Shown: positions 1 through 64,000 of the stretch, one piece after another
Position numbering within the stretch: the first letter of the stretch is position 1
Layout: every line of letters begins with the position of its first letter
Origin: Magallana gigas
Taxonomy: Eukaryota
NCBI RefSeq assembly: GCF_963853765.1
Contig: NC_088858.1
Location: 30,938,001 to 31,002,000, forward strand
DNA: 64,000 nt
Direction: 5' to 3'
Made by a program: the position numbers and the translations under genes
The notes under the pieces: generated by a model
Told to the model about the DNA's origin: nothing
Database searches by the model: none
What the model saw: only the letters and a program-made list of their open reading frames with translations

Positions 1-312
1 AAATCTACAAACGAAACATCATTAACATCTTCACAAGCATTTACAGATAACACTACACAAATCATTTACTTCGTAATCTTATCATAATCATTTATTCATA
101 TTTTAATGCAATATAAACTTCTATAAATCATATACAACATAAAAGAACTTGATTAAAGGTCTAATTATATATTATTAGAGTTGATGATTATCAACAAGTA
201 AGGCGGTTGGTGAGACTGTTCTTTGTCATTTAAATGTGACGTCATCAAAATGGTTATATATCAAACTTTGTATGCCCGAATCTCTTCTTGGAATGATACG
301 TTTGAATTTTTT

Positions 313-3300
313 CTATCCTTTTGGATACATAGTATCTACATATTCTGAAAACCAAAAATGGGAGTTAGCGAAAACATTCTGGAAATACTCAACCAAAAGC
401 AGTTATCAAGAAACAAGATTGCAACAAACCATATAGTTTAATATTTGTGTTTACGTTACAATGACTTTGATTTAAAAACATGAATGAATTTAACAGAATT
501 TTATGAACATATCAGTTGAAGGTATCATAAGTGATACTTTAATCATAATAAATATTTATGTGAAAATGTCAGTTCAGGGTACAATATATGGTCATTAATT
601 TAAATCAAAATAAATTTATTGGAATTACTAGTGTATGAAAAACCATCCGTTGATGTATTTTCTATGCACGCTGTTAGAAGTAGCGTAGATAATTACTTAC
701 AGTAACATTTTATACCAAAATGTAGAATTCCATGACATACTAAAAAAACCTTTTAGAATTTAACTCCAGTTACCGAACTATCTGACGATAGAATTGTAGC
801 TTCCTCATTTCAGGTNNNNNNNNNNNNNNNNNNNNNNNNNNNNNNNNNNNNNNNNNNNNNNNNNNNNNNNNNNNNNNNNNNNNNNNNNNNNNNNNNNNNN
901 NNNNNNNNNNNNNNNNNNNNNNNNNNNNNNNNNNNNNNNNNNNNNNNNNNNNNNNNNNNNNNNNNNNNNNNNNNNNNNNNNNNNNNNNNNNNNNNNNNNN
1001 NNNNNNNNNNNNNNNNNNNNNNTTGTTTTCTATAAGACTTTAAAATATCGCTTACCTTCGTAATCTATTTTTCCGTCCCCATTTTTATCTGCCTTTTCCA
1101 TCATTTCATCAACTTCCTTCTCTGTCAGTTTTTCTCCCATTTTTGTCAAAACTGATTGTAGCTCGGCTCTGGATATGAAACCATCCTTGTTCAGATCAAA
1201 CACTTGAAATGCTTTCTTTAATTCCATCTTCACCTCGTCCGGCTCTTTGTAAGACCGTTCCAGGAACGCCAGGAATTCATCAAAATCTATCATTCCATCT
1301 CCTGTATAGAGTATTTATGAATTTATCTATCTAAAATTAAATGCAATCATATTTTCCGTATTCTTTAAATTAAAAACTTTTTATAAACCTGTAACAACTC
1401 AACAATACAGCACAGCTAAATATTGAGGATTAAAAAAACCCGAACACTTGAATCCTTGATAACTTATAAAACAATTAAAAATAAATATAGGTAAGTTTAA
1501 AGTTGAAAACGCACCATTTTGGTCAATTTCGTTTATCATGTTTTGCACTTCTTTCATCGTTGGATTCAGACCAAGCATGCGCAATGCTGTACCCAGCTCT
1601 TGTGCACTTATTACCCCGTTTTTGTCCTTGTCGAATTCACGAAATACACTCTTAGCTTCAACGACCAAAGCTACAAAATACATGATTTGGAATCGAAGTG
1701 CAAATTAAAAAAAATTCATATAAACGTTATTACAATAAAGATGGTAACAGCGAAATTAAGAAAGAATAAGATAAGATACCTTTGGCATTTTTGGATGAAC
1801 AAATGTTTGACAAATCCATTGTCATACTTGATTCCTGGAAGTACAATAGCAATATGTATGATAAAAGTAAGTTTTAGATGTGTTCATATTTACAGATGAT
1901 ATTTTATGAGTATTAACGTACTGATTTCTTGAAAATATAATTCATTTCTTATATTATAGCATACTTGAGAATCATTTCTATATCATTTACTTTATCTAGA
2001 TTTCTGTGAGATCGTCTGAGGAAACCCAGGAATTCGTCAAACTTTATCAATCCATCTCCTTTAAAATGAATAAGAATTATCATTTTGAAAATGTTATCTA
2101 AAGATAAATTCGGTTCTTTTTGCCGGTAGTAAACCTTTTGAACAGTTGCAAATATTACCACAAAAGTCATTCGAAGTTTTGTTAGATGTGCATCATTGTT
2201 TGTATACTACTTTAATAATTTGACAAGGCTTTGCTTTTTTAAGCTGCAAACAAACTTAAATTTTGCAAGAAAAATTTGTTTGAGAGGTTTAATCATGAAC
2301 AAAAACATGTCATTACATGTAGTTATAATTGTTATCGTTCGGTAAATGAATAATCTCTCAACAAAACTATATATAATAGCGTAATACTATAACGAATTTC
2401 ATATAGCACATGAATTATTCCAACTATCCAGCAACATAAATGGCCATAACGCAAATGCATTATACATATGTATGTACACGTGCACTAGAATGATTATACT
2501 TTCTGACCTGCCAAATTAAAAAAAAAACTTCTGGGGTTTGAAAAACTACACGGTCAGGAAATATGAGGACTCCTAAACATAAATGTGCGTTATATGAATA
2601 TCCCTGTCTACTTTTTAGGCATATGGAACGCAAAATGAGGGAATATAATTACTTTGGATGTATGGAATTGCATTGTACAGTATTGAAGAAACAGCTCAAG
2701 ATAATTGACAACAAAATCTTTTTGGCAATAAAGTCACTATTGATCATATGATAATGAATGTGAAATTGATTTTATTGGTACATAGTGTATGTCGGCATTC
2801 ATATCCATTGGTGGATCCAGAGGGGGATTACGGGGGTTAGAACCCACCCCTTTCTCTGGGACAAATGAAATTTTTTTTTAAACTTAAAATTCTAACTGGA
2901 AGGCAATTTTTTTCCACTGCAATTTAAATACTATAATTATCCAACATAAATGCTTTAGAAATCGCTTACTAGTATTTAACAGATGTTCGTTGTCGTACAA
3001 CAGACGTAATTTATTCCTTAGAGACAACACCCTATCGATATTCTATTGAAGTAAAGTTATTAGTCAGGTTCCCGAGACTCCTCTGTTATTATTATTGGGG
3101 TCCCCAATACTAAAACAGAGGGTACTCGGGAACCTGACTATAAAGTAATCTTCTTCAGCACCTGGTGTTTATTTCTTTTAGTAAGCATGTGGAATTTTTT
3201 TTTAAAAATTACATAAAGCATGCAATATCGCTTAGGTATTTTCTTCTTCATTCCTAAAGAAAATCGATTGTACTTAATGAAACGCATGAAATGCATTTTA

Positions 3301-5926
3301 TTTTTCAAATGCTTAACTGAAATTCTGTGGCAAAAATATCTTAAGAAGGGTTAACTTGAGACTTATTGATTAAGACTACAAATTATCAAAATCCTTGCCA
3401 AAACCAAAATTTATATACCCACGGAAAATGTTAAAAAAGTCTAGGGGGTTCTTTACGAATAAAAGGTTAAGTTGGTATTGGACATCTCCATCTTATGACG
3501 TACTTCCTATGGAAATAATCAATAAAATCAAGTATAATTTTATCAAAGTTTTCTTTTTCAAAATTGCTACCTAACAGCGTAGTGCACTGAGTTTGAGTGT
3601 TAACTACGAATGTTAGTAATGAGTTCGAATCCCGTTGGGGCTTTTATGATTTTAACCTTTCCAGAAAATTTTAAAATATATTTTTTGGTCAAATATTGTA
3701 AAATTTGATCTTTTTTTAAACCGGTGAAAGTATTTGTCTATAAACTACTTTTATCCACATTGGTATCGACCCATACCACCTTAACTAGTGCTGAATTTTA
3801 CACGTTTTGATATTTATGGATTGGAACCCCCCCCCCCCTTTCCGATATTGCTGGATCCACCTCTGATATCTATATTTAAATGCACAAGAATCACTATTCT
3901 TTTAAGTTTGATCACAAAACTATAAGTATTTCAATGGAATAATCGGTAGTTTATATCATCGGATGTTAATGTAATGCTAAAGCACTAACGTATATGCAAT
4001 AAACAAGATAAATAAAATTCATCGCACAGTTTTGTTGATTTCCCAAATAGCAAGACATGAGTAAGCTTTACTTTTAGCAAGCGCATTGTATTTCCGATTT
4101 ATATTCTTACGCATAGGTAAAGAAAAGCGTAATTTGATTCATTATGTATGTAACTGTATGAATGTTCTACTTTCTGTGTTCAAGGCAAACGCATTTGAAT
4201 AACGTTTTAGTAATCTACATGTAATTAAAGACTTACATGAGGACGTCGTTGCATAGTAAATGTTATAGTGCAAGGCACAATGTGTGCGCAATTAGTAAAA
4301 TTTGCCGGAAGCCTTATATGGACACAGCTGTGTAAGACCGAAGCCGATTAAAAAATAGTATTTGCAATAAACGTTCCAGCATAGTATTCTTCCTTTTGAG
4401 TTAACCCTTTTAATTTCATTTCCAAACGCACCTTTTTTGTCAATTCCAATCATCATGGTTTGAACTTCCTCCCTCGTAGGACTCAGTCCAAGCAAACGCA
4501 GTGCTGTACCTAACTCCTGAACACTTATTTCTCCGTTTTTGTCTTGATCAATTTTATCAAAGGCACTTTTTGCTTCTATGATCAATGCTTCAAGAAACAA
4601 ATATTGTACAAAAATTAGCATTAGTCTGACTCAATATATCCTAAGACGAAATGGTGAAGTAAGAGCAGAAAATACCATTGGTTGATTGGGTTGAAACATA
4701 ATCTGACAGGGCCATCTTTGCTTTCGAATCCTAAAAGCACAATTGGTTTGTGTATGTTTTAGATTTATCATAACAAGCTGATTACACTTATTCAGGACGG
4801 TTAAATATCGACGACTTTACAAATTTATCGTTAATACGGTTTGAAGACTTTTTTGGCATTATAATAGTAAAAAACATTACTTTTTAATTTCAATTTGTAT
4901 TTTTTAAATAAAATGTTACTTCGCCTTTCTTCTTATAAGACCCTTTGAGAAATGCCAGAAATTCGTCATACTCTATCGTTCCATTTCCTTAAATAAATAC
5001 ATAAAAAAAATACTGTAGTATAAAAATCATATAACATGTGTGTATTGATAGTATTTAAAATTTCCACGTTGATTGTTATAATTGTTTATTCGTAATCTGC
5101 ACTACGTATAATTGGCGATTTTTCCCGAATTTAGCACAATGCCAATTTCATTACCATTTAGTATTAATGCTAAAGGAATGTTGGTCATATTAACTATTTG
5201 GTAAAAAAGTACTAGCCTTTGCATTTGTAAAAGAAATAAAGAATCTGAAAAAAAAAATTCGTGTTTAAAGATGCGTTTTATTGCCCAAAATGACGAAAAA
5301 ATGTTATCAGAGTTCTTATTTTGAGTCGTAAGAGCCGTTTTACGTTTTACTACCAGCTAGTTCAAGCTACCTGCGAGAGCAAAAATATTTGTGTGTTTTT
5401 ATTTATGAATAATATTCATTGCTAAAAAACATCGGAAGTCAAACGAGTACCCTGGCAATTGGATCATTTGCATGTTTTTCATTCATATGTTCATAAACTG
5501 ATAATAAATCCATTTATTGACATATATATATATATATCCTAAAGTATTGAAAGGGAAATGCGTACCTCAAAGTGTTACAAAATGACATGAAGATAATATT
5601 GACGAATTTATTCTACTTTTAAAACGCACCATTTTTGTCAATTTTCTTTATCACGTTTTGCAATTCCTTCATCGTTGGATTCAGACCAAGCATGCGCACT
5701 GCTGTACCCAACTCCTGGGCACTTATTTTTCCACTTTTATCTTTGTCAAATTCATCAAAAACATTCCTTGCTTCCAAATCCAAAGCTGCAAAAAAAAATG
5801 GATTATTTGGTATGTATCAAATAAAATAACAAAGCATCTTGTCTTTGGAATGGTAAAAGAAAACGTGAAAGAAGAAATACCGTTGGCTGATTGTGGTGAA
5901 AAAATGGCTGACAGATCCATCGCCAT
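313..5926 (-). CDS. Gene A2: 8-EF-hand calmodulin-like protein (345 aa), 10 coding exons
   Basis: Coding exons (minus): 5881-5926 (ATG, MAMDLSAIFSPQSAN), 5630-5785, 4920-4987, 4676-4730, 4432-4587, 1991-2058, 1780-1834, 1515-1670, 1056-1301, 313-344 (EYVDTMYPKG*). All junctions are GT-AG; total 1038 nt, in frame. Loops: [96 protein letters not shown]. An unseen exon in the N gap at 816-1022 cannot be excluded. Confidence 0.85.
816..1022. other. Assembly gap (N run) in the last intron of gene A2
   Basis: Run of N. Confidence 1.
3061..3140. mobile_element. 80-bp palindromic MITE with TA ends, nested in the 2806-3865 element
   Basis: TAGTCAGGTTCCCGAG...CTCGGGAACCTGACTA; outer 16 bp are a perfect inverted repeat; the stem is about 39 bp with a 1-nt centre. 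Confidence 0.8.
3577..3640 (+). repeat. Degenerate tRNA-like (SINE-head-like) segment
   Basis: A-box-like TAGTGCACTGAG and B-box GTTCGAATCC (3623-3632) at tRNA-like spacing; no intact cloverleaf. Confidence 0.35.
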
Positions 5927-6190
5927 TCTTGAATCCTGAAAGTGCAAGCAAGTAAATGTATCTTACATATCAACCGTAGCGTGGTGTTTACATATGTAGT
6001 AATTCTTATCTGCGTTGATTTAGTTTTGTCAAAAACGAAAGTTCATTTTTCAATTCGCCCCAAACATCATATAAACCCTAAGAGTTAAAATTTTCAGTTT
6101 AATTAACTCTTAATCAAAGATACATCATACATAAAATCCTTTAGTTTTACACATGCATGGAACTCGTAAATGTCGTAGTTTCATACTTAC

Positions 6191-6290
6191 CAGTACTACT
6201 GTGCACTCCGTATCAATTCCATGTCAATTTACATGAATCCCTTTAAGAACGGATAATTTCTGTCAATTTTTCCATGGTTCTATAAAACCA
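6191..6290 (-). promoter_or_regulatory. Putative non-coding first exon and core promoter of gene A2
   Basis: Strong donor CTG|GTAAGT at 6191/6190, giving a 255-nt intron to the acceptor at 5936. TATA-like TTTTATAGAA near 6285. There is an in-frame TGA and no in-frame ATG before the junction. The layout mirrors the 5'UTR donor of paralog A1 at 9780. Confidence 0.5.
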
Positions 6291-7882
6291 GGAACAAAAT
6301 TATGCTTTTCAAATCATTTAAAATCCTTTAAATTGCTTTGATATGCAATGTGTATTGTGCCCAAGGACGCTTAATCTCTCTCTATGTGTAACGTACATGT
6401 ATTCAATAGCAAAGATAAAGTAAAATTTAAAAAACTCTGCTTCAATATTGATCGTGTGAACAAGTGTTTTGTTCATATTAAAGGTTTTTGAAAGGTTTGC
6501 AAGCAATATGTATTCTATCCAAGCTCTTAAATGTTAGGCTTTACATTTTAAAACGTATTGATTTATAACAGTATCCAATTCAATATCTCCTAACAATAAG
6601 AACCGCTTATGTGCCAATATTCGACCGTTAGTGTCGGTGAATGCCGTGTGTACATCAATGAGCCAATCGACTTGAACAGACAGCGATCATTTGGAAGCCA
6701 GTAAAAGGTTTGGAATGAAAAAAATCAGTTCATGAGTTGGGTTTTTTTTGCTTCTTTGTTTTGGTTGTACCAACCATCTGAACTTTGAAAAATTCTTCAT
6801 TTGCTGATGCATTTGACAAAATATATCAAAATATATCTTAATATATATGATTTTATATGGCGTGTTATTTGATTTCATATGTATTAACTTAACCTCTCAT
6901 TGTATTGAGTTAAAAGAAATGTGTGTTTCTGGCTCTATTTATTCAAAACTAACCGTTACATATAAATGCATCTAAGATTTCGGTATAGTGCTACAAACAC
7001 TAAAACTCAAAAAGAAATTCTTTGTCTATAATGGAAAGTTATCTAGAAAAAATAAGGTGGAAAATATATGTATATGTATAAAAAAAAACTATTTTAATTT
7101 GAATATAAGTAATTCGTTGACCTGTATGAAATAGTTGGCTATATCATCTTTTTAATCACTTTGAATTATCTATGCTACGTAATATATAAATTATAATAAT
7201 ATGTATGATATATAATGTAATATGGTATGATTTAATAAGTAATATGTAATTTATATACAGATGCATTATACAAAATGGCCTCGGTGATGGTGGCGGGTTT
7301 TTTTTTCTTCGTATGGTTAAAGTCATATTGATTCAAGATTATTTAAAAAACAAAACAGACAATGATTGATATTTATATCCTTTTAATTCACAAGCATGTT
7401 TAGAAATGTATGTATAACAATTCAAAAACATTTCAAAAGCAATTTAAAAATTTAAAACAAAAATTCTAACAGTTCTTGGAGATGAGTTCTTAATTCATGA
7501 TAGTGTGGGTGAAGTTTATTAAAAGGTAACAATTGTTATACTAGTCCATATATACATGTACATACAAATATATTACAACGAGTGACATGCATGAAGTAAA
7601 TTGGAAGTGTAAAAAAAGATTTTAAGGAATCTGTTACACATTACTGCTATGCATTTAAAATTAAATTAATGTTTACTTTCATAATTATGACTTGATCCAA
7701 TTGAAAAACCATTTTGTCCCATCAATGCTTAAAACACCCAATGAATGGCCAGATGCAAACAAATTCACTAAATGATCAATCATTTAAAATATATGTAATG
7801 TTTTAAAAAATAGACCATATGATTAATCATTTTATAATCAACGAAGTTAAAATTAATTGCAATTTGCAGAATTGCTATCCAT

Positions 7883-9618
7883 CTATTCGGTCGATTGACA
7901 CATCATGTTGACATATTCTGAAAGAAAAACAGTGAAATTATGGCACTTATAAAGTCATTTCAGTTCTGTCTGAAAACAATGGACTATAAATTCAGTTGTG
8001 TTAACATTCTAAATATTGGTTAAAGATTTTACTTATGAAAAAGTCAATCCACCTAAAAATAAATTATTAAATTTTCATTTTACCATTTTTCATTCTTTTT
8101 CACTGTACAACCAACTCTGAATATATGCTCGTATATTTAAAATCACATTTAACTCTAATGTTATTTTTATCCAGATTTTTAAAAATATTGTTGTCCGCTG
8201 CCCAAACCTATTTTATTGTTAACACCATATTTGATACGCTGACATTTTTTTATTGATTTAAATAAATGATCATTGCATTTTTTTTTTAAATGGAATTCAT
8301 GATCTTTTTATTGGATAAGGGTAGAAAGTCAAGCAGACATAAATATTTTTTACCTTCATAATCAATTCTCCCGTCTCCGTTGCTGTCGGCTACTCGGACC
8401 ATTTCATCAAATTCTTTCTCAGAGAGTTTCTCACCCATTTTTGTCAGCACTGCCTTAAGTTCCTCTCGAGAAATGAAACCGTCTTTATTTGCATCAAATA
8501 CCTTGAATGCCTCTGTGAGATTGCACCTTATTTCATCGGGATCTTTATAAGTGTGTTTTACATATCGTAGAAATTCGTCAAAATCTAATTTTCGGTTTCC
8601 TGCAAAAATAATTAAATTAAATAATGAAAATAACAAAATTTTGTCTATAACTTTTGTACCCTAGATTTATATAGTGCAATATTCTTCATAGGAGACAAAC
8701 ATCATGATTCATGCATATTTAGAGATTACACCTTTCATTTCATTACATTCATTATCACAATCACTGGAATAAACCTAATAGAAAAATTATACTAATTTTT
8801 ATATTCCATACTCTGTCAAATGCTTATCAGATCATACCTACCTCCATTAAATAATTAAATATTGGCTTTACTTAGGTTTTTAAACTTATTATATTTCCGG
8901 CTGATATGAAAGTTTTTAATACAAAGAAATATAGTTCCATTACCATCACTGTCAACTTCGCCGATCATCGATTGAATTTCTTTGAGGGAGGGGTTTAAGC
9001 CTACTCTCCTGAGGGCTGTCGCCAGCTCTGACTCATCAATAAAACCGTTCCCGTCTCTGTCCAGATCACGAAACACTTCCTCAGCTTCTAATAAAGCATA
9101 GAAAAGAAACCATTCAACGGATCTACAAATGAATATTATTTTCAGTGTAATCTTTTTTTTTTATTTTTTTATAAAAAGACGATTGTTCAACGCTGTTTTG
9201 TGAAAAATAGGATCATCAATTCTTTAAAAGAATACACATACAGTGAGAAAGGTATTCTCAAGAGAACATTTGTAAGTTACAACTTTTAGAACCCACAAAA
9301 CCTTTTTTTTAAACGAAAAATGAAAATGGTCGAAATATTTTTCCAGTGAATTATAGATAGAAAACTATTCTGCCCAAATGCCCTTATGTTTTTCTCTAAC
9401 GGGGACCAAATTTGCAATTTCATTTTAAGTCTTCAGTGTGTACATGTATATGCCATGCTGAAAATTAGCATCGTTATTATTTGACATCAGGGACGACCCA
9501 ATGGAGTAGTAATATTGCGACAAATATACTAAAAGTCTTATAGCTATAGGTCGAGAGGAAAATCAAATCCATCGGAAAAAAATCCCTTACCTTGTTGTTT
9601 TTCAATGTTCAAACTCAT
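7883..9618 (-). CDS. Gene A1: calmodulin-like protein (150 aa, 4 EF-hands)
   Basis: Exons 9591-9618 (MSLNIEKQQ), 8944-9087, 8354-8599, 7883-7917 (EYVNMMCQSTE*); 453 nt in frame, GT-AG junctions. Loops DRDGNGFIDESE, DSDGNRKLDFDE, DANKDGFISREE, DSNGDGRIDYEE. The ATG exon has its own acceptor at 9626; an upstream non-coding exon donor GTAAGT is at 9779. Confidence 0.88.
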
Positions 9619-9883
9619 TATATTCCTAAGGACACCGCATATACCGACTTTTAACTTTGAAAATCTCTTCCAGCGAATTCAGAGCCTGCTGAAATATTTA
9701 TTTCAATGTAAAGGATGTATCCAAAACAAATGTTGTTGAGCCAAAAATAGACATATCCTCAATCATTACGAGTACTTACCACTGTATTGTTTGCACAATG
9801 TATTGAACCTGTCTGTTTTTTATCATGCTGGTCTTATATTATCGGATGGCTTCATGTTCCGCAAACAAACGAATTTTATTGTG

Positions 9884-9893
9884 GTGACGTCAC
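9884..9893. promoter_or_regulatory. Full CRE palindrome GTGACGTCAC upstream of gene A1
   Basis: TGACGTCA at 9885-9892, about 100 nt upstream of the 5'UTR exon donor at 9780. Motif match only. Confidence 0.4.
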
Positions 9894-10980
9894 TAACAAC
9901 AGGCCCATGTTGGCAAACTAATCCCTTGAGTTTGGGATTTAAATTTTCGCTCGACCTTTTTTTTTTACCTGGGTGTCTTTTCATTAGTGAATTGTATATA
10001 TAAACTTTTAAATTGACTTAATATCGGAAACGTAATAAAAAAGCATAGATGTTCTTGCAAATACACTGTAAGACATTGAATAAAATTCAGTGAACCGGCT
10101 TTTTAAACAAATTTATTGCTATCACAATTCATATTAATTATGTTAATCATGGACAGAGTACAGTGTCAAGCAATAGAAACACGGGCATTTACATTGGATT
10201 AGGTATTTAATTCCGATTTAGAAAATATTAGGTATTTTTAGTTCGATGCAGTTATATTCCTGCCATATATGTATTTACACGATTATGTAAAAATCGAACC
10301 CATTTTGCAATGAACTTTTCTTTCACCTTAAGGAGATACTATTTCCTCTAGCATATCAATTTTTAAATTTAAATGCGGTGCATCGCCTGTCACTTGATAA
10401 AAGCAGTTACATACTATACTGTCTTTCATTTGGCATCTAATGAAATTCCAGGATACTAGGTCTTCAGTTAAAAATACAATGAACAGGGTGGTGATAATTA
10501 TAGATATATATATTCGTACTTAACAAAAATACATGTATTTGCGATGTTGTAAAATTTAAACTCTAATTTAAGTCGTTTGAATTTGAAGTTAAAATAATTT
10601 GACAAAGGTATATTGTAGAAACAAAAGTAGTACAATTATTTTTTATAGCTGTTTAATTTGTGCTAATGAATATCAAGAATTTTTTATTATTTTCTTACAA
10701 TGTAAGATATTTAAACGGACTAGGAAGCTTTCACTAAAGTTACATGTAATTGTTTAAAAATTCAAAAAGGTCCTAGTATATCAATTGTACTTGTGCTCAA
10801 GAGTATATGGTGTAAATGAAAATGAAATGAAAACTAACAGAAGCTGCTGCAAATAAAAACAAAACAATACAAATTTTTTTTTATTGTTATAGCATGAACA
10901 AGGTACATGCATCTGATCGGTTCGAACAATTTATGGTGTACTATGCAACGTAAGATTTCGTTTATTCATTTGTAAAGTAT

Positions 10981-13772
10981 TCACCTCTCGGACATCATTC
11001 TGCAGAACTCTGGAATTATAAAAAAAAAGAACTCATTTAAAATTAGTCCTAATAACGATAGCTGACTTACTATAGCTTAGACAAGTTCATGTTGGTCTTT
11101 TTTTAACAGTTACACAATGAAAATTTACTAGCATTCCTATTTCATCCAGGCACGTAGCATCGATTTTGGAAGTGTGTGTGTGGGGTGGGGGGGGGGACGA
11201 CTCGTCCGAAAATTCTTGACGAAAATAAAAAAGAGGAAAATTTACAAAATTATAAAATATGAAGGGAAGGGGGTATATCGTTACTTCAGTTTCAATGTTG
11301 AATTCCTCATTTTCATTTCAATTTATTACATACTCCAAAATAAGTAGAGGGCCATGTGCATGTAAATTATGGAAAAAATGTATATAAATTTAAGAAAAAA
11401 AATGCCTGATGCAAAAGTGGGGTGGAGGGGAGGGGGGGGGGGGTCCTTGTGATGTGTCAAGGAAATGTAGAAATTATATTTAATTTCTAATGTTATACCT
11501 GCACATAGCCTTCACAAGCGATTGTGACTCGTGGTATTTTCGTGTCAAAAGTTTTGCTTGAAATTTGACATGTAAAAGGTAATAACATTAATTTGCCGTA
11601 AAGTATATTATGCTCTTTAACCCACGGTCGTAGTGCACCTCTTCTGGAGTTGAGGCAAAATGTACATGTTTTGCAGTATAAAACTATGATTATCGTTTCG
11701 AACAAGAAACTGGAGAGTAGTTCTAGAAAAAAGCAATATAATAACCTTGAGAAAAAAAACATTTTTGCAATGCTAACTAATTTATATCCGTATGAAACAT
11801 TGCACTTTTCAAGTTTACTTAATCATGTTATGAATTATCCGTACATTAAAAACGTTTTAAAATATTTTGAGGGAATACATAGTGAAAAAGTGAGATTCAC
11901 ATCAAAAGTGAGCTCGTCTAACTTTATGGCTCAGGGGCCAAGTTTTTAACTCTGACATAAAAAAAAAAGAATTTTTTTTTTAATTGTTCATTTTCCTCTA
12001 ATGCGCTACGGCCGTGAAACCAATTACATGTATAGATACATGTATAAATAGCAACACGAATTTCGCGTGAAGATCAGGACGTGATTTTAATGCCCACTTC
12101 ACGTGAACTTCGTGTGTGCATATTATGAAGATGTTTTACTATGCTAAATTTGAATCTGATACAAGTTCTTGAAATAAAGCATGTAGCATCTAGTACCTTC
12201 ATAGTCGATTTTTCCATCCCCGTCTGTGTCTATTGCCTTCATTAGTTCGTCTGCTTCCTCGGGTCGTATCTTCTGCCCCGTTTCAGTTAAAATGTTCCTT
12301 AACTCGGTCACTGTAATGCATCCATTATTGTCTTTATCAAACAGTTTGAACGCTTCACGAATTTCATCTTCTGTATTCGTCTTTTCCAATTTCTTGGCCA
12401 TCATTAAAACGAATTCTTCAAAGTCGATGGAACCATTCCCTATATATGTTGCATAAATAAAGTGAAAATTTTTTCATTTTTGTGATGCATATATCTATAT
12501 ACATGAACTTTTTTAGCTGGATGTATCATTTAAAATTCAAAACCAAGATGCAGAAAACAACGGCTAATCATAAGAATTTAAAATTAAATATTTACATCTA
12601 CCGAGTACGATTCCCATTATTTTTTAAGGAAATTTATTGTTAATAAATATCTCTATAGAAACGTACAGGACTGAAATCTACACGCCCCGTTTATCGACTG
12701 GTCGAAACCTACAGCGACTGAAACTGACAGGATTAAAATCTACAGCAACCAAAGAAGAAAAATCACGGACTGCACGAAATACATGTATTTTGATAATTTC
12801 AGACTCAATTCCCATAGGAGACGATTGGGCTGTTTCTTTTAGCTATAACTTACTGATGCACGTATAAATTAACAGTAATTTAGTTACTAGTTATTCAACT
12901 TACTTTTTACAATCAATTACTAATTTGTTAAAAAAATGTAAATATACCCAATAAAATGCTGAATTTAATTATCACGTGTGTTGTGGTTTTTTTCTGCAAT
13001 GTCGCCACCTTCATGCTCCGCATGGATCACCAAAGAAAGCATTTTATTGTTTGAATATTTACATATTTCAATGTCTTTGTCTGTGATAACACTATAAATC
13101 GATATTGTAACTCATACTCCATATGCATCAATTACTTTTTTATTTGTAGGTTCCGCACCATTGCTGAAAATTATTGAAACAAAAAATGTTTTCTTTGCTG
13201 CAAATAATTAAATACTACACAGGCACGTAGCATCGTTTTTGAAAGTGTGTGTGTGTGGGGGGGAGGGGGGGGGGGGGCAGAATAATCCAAAAAAAGGGAA
13301 AAGGTTACTTTCCAAAATCTTGACAATCCTAATCCGTGAGGGGGAGGCAGGTATACTTTTCATTTCAATATCACTGTTTATTTCCTTAATTTCAATTCAA
13401 TTTTACATGGTCACAGAATAAATTAAAGAAAAATCTTTGCTGCGCAAAAAGGTGGGGTGGGGGCAACCCCCCCCCCCCCTCCGATGCTACGTGCCTGCTA
13501 CATAAATGAATTCTTCCGATAAAAAAGACGGACGTCATCTCTTACCGTCTTCGTCTACACCCTTGAGCATGATTTCTAGTTCAGCATCGGAGGGGTTCTG
13601 TCCCAATGACCTCATCACCATCGCCAGCTCATTGGTGGATATCGTCCCGTCCCCATCCTTGTCGAACAGGTTAAAAGTCTCTTTAAAATCTACGGGGAAA
13701 ATAGTAGATCAAATAAAAAAATAAGGTAGCTTTTACATTTTGACATCTTCCTCTCCCTGTTTGTCTGTTCGT

Positions 13773-13849
<77 letters not shown>

Positions 13850-14430
13850 CGTGTATACATATAATTTAAGAGACTTTACTAAGTCTTTTAAGTCTTGCAT
13901 GAAGCATGAATGAAGTAAACTGAAATAAACCTTTCCCTTTAAAAGGCTGAAAAGAAGGACAACTTCAAACAATACAAAGCCATACAAAGTTGCATCATTA
14001 GTTCATAGTATCATTCGATCGTATGTGAACCTGATGGCATGCAAAGGTCACCATTAGGTCAAAATCTATTTTACCTTGAGTCATTGAAGATCATTTCAAC
14101 AAATGTTATAAGGTTTCTGTCCGCAAAAGTGGTGCATGTAAATTTATACTCTCATCCCTATATAATTATATATTTTTATTATCGGGGTTTTTTTGTCTAT
14201 CATTTTACTATTGCAATAAACAACATATACCTACAACAAGTTCATTTCAGAAGAAAGTCTTAATTTAAAAATTCTTACCTTTCTTAATTTCTGCCGATAA
14301 TTGATCTACCTAGAAATACAAACGATGTAGAAACGAAGTGAATATCAATGATTCTGAGAAAACACTGCATATAGATAAACGCATTTTAAACAACATGCAA
14401 TCAAATTAGTTCTCAACAGATGCTTACCAT
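10981..14430 (-). CDS. Gene B: calmodulin-like protein (149 aa)
   Basis: Exons 14428-14430 (ATG|gtaagc), 14279-14309 ([10 protein letters not shown]), 13546-13689, 12197-12439, 10981-11009 (EFCRMMSER*); 450 nt. Loops [48 protein letters not shown]. Typical calmodulin exon sizes 3/31/144. Confidence 0.92.
11147..11450. mobile_element. Truncated copy of the CAGGCACGTAGCATCG MITE family
   Basis: The same left TIR and G-rich subterminal layout as the 13220 copy; right TIR not found, so the end coordinate is approximate. Confidence 0.6.
12651..12785 (+). repeat. Dispersed repeat fragment (CTCTATAGAAAC..ACAGGACTGAA family), copy 1
   Basis: Shares CTCTATAGAAAC-ACAGGACTGAA-T-ACACG and CTGCACGAAATA with 59372-59450. 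Confidence 0.55.
12949..13052. mobile_element. Internally deleted copy of the palindromic AAACAATAAAATGCTTTCTTTGG MITE
   Basis: CAATAAAATGCT...TTTCTGCAATGTCGC...CACCAAAGAAAGCATTTTATTGTTT matches the arms of 60262-60426. Confidence 0.6.
13220..13497. mobile_element. MITE (278 bp), perfect 16-bp TIR, 5-bp TSD
   Basis: CAGGCACGTAGCATCG ... CGATGCTACGTGCCTG, flanked by CTACA on both sides (13215-13219, 13498-13502). In an intron of gene B, about 48 nt past a donor. Confidence 0.88.
13776..13844. repeat. (TC)n microsatellite
   Basis: Direct read; intron 2 of gene B. Confidence 0.98.
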
Positions 14431-15621
14431 ATTAAACGCATTTATACTGGCCTTCTTCCACCAAAACAAGATTTCGCAAGCTCATAAGAATATAGAAACT
14501 TAACAAAGGTTCCTTTTATCTGTGCTATTTAAACAGTCTTCTAAAGGAGAATACATATCTTGAATGACACAAAATTCTATTTCTATTTAAATCTTAGCTT
14601 AAGTCCTTCGTTTCACCTGAAATGATACTTGTTGATTTCGAAATCCTCTCGCAGAGCGTCTATACACGTGTAAAAATATTTACAAATACGGGAGATCCAC
14701 AACTAGTGGCTAGCTGTAATTGTTACATTTTCTGAGATTCTCAACTTTTTTAAAGTTGATTTTTAATTTGTAGGATCTATAAGTTAAATTCATGATATAT
14801 TGTTTGATTAATTCATGAGAGTTTCTTTTAGGGAGGACACTGGTTCCTCTTTTTTTTTTTTGGGGGGGGGGGTGTCATAGCTGCTAAGTATACAGAATTT
14901 TAAAGCTCTATAATTGATCTTACAAAAGCGTGTAATATTATAGAAATCAATATAATTCTTATATGAATTAATCTAATTTACAAAGATTTTCAAGTTTCAA
15001 ATCTTTAACTGCACTATACCAGCCAATTAATTGTAAACATCCTTTATCATTTGAAGTTTGATACTAGTATCAAAATATACCACCACGAAACAATTTTCAA
15101 AGGGAATCAATAATAAATATACATTGGCGTATGTAACTAAGTGAACTTTGCATGCATGCTGGCGCGCGTAATTTGCACGTGCAATGAAAGGCTTGGTGAG
15201 AAATGATATATCAGGGCTCTCAAAATAGTTACATTTTTACTTTAAAGCTGTTGAGTAATAAAAGAATGATATCTCTTTGTTGAATAACCTCGTCTGTTCG
15301 CATTTCAAAATCGGTTAAAACTCATATTTACCAAAAAAAATAAACCAAAAACATCGGTTATTAATGTTTGTGTTGTGTTAAAATTTACGAACTTGGTAAT
15401 TGCAAATACACCATAATCAAAGTTATATTATACATCAAAATAAGAGGACATTTGCCTAGTAAATCCAATATCTATAATTACGATACGACATTAATTTGAA
15501 TGCCTACATTGTGTAACAACCACGAGTTGCGCTCATAATGTGATTGCATTTCACCATGTCTTAAGAGTATCTATTGAAAATGTTTATTACAAGTACCATT
15601 TTGTGTACAATAATTGGTGCA

Positions 15622-15953
15622 TACGCATGTAGCATTCGGGGGTCCAGCCCTCCCTCCCTCTCTCCCCAACGTTTTTCTTTAGCAGCAGTCATTTATATTT
15701 TCCATATAAAAATTCAAATATCATGAAGCCCCCCCCCCCTTTCGCTTAATCGGGAGCATGTAATAAATGGAAGTGAAAAGAAGGAATTGAAATTGAAGTT
15801 ACAGAGAATATCCATCCTCCTTAGAATTTTCATGATTTGACATTTTCCCAATTTTCCCATTATTTTTCTTTACTTTTTTATTGCTTGTCAAGATTATTTG
15901 AATGAGACTGCCCCCCCCCCCTACCACACACACACACACATTCTACATGCCTG
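15622..15953. mobile_element. Older related MITE (GCATGTAG-type TIR)
   Basis: Left TACGCATGTAG, right CTACATGCCTG, with C-runs inside; no TSD match. Confidence 0.5.
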
Positions 15954-17822
15954 TCATTATATCATTGAGAATATGCCAACAAAAAGAAACGAAACTTGGT
16001 TTGGTTGATGTAACACCCCTTCCTTCTAACGAAGGTTGGAAGCAAATTTGCAACCACACGATACATATAGAACACTGTTGCCCTTTTCACCAAAAAAAAA
16101 ATCGTAAGTTTTTTTTATGAAAAGGGCTACTGGATATTTCCATTTCGTTCGCATGTTACTATTACGCGAACCAAAACCCAAACCAACGTTGTTCAAAACA
16201 TAAGAGCATCAAACATACATATAGACAGGCTGTTTAAAATCGTAATCAAATAATTTGAATTTTGATTGTTTGTGTAGTTTTGTTCTGTTTGTGACCGAGA
16301 AAAACTAAATTCGAGACACAGAAATGTATACGGTACATGCCTGCATGCCCGTATTAGTCTGAAAACGTTGCCGTCTGTATATAAGTCGATGTAAATCAGC
16401 CCCAGCGACTATTCGGTCTCTGGTGTATGGCAATAGTTTTACCACATAGTATACACATAAAACTTGTGTCTGAGTTTGACGACATTATACTAGGTGTGGT
16501 ACAAGACTCCAGCGACCCGCCATGCCCGGGCAGGGCGGGGTTTACGCCCTCGGCCCGGGCGAAAATACGTGCCCTGATTAGTCAGGAGGTTATTCCGCAG
16601 AAGCTGGTTGCTTTTTGAGGACTGGTTTTAATTCTGAGCGGAAATAGTCACATTTTATACCTTCTTTGTCAGATAGAAGAAAAGAAAATTTGTTTTCCAA
16701 CAGCAGATAAATTGAAATTCCACGTTAGGATATCCATACGCAGAGATATGGATCTGGTAGCAGGTCACAACAATGAAAGCCGGAGTACGCACAACTGAAG
16801 TACGTTGAAATGGTTACGATCACGGATTTTGTTTATCATTGGAGAATGAGCACATGGATCCAAATCAATCGCCGCTATGCAGAGACTTTGATTGAAGGCA
16901 AATTGTGAATCTGAATCAGTTGCAACAATCTGCGCAGTGTACATTGACGCTTTTTGTTTTAGCCCTTCTAGCTTCAGCTTGTTTAGTTACGTTTTTAATT
17001 AAATTTTCATATTTATTTGCACTCTTTTTTTCTTTGAAAAGATTTTTTGTTTAGATTTTTTGCTTTCGTAGTTTTGTTTGCTTTATGAAAGTTTTTTATT
17101 TTGCAGTTCAATATTTATGTAGAAGTTAATTCAATGTGCTTAATAGCTTGTTAATGTACTATGCCTGTATTGTGCTTTTTTTTTATATCTAATTTGACTA
17201 CATTTATTTTTATCATACTACTTTTACCTAGCTTTTTTCAGTTTTGTTTAATTTTTTCTAAATTTAAGATTTATTGTTTATTCCATGTTTCATCAAAATG
17301 AAAGCACTTATTTTTGTTACTGGTAAACTTATATTATACTGTGAAATGTACAGAAGGAATGTCGCTTTGTGCTATCTGGACAAAAGACTTTAGAGATTGG
17401 ACGAAATCTTAGAATGGAATTTGCGGAGGGCGAAGGAATTTGGAGCACTTCTAAAAAACGGAACAAATTTCAGATTAATGCAGCACTAACGATTTCCAAT
17501 ACAAGGGAAATGCAGGATTGCTAGCATCCAAGCACATGTGGACTGTATATTAGTGCCAGTTGTCAGTAAATAAGAAAGACGATAAATAAATAGAAAACTA
17601 GAATGTTTTTGTCTTATTGCTTTTGCTCTGTTTCAAGAGTTACTTGTATTTATGTAATGATTTGCTTGTATATTTGTTTTTGTTTTCATTTTTTATTTGG
17701 TTGCTTTTCTTCTCGGCGGTGTTTGCTATTGATAATAAACAGTGTAGCACTTTTCAAATAGTTTTTTTTTTTTCCTTCCGTTTTAAATTTCGATCAAACT
17801 GAAAGGATGGATTTTGTAGACT

Positions 17823-17825
<3 letters not shown>

Positions 17826-17853
<28 letters not shown>
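17826..17853. repeat. (AG)n microsatellite
   Basis: Direct read. Confidence 0.97.
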
Positions 17854-17854
<1 letters not shown>

Positions 17855-18012
17855 TGTTCCTCAACAACTAGTGGATTTAGCTGCCAGGAATTAATCGGCA
17901 AAGAAATTGCAGTGCAGGGGTACTTACATATTTATAATTTCTCCAAAAGGTTTCGTATCAACAAGTGGAACGATAATTATTAAAGAGCCCCTTATAACAT
18001 CCGCCATCAAAT

Positions 18013-18015
<3 letters not shown>

Positions 18016-18068
<53 letters not shown>
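18016..18068. repeat. (GA)n microsatellite
   Basis: Direct read; about 530 nt upstream of the TM2D1 ATG. Confidence 0.98.
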
Positions 18069-18072
<4 letters not shown>

Positions 18073-18595
18073 TATTATAACGTGCATCTGAATTTATTTG
18101 CCCTTCTGATTGGTTATTACAGTATGAGTCCAAATTTACAAGACAAGATGACAGTATTGTTTATATACAGGTAATACTAGTAATTTCCGCAGGCTAGATA
18201 CGAAGCAAATCTTGACAGCTCGAACATGTTTAATATCATTTTTCAAATTTTTCGTCAAGAGGTATTGATAACTGTGTTTATAACAAAAACTTCAATTGCT
18301 TAAAGGCAATTTAAGTGCAAATACAGGTTGAATATTTTAACATAATTTTTGCGTGTTTTATCACTGTCACTATTTCAAATTAGATCATGTAATAATAGGA
18401 AATAACTAACTCTAAAGTTTTATTTATTATTTATCGGCGATTATGAAATTTGCCGGTATTTTTTATTTTACTACATGTATATAATATCGGGCACGGCATT
18501 CCGAAAATATAATCGGTGTAAACAATGGCTGTGTTGTGACTGCGAATCGGATTTAATGTGAAACTAGTAGATCATATCGTCACAAGCTGGCAACG

Positions 18596-19498
18596 ATGCA
18601 GTTACAGTCAAATAGAGTTTTTTGTTTTCTATTTTACATCATTCTCCAGTTTAAAAATTCTGCAGCGAGTGACCTTAGATGCGAGGACTTGTTAATGGGA
18701 CAATTCTATTGTAAAGATCCAGTGATAGACACGGAAACTCAAGTAAGGTGATTTTTGAAAGTGTGTATGTAATTGGGTTATAATAAGTTGTAACTTTGTA
18801 AATCCTTATTTTCATGTGATGATGAAATCTAAAATGAAAAAATAAAACACCTTGTATCTCAANNNNNNNNNNNNNNNNNNNNNNNNNNNNNNNNNNNNNN
18901 NNNNNNNNNNNNNNNNNNNNNNNNNNNNNNNNNNNNNNNNNNNNNNNNNNNNNNNNNNNNNNNNNNNNNNNNNNNNNNNNNNNNNNNNNNNNNNNNNNNN
19001 NNNNNNNNNNNNATATACTGTTACTATCATCAATATAAATTTTATTTTTGGCATTTTCAGGCAGAAATTAACTGTGATCCAGAGAAAAAGACCACACCAA
19101 CTGAATGTGTTGTCGCAGAAGGCATAACTTGCATTCCCCAAAATTCAAACACACTTTACACATTCAATGGAACAGAAGTTGGCTTCTACAAGGAAGCTCC
19201 TTGCAGATGGACGAATGGTTACAAGTTCGAGACAGCCTTACTCCTTTCAGTCTTTCTTGGGATGTTTGGGGTTGACAGATTCTACCTCGGGTATCCCGCA
19301 ATAGGACTTTTAAAGTTTTCTACTCTGGGTTTCTTTTTTCTTGGACAATTGATCGACATCCTCCTGATAGCCCTTCAGGTAGTGAAACCTTCGGATGGAT
19401 CCGAATATATCATGAACTATTTCGGAGTTGGTCTGATTCATATTCAGGCAAATAATGACACATATATTAAGCCTGACGAGTCGTGGAATATGTCATGA
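18596..19498 (+). CDS. TM2D1: TM2 domain-containing protein 1 (beta-amyloid-binding protein-like), 194 aa, 2 exons
   Basis: Exon 18596-18742 (MQLQSNRVFCFLFYIILQFKNSAASDLRCEDLLMGQFYCKDPVIDTETQ|gtaagg) and exon 19061-19498 (ttttcag|AEINC...LSVFLGMFGVDRFYLGYPAIGLLKFSTLGFFFLGQLIDILLIALQVVKPSDGSEYI...). Signal-peptide-like N-terminus, CEDL..GQ..CKDP motif and the TM2 DRFYLG motif all match TM2D1. The intron contains an N gap. Confidence 0.9.
18863..19012. other. Assembly gap (150 N) in the TM2D1 intron
   Basis: Run of N. Confidence 1.
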
Positions 19499-20855
19499 TA
19501 TCAGTTGAAATAGATTCACTTAATATGTAATATACTTTCCCTTTTGAATGCTGGTTACATCAATAAGAGATTTTTTTTTCTCCAAGAATATTTGTACTTT
19601 ATAATCATTATGTAACATTTGATGTTTTTAAGGAAATCCTGCATTGTTCTATTTTGATATAAGCAATGTAATGTAATCAACTTTTATTTGTGTTGGTTTA
19701 AATTCAACAAAACAAAATTTGAGACAAAGACTATGAATGTTAATTTCCAACAATTGGATTGTTTTGCAGCTAGATTAATTTGTGATGAACCTGTTCTTGC
19801 AAACAGAGAAAATTTAATAATCTCAGAAATATAACTTGGTATGCAATTATCGGATATCGTACTGCATGATAAGTTTTGATGGTTCTTAGCTGAGAAAATT
19901 GATGTGTGAGTCTTTTTGTCAGTCATAATGCATTATTCCTTAACAATGAACATTAGTAACTTTAAAACTTTTGTTAAGATATTATCTTAACGAAAGTTGA
20001 TGTGTAGTATTTGTAGGATGAGAACATGTATGAATGATGAAATTTGTGATCCCCACCAACATATATTTGCATTAAAAAAGTGTAAAACTGAGGTCGATTC
20101 TCTTTCTCACTGCTTAGGCATCCTGCACTGTGCAGACTCACCAAGTACATGGAAATGATGAGCAGAAAAAGTTTTCATCAAAATTGAATTGAATTTATTT
20201 CTTTAGGTTTGAGCTCTGTGGATCCTATCGTGAATAGACATGTATTACATTAAAAGTTTAATTGAAAATCAATGTAACTGGGAGTTGCCCCAAACAGTAA
20301 GTCAAGAATACTTTAATTTTAAAACTTTGAATAAATTATTATAAAAATAGTCCACTGAAAATTCGTTTGAGACTAGTAGTGCACATGTCAGTATTGTTAG
20401 TACTAAAATAGCATTCTATGAATCCTTCACATAGCTGCATTTTTCTCAGTCGACTATTAAGGTTATGGTCTGTACTGAATAAGCTATTTTTGCATTGGGG
20501 TTTCATAAAAGAACATGTTATATTGATTGAAATACCCTGGGAGATAACTCAGAATATAATAATAATTAGTACACGTATACACATGATTGGCAATTTCTTC
20601 TTGTTTCTTAAAACTGATGTTTTATGTGAGTATATGTAAACTTGTAATAAAATGAAATGGGAAATCGAAGTTTGATAACTTGTCAATATACATGCACAGG
20701 ATCATTCACAGAAGAGTTTTCGTTCTTGGAAAAAGAATTTTAATGTGCAATTTTAGAAATGCAGATTTTCTTCTGAACGTTCGAGTTATAAAATTTAAAG
20801 ACCTGCACGAGGCTAAAGTGCAAGTATACACAATGTCACCACCGTGAGGCCTTTA

Positions 20856-20860
<5 letters not shown>

Positions 20861-20930
<70 letters not shown>
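20861..20930. repeat. (TA)n microsatellite
   Basis: Direct read. Confidence 0.98.
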
Positions 20931-20934
<4 letters not shown>

Positions 20935-22005
20935 CAGTTTTTATACCTTCACCGTACACCCACATTGCTCCAATTCTCTGCTGTACATTATCAAATTGTT
21001 CCTTGCTATTTATAACTCAACACGTTCATGCATTGTTAAAGTGTCAACATTGTTTGTCATTCGTCTAATAGACATGTACAATGTACATAAAGTATACACT
21101 TACAAGAATGCACTTATAAAAATACCATTTTTATCGGAACAACGTTTCTCCGGTTGTCACTGGCTCAATAGTTTCTGGAGCTTTATTTTGTTCCTTGTCA
21201 CCGTGTATTTAACACATAATTTAAAATTGCAAAACCTAAGACCATTACAGACGAAAGGCTTTTTTAGTGCGACAATTTTATCATTATTCATGGCCTTTTG
21301 ATATCGTATTGCAAATTAAAATGGTGTACAGTTTTCTAAGTTCTTAATTGAAACCCAAAGCTTTGATATATTTGGAGGGCTTTAAAATGCTCACACTATG
21401 CACTAATGCGACAACTGATTTTCACCCTTTTCTTTGCGAATTGATATTGTATCGCTAACTTTGATTTTTTTTTTTTTAGATTGCGATATGTAAAGGGAAC
21501 CTTCAAGATTTTTTATGAACTTACGTATCCGAAAATACAAAAAAAGTCTGTCAAAAATGTAAACTTCGTTATTAAAGGGGGGGGGGGGGAGAGAGGTGCT
21601 TGCTTTTTTCTGTAGTTACAAAATCAACAAAGATTGATATAGGGGTGCCTAAAAACCATCAGACAGAAAGAGAAGTTTCGTGAATATTTTCAAACTCGCT
21701 TTGTAAGATATCGTAAGTTCATAACCGACGCACATAACAATTAAAAATTTCGGTAGATAGACTGATTGTATTTTGTTTTGGTTGTATGGTTTTTATTTAA
21801 AATAACACAAATCCATACACATTTAAATGCATGCATTTGTCAAGTATAACAGGTTTAAAAGATTTCAAAACGAAATAATATTCACATTTGATATACAAAA
21901 CAGCAATTAACATAATTGATGGGTTTTTTTTTCAATAATGCATTGAAATGAAATAATATGCATACAGAGCCGTCAGTGTATGTAAAAACATGCGTCAGTT
22001 GAATT

Positions 22006-22008
<3 letters not shown>

Positions 22009-22058
<50 letters not shown>
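22009..22058. repeat. (CT)n microsatellite just after the gene D stop codon
   Basis: Direct read. Confidence 0.98.
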
Positions 22059-22061
<3 letters not shown>

Positions 22062-22062
<1 letters not shown>

Positions 22063-25033
22063 TATTGGGGTTTCATGCCACCTGCCAACATGGCCGTAAA
22101 TTCTGCAAAAAACGAAAGAAGACCAATGTCAACATTAACTGCAAATAACTATAAATTCATCGCTGATATGAATCTTGCAATGCATGGATAATATAATGGG
22201 CTGAAGTCCTATTTTCCAATTTTCTTTTATCAATTCATCTAGCAAAATTCATTCAAAGCAAACATCAACAAGCAAGCTATAAAAGCATTGAAAACAAATA
22301 ATATAAGGGGGGAAAGCACAATCTGTGATAAGCACACTATAAACGAGAAAAATATAATTATTTAATGTATTTATTCAAAGTCAAATTTAAAATTCAAATT
22401 CTTCATCTGGCAAAACTTACTAATAAATTTTTGAATTAAAATAAGCACATTTCATTGACATATATTGTCAAAAGGATAGGACACAATGTCTGTATAATCT
22501 GCTCCTAAGTACTCTAACGGTTAACTGAATATAATATTTTTTTTATGAAATAAGATGTGGATTTTTTTTTAACCACAAGTGCACTTTAAAAAAAGATACC
22601 ATACCCTCGTAGTCAATCTGTCCGTCTCCGTCTCGATCCGCCTCCATTAACATCTCGTCTGCTTCGTCGTCAGACAGTTTTTCTCCCAGGTTCGTCATGA
22701 TGTGACGTAATTCTGACGCTGTGATGTAGCCTTTGTTTTCTTTGTCGAAGACTTTGAATGCCTCCCTGATGTCATTTTCAACGTCCACCTCCTGCATTTT
22801 TCTAGCCATCATTTGTAGAAATTCATTGAAATCGATTATTCCATTTCCTGATATAAAAAAATTAATATTGGTTAACTTTTTATCAGTAATTTGGAATTTA
22901 CCTACATTTCTCTTATATATACATATACAATGCTATATTTTTTTCTAATGTATTTAGAATTTACAAGAGTAATATCAATGTTTACCAAAATCCGTGGTTT
23001 TTTTAATCATGTCTTCAAGAATTTATTTTAATCATTTTATAGGTCACATGTTTTCAAATTTTATTTCAAAAGCTGAGTGTGGATCGAGCATATCAATTTC
23101 AATTTTACTTCCCAACATTCCGGACTATATATATATAAATTCTAGAATTGATAGGCAATTTATATATTTTATTTGTAAGTGGTGTGGACATTAAAATAAA
23201 TGCAGCGTATATTAGCTTGAGAACGTAAAAAGAAAACCCGATTGCATTGAGACATGTATCTGAGAGTTGGGTAATAGATATAATTGATTGGTTATACTTT
23301 TTAAAAGATTACTAGACAATATATTAAAAAAAAACAGGACATGAGTTTAAATTTTGCAAGTGGAGAAATAATCCAGGATATCTGCTAGCAGCAGTTTCAT
23401 GGTGTCTTATTTTAATCTAATTACCATCAACATCAATTGCTTCCACAAGGTCATCGAGTTCCTCGGGGGAGGGATTTTGTCCCAGGGACCGGAGAACAAC
23501 CCCCAGTTCTTCCGTGGATATAGTTCCGTCACCATCTTTGTCAAACACACGAAAGGCTTGACGATACTCTGTTGAACAACAATAAACACCTATTTATATA
23601 TATACTACATGCAGTATATGGCTTATTGACAGCTAGAAAATGGCATTCAGTTTGGACAGTGTTTAAATAATTTACAGCAGTACAAAAAATGAAATCAGTA
23701 TTTACCTTCTACTTGCTCCTTGGTAAATTTTTCCTTGACAAAAGAAAAGAGAGATCAATTCATTAAAATGAATTTGCAAGCTGCTAATTGTGGACATGGT
23801 TGTATTTTTGAAATAATGCAAAAACAACCAAAGCAAAGTATTATGGAAATAGCATCCAGTTTTTGACACGAACTGGAAACAAACAGAATGAATTGCGAAG
23901 GATGTAAAACACGAATTTGTTTATTTCAAATCTAAAATACGGCAAGTTACTTGAAAATTGCATATATTTGATGCCATCCTTTAAAAATGTTTGTTTCGAA
24001 TTGGCGCCTGCGGTTTTCTAGACTCAGGAGGAGGGAATTTATATACATATTTTTGTTTTCCGAATTTTAACTAATCAAAAATTAGTAAAAAAAAAAATAA
24101 AACTCTCTTTAAAAAAGTTCTTCATTTTTTGCTAATAAAATTTTACAGGCGGGGGGTATTACAATGTGGCAGGAGGCGATTTCAAACAAACAATAAAAAT
24201 CATTTTGGCCTGACTTGATTTTATACCTGATTTGTTTTTAAATGTCAAGAATAGATATGTATTTCAAACCCGAGGAAATTCACATGAGACTGGCACGACT
24301 TTGAAGCTAATTAGTAACGTTTCACGTACATAAGTTGAAATTTATGTGGATTGCTTGTTGGAAAATAACCAAGCGACTGAAGTTTAAAAGGTTTAGCATT
24401 CAAGTTTGAATAAATTTGCTGTAATAGAAGTACGCGATAATTGTACATAAATTATAATTGTCTGGTATTCTTGAGTTTATAATAATGTTCCGCTTTAAAT
24501 CCTTTAGGTATCTGGGACTTTATCATACCCAATAAGCTTAAAAAACTGGTTTCTTTCATAAATATTAAAAATATTAAAACTCTAGGTATCATCTCTATTT
24601 TTCTTCGCACATTTCACAAATTCTCACCACACAAGAAAATATTTATAAATCGAAAACAAAATTCTATATAAAATTGACGAATTGCTTCACTAGAGCCCCA
24701 TGGTGTCCTATAAAAAAAATCAACGAGATTTTCAACTTGAAATGTTTTACTGTTTTTACTTACAGGATCGTAGTCTTCCTCAATTTCCTCACTTTTTTGA
24801 GCGCTCGACATATTCGCAGTGCGCAAGATGAAAAGGGGGGTATAATTTTAACCATAATGAAAGTTTTCATAAAAGATTTTTTCTTTTCCCATTGAATTAT
24901 ACACTTGTACCACTCCAATCGATCAGTAAATCAGCCAAAATAGCCATGCATTCAAATCTTATTTCGTACAACAAAAACACATAAAATAAAGAAATGGCGG
25001 TCGGATGAAAAAATAATTGATGTTACTTACCAT
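22062..25033 (-). CDS. Gene D: calmodulin-like protein (152 aa)
   Basis: Exons 25031-25033 (ATG|gtaagt), 23706-23733 (EKFTKEQVE), 23425-23568, 22605-22847, 22062-22102 ([13 protein letters not shown]); 459 nt. Loops [36 protein letters not shown] (degenerate), [12 protein letters not shown]. Confidence 0.9.
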
Positions 25034-26441
25034 TTTGAATAGCTATATTGAAGGTTAAATCCCGAGGCACTCTGACTATTTTCTTTTGGCATTAAAATTG
25101 GCCTATATATCTATAGCGAAAATGGCCTGTCACTTCGATAACAGATCGAGTGATATACGTGATTTTTCTCCTTCACCCCTCAGTTCTCAATAAGGGCCGA
25201 TGATGATAATTATATCTTTTTCTTTCTTCTCTCCCTGTCTCTTTAATAATTTTACATAACATTTAACAACGTCGACTTCGTGTTGTTTCTTGCAAGGTGG
25301 CGCATTATATTATCTACGTTTCAGAAGACTTCGGAGATTTTCAGAAAGATTTAAAAAACTGAAAAATAAAAATGTATACCCAGCCTAGCCCACCGAATAT
25401 ATTTTACTTTTCAAAATGATGCCAAATTAAGCAGAAGAAATTTGAACACACAATAGGAGCGATTTGAAAGGGGAGAAATCATAAAAATATTTGTTCTCCT
25501 TCCTGTGTCTCCAGCGAAACTGGATTTAAACAACCTGAGTTTGCAAATAAATAAGGTTTGTATTAAATATTCAATGCACACTTCTTGTTTACATTTGGGA
25601 TGAAGCTATTGTAAAAGGATCTCGCTGTTTCGTTTTAAATGAATACATTTTAGAGATTGTTGCACCAACAAAGCGGCTGGATATATATTAAAGTCAAACC
25701 CATTTGCTTAAGGATTAACAATTCATTTATAAAGTACTTTTAAAGCTTGGTGGTTTAACATTCTACATCTGTACTACAGATGGTACACATTGCAAACACT
25801 TATATCTACATTTTGCACATGTAGATCGGAAAATATAGATATCTAATAAAATGATTGATAATGTGTTTTTTGGGGGTAAAAATCCCAATAACACCTAATA
25901 TGGATTAAACTGTCATTCAGCCACATTTCCAGACATTTCAATCCCATTCTGTCCATGAAATGACAATTATTATCTCGTTCAATCGTCATTCCTGACCCCG
26001 CCCTCTCGAAAAACCCAGTTAAGACACCAAATAACGTGAAACAAATAAAACAAGGAAGACATGATCGAAACCATTCATTTATAACATGATTCCGGTTTGT
26101 ATTATTGACAAATAGGATTCTGTGTTTCACTTCGATTTATAATGCAACATGTTAATACTGTAATGATCCTTCCATGGTGTACAAAATACTAGTATTACAC
26201 GCAATCTGGGTTTTAAAATTCCCAAACTTTTGTCATTGTCAAACAATTTTGATTGAAATTTAATGTTCAACACAATAACAATAATTGTGAAACTGTTCTG
26301 TATAAACCAAGTAAGAAACAATATACATATCAATACATGTTCATAAAAAGATAAACAAACCGAACAGAAAAAATACGATTAAGATAATTATATGAAGTCA
26401 ATGTGGCATGGTGATATCTCTGTTGATGTTACATATTTCTA

Positions 26442-29400
26442 TTAAACCTCTTCTTTTTCTTCTTCGAAGTTTTTCTGCATCATACGTTCAAACTCTAAAA
26501 TATAGAAACATTATGATGAGGGGTAAGACCCGCTCTGTATAACTGGCCAAGGGCCATAAAACTTATACGAACTAACTTTTGATCCCAGTCTCACTTTTAC
26601 AAAGGAGCATAAATGAGTGAAAAGGTTAAGAATGAGTTCAAACGTTGGTTCGTCTGCACCAATACAGACTAGATGTATTTCAAAAATATCGTGGGTCATT
26701 TAAACTTGAAGTGAAAACTGACCCTAAATCGATTCTGAATTGTAAGTTACTTTTGTCGATATAAATCAACCTACATGTAATTTTAATTTTGCATGGTATT
26801 TATACCTTACAAGGTAGCGAACAGAATTCATTTCTTTTAATTTAAAAAACAGGCAAAAAAAAAGAAAGCAAATAATTCACGAAAGGAAGTCACACAAGAT
26901 TGTTTATTAACAAATTTAAAATGCAAAAAACGGGATTACTTGTATGTCACTTATATTGGATTGAAAAACTGAGCAACTTGTCGTGAAAAAGATTCACTTG
27001 TTATCAGTCAGCCAATCAATGAATCGATCAATCAATCAATACCTGCGTAATTGATCCTCCCATCCCCGTCTAGGTCTGCCTCCTCCAACATTTCGTCTAT
27101 GTCAGAGTCTTCCAGCTCGTGTCCGACCAGGTTTTGCATCCCCATTTTAAGTTCATTCCAGTCGATGAATCCGTTTTTGTCGACGTCAAAGGTTTTAAAC
27201 ATATCGTTTACCTCACCGACAGCAGCAGTTTTTATGGTCATCAGATTCATAAATTCGTTCATGTCCAGATGTCCATTTTCTGTGATTCAAATTTGATATC
27301 TTAATGGTGGTTTTTTTTTTTTTAAAAAAGAATCTTTTTTATATACCATTGTAAAATTAAAATTACTTAAGAATTCTTATTGCTGTCTAAGAAAATTAAC
27401 GTACCCGTTACCTTTTCAACTTACGGTTTAGTTAACATGTCAATTGATGACATGAAAACCCAACCATATTTAAAATAATCTATAAAATAATACGAACCGT
27501 CCTCATCAACTGTTAAAATCAAGTCACGAATTTCCACTTCGCTGGGATTGTGACCCAATTTCCTTAGAGCAATTCCAAGTTCTCTCTCTGACAGAAATCC
27601 ATCGCCATCTTCATCAGCTTCTCGGAAAGCATCTAAAAAGGTTGAATGAATTCTGAAACTGTGCATGGAATACATAAATCAAAAGAAAGAAGTAAACGTT
27701 TTGTTGATTCATGTTTTTATGGTTAATATTTTGAATCTACCTCATGTACATACCAATGTAGACTTCTTGTGCAAAATTATCCGTCTGTTGAAAATAATAA
27801 AATAAAAAAAAACCGAATTACATAGTCAGTTAAACTGTTCATTAATCATACTAATTTACCCAGATTAATAAAATGATACAAACAAATGTCCAAATGCAAT
27901 GTTAATGCAACTCTTTGAATCTTCGATTAGACCACATTGAAACAACATGAACAGATTTTATACATGTACTTAGTTGTAGACGACCTTACTATTTTGATAG
28001 TTCCACTCAAAACTATAATATACAACATACATTTATTACAATAGTTTTATTCAATACAATTATATAAATCATTTCTACATGTGTAAGGACGTTGGTCTGA
28101 CCTAAATCTTTTTGGCAGGGAAGGTATTTTTAAAAGCTGTAAATAACAGTTAATCTGATTATCAGATATACCTTTGACTGTTAAATTTTCGACAACTAAA
28201 GACACTCTATATATTCATTTTAGGTGATATTTTGAAAGAGATATCTGAAAGTATGAGGAATTTAATTAGGAAAACTTTTTTGGGGTATAAAATTAATACT
28301 GATACTTGTTACATAACAATACATACATATCATCATATAACATTTTCAAAATGCCCATAAGCAATCATGCAATTTCCTTTTATTTGATGGATTTCAATTT
28401 CCCCAAAACTTTTTTTTAGTTTAAGTGTGAAGGAAATTAATGTAATTGTTGGTACAATGGTAATGTTAAAGATAATTATTGGAATTTGATCAGGAGGTCG
28501 TTAATACTTACATCATTTTGCTCCTATATATGTAAATATAGCAATATTATATTTTTGGATTACGTTAGAAAGATGTTTATTGTACCTTACCAATGCAATA
28601 ACAAACTATAGTAGCAAGTTTTAAAAGTAAATTAATTTATAAGGCAAATATTCAACTACTTATGCACACAAATATACAGCGAAATATTAACAGTGGTTTT
28701 TGCAACTATTCAATGACATTTTCTATTCAAAACACGTACACTGTTATGCTCTAGTCTCCCCCCAGTACTAGTATACATTGGACAACTTGATTCATATCCA
28801 GAATTTATAGAATTTTAAAACATTATCAACAAAGTTAAAACATGACTCTTTGTTACATAACAGTATACAGTGTAGTATCAATGCATTGATCATTTATTAT
28901 ATCTTCTACAAAACTGTTTTTCATTCAGCCAATAGGAAGGTCAGCAAACAAACATTAATAGAATAGGGAATATTAGGGCTACAGAAAAGGAATACGGTTT
29001 GTTAAAAACAAAATTAAACGGTTATTGTAATAAAACCAAGGTTTATTGTAAACAAGGACAAAGTGAGAAGAACTAAAACATCATATAGGGAGTATATAAC
29101 TCACGTCTAAGTTGGACTGATCCTGCAAAATTAGGACATTTGCATTCAGTTAACCATTTGTTCAATATTTGAATATTTTGATACATTTTCTCCTATAAGA
29201 TACAATATTTAATTTTAAAATTATACTTAGATAATAAATTAGATAAAATCATCATAGTTTGCATGTATTCTATTAATAAGAATTTTGAACATTTTTGAAT
29301 GACACTTCCTTAAGCTATTATATAAATTTTCATAAACAAAATTATAGCAATATTAGGAGGTTGCTGAGGGAATGGCTACATGTAATGTTATATAAAGACA

Positions 29401-31269
29401 ATTAAGTTTTGAATCGACATGGATCAATAATAACCTTTTACATAGTATTATTATATTAGTGTTTTGCTTCAAATAAGGCATATTATACTGTAAGTTTATA
29501 ATTAAGATTCATGTATACATGTTTATTTTTATTAAGGACAATCATAAGAAAAAAACCCAGGAATTTCATAAAAAGGAGAACGAATTGTTAGACGCTTCTT
29601 TAGACTCACTTCAGTGGGATTTTCGACCTTAAATCAAATTATTACCATATTAAGTACATGTAAGTTACATTACAAATGCAAGTGATAATAGAAACAAGAT
29701 AATTTCAATTAATGTATTTATATTAAATTGTTGACCTAGCCTTTTTAAAAAACACATTACGTTATATTATATTCAGTGGGTTGTTTTTTTTTACCTTTAA
29801 ATAAGTTTAGAGATATACAATTAAAGCTTAGTTTAAAACTTTTAAAATAGCATTAAGATTTTCAGTAGTAAATTCAATACCAAAAGATACTGGTTATTCA
29901 AATTTTGTGTTAACATTCTTACTTTATTTCAAAAGACAAAACACACTTGTTACACAAAAAATGACGAACTACATATATTAACATAATGACAAGATTTTGG
30001 CCTCACTTGAGTTTGGTTTTCATCCTAAAGAAATAAAAATAATAATGAACAAATGAGAGAGGAAGTCGTGGGTCATTATTGATTATTCCCAATAATGATT
30101 AATCGATGTATTATACCTTCAGTTTTGCTTACTTTAAAACAAATAATACTGAAAAAGAGAACTAATGAGTACTAGCAAATTAAGTATTCCTCTGATGCAA
30201 TTTTTATAAATCATGATTGAAGCATATTAAGATAATACATAAATTGTGGAATAGTTAACGAAAAACATTTTTTTAAAGTGGTGAATATGGATGAACATGC
30301 ATATGCACATAGGAAATTGCCACCGGTAAAGAAAAATGTCACCTAAAATGATTCTATTCGAGTTCAGATGGTGAGAAAGTGCATTTTCAATAAATACCCT
30401 AATCTGTACACTGACACCTAGAAGGCATTTTTTACCGTCAGGTAAAATAATAAAGACACTATAAAGATCATTCTTTGAATAGAATCAAGTACAGACATAC
30501 TACATTCTCCCCAATACACGTTTAAAGAATAGTAACAGAATGCGCATTGAAAGCCCTTAGACTTCGAGGGTAGATGCTTTTTACTTACGAGAGTAAGATA
30601 CCCCTCCTGATTAAAGATAAACGACAAGCAATTACATAAAAACCATTTTTTTTTAAATCCCTTTAAATTTGAAACGAACTTTGTGATATGACATTGTGAC
30701 TAACTTTAGGGAAAAGGGTACACTTTAGTGGCTATAAAACACTTATTATTATAAAGTTAAATTGACCTACCTTTTTTATACAGTTTGTGCTTAATCCATC
30801 TGTGTAGCATTTTATGGCGTGATAAAGAGATTAATCTTTAATCACTTTGCCAAACCTTTCCACATATATCTAGGTTTATTTCATAACTTAACATGAAATA
30901 TTTTTATGATATTTGAATGCTTGAAGAAATACCAAATAAAACATCTTTGTCTATTATTTCAAGTATCGGTAAATATTACAGAAAAAAATCTTAATGAAAA
31001 TTCAGATGATGATTAAGTTTATTTTATTTGATATATTTTGATAGCATGTGGGCATTTCATCTGTGATAAAATGTTCGATAAAAACTTTGTTGTATTTCTT
31101 TAAATATTTATTAGATTTGTTTTACAGCATAAACAAATAAATATAACAAACTTTAAAGTACAGTTAATATGAAGCCGACCCAAGTTTTATTAAACAATCA
31201 TTCTCATAACCTTTATATATATGTGAATAAATATGCATAATAATCATTATCTAAACTTGTACTCACCAT
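26442..31269 (-). CDS. Gene E: divergent calmodulin-like protein with acidic C-terminal tail (152 aa, or 158 aa with a micro-exon)
   Basis: Exons 31267-31269 (ATG|gtgagt), optional 30589-30606 (EGYLTL), 27754-27784 (TDNFAQEVYI), 27498-27632, 27043-27279, 26442-26494 (EFERMMQKNFEEEKEEV*). Loops DEDGDGFLSERE, DEDENGHLDMNE, DVDKNGFIDWNE, DLDGDGRINYAE. The distant ATG exon is the least certain part. Confidence 0.82.
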
Positions 31270-33025
31270 CTTCACGACTCAGTCCATACCATGGTACCGA
31301 CGACTTCGTGCTGGACTGAGAAAATGTAGGTCGAGGGAATTAAACCCTTACCAAGCGGTCTAATTCGGCTTAACCTAGAGTATTTTTATGAAGAGCTATA
31401 CCGGTTTTGTATTAGTATGTTCCGGAACAATTGGAAACTTTCCATGAGCAGTGTCTACCATATGTTCGTTTTCATTTGCGATCAGGTAGATTGACACTGT
31501 TCCTTTGTTATGATAAAACAAATAAATTTCAAATACATAATATCTGTATCGTCTTAATAAATTCTAATGCGATTATTGTACAATAAATCTCTTGGATTAT
31601 ATTAATAACATCAAATTGCACATGTGCATGTATTTCATCTGACTAACTTATAAATAGATAGAATCATTTTTTGTGTTTAGGTCTTCCTTAAATATTTAAG
31701 TGCTTATTATATTCATGTAATTATCCACAGTTGAAATTGTTTAATTCAGTTTATTCTAATTCATCTCTTAGCAAACGATTTTTAATTGTCACATTCTACC
31801 CCATTAAATGTACTACAATAAAGTTTTACTGCAGGTTTTGATAAACATATAAAAGTAAGAGTTTGATTTGTTTCTCCATCTTCAGCTTTTACATCAAGCA
31901 CTATTAATAATAAACTACTCTAGTCATTCCATAATATTTTGTGTGATTAATAGAAATACACAAGAAGTACAATTAAAATCGGTGAAAGAGGGAAAATCCA
32001 CTTATAATTTTCACACGGAAACATTATCAAAAACAAAATCAGATTTAAGATTTATAATGGGAAAATCAGACATTTTTAACCATTTGGAAATCATAATACC
32101 TGGCACAATTTTTCAACTTTAACATGCGGATACTTCATGTCTGTTACAGAGCACATTTCCTGTGGACTTTTCATCTTTAGTTGTGAATTGAAACCAAGCT
32201 AGAGGCGACGTTTCACAGTGGAAGTCTTGGGATTTTTTTCATACTTTGAATGTACATCGCTTAAACCCTGAGGTATTTATGAATTTCAAGCACTTAAGCA
32301 AATCGTGCATCGAAGATATTTTGGGACAGACTATATTACTATGGCATAATATCTTTATATCTAAGTATGGTTGTACCAATAACATTATTATTTTCAAAAA
32401 TATTCTGGTTTATACTTTAAAAGTAATGCTTGGTGGCAAAGTTTTGTATTTTGTATTTTCTTGGGTAAAGCTCTGTTGAGAGACTGGTCGCCAATAGGAA
32501 AACATTTACACCTTTTTAATTTTAATCTGTTTCTCTTACTCTCATTTCCACGTTTACTTTTCTTAGTTAGGATGCACCAAATTACAGTTGTCTAAGATGT
32601 GGGTGTATTCTTATTTTTTTTTTTTATCATAAAAGGTTATAGATAGATGACGTCATTTTAAATATATGTCCTAATTAATAAGATATAAATATGAGGCATT
32701 GAAATATACATGTCTTTTACGGATACCAAACTTGGGAAAATGACATTGTTCGCACAAGTCATCTGAAATCTAAATGCAAGTTAAATTAAAATTGCATTTG
32801 ATGAGGAGTGTACACATTTATACAGGTTTTCAGGCTTCGCGTGAAAAATACAATGAATAAATGAATAAATAAGTAAATGAATATAGTTTATTGATCATTT
32901 GATCATAAAAAAATAACAATAACAAAGTTATTCTTATAACACATATACAGATACCTTATTCTATAAATCGAATGATTATTACGTATATATAGAAATGAAA
33001 TACAAACATCAAGACCTTTGCTTTT

Positions 33026-35646
33026 TTACTCTTTTGTTAATAATTTCACAAACTCTGAAATAGAGAAAAACACCAAAAATTATTTTTAACACAACACAAA
33101 GAAATTTAGCATGCACTATATTTTTAAAACATTTTTCAACAACTTTTTGTATTTCAAACTTTTTATGAATAAAACCTTAACAAATATGAGGGAAATTTTC
33201 AGAAAGCGTTTATCCAACATTGCAGTTCTACATGTACCCGGGTTCTAAATATTGTACACAACTTTTTGGATAGCTTGAACTTTTCAAAACGCCCTTTAAC
33301 AACAGAAGCTTATATGACTTCTCAGTCTCTGTATGTTGAACCAGAACATACCTTTGTATTTGACTTTCCCGTTCTTTCCTATCCCCGTCATTGTCATCAT
33401 TTCGTCCACGTCACTATGAGACAATTTCTCTCCTAATGTTGTCATTACAGACCGAAATTCCTCCATTGTTATGTATCCCCTTTTTTCATCGTCAAAAATC
33501 TGTAAATGAAGAATTTCAATCAGACATTTTGATATTTTTTCATTAAATTACTAGTAAATACTTTAAAAATGTATTAACCGATTAAAATCCTTGATGTATC
33601 AAGTATAATGAACTTCGACCTTGTCAGTGAACGGACAAGTGGTTTTGTAAGACAAAGAAAAACTGTTTACCTCAAATGCCTCTATCAATTCTTGTGGCGA
33701 ATCTATTGGCTGATTCATCCGATTAGCCATCATAGTGCAGAATTCTTCAAATTCAATCTCCCCACTTCCTAATACAATATGGAAAACAAACAGTAGCCTG
33801 CATGTCGAAGGTGTTAACGGTTTAGCATACTAGGATTAATTAGGTCTTACATTACAAATGCATCGGGAGACCGTTAAAGGATTTTAAGATTGCTTTTGGT
33901 TGGAAACTCAATGACAAACCCCTTTTAAAGACTTAAATGCAATCAAGTGAAATTCAATATTCTTTTCCTTTTCTTTTTTTGTTTATTGCGCTTAATATTT
34001 AATACGTAATGAACTATGTAATATTGCTTAAGCCCGGTGTAACCTGACATGTTCTTATAGAAAACTGATCAGCTATGAAGTCGTAATTAAAGACCACCGC
34101 CCCAAGACATTAACCTGGCATTTAAAAAGGTGTACTAAATGACAAGATAAGACGTTCTGATATTAAATTCCAAAGAAAAGCATCTTACGACTGATATGAT
34201 AAGATAAAATTTATCTACCATACAGTTACTTACAGAGGGATCTAACTTAATACGTAGAAGAAATGGATATGTATTTTCTTTTGAGATTTCCAAAACCGTA
34301 ATATCTTAAATGTTCTTGCCTATCTCATTTGATATTCATGACAAAACTTAAAATGTATTTTCCCCGAAAAAGACATTGGAATCAATTCATTTAATTTGTA
34401 TTTATTTATTTATTTATTGTACATGTACATTAAATATACAGCCAATTCAGGAAATTGCAAACTCAAGCTATGTACATTCCATCATAACTTAATAGGAATT
34501 TTCGAAACTTACATGATTTAAATGGAATCTTCAAATGGTCGTTTTTGTCACTACATGTACTTACCATCTTCATCTACCTCTGCGATCATTTGCCGGAGTT
34601 CCTCTTCTGAAGGTTCCTGTCCAAGTTGCCTCATCACCGTCCCTAGTTCATCACTGTTCACTGTACCATCTCCATCCTTGTCGAAAAGGAGAAAGGTTTC
34701 CCGAAGTTCTGCATCACAACAGACACGTTGCATGTAGTACAGTGTACAAAATGTAATCAGGTATATTGTTAAGGTTTTAAGAAAAATAAAGACTATGGTC
34801 CCCAATTCGGTTTTACCGGTAGAGAACTTATGCCCATTTCGGGAAAAGTTTCAAAAAGATGCAGGTTGTGGGTTAATGAACATTAGGTAACGTTATCTTA
34901 ACACCAGGGCCATAACACTTAAATATGGTAATTTTATATCTCAATCTCACATTAACAAAAGGAATAAAACAGAAAAGTGAGACAGGATTTGAATGTTTTC
35001 TCTGTTTTATGACCCCATCCCAGTAATTATACTGGTGAACGTAATGGATCGTACAGAATTATTGATTTATGTTCCGCTGAATTCTTTGATCATTAACAAG
35101 TATAAAAACAAAATGAGGCATATTTTCAATGATCATATCTGATAACGAAAAAAAGATTTACCTGCGATTTGTTCTGCTGTAAGAGTGTCCTGTTCGTAAA
35201 AAAATAAATATTACATGAATTTGATTAACGAAGTTTTTAAGACATAAAACTATGTCAATAGATATTACAAACTATCACAGATAATCTACCTTAACTTTCT
35301 TTTTCTTTCGACCCGACGCCCTGTACGACATGTTTCAACCCAAGGAATATAAGTAAAGAAAACTTCTGCCGATCTTGTGGACAATACCTATATCCCCTAC
35401 CATCCTAATGCAATTGATTCGTTGTTGTTTGACAAACCCTCGATAAATTTCAATATCCTTTGTGAAAACACTAGAATTTATTCGTGTTTATATTGGTATC
35501 ATCTTTGTTTTTGTAGAGATAAGAATTTTTACAATTGAAAACTACGAATAACTTAAATAAAAGAAAATTCAATTGCGGGCTTAGAGTAACTTGAATGCTC
35601 ATCAAAATATTATTGCAGATTTAATACATGTAAAATTACTTACCAT
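33026..35646 (-). CDS. Gene F: calmodulin-like protein with degenerate C-lobe (149 aa), 6 coding exons
   Basis: Exons 35644-35646, 35162-35189 (DTLTAEQIA), 34565-34708, 33671-33768, 33352-33499, 33026-33054 (EFVKLLTKE*); 450 nt. Loops [48 protein letters not shown]. Confidence 0.9.
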
Positions 35647-36376
35647 GTTAGATGTTTTCAGGACAATTCTTTTTTATGTAGCTTCATTTCACAAACTCTG
35701 TTAGGATTTGTTTTATGTCTGTGTTAATAAAAAAAAAACCGGTTGCCGCTGAGAAAACTTCACAGTTGAACAGTTCTGATTTACCCCTCTTTTATCTCCA
35801 AGAAGAATTTAAATGACTCTATCAATACACATGTGTATTTCACTAGCGCCTGACCCGGTGTAACTTGATAGACAATTTGTAGCTTTTGTTCTGTCGATGT
35901 TGATTTTGCAAGCAAACGAGATTAACTCTTAAAGTCTTCTGTCTGCACGGAGCGTAAATCCATTTTAATTTCCTATTGTTATTTATAACCCCTTGAACAC
36001 GATGCATGCATGTTTGCCTTCTGACAGAATATGCATAGAAACCTGACCAGCTGGTGGTATACGTATATGAATATCGAATACCAATTGTTCTCGAGTTTTT
36101 TTATTACTTCAACACGCTTCAAGATATCAAATATTGATATATTTTCGATTTGTCGGAAATATATAATGTTTATATGTCAATATTATCGATCAATGTGTTG
36201 TAAATCCAATATTTCGCCAAAAAAAGTATGAAAAATATTAAACGGCAATACATGTATTTACATAGCGTTCAGATTGATAAATAAATGTCTACATAACTAT
36301 TGTCCATCCAGACAAATACATGTTCGAAGTTCATGAAGTTTTGAAAATCACAGTCAGTAAATGATATATTTATACT

Positions 36377-36630
36377 TAGAACCATTTTAACAAGGCCTTG
36401 GACTTTCAGTAGTACGTAGTAATTTATTTCTTGCGTCAAAACAAGTTCAAAATGACGCTAGTTTCAAGCGAAATATACACCGATTGCGTAGTCTTAACTC
36501 TGAAGCCAGACAGATCTTGTTGATTTCAAAGAGCCACGGCTAAGAAGTTAGCTATGAAATAGACATGCCTACGCCACATTGCTGTTTGACACAGCTACCC
36601 AAAGTCCAAGCCCCTGTTAAAATGGTTCTA
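36377..36630. mobile_element. MITE with about 36-bp TIRs (TAGAACC...GGTTCTA)
   Basis: TAGAACCATTTTAACAAGGCCTTGGACTTTCAGTAG against the reverse complement of the right end, TAGAACCATTTTAACAGGGGCTTGGACTTTGGGTAG; about 730 nt upstream of the gene F ATG. Confidence 0.75.
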
Positions 36631-37167
36631 TTAACTATCAATACGTGGATCACAGGAGCATGTGTCGGCACATATGTCTTTAACGCCGACATTCCATTTC
36701 ATATAGCGAAATGGACATTCTTTTGATACGTTCTTAATACTGAGTCCCATGTTCCATATATTGTCTTATAAGGACGTTTACGTCACTGCCCGCAACAATC
36801 CCTTTACTCTCACACTTTATGTTTGAAAATAAGCAGCAAATGTGATTGAGTAAAGTAATAAAAGAACGAGTCAGAATAGGTAATAAGTTTGTTTTTATGA
36901 CGCATTTTACTTGAAACAGTAATAAATAACAAAGCACTGCATAAAAAAAAAACATGAAATAAATTGTTGATGGATGTAACATAGTCATGATTTTTTGGAA
37001 AAGTATAAAACGGAGACTTCTACAAAGCTTGTTAAAAGTAGATGCTAAAAGGTTGCTTTATCACAAGCATTGCAGGAAATTTGTTATCATACAGTCATCC
37101 CTTGCACGCTTTCGAAAAAATCCAAAATCATTATATCCTCTCTTCTACGGCTGTTATAACACAGTCG

Positions 37168-40100
37168 TCATTTTGATGTTATATGCTTCACAAAATCTGG
37201 AAAATAAACAAATTAAAAAGAGATCTAAAAAAAAGGTTGAAAAGAGTTATCCTTCTTTAATTACTCTTCCATTTTAAAAGCATGTTCAGTAAAAGAAGAC
37301 TAGATAACAATTTTTTTATCAGACAGTTCATCTATTTATAATATATTGATCGACAATTGCAGATCAAGAGATTTTTAAAAGAAATTTGTGGGGAAAATGA
37401 AGGCAAATTATATTTGTAATGTTGTAAAGCATAAGAGTTATATTTCATCTCTATGTTTATTATGGTCGTTTAATCAATAAAATTAACGCTGGTATTCAAG
37501 ATACATGTACCTTTGTACCGAATGTAACCGTTGCCTCCGAGTCCTGTGTCAGCAATCATTTCATCGACGTCATCGTCCGTTAGTCGTTCTCCTAAAGTCG
37601 TCATTACGCTCCGGAACTCAGCCACGGATATGAGTCCACTTTTAGTCTCATCAAACACTTGGAAGGCCTCGATCAGCTCATCAGGAGAATCCGTACACTG
37701 CATCTGTTTGGCCATCATTTGTAGGAATTCGTCAAATTCCACATCACCATTTCCTGAATGAAAAATATGACATTGGATAAACCATCTTTCATTAAATATT
37801 TGGGATATTCCTAGAAAACATTTCATGATTTGTTTTTATCGATAACCATTTTACAATATGACATGCGAAGAAACTTATTTAATTTATTTATACCATTTCA
37901 ATATTTAGTTCGAATTCTAGATTTTGTTTTCAACTTTTAATTTCAAGCTGGAGCAAATATAACCATTCCCTAGTTTTCAAAACCTGCAAAGGACAACGTC
38001 GATGGAAGTAAAATCGGTATATGAAATCATTTTTCCCAAATTAGAAACAAAAGATATTCAGATTCTTCTTGCTTCATATTGCTTTATATATTACATGTAC
38101 CATCTACATCAACTTCTGCAATCATGTCCATAAGTTCCTTCTCTGTGGGGTTTTGCCCCATCGATCTCATGACCTCTCCCAGTTCTTCAGTACTGACCGT
38201 TCCGTCGCCATCTTTGTCAAACACCAAAAACGCCTCTTTGATATCTACAGCAGTAAAATGAAAATATTGGTTCTAATGGTGGTTCATCTATTTCATCTAT
38301 ATCTATTTATCATTGATTGCTGAATGAGCGTTTTCCTTTAAATGTAGTATCCTGTGTTCTGAAAGTAAACTGCTTATGTACGGTTGTTCTTTTAATTCTG
38401 GTATAAAACATAATGTTTGTTATTAATATATTCTCAATTATTGTCATAATGTAAACTATAATCAAACTTAAATCAACTTACTTACGTATGAAGTGAACAT
38501 TCAGGCTGGGTTTTTTTATTTGTTTTTTATTTTGTGCGCGTGTGTGTCGGTTTGATTTTTTTGCCTTACTTTTGATTTTTATTGCTTTTCATAATTACTT
38601 TTGTATAGCATATATCAGAAAGTCTCTGAGTCACTATTATAAGTAGCCTCATTGTAATAAAATTGACAAATGAATTCATTCCACATTCAGCAGGAAATGG
38701 TTTGCACGTCGATTAACTATTCCGTGGAAAACAGGGTGTTTTTCCATGCAATTGTGGTACTTTTATATGAATTTGATGATTTTGCAAATATTGCTTTGTT
38801 ATAAATGAGGCTCTTAGAGAAGTGCTTGCAGGCTACATGACGTCACAAATATCAAGGACACATACTTTGGTTGAGGTTTTAAAAAGACTAACATTGACTG
38901 AATAATTGATAGTTTACCTTTATCATCAAAGCCACATGTACCCTTAAGTCAATATCTGTTGCACGAAAAGCAACAAAGAAACAAAGTAAAAGCATTAATA
39001 TAACCTAGATCAAAACCGGGGTTTTTTCTGTGCCAAAGCAATAGCTAATCAAGTTTTAAAAAATATCCTCTCTGGATTTGCATGCAATACACGTACTTGA
39101 ACTCTATTGTATTACGGAACTGCAAGAATTCAGACTTATTTGTGGCTATAACGTGATCACAAGATAAACTGGTCAGTAAAGTGTCGTATACAAATAACGT
39201 TTATGTTGAAGAAAAGATTTCTAAATATTTGTGATGGGATTTGATACTTAAACTCTTATGTAGTTATCTGGGTTTTGTTTTTTTACCCTCAGATTTTAAA
39301 TACAACTTAACCCTTGTGACAACGTGAATAATATAGAACATTTGACAAGTCATTTCAATTTTCTTAAAGAAAGAATGCGTATTTCATGTAATAAAACTTT
39401 AAGAAACAGAAAATTATAAAAAAAAATTATAATTTCAACTAAAATTGCATGTGACGTGAAATTCCAACAAAAAAGCTTTGTTAAAAAATGTGTATATATT
39501 TGTATTTTATGAAAATAACGTAATCCCTGCCAAATTTTGGCTGAACAAATTATGAGAAATATCATATTTACACGTGTTTGAGACATATTCAGGTAGAAGC
39601 CCCCTACCCTCCTCCCCCAACTATTGTTACCTTCATGTCAGGCATTTAATAAAGTGTTAAAAACATCATACCATTTATCTGTTCTTCTGTGAGGTTCTCT
39701 ACCTGAAATATAAGTCAAACGGGTTTAATAGTATTCACGCAACACTACTACTCAATACCAATATTTTCAAATGGCCCAAGATATATTTTGTTTTACATAC
39801 ATGTATGTAGTACATGTGTAAAAAAAAAAAGCCACCTTTTAAGAATGTCAGCAACATGACATTTTAAAGTTACACCAATAATTATTTTTCACACATCAAT
39901 ACTAAAATCAATGTTGAAAATATGTATTAAGTTCACAAGAAACACATTTAAAAATTTTGAACTTTATAGTACATTGAATATACAGAGCCTGTTTGTGTAC
40001 TGTTTAATTAACCACTCATATTTTTGTGTGGCATACGTTAGAACCTAAGCTATTAGTTAATGTTTGGAGTTGTTGTAATGGTTCTGAAATATGATATCCG

Positions 40101-40192
40101 TATGCATACCTAAACATGTTTAAGTATAATTACATGTGTAAAATATTTAAAAATGAACACCGACAACTGCAATAGAAATTTATACTTACCAT
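37168..40192 (-). CDS. Gene G: calmodulin-like protein with degenerate C-lobe (149 aa)
   Basis: Exons 40190-40192, 39672-39702 ([10 protein letters not shown]), 38101-38244, 37511-37753, 37168-37196 (DFVKHITSK*); 450 nt. Loops [48 protein letters not shown]. Confidence 0.92.
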
Positions 40193-40969
40193 GTTATTTC
40201 GTTCATTTAGTATCCCAGCTGAGAGATTTCACAAATACTTTTTTTTCTGCTCAATGTTTATTAACCGATCAATGGCAAAATAAAACTAGTCGTCAATTCT
40301 TTTTGTATATTTTCCTTTCTCTCAGCAATCGATGACGATTCATTTATAAGTACGGAAAACCAAATAAATGTTAACGAGGGGTATCACAAGTGAGAAAAAT
40401 CAATCTACCCTTTTCTGCCGCCGTTGCTCTCTCAAATGGTGCCATATCCATTCTGTATTACAACTTTCCGATACAAAAGCATTATCAATATTTTTCCGAA
40501 CGCTTTTCCGAGTAACACAATAGAAAATGTATTGACTCGGTTTAATTGATCATTTAAAGGCACCGATGAAAAAATTAAAAATAAATTCCTCAATATTGCA
40601 TTAAATTGAATGATTTCAATCCAGAGGATTGTGCCACCAAGAAAGAGGAAATCTAAAGAAAATTGCACTGGTCATAAAAGTGCATACACATAGAGTCTAA
40701 CAAACATAAGAGGTTCTGTCTCGAACGTTTACTCGTCTTAATTCGTTGGCACACATTACCCAATAGCTTGTTCACCAATGTATGCAGGTATAACAAAAAC
40801 TGTAAAGATTGTCAACATTTATTTTCAATAAACATATCATTTGATATCTTTTATCGTCAATATTCAATTACGCCACTTTTATTCACATTGAAAGACATTT
40901 AATACCGGTATTGCATTGATTCTATTTCCTCTTTTTTATCTGCATATATTTGTCCCAGATGTCATTTTT

Positions 40970-43602
40970 CTAAGCCTGTGTAATCAGTTTGGTGTAATCT
41001 GTAATGTAAAATTAATCAGATTATATCTCGAAGGCTGGTATGTCTGCCAAAACATGCACAACAGGTGGAGAAGTGTCATTGCATTTAGGGAGCACCGATA
41101 CACATCATTCTGAAGATATCTAATCAGTCGAAAGTTACGTTATTAAATACAGAATACTACTAATTTCTGAAAATTTTCACATTTAGCATTTAATGACTTG
41201 ATTTTCAGTCGACTTCATGGCAAATGGAGGCACCAAGCTTGCAAGTACCAAAATCTGTGCTTTGGTACACAACTTTTTATTGTGCATTTTTGGTTAAAGT
41301 TTGAGTTTGAGTCAAAAATGTTTCGAGAAGAGAGAAAATACGCCCCTGACTACGCTTCTTCTTATATATGATTATGCTACCTTGATCTTAGACCCAAAAA
41401 GTTGGTCTTTGCATAATCTTTATTCATTAACACTCTTTTGGTGCAGTTTAAATTGGGTTAAGATAAAAACACGAATATGACAAAGTTTTTACACATATAT
41501 CTTTTACAACCTTGATTAAAAAGCTAGAAGTATTGGTCTAAATTATTGCACACATTTCCTTTAAGATCTCTTTTGGTGATTTGGACACAAAAAATAATAT
41601 GGAAATGATTATGTAAAGATATATTGTACAGCCTATAATATTGAACATAAGACTCTTCATTCAAGCACAAGATGAGCCTTTGCCATTCTGTCAACTGAGT
41701 GTTAACTGACAGATGTGACTGAATGACTGGGGTATGCCATACATACAGTCAAATTTCAGTAATCATTCAGTCACCATTAAGTTATTGAACGGCAGGGCTT
41801 CGTCTTCTGAAGATTACTACACACATTTACACACGAAAACTTTTTACATAAATTATTTGCCTGTAAGTAGGAGTTGGACGGACGGAGAAAGACTGATCAC
41901 TTCAAGGGTCTTCTCACCAAGAGCAGATTGATGACATAAAACTCCCGTCTTTATTTTCATACATGTATATTTAATGAGCTTTTTACCTTCCAATATAATA
42001 ACTACATTAAACAAAAGTTGAGGCATATAGAAAGAACAAGCGCTTCGATGCATTGATTGTCAAGATCACCCGAACTTGTTTTATTATTACCGTGAAAATC
42101 GACCTTTCCTTTACAATCTAGGTCGACCTCTCGTATCATTTCTGTCACCTCCTCCTCTGTATATCGTTCTCCTAGATTGGTCATCAAATATCTCAGCTCC
42201 TTCACCGTAATGTATCCGTCGCCATCCCTGTCGAAAATCTTGAACGCCTTCTGCAAGTCTTCTTCTAAGTCGGCCTGTCGCATTCGAAAAGCCAAAACCG
42301 TCACAAAATCCTCGAAGCCGAACTCACCTATGTACGTCAAGTAAAATTTAAATAATAATCTTATAAGTCGGACTTTTTTCAGGCAAGCTAGGATACATCC
42401 CCTTTGGTTTGTTGTAGAATAATTTTTTTTCTAACTCAATATATGTATGCATTTTCAAAATTTCAATTAAATTTCATTTCTTTAAACTCTTTGCATTCCG
42501 TACTCTAATGGACTGGCAATATGGTGATTTCTGTTATTCTTTGTGAGTGGCGTGATCATATTGCAGTGGAAATGGCTTTCAATTTCAAATCTAGTTTACA
42601 GACTTGACATACATTTTGTGTGATAGCTATAGAAGCAACTTTTAAACGAGATTTTTGTTGTTTAGTCTGTTTTATCACGTGGAATGAATATTTATCTTTG
42701 GATATAATTTTTATTGAGTAGTGTGTATTTTAACGTTTATTATTTTTTAACTTTGCTGCATATTAAAACGTTTTTAATTACACGCAAGTTCATTCAAAAC
42801 AAGATTTAAAAAAAAGACCTACAGGTATCACAAACCATTTTATTTATATTAACGATTATATGCTCTCAGCCTACCATCTTTGTCCAATAGTTTCTTCATA
42901 CTGTTGATATCTGAGCGTTTGGCCGTGGGGTCTATGCTTTTAATTATCCCTGAGAGTTGGTTTATAGAAACCTTTCCTGTTCCCTTCACGTCTAACATCT
43001 CAAAGGCGGCTCGAAATTCTAGATATCAATGAAAACACTTTGCTTAGCTAGGATTAATTAAAGAGAAGTTCAACTTTTTATTTTCAATTTTGAATTTCAA
43101 GAGTTGAGCGTCTCAATGCGAATTGTGATTTGTAATATTGAAGTATTTCAGAATTGGTTTAAAAGGTCAACTTCAGTCTCTCTAATTTTCCTTTATGAAA
43201 TTGAAATAGAATTCAAATCTCATATTGTACTTTTGAATGCATAAATTACATAATATACTGCAATTTTAAAACGATAACTTTATAATATAAGTAACCATGA
43301 AACCATGTACATACAAAAACGTACTTTGTATACCTCTGATTTAATTGATTTGTAAATACATTTTCCATAAGGGAAAAATAACAGTCTATATAGATTATCA
43401 ATATTTACTAAAAAAATTCAATTAAAAGCTGGCATACCTTCAACTTGTTCATCCGTTAATATTTCGGGCCATATGTTTGCCTGCAATGGTAAAACAACAA
43501 CTAAAACATGTTTGTTGCATATTTACACAATTCATTAACTATGAACACAGGATTCAAATCAATATAATTGTAATTATCCGTTGACAAATTATGTCTTACC
43601 AT
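40970..43602 (-). CDS. Gene H: calmodulin-like protein with degenerate N-lobe (151 aa)
   Basis: Exons 43600-43602, 43438-43480 (ANIWPEILTDEQVE), 42875-43018, 42091-42327, 40970-40998 (DYTKLITQA*); 456 nt. Loops DVKGTGKVSINQ, DKD--GEFGFED (2-aa deletion), DRDGDGYITVKE, DLDCKGKVDFHD. The terminal exon was chosen from several candidates by acceptor quality, its 29-nt size and homology to the F and G termini. Confidence 0.82.
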
Positions 43603-45377
43603 TTTTCAGTCAATGAAATGTACCTTGCACCCCTCTCTATCTCATGTCTGATACCAAGGTCATTGTTCTTTGACTGAAGAGGTGGGTAATCCCAAACGAC
43701 ACACAACCGGAGAATCTTGTCAAACCAGATGAGGAATTTCGAACTCTCCAACTCTACATGTACACTATTTATTTACAGAGAGCACCATGCTCCACGGGTA
43801 TTTAATCATGATGATTTTTAATCAATTCAATTTGGCTTTTGCAGTCTCGACGACTTGCAATGAATTTTTTTTAAACCCAAAGTTTTTCTTACATCTTGAA
43901 AAGGGTGTGAAAGACGTACATGAAAGATCGCCGGTGAAAGAGAATAATCAATAATAGAGGGTATTTATTCGGGACGGTCGCAAAGTTAAACAAGATCTGT
44001 CTAAATTACAGGGGGTTTTATTTCGAATTGATCCTCTCCAAAATCCTGGTAACGTATCGTCCTACAATTTCAGCTGATGATAAATTTGAAATATTGATTG
44101 TTATTAAATTTTTGGATCTAAAATTTGACACGAACTAAACGTATTTATTTTCTTATCTACAAATGACTGCAATATCATATCTGCAAGCGTAAATGTAACA
44201 TTAATATATCATTTACTGGGGTTTTTTTTTTTTTAGATCTGCATATGTTTTGTTTTTCAATTGTCAACAGTACCACAAAAATATTTAACCAAATATTGTC
44301 AATAATGTCGGATGCAAAAGGCGATTGTGTTTCAAGGTAAATTACTAAAAGAGATGTAAGGAAATCATTTTTTTCTATACAAATAAAACAAACCAACAAA
44401 TATAAACTTAATGAGAGCAGATAGCTATATACAATATTCCCATTGCTGTAAAGAAATATATAAGTTCTAAAAGAAGTGTCAGAGAAATTATGAAGTATTT
44501 TCTTTAATATATTTTAGGAAACAACTCTTTTTTTCATGTAAAATCAGTCAATGTTGTATTTACATATGTACAGTTATACCTATATTCATAAAATTCATCT
44601 GTGTTTGTATTTAATTTCATTTTCAATGAAAAGTCAACATATTATGAATTTATTCCATTTATATACATTTACTTGGTGCAAACAATGCATATTGTAGTAT
44701 ATTGTTTTATTGAAGTGTCAATATTTCAAAGCGTCAAAATTTGTTATAAAAGAAAATTCTAGTTATAAAATACTCCCTGATTTCCTCTACAAACAACTTG
44801 ATGAGAAAGGAAGGTTTAACAAAATGATGAATAGACATGATATAATAACAGAGAAAATATAACAAAATAATATAGCAGAGATATTTTTACGATAACTCTG
44901 ACTTGTAATATACTTTTAATAACAGACGTAGTTTACTTTCTTAGACCAAAACAAAACACTCATGGAATTATACAATTTTATAACACGATACAATGATATA
45001 AAGCTGATTAATGAACCTTAATATCAAATACTGACTTTTATCTAATAAGGTAATGCAAAGTGTGTTTGCTTTGACCTACACTGTATTTTTTATTCTTCAA
45101 ATTATAGACAAAAGAAAATATGAAAAATAAGATGATAAAATTAACTTTATTTTACAAAACATATTTGATGATTTATATATAACAATGTATCACGTATCAC
45201 AGTAAGATATAATGAAATGCCATGCAGATCAGTTTTACAAACATGCAGCACATATTAACATATCACAGCTGCTACACAGTATAGTAAAGGTCCAATCCTC
45301 ACTGAAATGAATTGCACTTAACACGTCACAAACAGGGGTCTAACTTTAGTTGCGTACTTTTTGACTTCCTTTATGTG

Positions 45378-48300
45378 TCACGTCGTCGCCACCATCATCT
45401 TGACGAAATCTGCCATGAAATATAAAGAAATGAAATTCAGCATATTTTCACTTTTCCTATCTAATTCTTATTCAATTCTAATTCTTATCATTCATTTCAA
45501 CTGAGAAGTGTTTGGCATCCGATTCAATAAATACAAAGCAAATCCTATTTTGAGCTCAATATCATTTCCTATAGTATCAACAAAACCCGGATCGTTTTCT
45601 GCAAGTAGAGTTACCAATGGAGCCAAGTACACGTAACTACACTAACATGTAAACATTAAACCTTCTTGATTCCCAATAATTTCAAGACAAACTACAGTCA
45701 CTATTTTAAACCATATTTTATCAGTTAAAGGGACTTAGACACCATTTGACTTAAAATTTTCAAATTTTATTTTTCCATTTTCAATGTTTATAATGATAAA
45801 TAAAGAAATTTATAATGCTTTGTCAAAATTTGAAAGTCAAATATCAAGATATAAGCAAGATACAGAGTTCATAATTCTTTGTTTTGTAAACAAAGCTGGA
45901 ATATTGTCATTCTTACATATGTGTTGTTTTGGTGTAAGTTTTAATCAAATGTACCTTTCTTTTGTTGATAATAGTATATATGAAGATATTGAATTAGTTT
46001 AAATTGTTTTTAAATGTCATTTTGTCTAAGAAATGGCAATTCTCTACATTACATATTTTTGTAAAAAAAATATAGCTAAAGACTCGAGCTTTGTTTACAT
46101 AACAATCAATTCTTACCTCTGTATCTAGATTGTAACTTGACATTAACATTCAATATTTTAGTCAATCATTTAAAATGCACCAGTAAACCATTTTAAACAT
46201 AAAAAATTGAAATAAAATTTTTGATCTCAAATCGTGTCGAAGTCCCTTTAATCATTATAGTAATTTTCTATTCATTCGTGTTAAAAATTTATTTTAATTT
46301 ATTTAGAAAATATCTGTTGAAATATACATGTACCTGTTACGTTAACCATGCCGTCTTCGTCCGTATCCGCCTTCGATATTAGCTCCTCTGCTTCCTCTTC
46401 CGTTATACTGTTGCCCAGAGCTGCCATCGCTTCTCTCAGATCGTTGGCCGTGATCTTGCCACAGCCGTCCATATCAAACACACTGAACACCTCGGCCAAT
46501 TCATCCTCTGTCATAATCTCTGTTTGGTCACCCCTCCTTGCCATGATTTCCATGAAGTCCATGTAGTGGATGAATCCATTGGCTACAAAAGAAAGACAGT
46601 CAGTTGTGAATCCATTTACCACCAATGGAAGACAGTTGCAATTATAAGTTTAAAATCAGATGATAAATATGTTGGCTACGAAAGAATGAAGACAGTTGCA
46701 ACTAATATTAACATATAGTGAAGAATTTTGTGGCTATCAAAAAATCAGTTGTAATTTGAGGTTTTAAACCTCCTTCTTGTGGTCTGAAGCATTTAACAAT
46801 AAGTGTTTTGTTTAAACAATGTCTTTGTATTTATTTTTCGAGTTGGTACTTATATATCAATCAAACAAACAAAAAATAGATTGCGAAAAAACAATAATTT
46901 ATCTATTGTGTTACTGCTTGTTAAGATATATTCCTAAAAACTTGAAACATTGTCTTGCTTATGAAAACACAAGATCCCATCTTATCAGGTGGTCAGAACT
47001 TGGCATATATTTATAGAGCATATGATGTCTTTTAAAAAGACAAAAACACTATTTAAAAAAAAATATTCTTAAAGATAAAATTTTTTAGTTGATAAACATT
47101 CTGAGAGAGTTTAATCTGTTCTTTATAAAAGTTAGATCATAATTATATCATTGATATACATATGTACTTAAATCTAATCACATTCAGATAAGTAGATTAA
47201 ACTATAAAACCTGTACGTAAAGATTTACATGTATATAACTTGAAACAACTAGTACTTTTACTGTGTATTGCACACAGATGCATGTGTAAGAAATTCTGGA
47301 AATGTTTTCAAAATTCAACATTAATTTTCTCTACTAGCAATTTGAAATTAAGTAATCCGAGAAACAATACTTTTATCAGAAGTTAACAAAACTTGAAATC
47401 CTACAAACATATAGATCAATACTATAGCTACTAAAGACTAACCACTTCTGTCGTATTCACGGATCATGGCCTTGACATCATCTTGCGTGACCTCTTGACC
47501 CAGGGCCCTCATGACTTTCTCAAGGTTCTCCACTGATATCGTTCCATTCTTGTCCTTGTCGAATCGCCTGAACACATCTTGGTACACTGGAATGGTGATA
47601 ATATATTGAATATATGAACAAGTTTTTTTCTTTATGATTCCATGCAATCTAATTAAAACTAGACTTGTATAACCGCTACTTCACGATATGCCAAACGAAC
47701 ACTAGTAGAGTTTCGTAAAGGTGCGGATTTACAAGTCTTATTTTAATTAGATTGGTATGATTCGTAATGGAAACGTTGTATCCTTCATGATACAGTAAAT
47801 ATATTCAATATCATCATTCATAAACCCGCGGTGATGTTAATTTTTCAACACACCTCGTTAGAAAAGCGGTCTTATACTTCTCTTTACAAATCATGGAAGA
47901 TTCTAAGTTTACTTATTTGCTTCATAGGGAAAAAGGCTATAATTGCTTTCATCATTTGCATTGTTAGTCGTTTCTTAATAAGTGGAGTAATGATATAATT
48001 ATGTAACAACATAATATTAAAGTGTATGTTGGCATTTACTTACATTTAATTTGTTCGTCCGTAATTACAGGGTCCTATAAATAGAGAGCAACTGCATTAC
48101 AGTTTGCAAAACAATCAGAACAGTTAATTTTTCATCTTAAAAGTGTTGACAGATAAAAAAAACCCACAGGACTTCTCAATAATGCACGTTGAATGGCCTA
48201 TTCGTGCCAATGATAACTACCTTTTTAACGGGTTTCTTTTTCTTTTTCCTAACAACCTTTTTGGGTGGCATCTCTTATACTAATCGCCCTTTGCAATGAG

Positions 48301-48591
48301 AACTAAAATCCGGTGCACTTAAATCTTTTTGAATACAATAATTCACTCAAGAACGGAAACCCGAAAATCTGAATGTTTACCGAGTTTTTTCTCTGAGCTA
48401 GACCATTGGGTGTATGGGCACGGATTGATTTCTATAGACCCCTGGTAAAGTCCTGGCGTTCGTGCTGCCTTTCTAATCTACTTTTATCATTTTGACCCCC
48501 CTGATAATCTGAACTAATCATAAAGACTTGTAATAAATCTAAATATGAAAGAACCACACACAATCTGAAGTAAACAAATATGGCTTACCAT
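45378..48591 (-). CDS. Gene I: divergent calmodulin-like protein lacking Glu12 in all four loops (152 aa)
   Basis: Exons 48589-48591, 48044-48074 (DPVITDEQIK), 47443-47586, 46334-46582, 45378-45409 (DFVKMMVATT*); 459 nt. Loops DKDKNGTISVEN, DRSANGFIHYMD, DMDGCGKITAND, DTDEDGMVNVTD. Confidence 0.9.
45729..46247. mobile_element. TTAA-flanked MITE (Kolobok-like), in the last intron of gene I
   Basis: TTAA|AGGGACTTAGACAC ... GTGTCGAAGTCCCT|TTAA; TTAA at 45725-45728 and 46248-46251. Confidence 0.8.
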
Positions 48592-49800
48592 AGTTCCCGT
48601 AATCGTCTGGAAATCTTTACTAATGGTGGCATTTCAATAGCGAACAGCTCGAACGAGCAGGAGTTTAAATCCCCCTGCCAATGGTGTAGGTACACGAGAG
48701 ACGGCAAAAACCGGTTGTGTATACAGATATTGACAAAAGATCGATACCGATTGACACAGATCAACACAGGCTCGTTTTGTTGACATTTTATTTTACAAGG
48801 TGGATCCTTTTAATAAACAAAAATGGGTCCTTTACACATACATGTGACACCTCTCCCCTCCTCTTCTCCTTCCAGTCAAATTTTAATTTGTTTAAGTAGG
48901 TGAGATTTTAAAAATATATTTTAATCATTTTATAATTCACGTTGCAGCTCAAGTTGGTTTGGAAGCATTTGTTTTCCCCCTTATTTTCATATGATTTATT
49001 CTCTGGTCTTGAGGACGTGACTGATTGTCCCGGCATTCTTTGTTGCTCTTTTCTTCAAACACTTTCAGTGCTTAGAAAATTTCGTAGGGTGTTTGGGTTG
49101 TATCAAAGATTAATTACCTGGTCCCATCAAAGAAGCATTATTCTCATTCAACTGTTTAATAATTAGAAATTTGCTATACATATTTCACGTACTTGCTGCG
49201 AATTTGCTATTTTGCTATACGTTTTTGTACAGTTTCAATTTACTTTCCGGTAGTGTGTGTTTTATCTAAATGTGAATGTTTTGTCGACATGTGTCTAATG
49301 TTAATGAAATAGTGCTTATAATCAGGAGACTTTTTGAACACGAAAGGCCTTCATTGTATGTATATACGCAGGTTGGAAGAGTTATGCCTCTTTGTTGTAC
49401 AAGCTCGCTGATCCTACATATAATGAAACTAATAATGATTTTGGATTTCATTTATTTGTTTAGATATGCAAAACAAAGTGCACGGTGGTAAAGTTTCACT
49501 AAATACTAGTACAACCCCCACCACCCCAAAAAAATCCACACCTTCCCCACCCCCAACCCCCCCCCCCCCAAAAAAAAGAACAGACATGTATTTATGACTG
49601 ATTAAGAAATATTGTCATTTTTTGCCAAGATGTGATCGGTACATGTATGTTTCAACACAATCTTATTACAATCAGATCTTTCATCTCGCTGTTTGTTAAA
49701 CATGTATATGGTTATCACCCGTGAATAGATCTAACGCAACACCGTTCAGGTTAACCATATAAGGAAACGAGCGATATGAAAGGTCTATTTGGTTTCATCA

Positions 49801-50338
49801 TAGCTCCCGGTCTGAGAAAATTCGGATGGATAACCTTGGAGCTACAGTGCCACACATTGAAAAAATTCGTGTATTTATAGCGCACAAAAACGTGTGCTGG
49901 TTTTGGACTGATTAACCTTATCTATGCGCAAATTCTGTGAAAACAATTAGTACCATTAAATTTTTCATGCAATTTATTACTATTGTGGTCTCTTAACTTG
50001 TCTTGGACTTTCTCCGGAACACGCTACCGACCTCGGAAAATCAAGTATGTTATATTTTACATCGAGATCAAGAGTCGCCATTTTTACATGTAAACAAACT
50101 GCACCACTTCACTTTACGGGGCCGATTATTTTCAGGGGCAAAGTAAAGGGACGATATCAGTAATAAATTTCATGAAGAATTTAATAGTTCTAATTGTTTT
50201 CACAGAATTTGTGCATAAATAAGGTTAATCATTCTAAAAGTAGCGCACTTTTTTCTGCGCTATAAATACACGATTTTTTCAATGGGTGGCACTGTAGATC
50301 CGAGGTCGTCCCTCCGAATTTTTTCAGACTGGGAGCTA
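49801..50338. mobile_element. MITE (538 bp) with long, about 180-bp TIRs
   Basis: TAGCTCCCGGTCTGAGAAAATTCGGA...ACAGTGCCAC..ATTGAAAAAA..CGTGTATTTATAGCGCA is mirrored at the right end (...TCAGACTGGGAGCTA); the inversion extends to about 49980 and 50160. Confidence 0.85.
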
Positions 50339-51659
50339 CAGACCTGCAGCTAGTTTCCTGATAGTTTTCTGTGATACAATACAATGTTGCAAAACAAGTT
50401 AATATCATAATAATTCTTGATGTTTCATTAAAAATTACTGTGACTCATATAATCAAATTTGATTTATGAATTTTGCATACGAGAGATTGCGATTAGTACA
50501 TGTATCATAACAAATAAATCATGTACTGTAAGTCGCTAGTTAATCTTTACGTTAGATGTAAATTCAAACTCTCAAATTCGATCAGTTCGAAGTAAGAGGT
50601 GTATGATTAGGTAACTTCATGTGTTCTTGTACTTCTGAAATAGTAAAAAAAATATCATACAATTGCTAAACACAGAAATTCATTTGATTTGTTTTATTTG
50701 GATAAAAAGTTTGAACAATCAAAAACACTACAGCTTATAGGATAAACATTGATTGTATAAATTGGATAATGATTTTTTACAATTTTTTTTCAATAAAAAC
50801 ATTGCACTATCAAGTCTAATAATTCAATACAACTACTGTGTTCTACAATTTTCTTTGAAAATACATAAATTGTACATCTGACTAATAATTTAACATTTAT
50901 CTTCATTATCAGAGCTTATTGAGTAGATTTATTCTACATGGAAATAGCATGCGCTACACGAGAATTTAAAATTACCCCTAAGAATCCTATATACAGTTAA
51001 AAAGGATTTTAAAAGGCAAAATATTGTCTATAGAACAATACTAAAACAAACTGTATCGACGAAAACTGAAAACAAACGAAGCACACTGGGACTGAGTCAT
51101 TGAGTTATTGCGGCAAAAAGGCTTAGTGATGAAAAATGTTAAATGCTTTTATCATTGTTTTTCTCCAGTCTTTGAATAATTGATGATTGTACTCTCGTGT
51201 TACTATTGATGCATTGATGCTTGGGTGGTGGAAAGAATAATTATATACAATACATTTAACGTAAAGGGTCTCAAATTCATACAGACTATGACACGTAGAT
51301 AAAAAAAAAAATCCCCAAAAACATGTTCACACTAGAAAGTGAAAAGAAAAACACTTTTACGATCAATGTTTTGCGATACCAGCAGTGTATTGAGCAGTAT
51401 GGTTTGTTGATATTTCATTTATAATTGAAAAAAAAAACCACATACTAAATATGAAACCTAAATTGCATTCACTCGCGCAGTTATTGATTCGACCGTAAAT
51501 TTGATCACAACAAGATGCGGTGTACCGGTATGTGATGTTCTCTCAGTCTCCCTCCATTTTCATCCATGATCTAAAACTTCGTTAGTCTAATGATAAAGTC
51601 TGTTCTATCGACACTCATACAAATAGGCTTTTTTTTTGTAGCACAGGGGTTCTTCTATT

Positions 51660-51665
51660 CTAGCC

Positions 51666-51703
<38 letters not shown>

Positions 51704-53600
51704 AAAAAAAAATCCCAAAACACCGGTTTTATAACATATTTTGAAAAATAGTTATATATATTCCAATAGCAGTAAAACAAATGTCTTATATGAGAATAAA
51801 ATGCTTTAATAGACAAGACAAATCTACAAGTATATATTACATATATGTACTTAAACACATGCATCGAAATCATGCGAAAATCTAGACGAAGAGGGTACCG
51901 AAGCTGTCCTCCCCTTTAGACGGGTTTTTTAAATTACTAGCATCACATTACAAGAAACAGCCATCATACCCCCACCCCTAGAAAACTCGTGCCCCTTGAG
52001 TAAGTTCCTCAGACTGTATATATACATGCAGTAAAGCTCTTAAGTTACTCATTTGCTCTCTGTTTTGCGGGGGGGGGGGGGTATTGTATCTAAGGGCAAG
52101 TGTGAACACCTCCATCCCACCTTTGAAAATATCCTGCATATGGACCACAGACCAAAACAGTTTTATATCAACAAAATTATCTTTATTGAGGACCAAACCA
52201 CATGAACAAGAGACACAAATATAATCAAAACTTGTTTATAGAGAATATATAGATTTTTTTTTATAATTTTGTTTTCATCATTTCCTGCTTTGATAAGTTT
52301 GTAAAAGGGAAAGAATCTGATAAAAAATGATAAACAAAACAAAAACCCCTCACAGGAAATAATTTTACAGAATCTAACGACCGAATCACACGGAAAACCT
52401 TCACATAAAAAAAGAAGAAGAAAAAAAACATGACTACTGCTATTGGAGCGAATCAACACGCAAAAATTAATTTACAAAATGTACGATAATGAGCTAATGC
52501 ATTTTGTGCATTGCATAAATCAATGGGGAATTAGCGCCGCGATCACTCAACGACCGACAAACGGATAGCAGTATTTAGCGTCATATCCATCGAACAGCTT
52601 TGAAAATAATTGTTTTTGTGATAAGTTTACTGTCAAGGTCGAAGAATGAATGCATTTCGTTAATTAGTCAGACCTTGATATCCATAACTATTTGCATAAA
52701 AACAATTGTTTTAAACACGATTAATTATCACTGAGTTTAAAAAAAGGGGGGTGGGGGGTAAAACAAACTGCCATTTTGAAGATTAGTATCACAATGCCAA
52801 ATGAATAATTTCTGTGTCATCTCAACATTGATTTGTATGGAAATCGGCAAATGTTGGAATTTGATATATGCACTCAATAACAAAGCAATTTTTATCAATA
52901 TTTAAAGTGAAGCATTGTTTAATATTAATGAGGTGCCATTGTTGGCCATATAACGAGTTTGCTTAATATGGAAATGTTAAATCAATTTTTAACATCTCAA
53001 TAACGAGATTCAATGCCAATGTCATATCCAAATACTAATACAGGTACGTGTCCAGCATGGAGGGGATAAATATTGATATCAAATTCATGTCCATTGGATG
53101 GAACAAACTATAAAAATGTACATAAATAACATTTTCTGGAATAATTTACTCCTTTTACTAACGCCATCCCTTTCACTTTCTAGAACATAAAATGCAAATT
53201 GTGAAGAGAAAAATATTAACAACAACATTTGTTACAAAAAAAATCATCGATAATATTATAGCCAAATTTCAGCTACTACATACAGGGAAATATTCGCCCC
53301 TGTTTTATTTTTCGCCCCTTTCGCTCGCGTTCTCAGCAGGCGAATTTAAGACTAGACGTATTCCAATGTCTCATTTTATCCCTCTTTAATTAAACACAAC
53401 TTTTCTGGGCGAATTTGAGACGGACCGAAGAAACTGTTTGCAAGTGTACAGGAGGGCAAAAATAACACTTTTACAATATCAGTACAGAATCACGATAACA
53501 GGGCACATATTAAACTTCCTGGCAGTGACTCGAAATAAACATCGACAATTTTTTTTTTAAAATTTCATCTCTACCTTCGTAGTTGACCTGTCCGTCCCCG

Positions 53601-53632
<32 letters not shown>

Positions 53633-56513
53633 TTCCTCGTCTGTGAGACGTTCCCCGAGACTTTTCATCACGTGACGTAGCTCGGAAGCGCTGATGAACC
53701 CATTGCCGTCCTTGTCGAACACCTTGAAGGCTTCCTTAAGTTCCTCTGTCGTGTCAGTATCTCGCATTTTCCGCGCCATCATTTGAAGGAACTCGTCGAA
53801 ATCGATCGTACCACTTTCTGAAATAAAACAGCGTACAACATTATACGCTATATTTTGTACCACTAACAATTTTTGGCGCAATGAATTGATCAAGGTCAGA
53901 CTCCTTATTCAGTTTTGAAAATAATTACTGAAAATTTTAACCGATAATGCTCTAAGATACATTTCAACTTTAAAAATAGCATTATAAGCTTTTAAAACAC
54001 CATCCACCAGACCAATTATTTTTTCAAGAAATAATTCTTCATATATCAAATCCTATGGAAAGCAATACATTTGTTTTGAATAATCATTATTTTATAAGTT
54101 GCTTGATCTGTTTGTTAATTAATATTTAGACTTTTAATGTACACGATATTAAGATTTCTTCCTTCTTCGTTCACTTGTTATTTTGTTCATCATGAATAAA
54201 GTTCATCCGGAGTGATGATCTACCCGAAATCGAAAGTTAAACAAACCCATGGAACAGCAGTAAACCACGCACCAAAAGTTTTTTTTAAGGGATGTGTCAT
54301 CTATTTCCTCTTTTTAAAGGTATTTTACAGGTTGTCATGATAACACAAAAGCATAGCTATTATGTGTTTTAGACCATATCCGATTCTATTGTTGGTGATA
54401 TTTTTTTTTATACGAAGAACACGAAACCCAACGATATTTTGAGCGTATTTGGTTTTATATAAAAAGAGAACGTGCGGAAAAAATTCCGAAAATTCATCCA
54501 ATACAGCTATTGAACGATTTTGTTAAGTAATGCCGCGTCCACCATAATGTTTTATCAACCCAACCTTAGGTTAAAAAAAAGGAACCCGATTCTTCATTGT
54601 TCCAGATTCTACACACGAAAATTGATTTTTGTCATTTATCCAATCAATATAGAGTTCACATTACAAAGGTGCAGATGTGACGGCACTATAGCCTTGTCAG
54701 AAACACTGTAGAAGGCAAAAAATCGTGATCTGAGACTCAAGGTCGGCCATTATATCGAGCCAGGCGGTGCGTTGTTGACATACCATCATAGTCTACTTCG
54801 TTGATCATGTCCTGCAGTTCGCCCTCAGTGGGATTCTGGCCCAGACTGCGCATGACCGTTCCCAACTCCATTGTCGTTATACTTCCGTCACCATCTTTGT
54901 CAAAAAGGTTGAAGGCCTCTCGGAACTCTAAAACAGGCAAATAATTTTTTTTAATGAATAAAAGAATTGATTCCTCTTTTTGACGTTTTATCTTGTGTTT
55001 ATTTTTTTATATATCAATATCTCAAAAGGAAATGGATATGAAAAGATTTTATTTCATTTAAAGCTACTGTATAAAATAAAATACATTTACATTTTATTTT
55101 TATGATCACCTTCTGCGAATTTTCTATACAGCTGTTGCCATAGTAATAAAGCATACTATCAAAAATTCAGATGCACATACATGACGTGCAGAAAACTAAA
55201 ATTTAGTCTCGTGTTTTACCTGCAACTTGTTCGTCTGAAAGTTTGATTTGCTCTCTCTGTGCCTGCAAAAATACACAATTTCAATAAGACTTCTTACGTA
55301 TCTTTTATAATTCATATTTTAGAATAGCCTAGAGTAAGAAATATGCTGCATGGTAGCACTTCCTTAGCAGTAACTATATGTATAGACATGTACTGTAACA
55401 TCTGGCACAATGGTCAAACCAGCAGACGGGCCAAAACAAACAAAATTCGTGTTCCACGCGTTAGTATATAACCCTTTAGTATATACTTTAAAAAAGACCA
55501 TCTATTCTTATCAGGAATTTTCTTATTGCAGTATAATTTTTGACAAAATAATTACCGTGTTTTTATAATCTTTTTGCGTTTTACCAAATAAAACTTTTCT
55601 AATTGATTTTAAAAAAATGTATAGCCATGGAAGAAATTTTATCGGTTACTTGTTGATTGAGCAAAAAATATATATAATAAAACATTGAATCGGATTTTTA
55701 AAACAAAAATATAGCCAACATGCGTAATCAAAATTAAAGAGCTTTAAGCATGACTATCAAAGTTTAAATTGTATTTGTTTGTTTTAGTTTGATAATCCAC
55801 TACATGTAAATGGGGGGGGGGGGGGCATAAACATGATACCATTTTAAGAGTGTAGTTCCTATTCCAAACAAAAACAGGATAAGTGGTAATGCAGTTTATT
55901 AACATCAACATTTTATTGCAACATTTGTTTTCAATCCTTGTCTCTCAAACCACCCATCCCCCCTTTGAAGTATCTTGGCTAAAATTTTCCTATAGTTTTT
56001 TCTTGGGGATGCTGATGAGTCCAGCACAAGAATCTTGGCAGTGCAATCGAAAATGATTGAAGTTCCGGAAGATAACATTTGATTACATAATTTTTTTTCG
56101 ATCTGGGACCGAACACTTATTTCATCTTGGCCGACGATGGAAGGTTTAGTTTTTATAAAAGGGTTAATAAGTCATAAAAAGACCGAGAGATGTGAACGTC
56201 GATAACTACAAGCGCCGGCACATGATAGGGCCAGGATGGTGTGGCAAAGAATTGACCTTAACCATATATAGTGTATGTAGTCTTTTGGGAGCGTGTTGGG
56301 GCATATTTCCAATTAATGTCCTCCGGCTGCGTTAAATTCAATTATTGGCGCCTCTGATGCGTGAAAGTATGTAAGCATAATTTGATATAACAATAACATA
56401 TTATTGATTACAAAAGAACACGAGAAAGCCCAATATGTATATGTCTGGGTCCATTGCCATGCCGGTTATTATAGTGAAATATACCTTTGGTTTCAGAGCA
56501 TCTAATATTAATG

Positions 56514-56555
<42 letters not shown>

Positions 56556-56575
56556 CCAGAATTCCCTACAGGATA

Positions 56576-56609
<34 letters not shown>

Positions 56610-56771
56610 CAATGAATGGTAAACATAGATTAATATGCCCGGTTTATTGAAAGCTCCGCGCTCGATCGATCACGTGACCGTTCTGTTCGGCCTGTTAATG
56701 AAAGTTTATTTTTTGCGCGAAGTACCAATCAGACACACTTGAGTACGGGCTAGCGTGACAATGGAGAAACA

Positions 56772-56802
<31 letters not shown>

Positions 56803-56810
56803 AATAAACT

Positions 56811-56856
<46 letters not shown>

Positions 56857-56915
56857 GAGTTGTTATCCTATTTCAGACTGAAAAGTTTATTGATCATCTC
56901 TCTCTCTCTCCCTCT

Positions 56916-56968
<53 letters not shown>

Positions 56969-58347
56969 ATTAGCCCAAAAGTATTCGTTTCGAATGTTTC
57001 TAGTAAATGAATTATGGCTCGAATGTTATATCTCCTCTTTATCTTAAATGTAAGATGTGAAACTTCTCAAAAATTCCAAATTTAAACGTGGGAGTTTCTA
57101 GGGGGTTCGAATATTTGCAAAATCTAGTTTTGGTGGTAATGCAATAGTTTCGAATTCAATAGTTTCTTGGAAGAAACAAAAATAAGCACATAAAAAATAT
57201 TGATTTTATACACCCAATGTGTTCTGATTAATGGCACCCATGTTATTAAAAAACAAAGATTTATCTCATGAATCAAATAAGGAACAAATATTTTCAAGTT
57301 AATTTTTGTTTCCCCATATCATGTTTTGTCGAAGTTTCTTCCGTTAATATATTCTATTGTTTTTCCTTGTTACCAACTAACTGATCGGCCTATCTAACCT
57401 CAATGCTATTCATCACTTTACATTTTATTTTTTGTGCTACTTAATGCAGAACATAGTTAAACTTTATTTCTTATCAAGGAAATATTAAGCTATCACTTGG
57501 CCTAGAATCACTTCATTACTGTTATATTAACGTTATTGATATGGTTTTCAAACGAGTCATTTATCGGGAATTTTTTTCTGCGCAATAAGTAAGCTCTTTT
57601 GAAAATTAAAATTAAACCTTGCCAGATGGATTAATATCGATTTTTAAACACTTTTTTCTAAATAACATTACCTTGCAGAGAAAAGACGATATAATGAGAC
57701 AAAAGACGAAGGTTTTTGGTTTTTTTTTAAAAATACTTTTTTGTCATCAATAAGGTAAAATAATGTGAAAAGAAAATACATCCATCAGAAAAGTATAAAG
57801 AAAATATGTCAACGTTAACGACTGTTACAACCAGCTGTCTCGGGCACCCTGGTGATAAAGTGATTAGAGGCTCGTTTGTTATTTGTGCCTGGATATAACA
57901 CCGAATCGATTCTGCATTAAGATCTTATAAAAAGCAAAATGTTACAGTTGCAGCAGTTTTTTTTGTTCAGCAAACAAATTCGTAACCTAGAGTCCTAACA
58001 CCACACGTTCTCCGAATCTCGTTCCTTTTTTTTTTCTTCACCGAACAATGGGTTACTTACATGATAAACACAGAACAAACAGTCTTCACGCCTTGGTTTT
58101 GACAATAAGATTGTCAGATCAATATCAACCTTGGACTGCCTCGCCCAGCGCCCCATCCCCCCCCCCCCCCCAAAACACACACACACACACTTTCCCTTTA
58201 CTTAAAAACATTTAAATAAATATTGGCAAAAATTCTTAGTACTTATTTTGCCGGGTTTTTTTTAGCAGTCAAAAAAGACAGTAGTAGCAAAATACTACTG
58301 TATTGATTAAAAATTACTAAGTTTAAATAAATAAAAAATCTTACCAT
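51660..58347 (-). CDS. Gene J: calmodulin-like protein closest to canonical calmodulin (157 aa)
   Basis: Exons 58345-58347 (ATG|gtaaga), 55220-55262 ([14 protein letters not shown]), 54784-54927, 53575-53817, 51660-51700 ([13 protein letters not shown]); 474 nt. Loops [48 protein letters not shown]. About 80% identical to animal calmodulin by manual comparison, so it is not calmodulin itself. Confidence 0.92.
53274..53484. mobile_element. Degenerate MITE with internal GGGCGAA/TTCGCCCC repeats
   Basis: TAC..ATACAGGGAAATATTCGCCCC start, repeated TTCGCCCC and GGCGAATTT motifs, CAGTA end; in the last intron of gene J. Confidence 0.55.
56897..56964. repeat. Interrupted (TC)n microsatellite
   Basis: Direct read; intron 1 of gene J. 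Confidence 0.97.
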
Positions 58348-58621
58348 TTCGATAAAGTGACGATGGTACTAGAATAAATCTTTGTGTTCACTTTACTAGC
58401 TTGAACTGGAAACAACTAAGCCACGAATGCTCTCGTTCTATTATCAATAACTGTCACAATGCGACATGTTCTATCCACATTAATTATACAACAGCGTTGG
58501 GCCGCACTCTACCTCCCTGGCGCACCCGAACTGAACGCGACCAGCATCAGATAGAACGAGGCTCCGGTTCAGAGCGTCAGATATTGATCCTGGCTAGGTA
58601 TAGACCAAACTTCAGGCCTCC

Positions 58622-58652
<31 letters not shown>

Positions 58653-59371
58653 CAGATTTCGGCAATTTTTTGTTCTCTCTTTTTTCTCTCTCTCAATGTT
58701 TCTTTTGTTTATCAATATGCTTGACCAAATATCACAAATACATCACTCAAACAAGCGTTACATGCCGGTAATGGGGTTGATTGTCAATATTCGACTAATT
58801 ACCGTAAAATCAACAAATTGAACAGCGCCTGTTTTATGATCAAATACGGAAAGTATCAGAAATCATTCTTCGTCAATTATCTTGTTCCAGTTTATTGCTG
58901 TGTGAAAGGACGAGGCCATGGAATTTCTGATTGATCATGTTGAAATCTACATTAGTGTTAAGATGGCTTAATGATGGAGTGGCTTACGACACAACGATTC
59001 ATATTAAACTAAGTTGACATTGTTGAGTGTTGTCAAATCAAGATATACCGTAACGATAAAATTTCTGTAATTTTCTCTCATCTTCGTAAGGCACGGGATC
59101 ATATTTTCTATTGAGCTTTACGTCAAAAAAAAAAATACCTGCTTACAATATAGTGCATTTTCTGGGGGTAATTTTGCAGGTGCAAAAAAAATTAGCCAGA
59201 ATTATTCCCACACACACTCTTTCACATGTATTCAGACCGAGATTCGTTGATGCCTATCTAGACTGTAGGTCAAATATGTTATTGTAATAGTGTACGGGTT
59301 CAGGATCTTTTATTTACATCTATCGAGTATTTTCTCCTCGATTTCAGAAGAAAACCGGTTGTGATTCATAG

Positions 59372-59450
59372 CTCTATAGAAACCGACAGGACTGAATTCG
59401 ACACGATCAAGTCTAACCAGTTTAATTTACGATCTGCACGAAATAAACTC
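59372..59450 (+). repeat. Dispersed repeat fragment, copy 2
   Basis: Similar to 12651-12785. Confidence 0.55.
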
Positions 59451-59605
59451 AAATTCCCTTATAAGACGACTTTGCTATTTCTTTTAACTAGCGTACTAAT
59501 TTTACTTTCTTTTTACGATCAATCCATTTATTGGTTTAAAAAAATGTAAACATAAACAATACAATGTAAATCCTATCATCGATGATTTAATGATACATAA
59601 TACGT

Positions 59606-59672
59606 ACTTTTTTCTGCAATGTCACTATTTTTACATCCCGCATGAGACGCAAAAGAAAGCATTCTATTGTTT
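59606..59672. mobile_element. Right-arm fragment of the same palindromic MITE
   Basis: TTTTTCTGCAATGTCAC...CCCGCATGA...AAAGAAAGCATTCTATTGTTT. Confidence 0.55.
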
Positions 59673-59903
59673 GAATATCATAGCTAAGAATTTAATTCAA
59701 AATATATGGAGAAAAATAACAACATCTTGTTTTATTGACAAGTGTCTCTGTTGCCGTTTATTTTTTTTTTATTCACATGGACATGGCATTGTTAGTAGAT
59801 GTTTTTCAGACTGTGTAGGGACGTTGTGGCTACCGCTAACCACGAAGCCACGTGCATACAGATGTTTGGTATCACCACATTAGTACATGCACAAAGCCGT
59901 TAA

Positions 59904-60245
59904 AGGGACTTACACACGATTTGAGCTCAAAATTTTAATAAGATTCATTTTTCATTTTTAATGTTTAGAATGATTTATATGGGTATTTGGAATGCTTTGT
60001 CAAAATTTGAAAGTCAAGTATTATAGATCTAAGTTATAAGCAAGATTCAGAGTTTTATATTCCTTGTTTTGTAAACAAAACTCGAACATTGTTCTTCTTT
60101 ACATACATGTATGTGTTTAATTGGTACAATTTTCGACCAAATAATGCTTTCTCCTGTTGATAATATTATTTATGAACACTATGAATCAGTTTGCTTTGTT
60201 TGCCATTTTGTCAAAGAAATGGTAATTCCATACTTCACATTATTT
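59904..60245. mobile_element. Second, truncated copy of the TTAA-flanked MITE
   Basis: TTAA|AGGGACTTACACACG start and shared internal AATGCTTTGTCAAAATTTGAAAGTCAA, TAAGCAAGAT, TTGTTTTGTAAACAAA; right TIR not seen. Confidence 0.7.
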
Positions 60246-60261
60246 GTAAGCTTTGTGTGGT

Positions 60262-60426
60262 TAAACAAATAAAATGCTTTCTTTGGTGATTCATGCGGGT
60301 TATGAAGGTGACGACATTGCAGAAAAAATACACAACCACAACAATAGCGGGTTATGTAATTTTTTCAGCAATGATCACTTTCTTCATAACCCGCATGAAT
60401 CATCAAAGAAAGTATTTTATTGTTTA
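60262..60426. mobile_element. Near-complete palindromic MITE (about 165 bp)
   Basis: Left arm AAACAAATAAAATGCTTTCTTTGGTGATTCATGCGGGTTATGAAG is the inverse of right arm CTTCATAACCCGCATGAATCATCAAAGAAAGTATTTTATTGTTT. Confidence 0.8.
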
Positions 60427-63119
60427 TATTAATAAATTGATAAATTGAGTGTAAAAAGTGCGTAAAATTTATGAAATTACTGTCCATGTACATCAGTTCG
60501 TTGGCTAAAAGAAACAGCCAAATCATCTCCTATAGAAATTTGAGTCTGGCATCATCATGATTATTTCGTGCATTTTTCTTTGGTCGCTTTAGGTTTCGAC
60601 CAATCGATAAACGAGGCGTGTATATCTCAGTTGCGGCCTCCAGGTTTATATATGGAATACAACCCGGGGTAAATCCCCGTACACCCTTGATTGGGCCTAT
60701 ATAACAAATAATATGCTGGAGAAAAACACATTTTTATACATTACAAACCGTTTTTCACATGCATATGTAGTTAAGTCCACAAAATATCCATTAATGAGTC
60801 GTAATAAGGCGTTTAGTTAATATACACGTGTGAATTGGCCTGCCATTTTGTCGGAAATCTCACTCTAAATGTCTTGGATTTCATCATTAACATGACGACC
60901 GTACTCAGCGAAACTTCAAACGTGACGTTAAAAGTGGCAGTGATTTCGTAGCAAAAACAGTTAATGTGGTAAAATGGTCTAAAGAGCAACATAGTAGGTT
61001 TTTGAGACCAATCACATGAACATTTAGGCGTTATAATAAAACGCGATTTTTTTTCATTTGCTACGAAGCGAGTATATGGGACGAATTCTATCGTTAAACC
61101 GCGTCCGTAGGACATCTGTCATTTTAACGATTGAACATTAGATATCTAGCGTTGAACAGACCTGAAAAAGAATTATTAAAATAAAATCTGTAACAGCTTA
61201 ATATATTTCTATACTTATTAGGTAAAATAGCTTTTTTCTTTTAATTTTGATGACTTTTTTAAGGTCGAAAGTTCACATTGACTCTTTAAATTTATTGAGT
61301 GAGCTCATAATATGAAATGTCCTTGAATGGTATTAGAACTGTTGGGGTTTCAGTGTGAATTCCCCATTGTCACTAGAAATGAATATAGTAATTATCGAGA
61401 TCCTGATTATCCTTATGACTCAAGAGTCATTTCAATTTATTCCTGAATTTCTGTAATAAGATTGTAGGACACGTCCAGTTGATTGCAAATTAATTAGTTG
61501 ATTGCTTTGGTTACTATCATTTGTGTGTTTTAGCGATTAGTCATTGAATGATTAATTACATTTACATCGTCATCCATATTCAGTGACATCACGACAATCA
61601 GAAACAGACGACACTTCCGAGAATTTTACGTCAATCGGTAAACGTTTGGTTGGTTCAAGTGGACTTGGTTTCCGTTCATACGGAGAGAAAAATATTGGCT
61701 TTGTTACTTAAGCGCAGGTTCTATGAGAGATCCAATGCTAATATCGGAAAACATGATAATAAAATAAATAAAACTGAATGAAATGTGTGTCAGATTTAAG
61801 TTCTACATGAAAGCTTGCTCCTTTAAAAATATCGTCGTTATCATCATCATTATCATCATCATTTTTTTTTGCAAACAGTTGCCTGAGGATCATCAAATGG
61901 TATTTTCTGATTTATATTGACTTTTATTATATCCGTGTAAAAATTCTTCTACACAGTTTTATTCAACAAAAAGTCGAACAAAAAGGTCTAACAAAGGTGT
62001 TCACCAGTCTAGATCTGCCGTCTACACCAGATCTAATTGTAATTCCTCCCCGATCTTGGCGTGAGATGGTGCTGGGAATTATGCATCAGCAGTAAAGGAT
62101 AAAACAAACCAGTTATTCACTGGGATGTAGACAACATATAATTTCTTGGACCTTCAAACAGAAATATTGCCCTGTCTGTCTTTTGGTCCAACAAATCATA
62201 TATACATGTATTGCCCTCATGTTGACTGAATGGTGCAGTAGCAAAGTAGTTGAATATCTACAAGAAGTTACGTCTGATTTCTAAGATGACAAATGCTTGC
62301 AGATAAATTATTATCTTCATTTTCAATTCATTAATTAAAAATTAATTTGTTAGCTGCTTGTACAAAAACCTTAATTTGTATCATTATTGTTGTCAGAGAT
62401 CAAAATGGAGCTACTGGAAATTTAAAATCGGAGCTAGGACTTTCGGTGGGAAGTAACCGTCTAGCTTGCTTATGAAAACAAGCTGTCAAAATTCATTATG
62501 ACCCTCTTTCTTCTTCGCAAGGAGAAACTCGTCGATATTCACAGACTGTCGAAATCGGAATTTAAAACAATCTGCTCTGTTGAGTGAAACTGGCGCTGTT
62601 TCAAATAAATATAAATCCCTGGTTTAGGTCGGACAAGTGGTATTGCGTTCCATGTATTCCTATTCTCGGGTGGGAAAAGAATGCCATTTTTTCTATTTTA
62701 TTGAAACCCAACACTTTTCAATGACAATGACAATTTCAAGGAAAATTAATAAGTAACCCCATGACTGATTTATAAAATGTATGGATTGATAAACTCTGAA
62801 TTTCACTTGCATTTCGTTGGCATCATATTTAAGTAGTTTCCAACCCCCTGTTCTTGAGATTTAATATTAACAATTCAAAGTAAGATTTTTCAGTTCGCAT
62901 ATTGCAAAAGATATATAGTAGAGCTCTTAAAAATAACTTCTTGTTGTGATTGAATCATCACATTTTACACACAAGTTGTCAAAATACTATTTCAGTGTAT
63001 GTCAAAAAGTGCAAACTGAATCTACTAATAAAAAAAAATCTTCCAAATCTGACAAAAAATAACAAACCTTTTAAAAATAAGTCTTGTTTTCAATAAAATA
63101 TATAGAAAAAAAGAAAAAC

Positions 63120-64000
63120 TGGTATAGACCCCGCCTTCGGTTCCAAAAAATGTCATGCTCGAGGGTCGGCAATGGGGATAATCTTCCATTGTCTCTAAAA
63201 TGCACCCTTGTGTACCCCTCTAATAGCCCAAAAAATAGGACAAAAAAGTCCCGCTCATAGCTTGCTCGTGTGACTTGCATAGAACTGATTCTATTGATAG
63301 GGGAAGAAGAGAAGGCGCCTGAAAACCATTGCTTTAGGTAGATGGGGCTCATCAGTCTGGGAGGACAGCTCATCTAAGAGAAGGAAAACTAACACTCCAA
63401 ACCTCCACTACCTTGCACCCATACCCACTTTAGAAAGTAGAATTGCTAGTTGAAGGAAATTATTGATTAACAAAATTAATGGGCGGATTGTGCTCAACAG
63501 CAGTCTAGGAAGGAAATTCCAAATCAAACCGCCTTTCCTCGAAGATGTTTGCGTAGGACCAACTACCCTACCTTTAAAAAAGCCAAGTCACAGAAGCATC
63601 AAGGACGAACCAAAACAAACATAAACTTGACCAGAATGGGTCTATTTCAAGGGAACGACGATGCTGTACATGAAAGCTGAATTATATAATAGAAGTCACA
63701 AGACTGACTCACTTTCTGACAAATATCAGACTCGCTAATTGGAACGTCTAAACAACGTATAAAGCAGGAAGGACAGCACAAGTAGCAAAGGAGATGGAGC
63801 ATTACAACATTCGTCTCCTATGATTGAGTTGATGACGAAAAGAAAGACTCCTTTTACCAACAACACTTGATAAAGCAGGGAAGAAAGATATAACGAAACT
63901 CTGGGCGACTACAATGCGAAGACTGGAGCTGAAAACACAGACACAATGAAGTCATGGGTACACAAGGACGAGGATAAATGAACGAATACGGCGAGAGACT
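63120..64000 (+). mobile_element. Decayed RTE-clade LINE: 5'UTR plus start of the APE endonuclease, truncated by the window edge
   Basis: From 63724: IRLANWNV*TTYKAGRTAQVAKEMEHYNIRLL*LS, then DDEKKDSFYQ, LGDYNAKTGAENT (GDFNAK motif) and MNEYGERL. Stops, frameshifts and an internal deletion are present. The upstream GGTAGATGGGGCTCATCAGTCTGGGAGG..AGAAGGAAAACT..CCAAACCTCC resembles RTE 5'UTRs as I recall them. The left boundary is approximate. Confidence 0.75.

Follow-up and report, generated by a model that had tools for sequence, protein, structure and literature searches.

An eight-EF-hand calmodulin-like gene of Magallana gigas with three N-lobe units in series, probably enlarged by partial tandem duplication

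Results

The window analysed here is a stretch of 64,000 nucleotides of the Magallana gigas genome (NC_088858.1, positions 30,938,001 to 31,002,000). Between window positions 313 and 6191 its minus strand carries ten coding exons and a 5'UTR exon, which together give a single open reading frame of 1038 nt. RNA support comes from contigs of the runs X1, X5 and X7, which belong to three studies (X5 and X7 are labelled as the species of the window, X1 is an oyster metatranscriptome), and from stranded raw reads of run X21. The features are listed in window coordinates; a slash marks the exon border at a splice donor.

6191..6270, minus strand: 3' part of the first exon, which is non-coding (5'UTR), with the donor after 6191; the 6190->5934 junction is supported by RNA contigs of X1 and X5 plus a single raw read
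5881..5935, minus strand: start-codon exon L1, 55 nt, with a 9-nt leader followed by the ATG (MAMDLS...); junctions in RNA
5630..5785, minus strand: EF1 exon of unit 1 (E1a), 156 nt, encodes EF-hand 1 and begins EF-hand 2 (first half); Pfam EF-hand, RNA junctions 5785->5881 and 4986->5629
4920..4987, minus strand: truncated EF2 exon of unit 1 (E2a), 68 nt, recruited donor GAA/GTAACA; 4920->4730 junction in three RNA runs
4676..4730, minus strand: linker exon L2, which duplicates the start-codon exon and is read through without a frame break (DSKAKMALSDYVSTQSTN); self-alignment, RNA junctions
4432..4587, minus strand: EF1 exon of unit 2 (E1b), 156 nt; Pfam, RNA junctions
2803..3865, no strand assigned: inserted repeat, about 1.06 kb long, within the unit-2 intron of 2373 nt, outside the coding chain; copies of 74-91% identity on other chromosomes
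1991..2058, minus strand: truncated EF2 exon of unit 2 (E2b), 68 nt, donor AAA/GTAAAT, carrying the degenerate loop 4; 1991->1834 junction in three RNA runs
1780..1834, minus strand: linker exon L3, second copy of the start-codon exon (ESSMTMDLSNICSSKNAK); self-alignment, RNA junctions
1515..1670, minus strand: EF1 exon of unit 3 (E1c), 156 nt; Pfam, RNA junctions
1056..1301, minus strand: full-length EF2 exon, 246 nt, completes EF-hand 6 (second half) and encodes EF-hand 7 and the greater part of EF-hand 8; Pfam, RNA junctions
816..1022, no strand assigned: assembly gap inside the last intron (345-1055), bridged by the 1056->344 RNA junction
693..739, minus strand: coding part of an alternative last exon, RefSeq isoform X3, tail VCHGILHFGIKCYCK; RefSeq protein matched to the window sequence
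313..344, minus strand: last coding exon (EYVDTMYPKG, stop codon TAG at 313-315), with the 3'UTR extending below 313; RNA junction

The spliced chain measures 1047 nt, and its 1038-nt open reading frame starts at the ATG of exon 5935-5881 and encodes 345 amino acids; 13 codons before the 5'UTR exon ends there is a TGA in the same frame. The chain had been proposed as open in an initial annotation made from the sequence alone, and it is identical to the RefSeq model XP_065943868.1 ("uncharacterized protein isoform X2", Magallana gigas). Exons of 55, 156 and 68 nt occur in three successive units, the last of which continues with 246 and 32 nt in place of the 68 nt, and the short introns between the units are 189 and 156 nt long. 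AG/GT is found at the exon borders, and the introns behind the 156-nt exons all begin with GTGCGTTT. The initial annotation had described this threefold three-exon unit with the same coordinates, lengths, borders and intron starts, including the phase 0 splicing of the first two 68-nt exons to the nearby next linker; one correction concerns the long exon, which ends at 1056 and not at 1055. At nt 68 the full-length EF2 exon retains GAG/GTGAAG, the site that serves as donor in units 1 and 2.

All ten junctions were recovered in spliced contigs of X1, X5 and X7, among them the two inter-unit junctions 4920->4730 and 1991->1834, which had been set beforehand as decisive and which were found in contigs of all three studies. 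A single contig of 587 nt covers E1a-E2a-L2-E1b-E2b-L3-E1c and thus crosses both. Several junctions were also seen in the X21 raw reads, where support is thin (0-2 reads per junction) and where no read falls on either inter-unit junction. RNA depth is 30-260 in exons and 0-3 in most intron bins, and in both X5 and X7 the contig of the central chain reaches 89-95% of the k-mer depth seen in the unit-3 contig. In-frame skipping isoforms also occur, as E2a and L2 are skipped in RefSeq isoform X3 and in one Logan contig; not all products therefore have eight EF-hands, and the contigs attest the existence of isoforms rather than their quantities. Contigs of X7 cover 545-815, the region of the alternative last exon. 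The 1056->344 junction, which bridges the assembly gap, is supported by one RNA contig and by a single raw read, the C-terminus that it creates agrees with RefSeq and with the orthologues, and the gap-free gene of Crassostrea virginica shows the same exon plan; the gap is intronic and leaves the reading frame untouched. A retrocopy was ruled out as the source of the spliced sequences, since neither spliced junction is present in the genome (37-nt patterns, up to 3 mismatches).

The same chain, for which a search among related sequences had been suggested, exists in two other oyster transcriptomes. Full chains of 345 amino acids were found in five runs of a second species at 91.7% nucleotide identity, with complete 1038-nt open reading frames on single transcript contigs, and a third species contributed a chain of 294 amino acids, on its only contig, which lacks E1b. 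The idea that the 91%-identical chain represents a divergent M. gigas haplotype was rejected: contigs of X1, X5 and X7 differ from the window at 1-10 sites per exon, compared with 18 in the other species. In a phylogenetic tree the units cluster by position across species. Ka/Ks amounts to 0.2-0.45 between units. In comparisons between species each N-lobe has values of 0.10-0.16 and the C-lobe 0.03, which shows purifying selection, and the linkers are relaxed (0.3-0.95). Unit 2 evolves fastest, and its loop 4 is degenerate in all species. The methionine codon of L2 has been lost in both other oyster species while the frame was kept. This pattern of selection suggests that the full 345-aa frame is translated.

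Pfam profiles identify four stretches of the EF-hand pair (PF13499, E 1.3e-66) and seven stretches of the single EF-hand (PF00036), and these paired-domain profiles together with the canonical loops place the protein in the EF-hand calmodulin/troponin C superfamily. Asp at position 1, Gly at position 6 and Glu at position 12 are kept in all eight loops; seven of them, as initially annotated, are fully canonical (12 residues with D at 1, D/N/S at 3 and 5, G at 6, a hydrophobic residue at 8 and E at 12). The exception is loop 4 (residues 158-169) with Lys at positions 3 and 9, which in the second species has Asn at position 1. Lobe typing gave N-N-N-C with wide margins, which bears out the earlier view of three N-type lobes in series followed by a C-type lobe. 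Lobes 1 and 2 have two Met each, compared with 4-5, and carry no net negative charge, in which they differ from lobe 3 and the C-lobe. An AlphaFold model of moderate confidence (mean pLDDT 64.8, from an alignment of 8 rows) shows eight helix-strand-helix units arranged as four helix-loop-helix pairs with a pLDDT of 60-84, joined by disordered linkers (85-108 and 178-198) that stay below 50. The four lobes would tumble independently on flexible tethers, and the protein may bind up to seven Ca2+ ions.

Discussion

It is highly probable that the locus is one gene with one mRNA, which encodes a 345-residue cytosolic N-N-N-C protein with seven canonical Ca2+ loops and which arose by a twofold partial duplication. 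That an exon module had been duplicated at the genomic level was already proposed in the initial annotation, and self-alignments over exons and introns confirm it: three copies are present in the locus, and E2a-intron-L2-E1b is colinear with E2b-intron-L3-E1c, indicating that the junction itself was copied in the second round. Between units, exons are 68-82% identical without indels and introns about 50-56% with indels, and relics of the EF2 exon remain beyond both new donors. Colinear repeats that include introns, in-frame splicing to one mRNA and a single-unit state in C. virginica identify the arrangement as an internal tandem exon duplication. The gene belongs to a tandem array of calmodulin-like genes and is a young paralogue there.

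The duplicated segment probably extended between a point in intron 1, about 113 nt before the start-codon exon, and a point about 100 nt inside the EF2 exon, with the whole start-codon exon and EF1 exon in between. A GT that probably pre-existed as part of a Val codon, 68 nt into the parental EF2 exon, became the 5' splice site of both truncated copies and was later sharpened to GTAA. This donor is in phase 0 with the start-codon exon of the copy that follows, whose leader of 9-15 nt and old N-terminal peptide are now read through as a flexible linker of about 25 residues. C. virginica has one unit only, and its EF2 exon lacks a GT at nt 68; the adjacent M. gigas paralogue has the GT at this position. 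On this reading the locus is an unusually clean and datable case of the one-step growth of a new domain architecture, in which a partial tandem duplication ended within an exon, a GT coding for Val became a splice donor, the old 5' leader and N-terminus turned into an inter-domain linker, and the ancestral single-unit state persists both next door and in C. virginica.

The nearest relative of the protein is the adjacent M. gigas paralogue of 160 amino acids, whose orthologues include the 'neo-calmodulin-like' XP_022332297 of C. virginica and 160-aa proteins of Saccostrea echinata and Ostrea edulis. These four-EF-hand relatives share the fold and the exon plan (a start-codon exon, a 156-nt EF1 exon, a 246-nt EF2 exon and a short last exon), whereas the protein described here has two extra N-type lobes on linkers of about 25 residues and one degenerate loop. 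Compared with the neighbouring paralogue, the C-lobe is 86% identical and the N-lobes are 57-70% identical. The protein is distinct from calmodulin proper, as the closest calmodulin-type representatives reach about 53% identity with the EF1 exon. With eight hands, four lobes and 345 residues the protein departs from the calmodulin plan of four hands, two lobes, a central helix and about 150 residues, although residues 203-342 alone fit that plan and align to the whole of a solved calmodulin.

The eight-EF-hand protein is listed in RefSeq without a name, and multi-EF-hand derivatives of calmodulin are already known. LpS1 of the sea urchin Lytechinus pictus has eight EF-hands that derive from a duplicated four-EF-hand gene of the Spec type. 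The plan of LpS1-type proteins, with a complete four-hand unit duplicated, is N-C-N-C, which agrees with the oyster protein in the number of hands but not in lobe typing. Bivalves have proteins that carry the RefSeq name 'calcium-binding protein LPS1-alpha-like' and have likewise been enlarged by internal duplication to at least eight EF-hands. One of them, C. virginica XP_022332306 (429 aa), shares its chromosome-scale record with the single-unit orthologue of this species; it repeats the whole two-lobe unit (N-C-N-C-N-C), whereas the oyster protein repeats the N-lobe only and has its repeat border inside an exon. Arabidopsis TCH3/CML12 is a six-EF-hand calmodulin-like protein that gained EF-hand pairs by internal duplication; it differs from the oyster protein in kingdom, in its independent origin and in having six hands instead of eight. 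The initial annotation did not recognise the architecture as that of a described family. Literature searches (oyster calmodulin-like families, eight EF-hand, LpS1, the RefSeq accession and the SRA runs) found no paper on the oyster protein, and the one hit for LPS1 dealt with an unrelated photosystem linker protein; the chain is, however, modelled in RefSeq, and at least two unrelated database proteins, also unnamed, share its run of N-lobes ahead of a C-lobe. P0051 (348 aa, from an EukProt transcriptome) has the typing N-N-N-C, P0017 (411 aa, ENA/Logan contigs, 13 cluster members) has N-N-N-N-C. Both are predicted proteins, are about 38% identical to the EF1 exon and have typing margins below those of the oyster protein; judged by their sequences, they are presumably independent inventions. 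The RefSeq label "uncharacterized protein" conceals a definable architecture that recurs in unrelated organisms.

In a tandem array partial copies are to be expected, and the locus contains an assembly gap, so that one might think of three separate genes or fragments (two N-lobe-only pseudogenes and one intact gene) or of an assembly artefact. This can practically be dismissed, because spliced contigs from three studies cross both inter-unit junctions, complete 1038-nt open reading frames occur on single transcript contigs in another species, and the gap is intronic and bridged by RNA. It is very improbable, too, that the working product is limited to unit 3, a calmodulin-like protein of 160 residues with its own internal start codon or promoter, and that units 1 and 2 are a long functionless leader, translated or not. 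Each M. gigas linker exon does still contain an in-frame ATG, depth climbs somewhat towards the 3' end (30-35 upstream and 58-75 downstream in X1), and the skipping isoforms suggest that the upstream part is loosely constrained. However, units 1 and 2 are open and free of indels, with Ka/Ks of 0.14-0.16 between species at Ks of 0.24-0.42, the ATG of L2 has disappeared from both other species, the RNA data never join the 5'UTR exon to L2 or L3, and the central chain is nearly as deep as unit 3 in X5 and X7.

The single 345-residue product would be a multivalent Ca2+ sensor or a high-capacity buffer. A passive high-capacity cytosolic Ca2+ buffer or store, which would bind no targets as a sensor or multivalent scaffold does, is a credible although less probable reading. 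It would agree with the scarcity of Met and the missing net negative charge in lobes 1 and 2 and with the position of the gene in a large, fast-expanding calmodulin-like array, and additional Ca2+ sites might be the simplest gain from duplicating a lobe. Against it, the alignment shows that the helix positions which form the hydrophobic cleft of calmodulin stay rich in Phe, Leu and Met and are conserved in every lobe, and the strong constraint on the C-lobe fits the binding of a specific partner. A bolder interpretation sees three calmodulin N-lobes and a C-lobe as beads on a string that would act multivalently, cross-linking or scaffolding targets under a Ca2+ switch with one target to a lobe, and amplification of the N-lobe only as a recurrent solution, because unrelated eukaryotes have unnamed N-N-N-C and N-N-N-N-C proteins. 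We regard this as rather unlikely; if true, poly-N-lobe calcium sensors would form a class of their own that has not been described. A natural protein with the calmodulin N-lobe in triplicate on flexible tethers in any case allows one to ask how lobe multiplicity relates to Ca2+ sensitivity, cooperativity and the cross-linking of targets.

tRNA and Rfam scans of window positions 1-7000 found nothing, and a DNA search with the locus returned only the locus itself and copies of the intronic repeat. At 3480-3880, in the region of this repeat, RNA coverage is very deep and shows many loose ends.

Gene structure and transcription

Both the observation and the structural interpretation of the initial annotation, which had placed repeated N-lobes and a full calmodulin-like unit in one gene, are confirmed, namely by spliced RNA, by identity to a RefSeq protein and by the N-N-N-C typing of the lobes. 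Exons were delimited on the reverse complement of window positions 6600-1 and cut at AG/GT borders.

Exons of the eight-EF-hand gene and assembly gap (window coordinates)
ends at 6191, minus strand, non-coding first exon, spliced to exon 5935 in RNA
5935-5881, minus strand, start-codon exon L1, 55 nt
5785-5630, minus strand, EF1 exon of unit 1 (E1a), 156 nt
4987-4920, minus strand, truncated EF2 exon of unit 1 (E2a), 68 nt
4730-4676, minus strand, linker exon L2 of unit 2, 55 nt
4587-4432, minus strand, EF1 exon of unit 2 (E1b), 156 nt
2058-1991, minus strand, truncated EF2 exon of unit 2 (E2b), 68 nt
1834-1780, minus strand, linker exon L3 of unit 3, 55 nt
1670-1515, minus strand, EF1 exon of unit 3 (E1c), 156 nt
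1301-1056, minus strand, full EF2 exon, 246 nt
816-1022, assembly gap inside the last intron (345-1055)
~739-693, minus strand, alternative last coding exon of RefSeq isoform X3 (RefSeq model)
344-313, minus strand, last coding exon, 32 nt

The exon coordinates and counts proposed initially were right, the end of the long exon at 1056 being the sole correction. The spliced chain measures 1047 nt and contains, from the first-exon ATG (L1), an open reading frame of 1038 nt (345 residues); all three introns following 156-nt exons start with GTGCGTTT. One spliced contig (RNA contig set X7) and one raw read (stranded read set X21) join 1056 straight to 344 across the assembly gap, giving the tail ..KIDYE-EYVDTMYPKG, which is also that of the RefSeq protein and its orthologues, and the two final exons recur in the gap-free Crassostrea virginica gene, where they share a split Glu codon. 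The gap thus leaves the frame of the main product intact.

RNA contigs from three different studies (X1, X5, X7) and the raw poly(A) reads of X21 were mapped on 280-6270, and all predicted junctions were recovered, including that from the 5'UTR exon (6191) to 5935. The inter-unit junctions 4920->4730 (listed as 4729/4919) and 1991->1834 (listed as 1833/1990), predicted from the sequence, are both present in spliced RNA contigs, and one 587-nt contig (X5, X7) connects the first 156-nt exon, by way of E2a, L2, E1b, E2b and L3, with the third 156-nt exon. All units are carried on one transcript. RNA depth is 30-260 in exon bins versus 0-3 in most intron bins, and the depth of the central chain contig amounts to 89-95% of that of the unit-3 contig (X5, X7), which indicates that the majority of unit-3 molecules also contain units 1-2. 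Within 280-6270, none of the sets X1, X5, X7 and X21 yielded a junction that joins the 5'UTR exon to L2 or L3. Raw-read support in X21 is thin, with 1-2 reads at seven junctions and none at either new inter-unit junction; in this small number of raw reads the first mate maps to the plus strand, as most stranded libraries would give for a minus-strand RNA. A processed copy as source of the contigs was ruled out, because the spliced junction sequences are absent from the whole 564-Mb genome.

Residue 268 is Glu in the reference genome (codon GAA at window 1260-1258, minus strand) but Lys in all three RNA contig sets, in three of three raw reads, in the second species and in the paralogues; the assembled individual thus has a derived or rare allele. 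Several further sites, namely 1135, 1201, 4463 and 4526, show the same pattern.

RefSeq model and isoforms

The 51-residue translation of the third 156-nt exon served as query in a profile-free search, in which multi-stretch matches were ranked first. This search yielded a 294-aa relative (P0004), which in turn pointed to a cluster of 345-aa proteins that includes XP_065943868.1 ("uncharacterized protein isoform X2 [Magallana gigas]"), whose sequence is exactly that of the spliced chain. The chain is therefore already modelled in RefSeq, without a name. RefSeq isoform X3 (309 aa) skips E2a and L2 (123 nt, in frame) and uses the alternative last exon, whose tail VCHGILHFGIKCYCK substitutes for the end of EF-hand 8 and would deprive the last loop of its Glu at position 12. 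The same skip, with a normal tail, is found in a Logan contig (P0152, 304 aa). Skipping of E2a and L2 was not seen in the four RNA runs (X1, X5, X7, X21), so that the skipping isoforms look minor.

Origin by tandem duplication

Self-alignment of 7000-1023 placed the start of the copied segment approximately 113 nt before the start-codon exon; the segment extends into the EF2 exon, of which relics are recognisable beyond both new donors, to about nt 100. At nt 68 the parent EF2 exon reads GAG|GTGAAG, where GTG is a Val codon, and the truncated copies read GAA|GTAACA and AAA|GTAAAT, which indicates that the exon already had this GT, which was then adopted as donor and subsequently improved. The adjacent M. 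gigas paralogue has GAA|GTC at this position and C. virginica has GAA|ATT (Ile), without a GT; the Val codon was thus gained in the Magallana lineage before the duplications. The 68 nt lead from a phase-1 start to a phase-0 end, and in phase 0 the start-codon exon has no stop from its first base onward, so that leader and old N-terminus are translated, as DSKAK-M.. and ESS-M.... The stretch E2a-short intron-L2-E1b (4999-4424) is colinear with E2b-short intron-L3-E1c (2072-1507), which indicates that the junction from the first duplication was itself copied in the second. In the well-supported mechanism of origin, a first tandem duplication would have copied the segment from about 113 nt before the start-codon exon to about nt 100 of the EF2 exon, the GT within this exon would have turned into a 5' splice donor in phase with the next copy of the start-codon exon, and a second duplication would have copied the new junction as well.

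The 345-aa chain was found in a second oyster species (91% protein and 91.7% DNA identity; five runs from two SRA series), and a 294-aa chain from a third species (SRR32622311) lacks only the EF1 exon of unit 2. In a tree of N-lobe units, those at equal positions in different species cluster together (support 94-100), and the C. virginica unit falls outside them; the triplication is thus older than the split of the three species, and it is absent in C. virginica. At the matching array end of C. virginica only single-unit genes are present, and 10 kb of upstream sequence contained no extra N-lobe exons. Ks between units is 0.65-1.1, saturation being reached between M. gigas and C. virginica, values that fit this timing.

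Between units, exon identity is 68-82% without indels, compared with about 50-56% and many indels in introns. Ka/Ks between M. gigas and the second species is 0.14, 0.16 and 0.10 for lobes 1 to 3 and 0.03 for the C-lobe, whereas both linker exons, at 0.95 and 0.32, are under relaxed constraint. This pattern fits a translated protein with selection on every lobe, in which linkers are needed merely as linkers. The ATG of L2 is gone in both other species with the frame retained, which argues against L2 as an internal start.

Predicted protein and comparison with known systems

By Pfam, every 156-nt exon as well as the 246-nt exon encodes EF-hands, and the whole protein has four EF-hand pairs plus seven single EF-hand matches. 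Loop-by-loop inspection bore out that seven of the eight loops are fully canonical; loop 4 (DKKGDGLIKFDE) is degenerate, with Lys at positions 3 and 9. With five single-unit relatives, split into N and C halves, as reference, lobes 1 to 3 are of N type (126 vs 49, 102 vs 44 and 132 vs 53 bits) and lobe 4 is of C type (122 vs 59 bits); residues 203-342 align with the whole of solved calmodulin. The AlphaFold model (eight-row alignment) has eight helix-strand-helix units in four lobes (pLDDT 60-84) and low-confidence linkers at 85-108 and 178-198 with one short helix in each, its mean pLDDT of 64.8 limiting trust to secondary structure and the lobe-linker pattern. The protein has no hydrophobic N-terminal stretch, suggesting that it is cytosolic.

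By analogy with calmodulin, each canonical EF-hand pair of this protein should bind two Ca2+ and thereby open a hydrophobic cleft. Lobe 2 probably binds just one, and the protein would have seven sites in four lobes acting independently on flexible tethers. Its biochemical role may be that of a multivalent sensor or scaffold, or it may be mainly that of a Ca2+ buffer; lobes 1-2 contain fewer Met and carry no net negative charge, a composition leaning slightly towards a role unlike that of lobe 3 and the C-lobe.

Enlarged calmodulin relatives include sea urchin LpS1 with eight hands and Arabidopsis TCH3 with six, and several bivalve multi-EF-hand proteins are named "LPS1-alpha-like" in RefSeq. 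In a C. virginica example of the latter, whole two-lobe units are repeated with N and C alternating, whereas in the oyster protein described here the N-lobe alone is repeated. The same plan occurs in two unrelated, unnamed predicted proteins, P0051 (N-N-N-C) and P0017 (N-N-N-N-C). The initial annotation did not recognise the architecture as a described family, and indeed no description of an N-N-N-C protein or architecture was found in the literature; yet the plan is not unique (P0051, P0017), and the gene model itself, being in RefSeq, is not new. P0051 and P0017, like the further unrelated and unnamed predictions P0030 and P0044, consist of three or four EF-hand lobes of N type, which in some cases are followed by a C-type lobe at the end. 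The annotation of P0030 comes from a metagenome-assembled genome of Spirulina, a surprising origin for a repeat protein of the calmodulin type.

Genomic context

The gene belongs to a tandem array and sits close to its low-coordinate end. Besides it, the window contains at least nine calmodulin-like members of the array, all of them encoded on the minus strand.

Further array genes (EF exons, window coordinates) and neighbouring paralogue
8.3-9.1, 12.2-13.7 and 22.6-23.6 kb (near), minus strand, array genes
27.0-27.6, 33.3-34.8 and 37.5-38.2 kb (near), minus strand, array genes
42.1-42.3, 46.3-47.6 and 53.6-54.9 kb (near), minus strand, array genes
C6:30935944-30936822 (1.2-2.1 kb past window position 1), minus strand, single-unit paralogue, 160 aa, tail DYDEYVDMMYPHGS

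The array extends approximately 80 kb past the window, to about C6:31.08 Mb, and other calmodulin-like matches on the same chromosome lie at 8.5-9.0 Mb and 39.2 Mb. Another assembly gap of the window (18863-19012) falls within the array. The neighbouring paralogue, whose tail DYDEYVDMMYPHGS accounts for a loose end at 1058 in X7, is more closely related than the eight-EF-hand gene to C. virginica "neo-calmodulin-like" XP_022332297 and to the proteins of 160 aa in Saccostrea echinata and Ostrea edulis. It is the orthologue of XP_022332297, and the eight-EF-hand gene probably derives from it. In the second species, contig L010:1-3976 (SRR14492766) contains the complete 345-aa ORF and, 2.2 kb on and on the same strand, a complete spliced ORF of the neighbouring 159-aa paralogue. 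The contig apparently reflects either read-through transcription from one tandem gene into the next or a chimeric assembly.

The 2373-nt intron of unit 2 contains a repeat of about 1.06 kb (2803-3865) whose ends are inverted and which encloses a palindrome near 3061-3240; the repeat had no tRNA or Rfam match, and copies with 74-91% identity are present on chromosomes C3, C5, C8 and C10. RNA depth in its part 3480-3880 reaches about 950 with many different loose ends, which indicates that the element belongs to an expressed repeat family.

Follow-up and report, generated by a model that had tools for sequence, protein, structure and literature searches.

Ten old and retained calmodulin-like genes in a tandem array of the oyster Magallana gigas

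Introduction

Canonical calmodulin is a near-invariant protein of 149 aa, well over 90% identical across animals, whose four EF hands, all with canonical loops, are arranged in two lobes. The plant CML and vertebrate CALML families likewise consist of calmodulin-derived paralogs of about 150 aa in which the number of functional EF hands varies, and the plant CMLs expanded partly via tandem duplication (PMC9439640). The essential and regulatory light chains of myosin, as well as calmodulin-like light chains such as Dictyostelium MlcD, have the calmodulin fold but have partly or wholly lost EF-hand Ca2+ binding (PMC4914028); their binding to IQ motifs is what keeps light chains of this kind conserved (PMC4914028). 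The engineered mutants CaM12, CaM34 and CaM1234, in which one lobe or all sites are Ca2+-dead while the fold is kept, showed that the two calmodulin lobes signal separately (PMC4035741). In bivalves, the calmodulin-like protein CaLP of Pinctada fucata, with an extra hydrophilic C-terminal tail, has been tied to shell calcium metabolism (cited in PMC5040781).

The window analyzed here comprises 64,000 nt of the forward strand of the oyster Magallana gigas (GCF_963853765.1, NC_088858.1:30,938,001-31,002,000; GC content 32%). It carries calmodulin-like genes of which several have, judging by loop chemistry, degenerate loops, as in the light chains and the engineered mutants. In contrast to the CML and CALML families, the oyster array keeps the calmodulin intron positions in eight genes, and all ten genes lie in one co-oriented bivalve array of 58 kb.

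Results

The combination of an EF-hand scan and tblastn detected exactly ten calmodulin-like genes, all of them on the minus strand, and every EF-hand exon found, again on the minus strand only, was assigned to one of the ten. These co-oriented genes span approximately 58 kb, and all ten coding sequences had an open frame and canonical GT-AG introns. Hence, the ten co-oriented paralogs without frameshift or premature stop of the preliminary description were confirmed. The encoded proteins were of 149-168 aa in nine genes and of 345 aa in A2, and the only Pfam matches were EF-hand_7, EF-hand_1 and EF-hand_6 (EF-hand pairs). When the ten proteins were aligned, four loops were recognized in each and eight in A2, corresponding to a four-EF-hand, two-pair plan of about 150 aa. 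The loop states first listed (intact in B, E and J, impaired in one or more loops elsewhere) agreed with this alignment, with refinements for G, H and A2. Genes B and D are separated by 7.6 kb of intergenic DNA, from exon 1 of B at 14430 to the last exon of D at 22062. This space contains an assembly gap (18863-19012), and the EF-hand scan detected no EF-hand exon within several kb of it. The Rfam scan of the window gave no match.

A common exon plan was observed in the eight genes from B to J. Exon 1 ends directly after the ATG (phase-0 ATG|GT) and is followed by a micro-exon of 28-43 nt (phase 1); one phase-1 intron lies in the Gly codon of the EF2 loop and another in the position-12 codon of EF4. 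This plan is that of the vertebrate CALM genes. The intron positions and phases in common argue for descent of B to J by duplication from a calmodulin-type gene. The motif ATGGTRAG had nine occurrences on the minus strand, of which eight were just upstream of exon 2 of B to J, as against a single one on the plus strand, and the ATG|GT of G exon 1 was conserved in a distant oyster (L010). A search for first exons ending in phase 1 (ATG N|GT) had been fruitless, the actual pattern being the phase-0 ATG|GT plus the micro-exon. Exon 1 of A1, B, D, E, G, H and J is predicted from sequence signals. The 5' end is different in A1 and A2, which make up a sub-family of their own. In the tree, the sister pairs were neighbors in the array (F with G, A1 with A2), and the order of the older duplications was not resolved, 9 of the 16 inner branches having less than 80% support.

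Four canonical loops were found in each of the genes B, E and J. Gene B (10981-14430, minus strand like all the genes below; 149 aa) has exons 14430-14428, 14309-14279, 13689-13546, 12439-12197 and 11009-10981. Gene E (26442-31269; 152 aa) comprises exons 31269-31267 (uncertain), 27784-27754, 27632-27498, 27279-27043 and 26494-26442, and gene J (51660-58347; about 157 aa) exons 58347-58345, 55262-55220, 54927-54784, 53817-53575 and 51700-51660, where the acceptor of 55262-55220 could sit 6 or 12 nt further in. In gene D (22062-25033; 152 aa; exons 25033-25031, 23733-23706, 23568-23425, 22847-22605 and 22102-22062), EF3 is weakened by Glu at position 3 and Lys at position 5, and the other loops are canonical. 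The C-terminal tail of E is acidic, with 11 residues, and that of J is short and basic; both tails are hydrophilic, a tentative likeness to the tail of CaLP. J was the most calmodulin-like copy, with 80% identity to calmodulin residues 61-140 (16 differences in 80 positions; C exon, E value 1e-53), and in the other nine genes the identity to J did not exceed 59%. Calmodulin itself is thus not among the ten, J being the closest. Calmodulin, with the same exon plan, was the best solved and closest characterized homolog in the two comparisons made, those of gene I (full product P0001) and of the J C exon. The fully canonical members would be ordinary sensors with four sites and with targets of their own.

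Gene A2 (313-5926; 345 aa) encodes eight EF hands, arranged as two N-lobe modules followed by a full four-hand unit. Its coding exons, established from RNA, are 5926-5881, 5785-5630, 4987-4920, 4730-4676, 4587-4432, 2058-1991, 1834-1780, 1670-1515, 1301-1056 and 344-313, and a 5' UTR exon lies beyond 5936. All of the splice junctions were seen as GT..AG joints in RNA contigs from three studies, and some of them also in poly-A reads. The last intron contains an assembly gap (816-1022), which was bridged by the RNA joint from 1056 to 344 in one X7 contig and one X21 poly-A read, and the exon phases agree across it. The idea that the short exons of A2 were truncated relics with a phase clash or frameshift was dropped, because the 55-nt exons 4730-4676 and 1834-1780 revealed by the RNA joints restore the frame. 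EF2 of the middle module is weakened, with Lys at positions 3 and 9. The three-exon N-lobe module would have been triplicated inside the gene; an ortholog transcript (L014) has the modules of A2 but lacks exon 4587-4432.

The multiplication of EF-hand pairs in one polypeptide is also found in database proteins with 6-16 calmodulin-like repeats, and sea urchin LpS1 has eight EF hands by internal duplication. Nevertheless, these proteins consist of whole-protein repeats, whereas in A2 only the N-lobe module was duplicated, twice, giving 2+2+4 hands. Mostly long multi-repeat EF-hand proteins were returned when a representative database was searched with the A2 C exon, P0025 and P0070 being the useful matches.

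Gene A1 (7883-9618; 150 aa) has exons 9618-9591 (predicted only), 9087-8944, 8599-8354 and 7917-7883. Its EF2 loop is DSDGNRKLDFDE, with Arg at position 6 (G6R), and the remaining loops are canonical. In the tree, A1 clustered with the C-terminal unit of A2 and a 160-aa relative from another species.

The degenerate loops of F and G are in the C-lobe. Gene F (33026-35646; 149 aa; exons 35646-35644, 35189-35162, 34708-34565, 33768-33671, 33499-33352 and 33054-33026) has one extra intron (33670-33500), and the whole model was confirmed by the spliced transcripts P0173 and P0174. Gene G (37168-40192; 149 aa) has exons 40192-40190, 39702-39672, 38244-38101, 37753-37511 and 37196-37168. EF3 and EF4 begin DDEKRG and GIGKNG in F, and DETKSG and GLGGNG in G. 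The C-lobe, previously regarded as switched off in both genes, is degenerate in both; since EF3 of G is near-canonical in a distant ortholog, the switched-off state in G is certain for EF4 only. Of the 11 residue changes between G and its ortholog, six affected the two degenerate loops (Fisher p = 0.004), so that these loops evolve more rapidly than the remaining protein. The two N-lobe loops of F and G are canonical and perfectly conserved, so both proteins probably still sense Ca2+.

In gene H (40970-43602; 151 aa; exons 43602-43600, 43480-43438, 43018-42875, 42327-42091 and 40998-40970), the N-lobe appeared dead, as had been described, EF1 being DVKGTGKVSINQ and EF2 two residues short. EF3 is canonical, but EF4 is non-canonical too (DLDCKG at its start, Asp at position 12), which the preliminary description had not included. 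Gene I (45378-48271; 168 aa; exons 48271-48221, 48074-48044, 47586-47443, 46582-46334 and 45409-45378) has N, D, D and D at loop position 12 of EF1 to EF4, and these states were conserved in the ortholog. The ATG|GT at 48591, taken as the start of I in the earlier gene model, was rejected: the transcripts begin coding in exon 48271-48221, which encodes a Lys-rich N-terminal extension of 17 residues, and 48591 is unused. The spliced transcript product of I (P0001) was present on 19 contigs, and no contig was found on look-up for its ortholog P0006 (85% identity).

The degenerate-lobe members may be single-lobe Ca2+ sensors, or Ca2+-insensitive adaptors or light-chain-like subunits that would bind their targets constitutively. 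Competence for Ca2+ binding was read here from loop chemistry, which does not predict it perfectly. A loop with Asp at position 12 or Arg at position 6 may still bind Ca2+, the binding may be only weakened by Asp or Asn at position 12, and the scallop essential light chain binds Ca2+ via a non-canonical loop (PMC4914028).

The light-chain interpretation can be extended to F, G, H and I together. These four would be largely Ca2+-independent subunits on IQ motifs of myosins, channels or scaffolds, the canonical members ordinary sensors and the array a chance site of expansion. Degenerate EF hands within a conserved overall sequence are characteristic of myosin light chains and of calmodulin-like light chains, among them Dictyostelium MlcD (PMC4914028), and the dN/dS values of 0.02-0.09 despite dead loops, the faster evolution of the dead loops of G and the Lys-rich extension of I all fit this explanation. 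Nevertheless, I, the best light-chain candidate by its Lys-rich N-terminus and its lack of Glu at position 12, was closer to calmodulins than to light chains, the best 60 matches of P0001 to solved structures being all calmodulin (E values down to 1e-37), and the intact N-lobe loops of F and G point to retained Ca2+ sensing. This explanation is therefore considered possible, but rather unlikely.

The age of the copies was estimated from the divergence between paralogs, which gave pS values of 0.67-0.97 and pN values of 0.25-0.40, with saturated synonymous sites and protein identities of 23-60%. The introns showed no similarity between paralogs beyond dispersed, transposon-like repeats, and no other non-coding sequence common to the array genes was found. 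In the five genes compared with orthologs, dN/dS was 0.018 for F (measured at dS 0.77), 0.02 for G, 0.03 for H, 0.085 for I and 0.23 for A2, indicating purifying selection in all five, and the degenerate loops were kept across species. The adjacency of H and G was also conserved in a distant oyster, at saturated synonymous divergence from the window. These results supported the earlier proposal, made together with the suggestion to analyze dN/dS and synteny, that the duplications are old and retained and the introns without obvious similarity.

Several of the ten genes could still be silent or decaying and intact in appearance only. Spliced transcripts were seen for three genes (A2, F and I), and the search for a spliced product of G or H yielded unspliced genomic-type products only. 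E had the longest branch in the tree, and the metagenome scan for its ortholog returned only generic calmodulins of 29-67% identity. Nevertheless, all ten genes have introns and open frames, the dN/dS values of 0.02-0.23 in five of them are not those of pseudogenes or decaying duplicates, and G and H showed pN values of 0.043 and 0.084 against pS values of 0.70 and 0.74 with respect to their orthologs (L007 and L010, respectively). Stop codons would make up about 7% of random codons at the base composition of the window, by our estimate. Since synonymous sites are saturated between all paralogs, neutral evolution would not be expected to leave ten multi-exon frames with every splice site in place, and decay is very unlikely.

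Discussion

The array is most probably (we estimate a probability of about 0.8) an ancient tandem cluster, produced when a calmodulin-type gene was repeatedly duplicated at the DNA level. Purifying selection would have maintained each copy as a small cytosolic EF-hand protein in its own right. In some copies, the Ca2+ ligands of particular loops or whole lobes would have disappeared early, with the protein itself remaining under constraint. The cluster is of a familiar kind, and calmodulin-like families typically diverge in this way.

The preliminary description inferred a combinatorial Ca2+-decoding toolkit, plausibly serving shell formation or the response to osmotic stress. In this view, the ten genes would constitute one integrated, complementary toolkit, with natural counterparts of CaM12, CaM34 and CaM1234, whose copies compete or cooperate on shared targets and decode Ca2+ during heavy flux. 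The N-lobe-dead H, the C-lobe-degenerate F and G and I, without any Glu at position 12, do adjoin fully canonical forms, and their loop states are conserved under strong purifying selection. Such an arrangement would also be in line with the separate signaling of the calmodulin lobes, with the dominant negative effect of Ca2+-blind calmodulin on pre-associated targets (PMC4035741) and with the EF-hand domain counts of the oyster genome, reported as the highest among sequenced mollusks (PMC5040781). Nevertheless, no shared regulatory DNA is evident between the genes, whose non-coding sequence has only dispersed repeats in common, and their protein identity of 23-60% makes different targets likelier than shared ones. 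Like losses arise independently in many calmodulin-like families, so a sample of ten may simply look complementary, and the weakened EF4 of H and EF2 of the A2 middle module blur a clean partition. Altogether, such a toolkit is unlikely, and nothing in the present results supports a link with shell formation or osmotic stress.

The most specific form of this proposal appears even less probable. The array would be an evolved split of two-lobe signaling into individually regulated genes: F and G as N-lobe-only forms, H essentially as an EF3-only form, I with low affinity or a leaning toward Mg2+, and A2 with a triple N-lobe. At pre-association sites, competition of the degenerate members with calmodulin or among themselves would set whether a target responds to a local or a global Ca2+ signal. 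CaM12, CaM34 and CaM1234 are point mutants with unchanged target surfaces, whereas the oyster copies are natural paralogs 40-60% diverged from J, so their target sets probably differ from those of the mutants. With respect to the light chains, the oyster similarity is highest to calmodulin, as found for I.

The preliminary description had presented the partitioning of lobe states as a pattern without known precedent. No description of this particular array was found in a literature search, but calmodulin-like families, the plant CMLs among them, and light chains (PMC4914028) are well known to have individual EF loops or entire lobes selectively inactivated, so the pattern does not represent a new kind.

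The retained tandem cluster, as documented here, reveals no new mechanism; it is a well-preserved old family whose gene models were verified, and can serve annotation as well as the study of the evolution of EF-hand loss. If the degenerate-lobe members were expressed in distinct tissues and bound calmodulin targets, they would be selection-tested natural counterparts of the half-dead calmodulin mutants, with which lobe-specific Ca2+ signaling could be dissected in an animal with a very large Ca2+ traffic.

Array Structure and EF-Hand Loop States

The window was AT-rich (32% GC). When all six frames were scanned with a PROSITE-type EF-hand pattern, canonical loops occurred on the minus strand only. 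No EF-hand exon was detected outside ten loci when the window's own exons were searched against it by tblastn. Gene models, assembled by hand and guided by splice signals, were obtained for all ten on the minus strand (plus-strand coordinates): A2 (313-5926, 345 aa), A1 (7883-9618, 150 aa), B (10981-14430, 149 aa), D (22062-25033, 152 aa), E (26442-31269, 152 aa), F (33026-35646, 149 aa), G (37168-40192, 149 aa), H (40970-43602, 151 aa), I (45378-48271, 168 aa) and J (51660-58347, about 157 aa). The reading frame was open across GT-AG introns in every gene. Hence, the scan, the tblastn search and the in-frame models bore out the preliminary description of ten same-strand calmodulin-like genes with unbroken frames. 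The window contained two N runs, 816-1022 and 18863-19012, the second lying clear of exons inside the 7.6-kb B-D intergenic space.

All of the proteins were acidic, none had a hydrophobic N-terminus, and only EF-hand families were found by Pfam. The best solved relatives were calmodulins. The copy closest to calmodulin was J, with 80% identity over calmodulin residues 61-140; nevertheless, none of the ten genes qualified as calmodulin proper.

The loop states were read from the protein sequence alignment. All four loops were canonical in B, E and J. In A1, EF2 was DSDGNRKLDFDE, with Arg at position 6, and EF3 of D was altered from canonical. Both EF3 and EF4 were degenerate in F and in G. In H, EF1 was DVKGTGKVSINQ, EF2 was two residues short, EF3 was canonical and EF4 was DLDCKGKVDFHD, while position 12 across the four loops of I was occupied by N, D, D and D. 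The states listed previously were correct for all genes, and two further weakened loops were added, EF4 of H and EF2 of the A2 middle module (DKKGDGLIKFDE).

Exon Plan and Age of the Copies

One common exon plan was observed in the eight genes from B to J. Exon 1 stopped exactly after the ATG, and exon 2 was a micro-exon of 28-43 nt matching the calmodulin LTEEQI segment. The N exon measured 144 nt (135 nt in E) and ended after the first base of the fourth EF2-loop codon; the C exon, of about 240 nt, ended after the first base of the EF4 position-12 codon and was followed by a short last exon. The motif ATGGTRAG occurred nine times on the minus strand versus once on the plus strand, and eight of the nine sites were directly upstream of exon 2 in these genes. 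The intron positions and phases equal those of vertebrate calmodulin genes; therefore, the copies were made by DNA-level duplication. The first coding exon of A1 and A2 was unlike that of B to J.

An extra intron of phase 0 (33670-33500), unique to F, interrupted the C exon where the E-helix meets the EF3 loop. Exon mapping of the ortholog transcript L011 placed this intron in a relative's gene as well. Since the sister gene G lacked it, this intron is a candidate gain after the F/G duplication. In E, the 5' end of the N exon (27498-27632) lacked 9 nt (three codons) relative to the seven other genes sharing this plan, and the presumed exon 1 was 3.5 kb upstream, far beyond the distance in neighbouring genes. 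Intron 1 of J contained, just downstream of exon 1 (58150-58200), a (GT)n run and then a long stretch of G.

Protein identity between genes was 23-60%. The proportion of synonymous differences (0.67-0.97) was saturated, and that of non-synonymous differences was 0.25-0.40. Furthermore, no collinear intron similarity between genes was detected in a self-comparison of the window with exons masked, in agreement with the dissimilar introns reported earlier. The only matches were dispersed or inverted repeats; 59899-60631, for example, matched introns of B and I. These repeats (59899-60631, 12670-13058, 45724-46251, 49801-50338 and 3057-3143), located within introns of A2, B and I and in the intergenic sequence to the right of J, were short, 77-90% identical and had palindromic arms, resembling miniature inverted-repeat elements. 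F and G came out as sisters in the tree, A1 grouped with the C-terminal unit of A2 and a 160-aa protein of another species, and E had the longest branch; the branching order of the remaining genes was poorly supported.

Transcripts of the Array Genes

Spliced RNA of A2 was found in three studies. RNA contigs from these studies and poly-A reads were mapped onto 200-6000, and every A2 junction was seen as a GT..AG joint. The joints revealed two 55-nt exons (4730-4676 and 1834-1780), which resolved the apparent phase clash of A2. The transcript encoded a 345-aa protein with eight EF hands, built from three N-lobe modules and a single C-lobe. The N run 816-1022 was crossed by the 1056-to-344 joint, which appeared in a single X7 contig and a single X21 read; this gap is therefore intronic, and both flanks belong to one transcript. 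The ortholog transcript L014 of a related species had the same modules without exon 4587-4432, the middle N-lobe exon, which was present in RNA contigs of this species; either exon skipping or exon loss in the relative would account for this. The dS among A2 internal modules was 0.65-1.1, younger than the between-gene duplications. Within the 2.4-kb intron, RNA depth over 3498-3885 was very high on both strands, and each of the four runs showed many loose ends and irregular joints there. The segment has the appearance of a dispersed repeat or transposon whose RNA comes from numerous loci, rather than of a part of A2.

The spliced 168-aa product of I was found on 19 transcript-like contigs, and two spliced products of F (P0173 and P0174) confirmed its full gene model. 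Database searches returned only unspliced genomic-type products for G and H, and no spliced ones. The first coding exon of I in all transcripts found was 48271-48221, encoding a Lys-rich 17-residue start (MPPKK...PVKK), in place of the ATG at 48591. This basic N-terminal segment is similar to signals for nuclear targeting or membrane binding. An ancestral-type ATG|GT exon end (48589-48591) survives 320 nt upstream of the I start, unused in the transcripts found, and could be an alternative first exon.

Selection on the Copies and Possible Roles

Ortholog contigs from database searches were compared for five genes. Against genomic contigs of a distant oyster, G (L007) gave a pS of 0.70 and a pN of 0.043, and H (L010) gave 0.74 and 0.084. 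Against transcripts, dS and dN/dS were 0.21 and 0.085 for I (L001), 0.77 and 0.018 for F (L011), and 0.49 and 0.23 for A2 (L014). An ortholog of E was not found in a metagenome scan. The degenerate loops were retained by the orthologs, and the splice sites of G were kept in L007. Both canonical N-lobe loops of G were identical between species, and six of the 11 residue changes fell inside the two degenerate loops (p = 0.004), a pattern that would fit lost ligand function within a protein still constrained. Additionally, G exon 1 (ATG|GT) was located about 760 nt past the H stop in L010, so the H-G adjacency is older than that species split. The saturated synonymous sites, together with low dN/dS or pN well below pS in the five genes, upheld the proposal of old duplications with retained copies.

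The preliminary description also proposed that the ten genes form a combinatorial toolkit for Ca2+ decoding. This is unlikely, given that non-coding sequence common to the genes was absent from the self-comparison, where only dispersed repeats appeared, and that assorted losses among ten diverged paralogs are the usual picture in such families. The data are best read as an old tandem calmodulin-like family in which each copy has been maintained by selection and particular Ca2+ sites have been lost, the losses being conserved in the lineage. Literature searches returned no prior description of this array; the EF-hand domain count of the oyster genome is reported as the highest among sequenced molluscs (PMC5040781).

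Degenerate EF hands are known in light chains and other calmodulin-like proteins (PMC4914028), and half-mutants show that the calmodulin lobes signal separately (PMC4035741). By analogy with these proteins, the degenerate members (F and G in the C-lobe, H in the N-lobe, and I) would likely act as single-lobe sensors or constitutive adaptor subunits, and the canonical members B, E and J would likely be ordinary sensors, each with its own targets.
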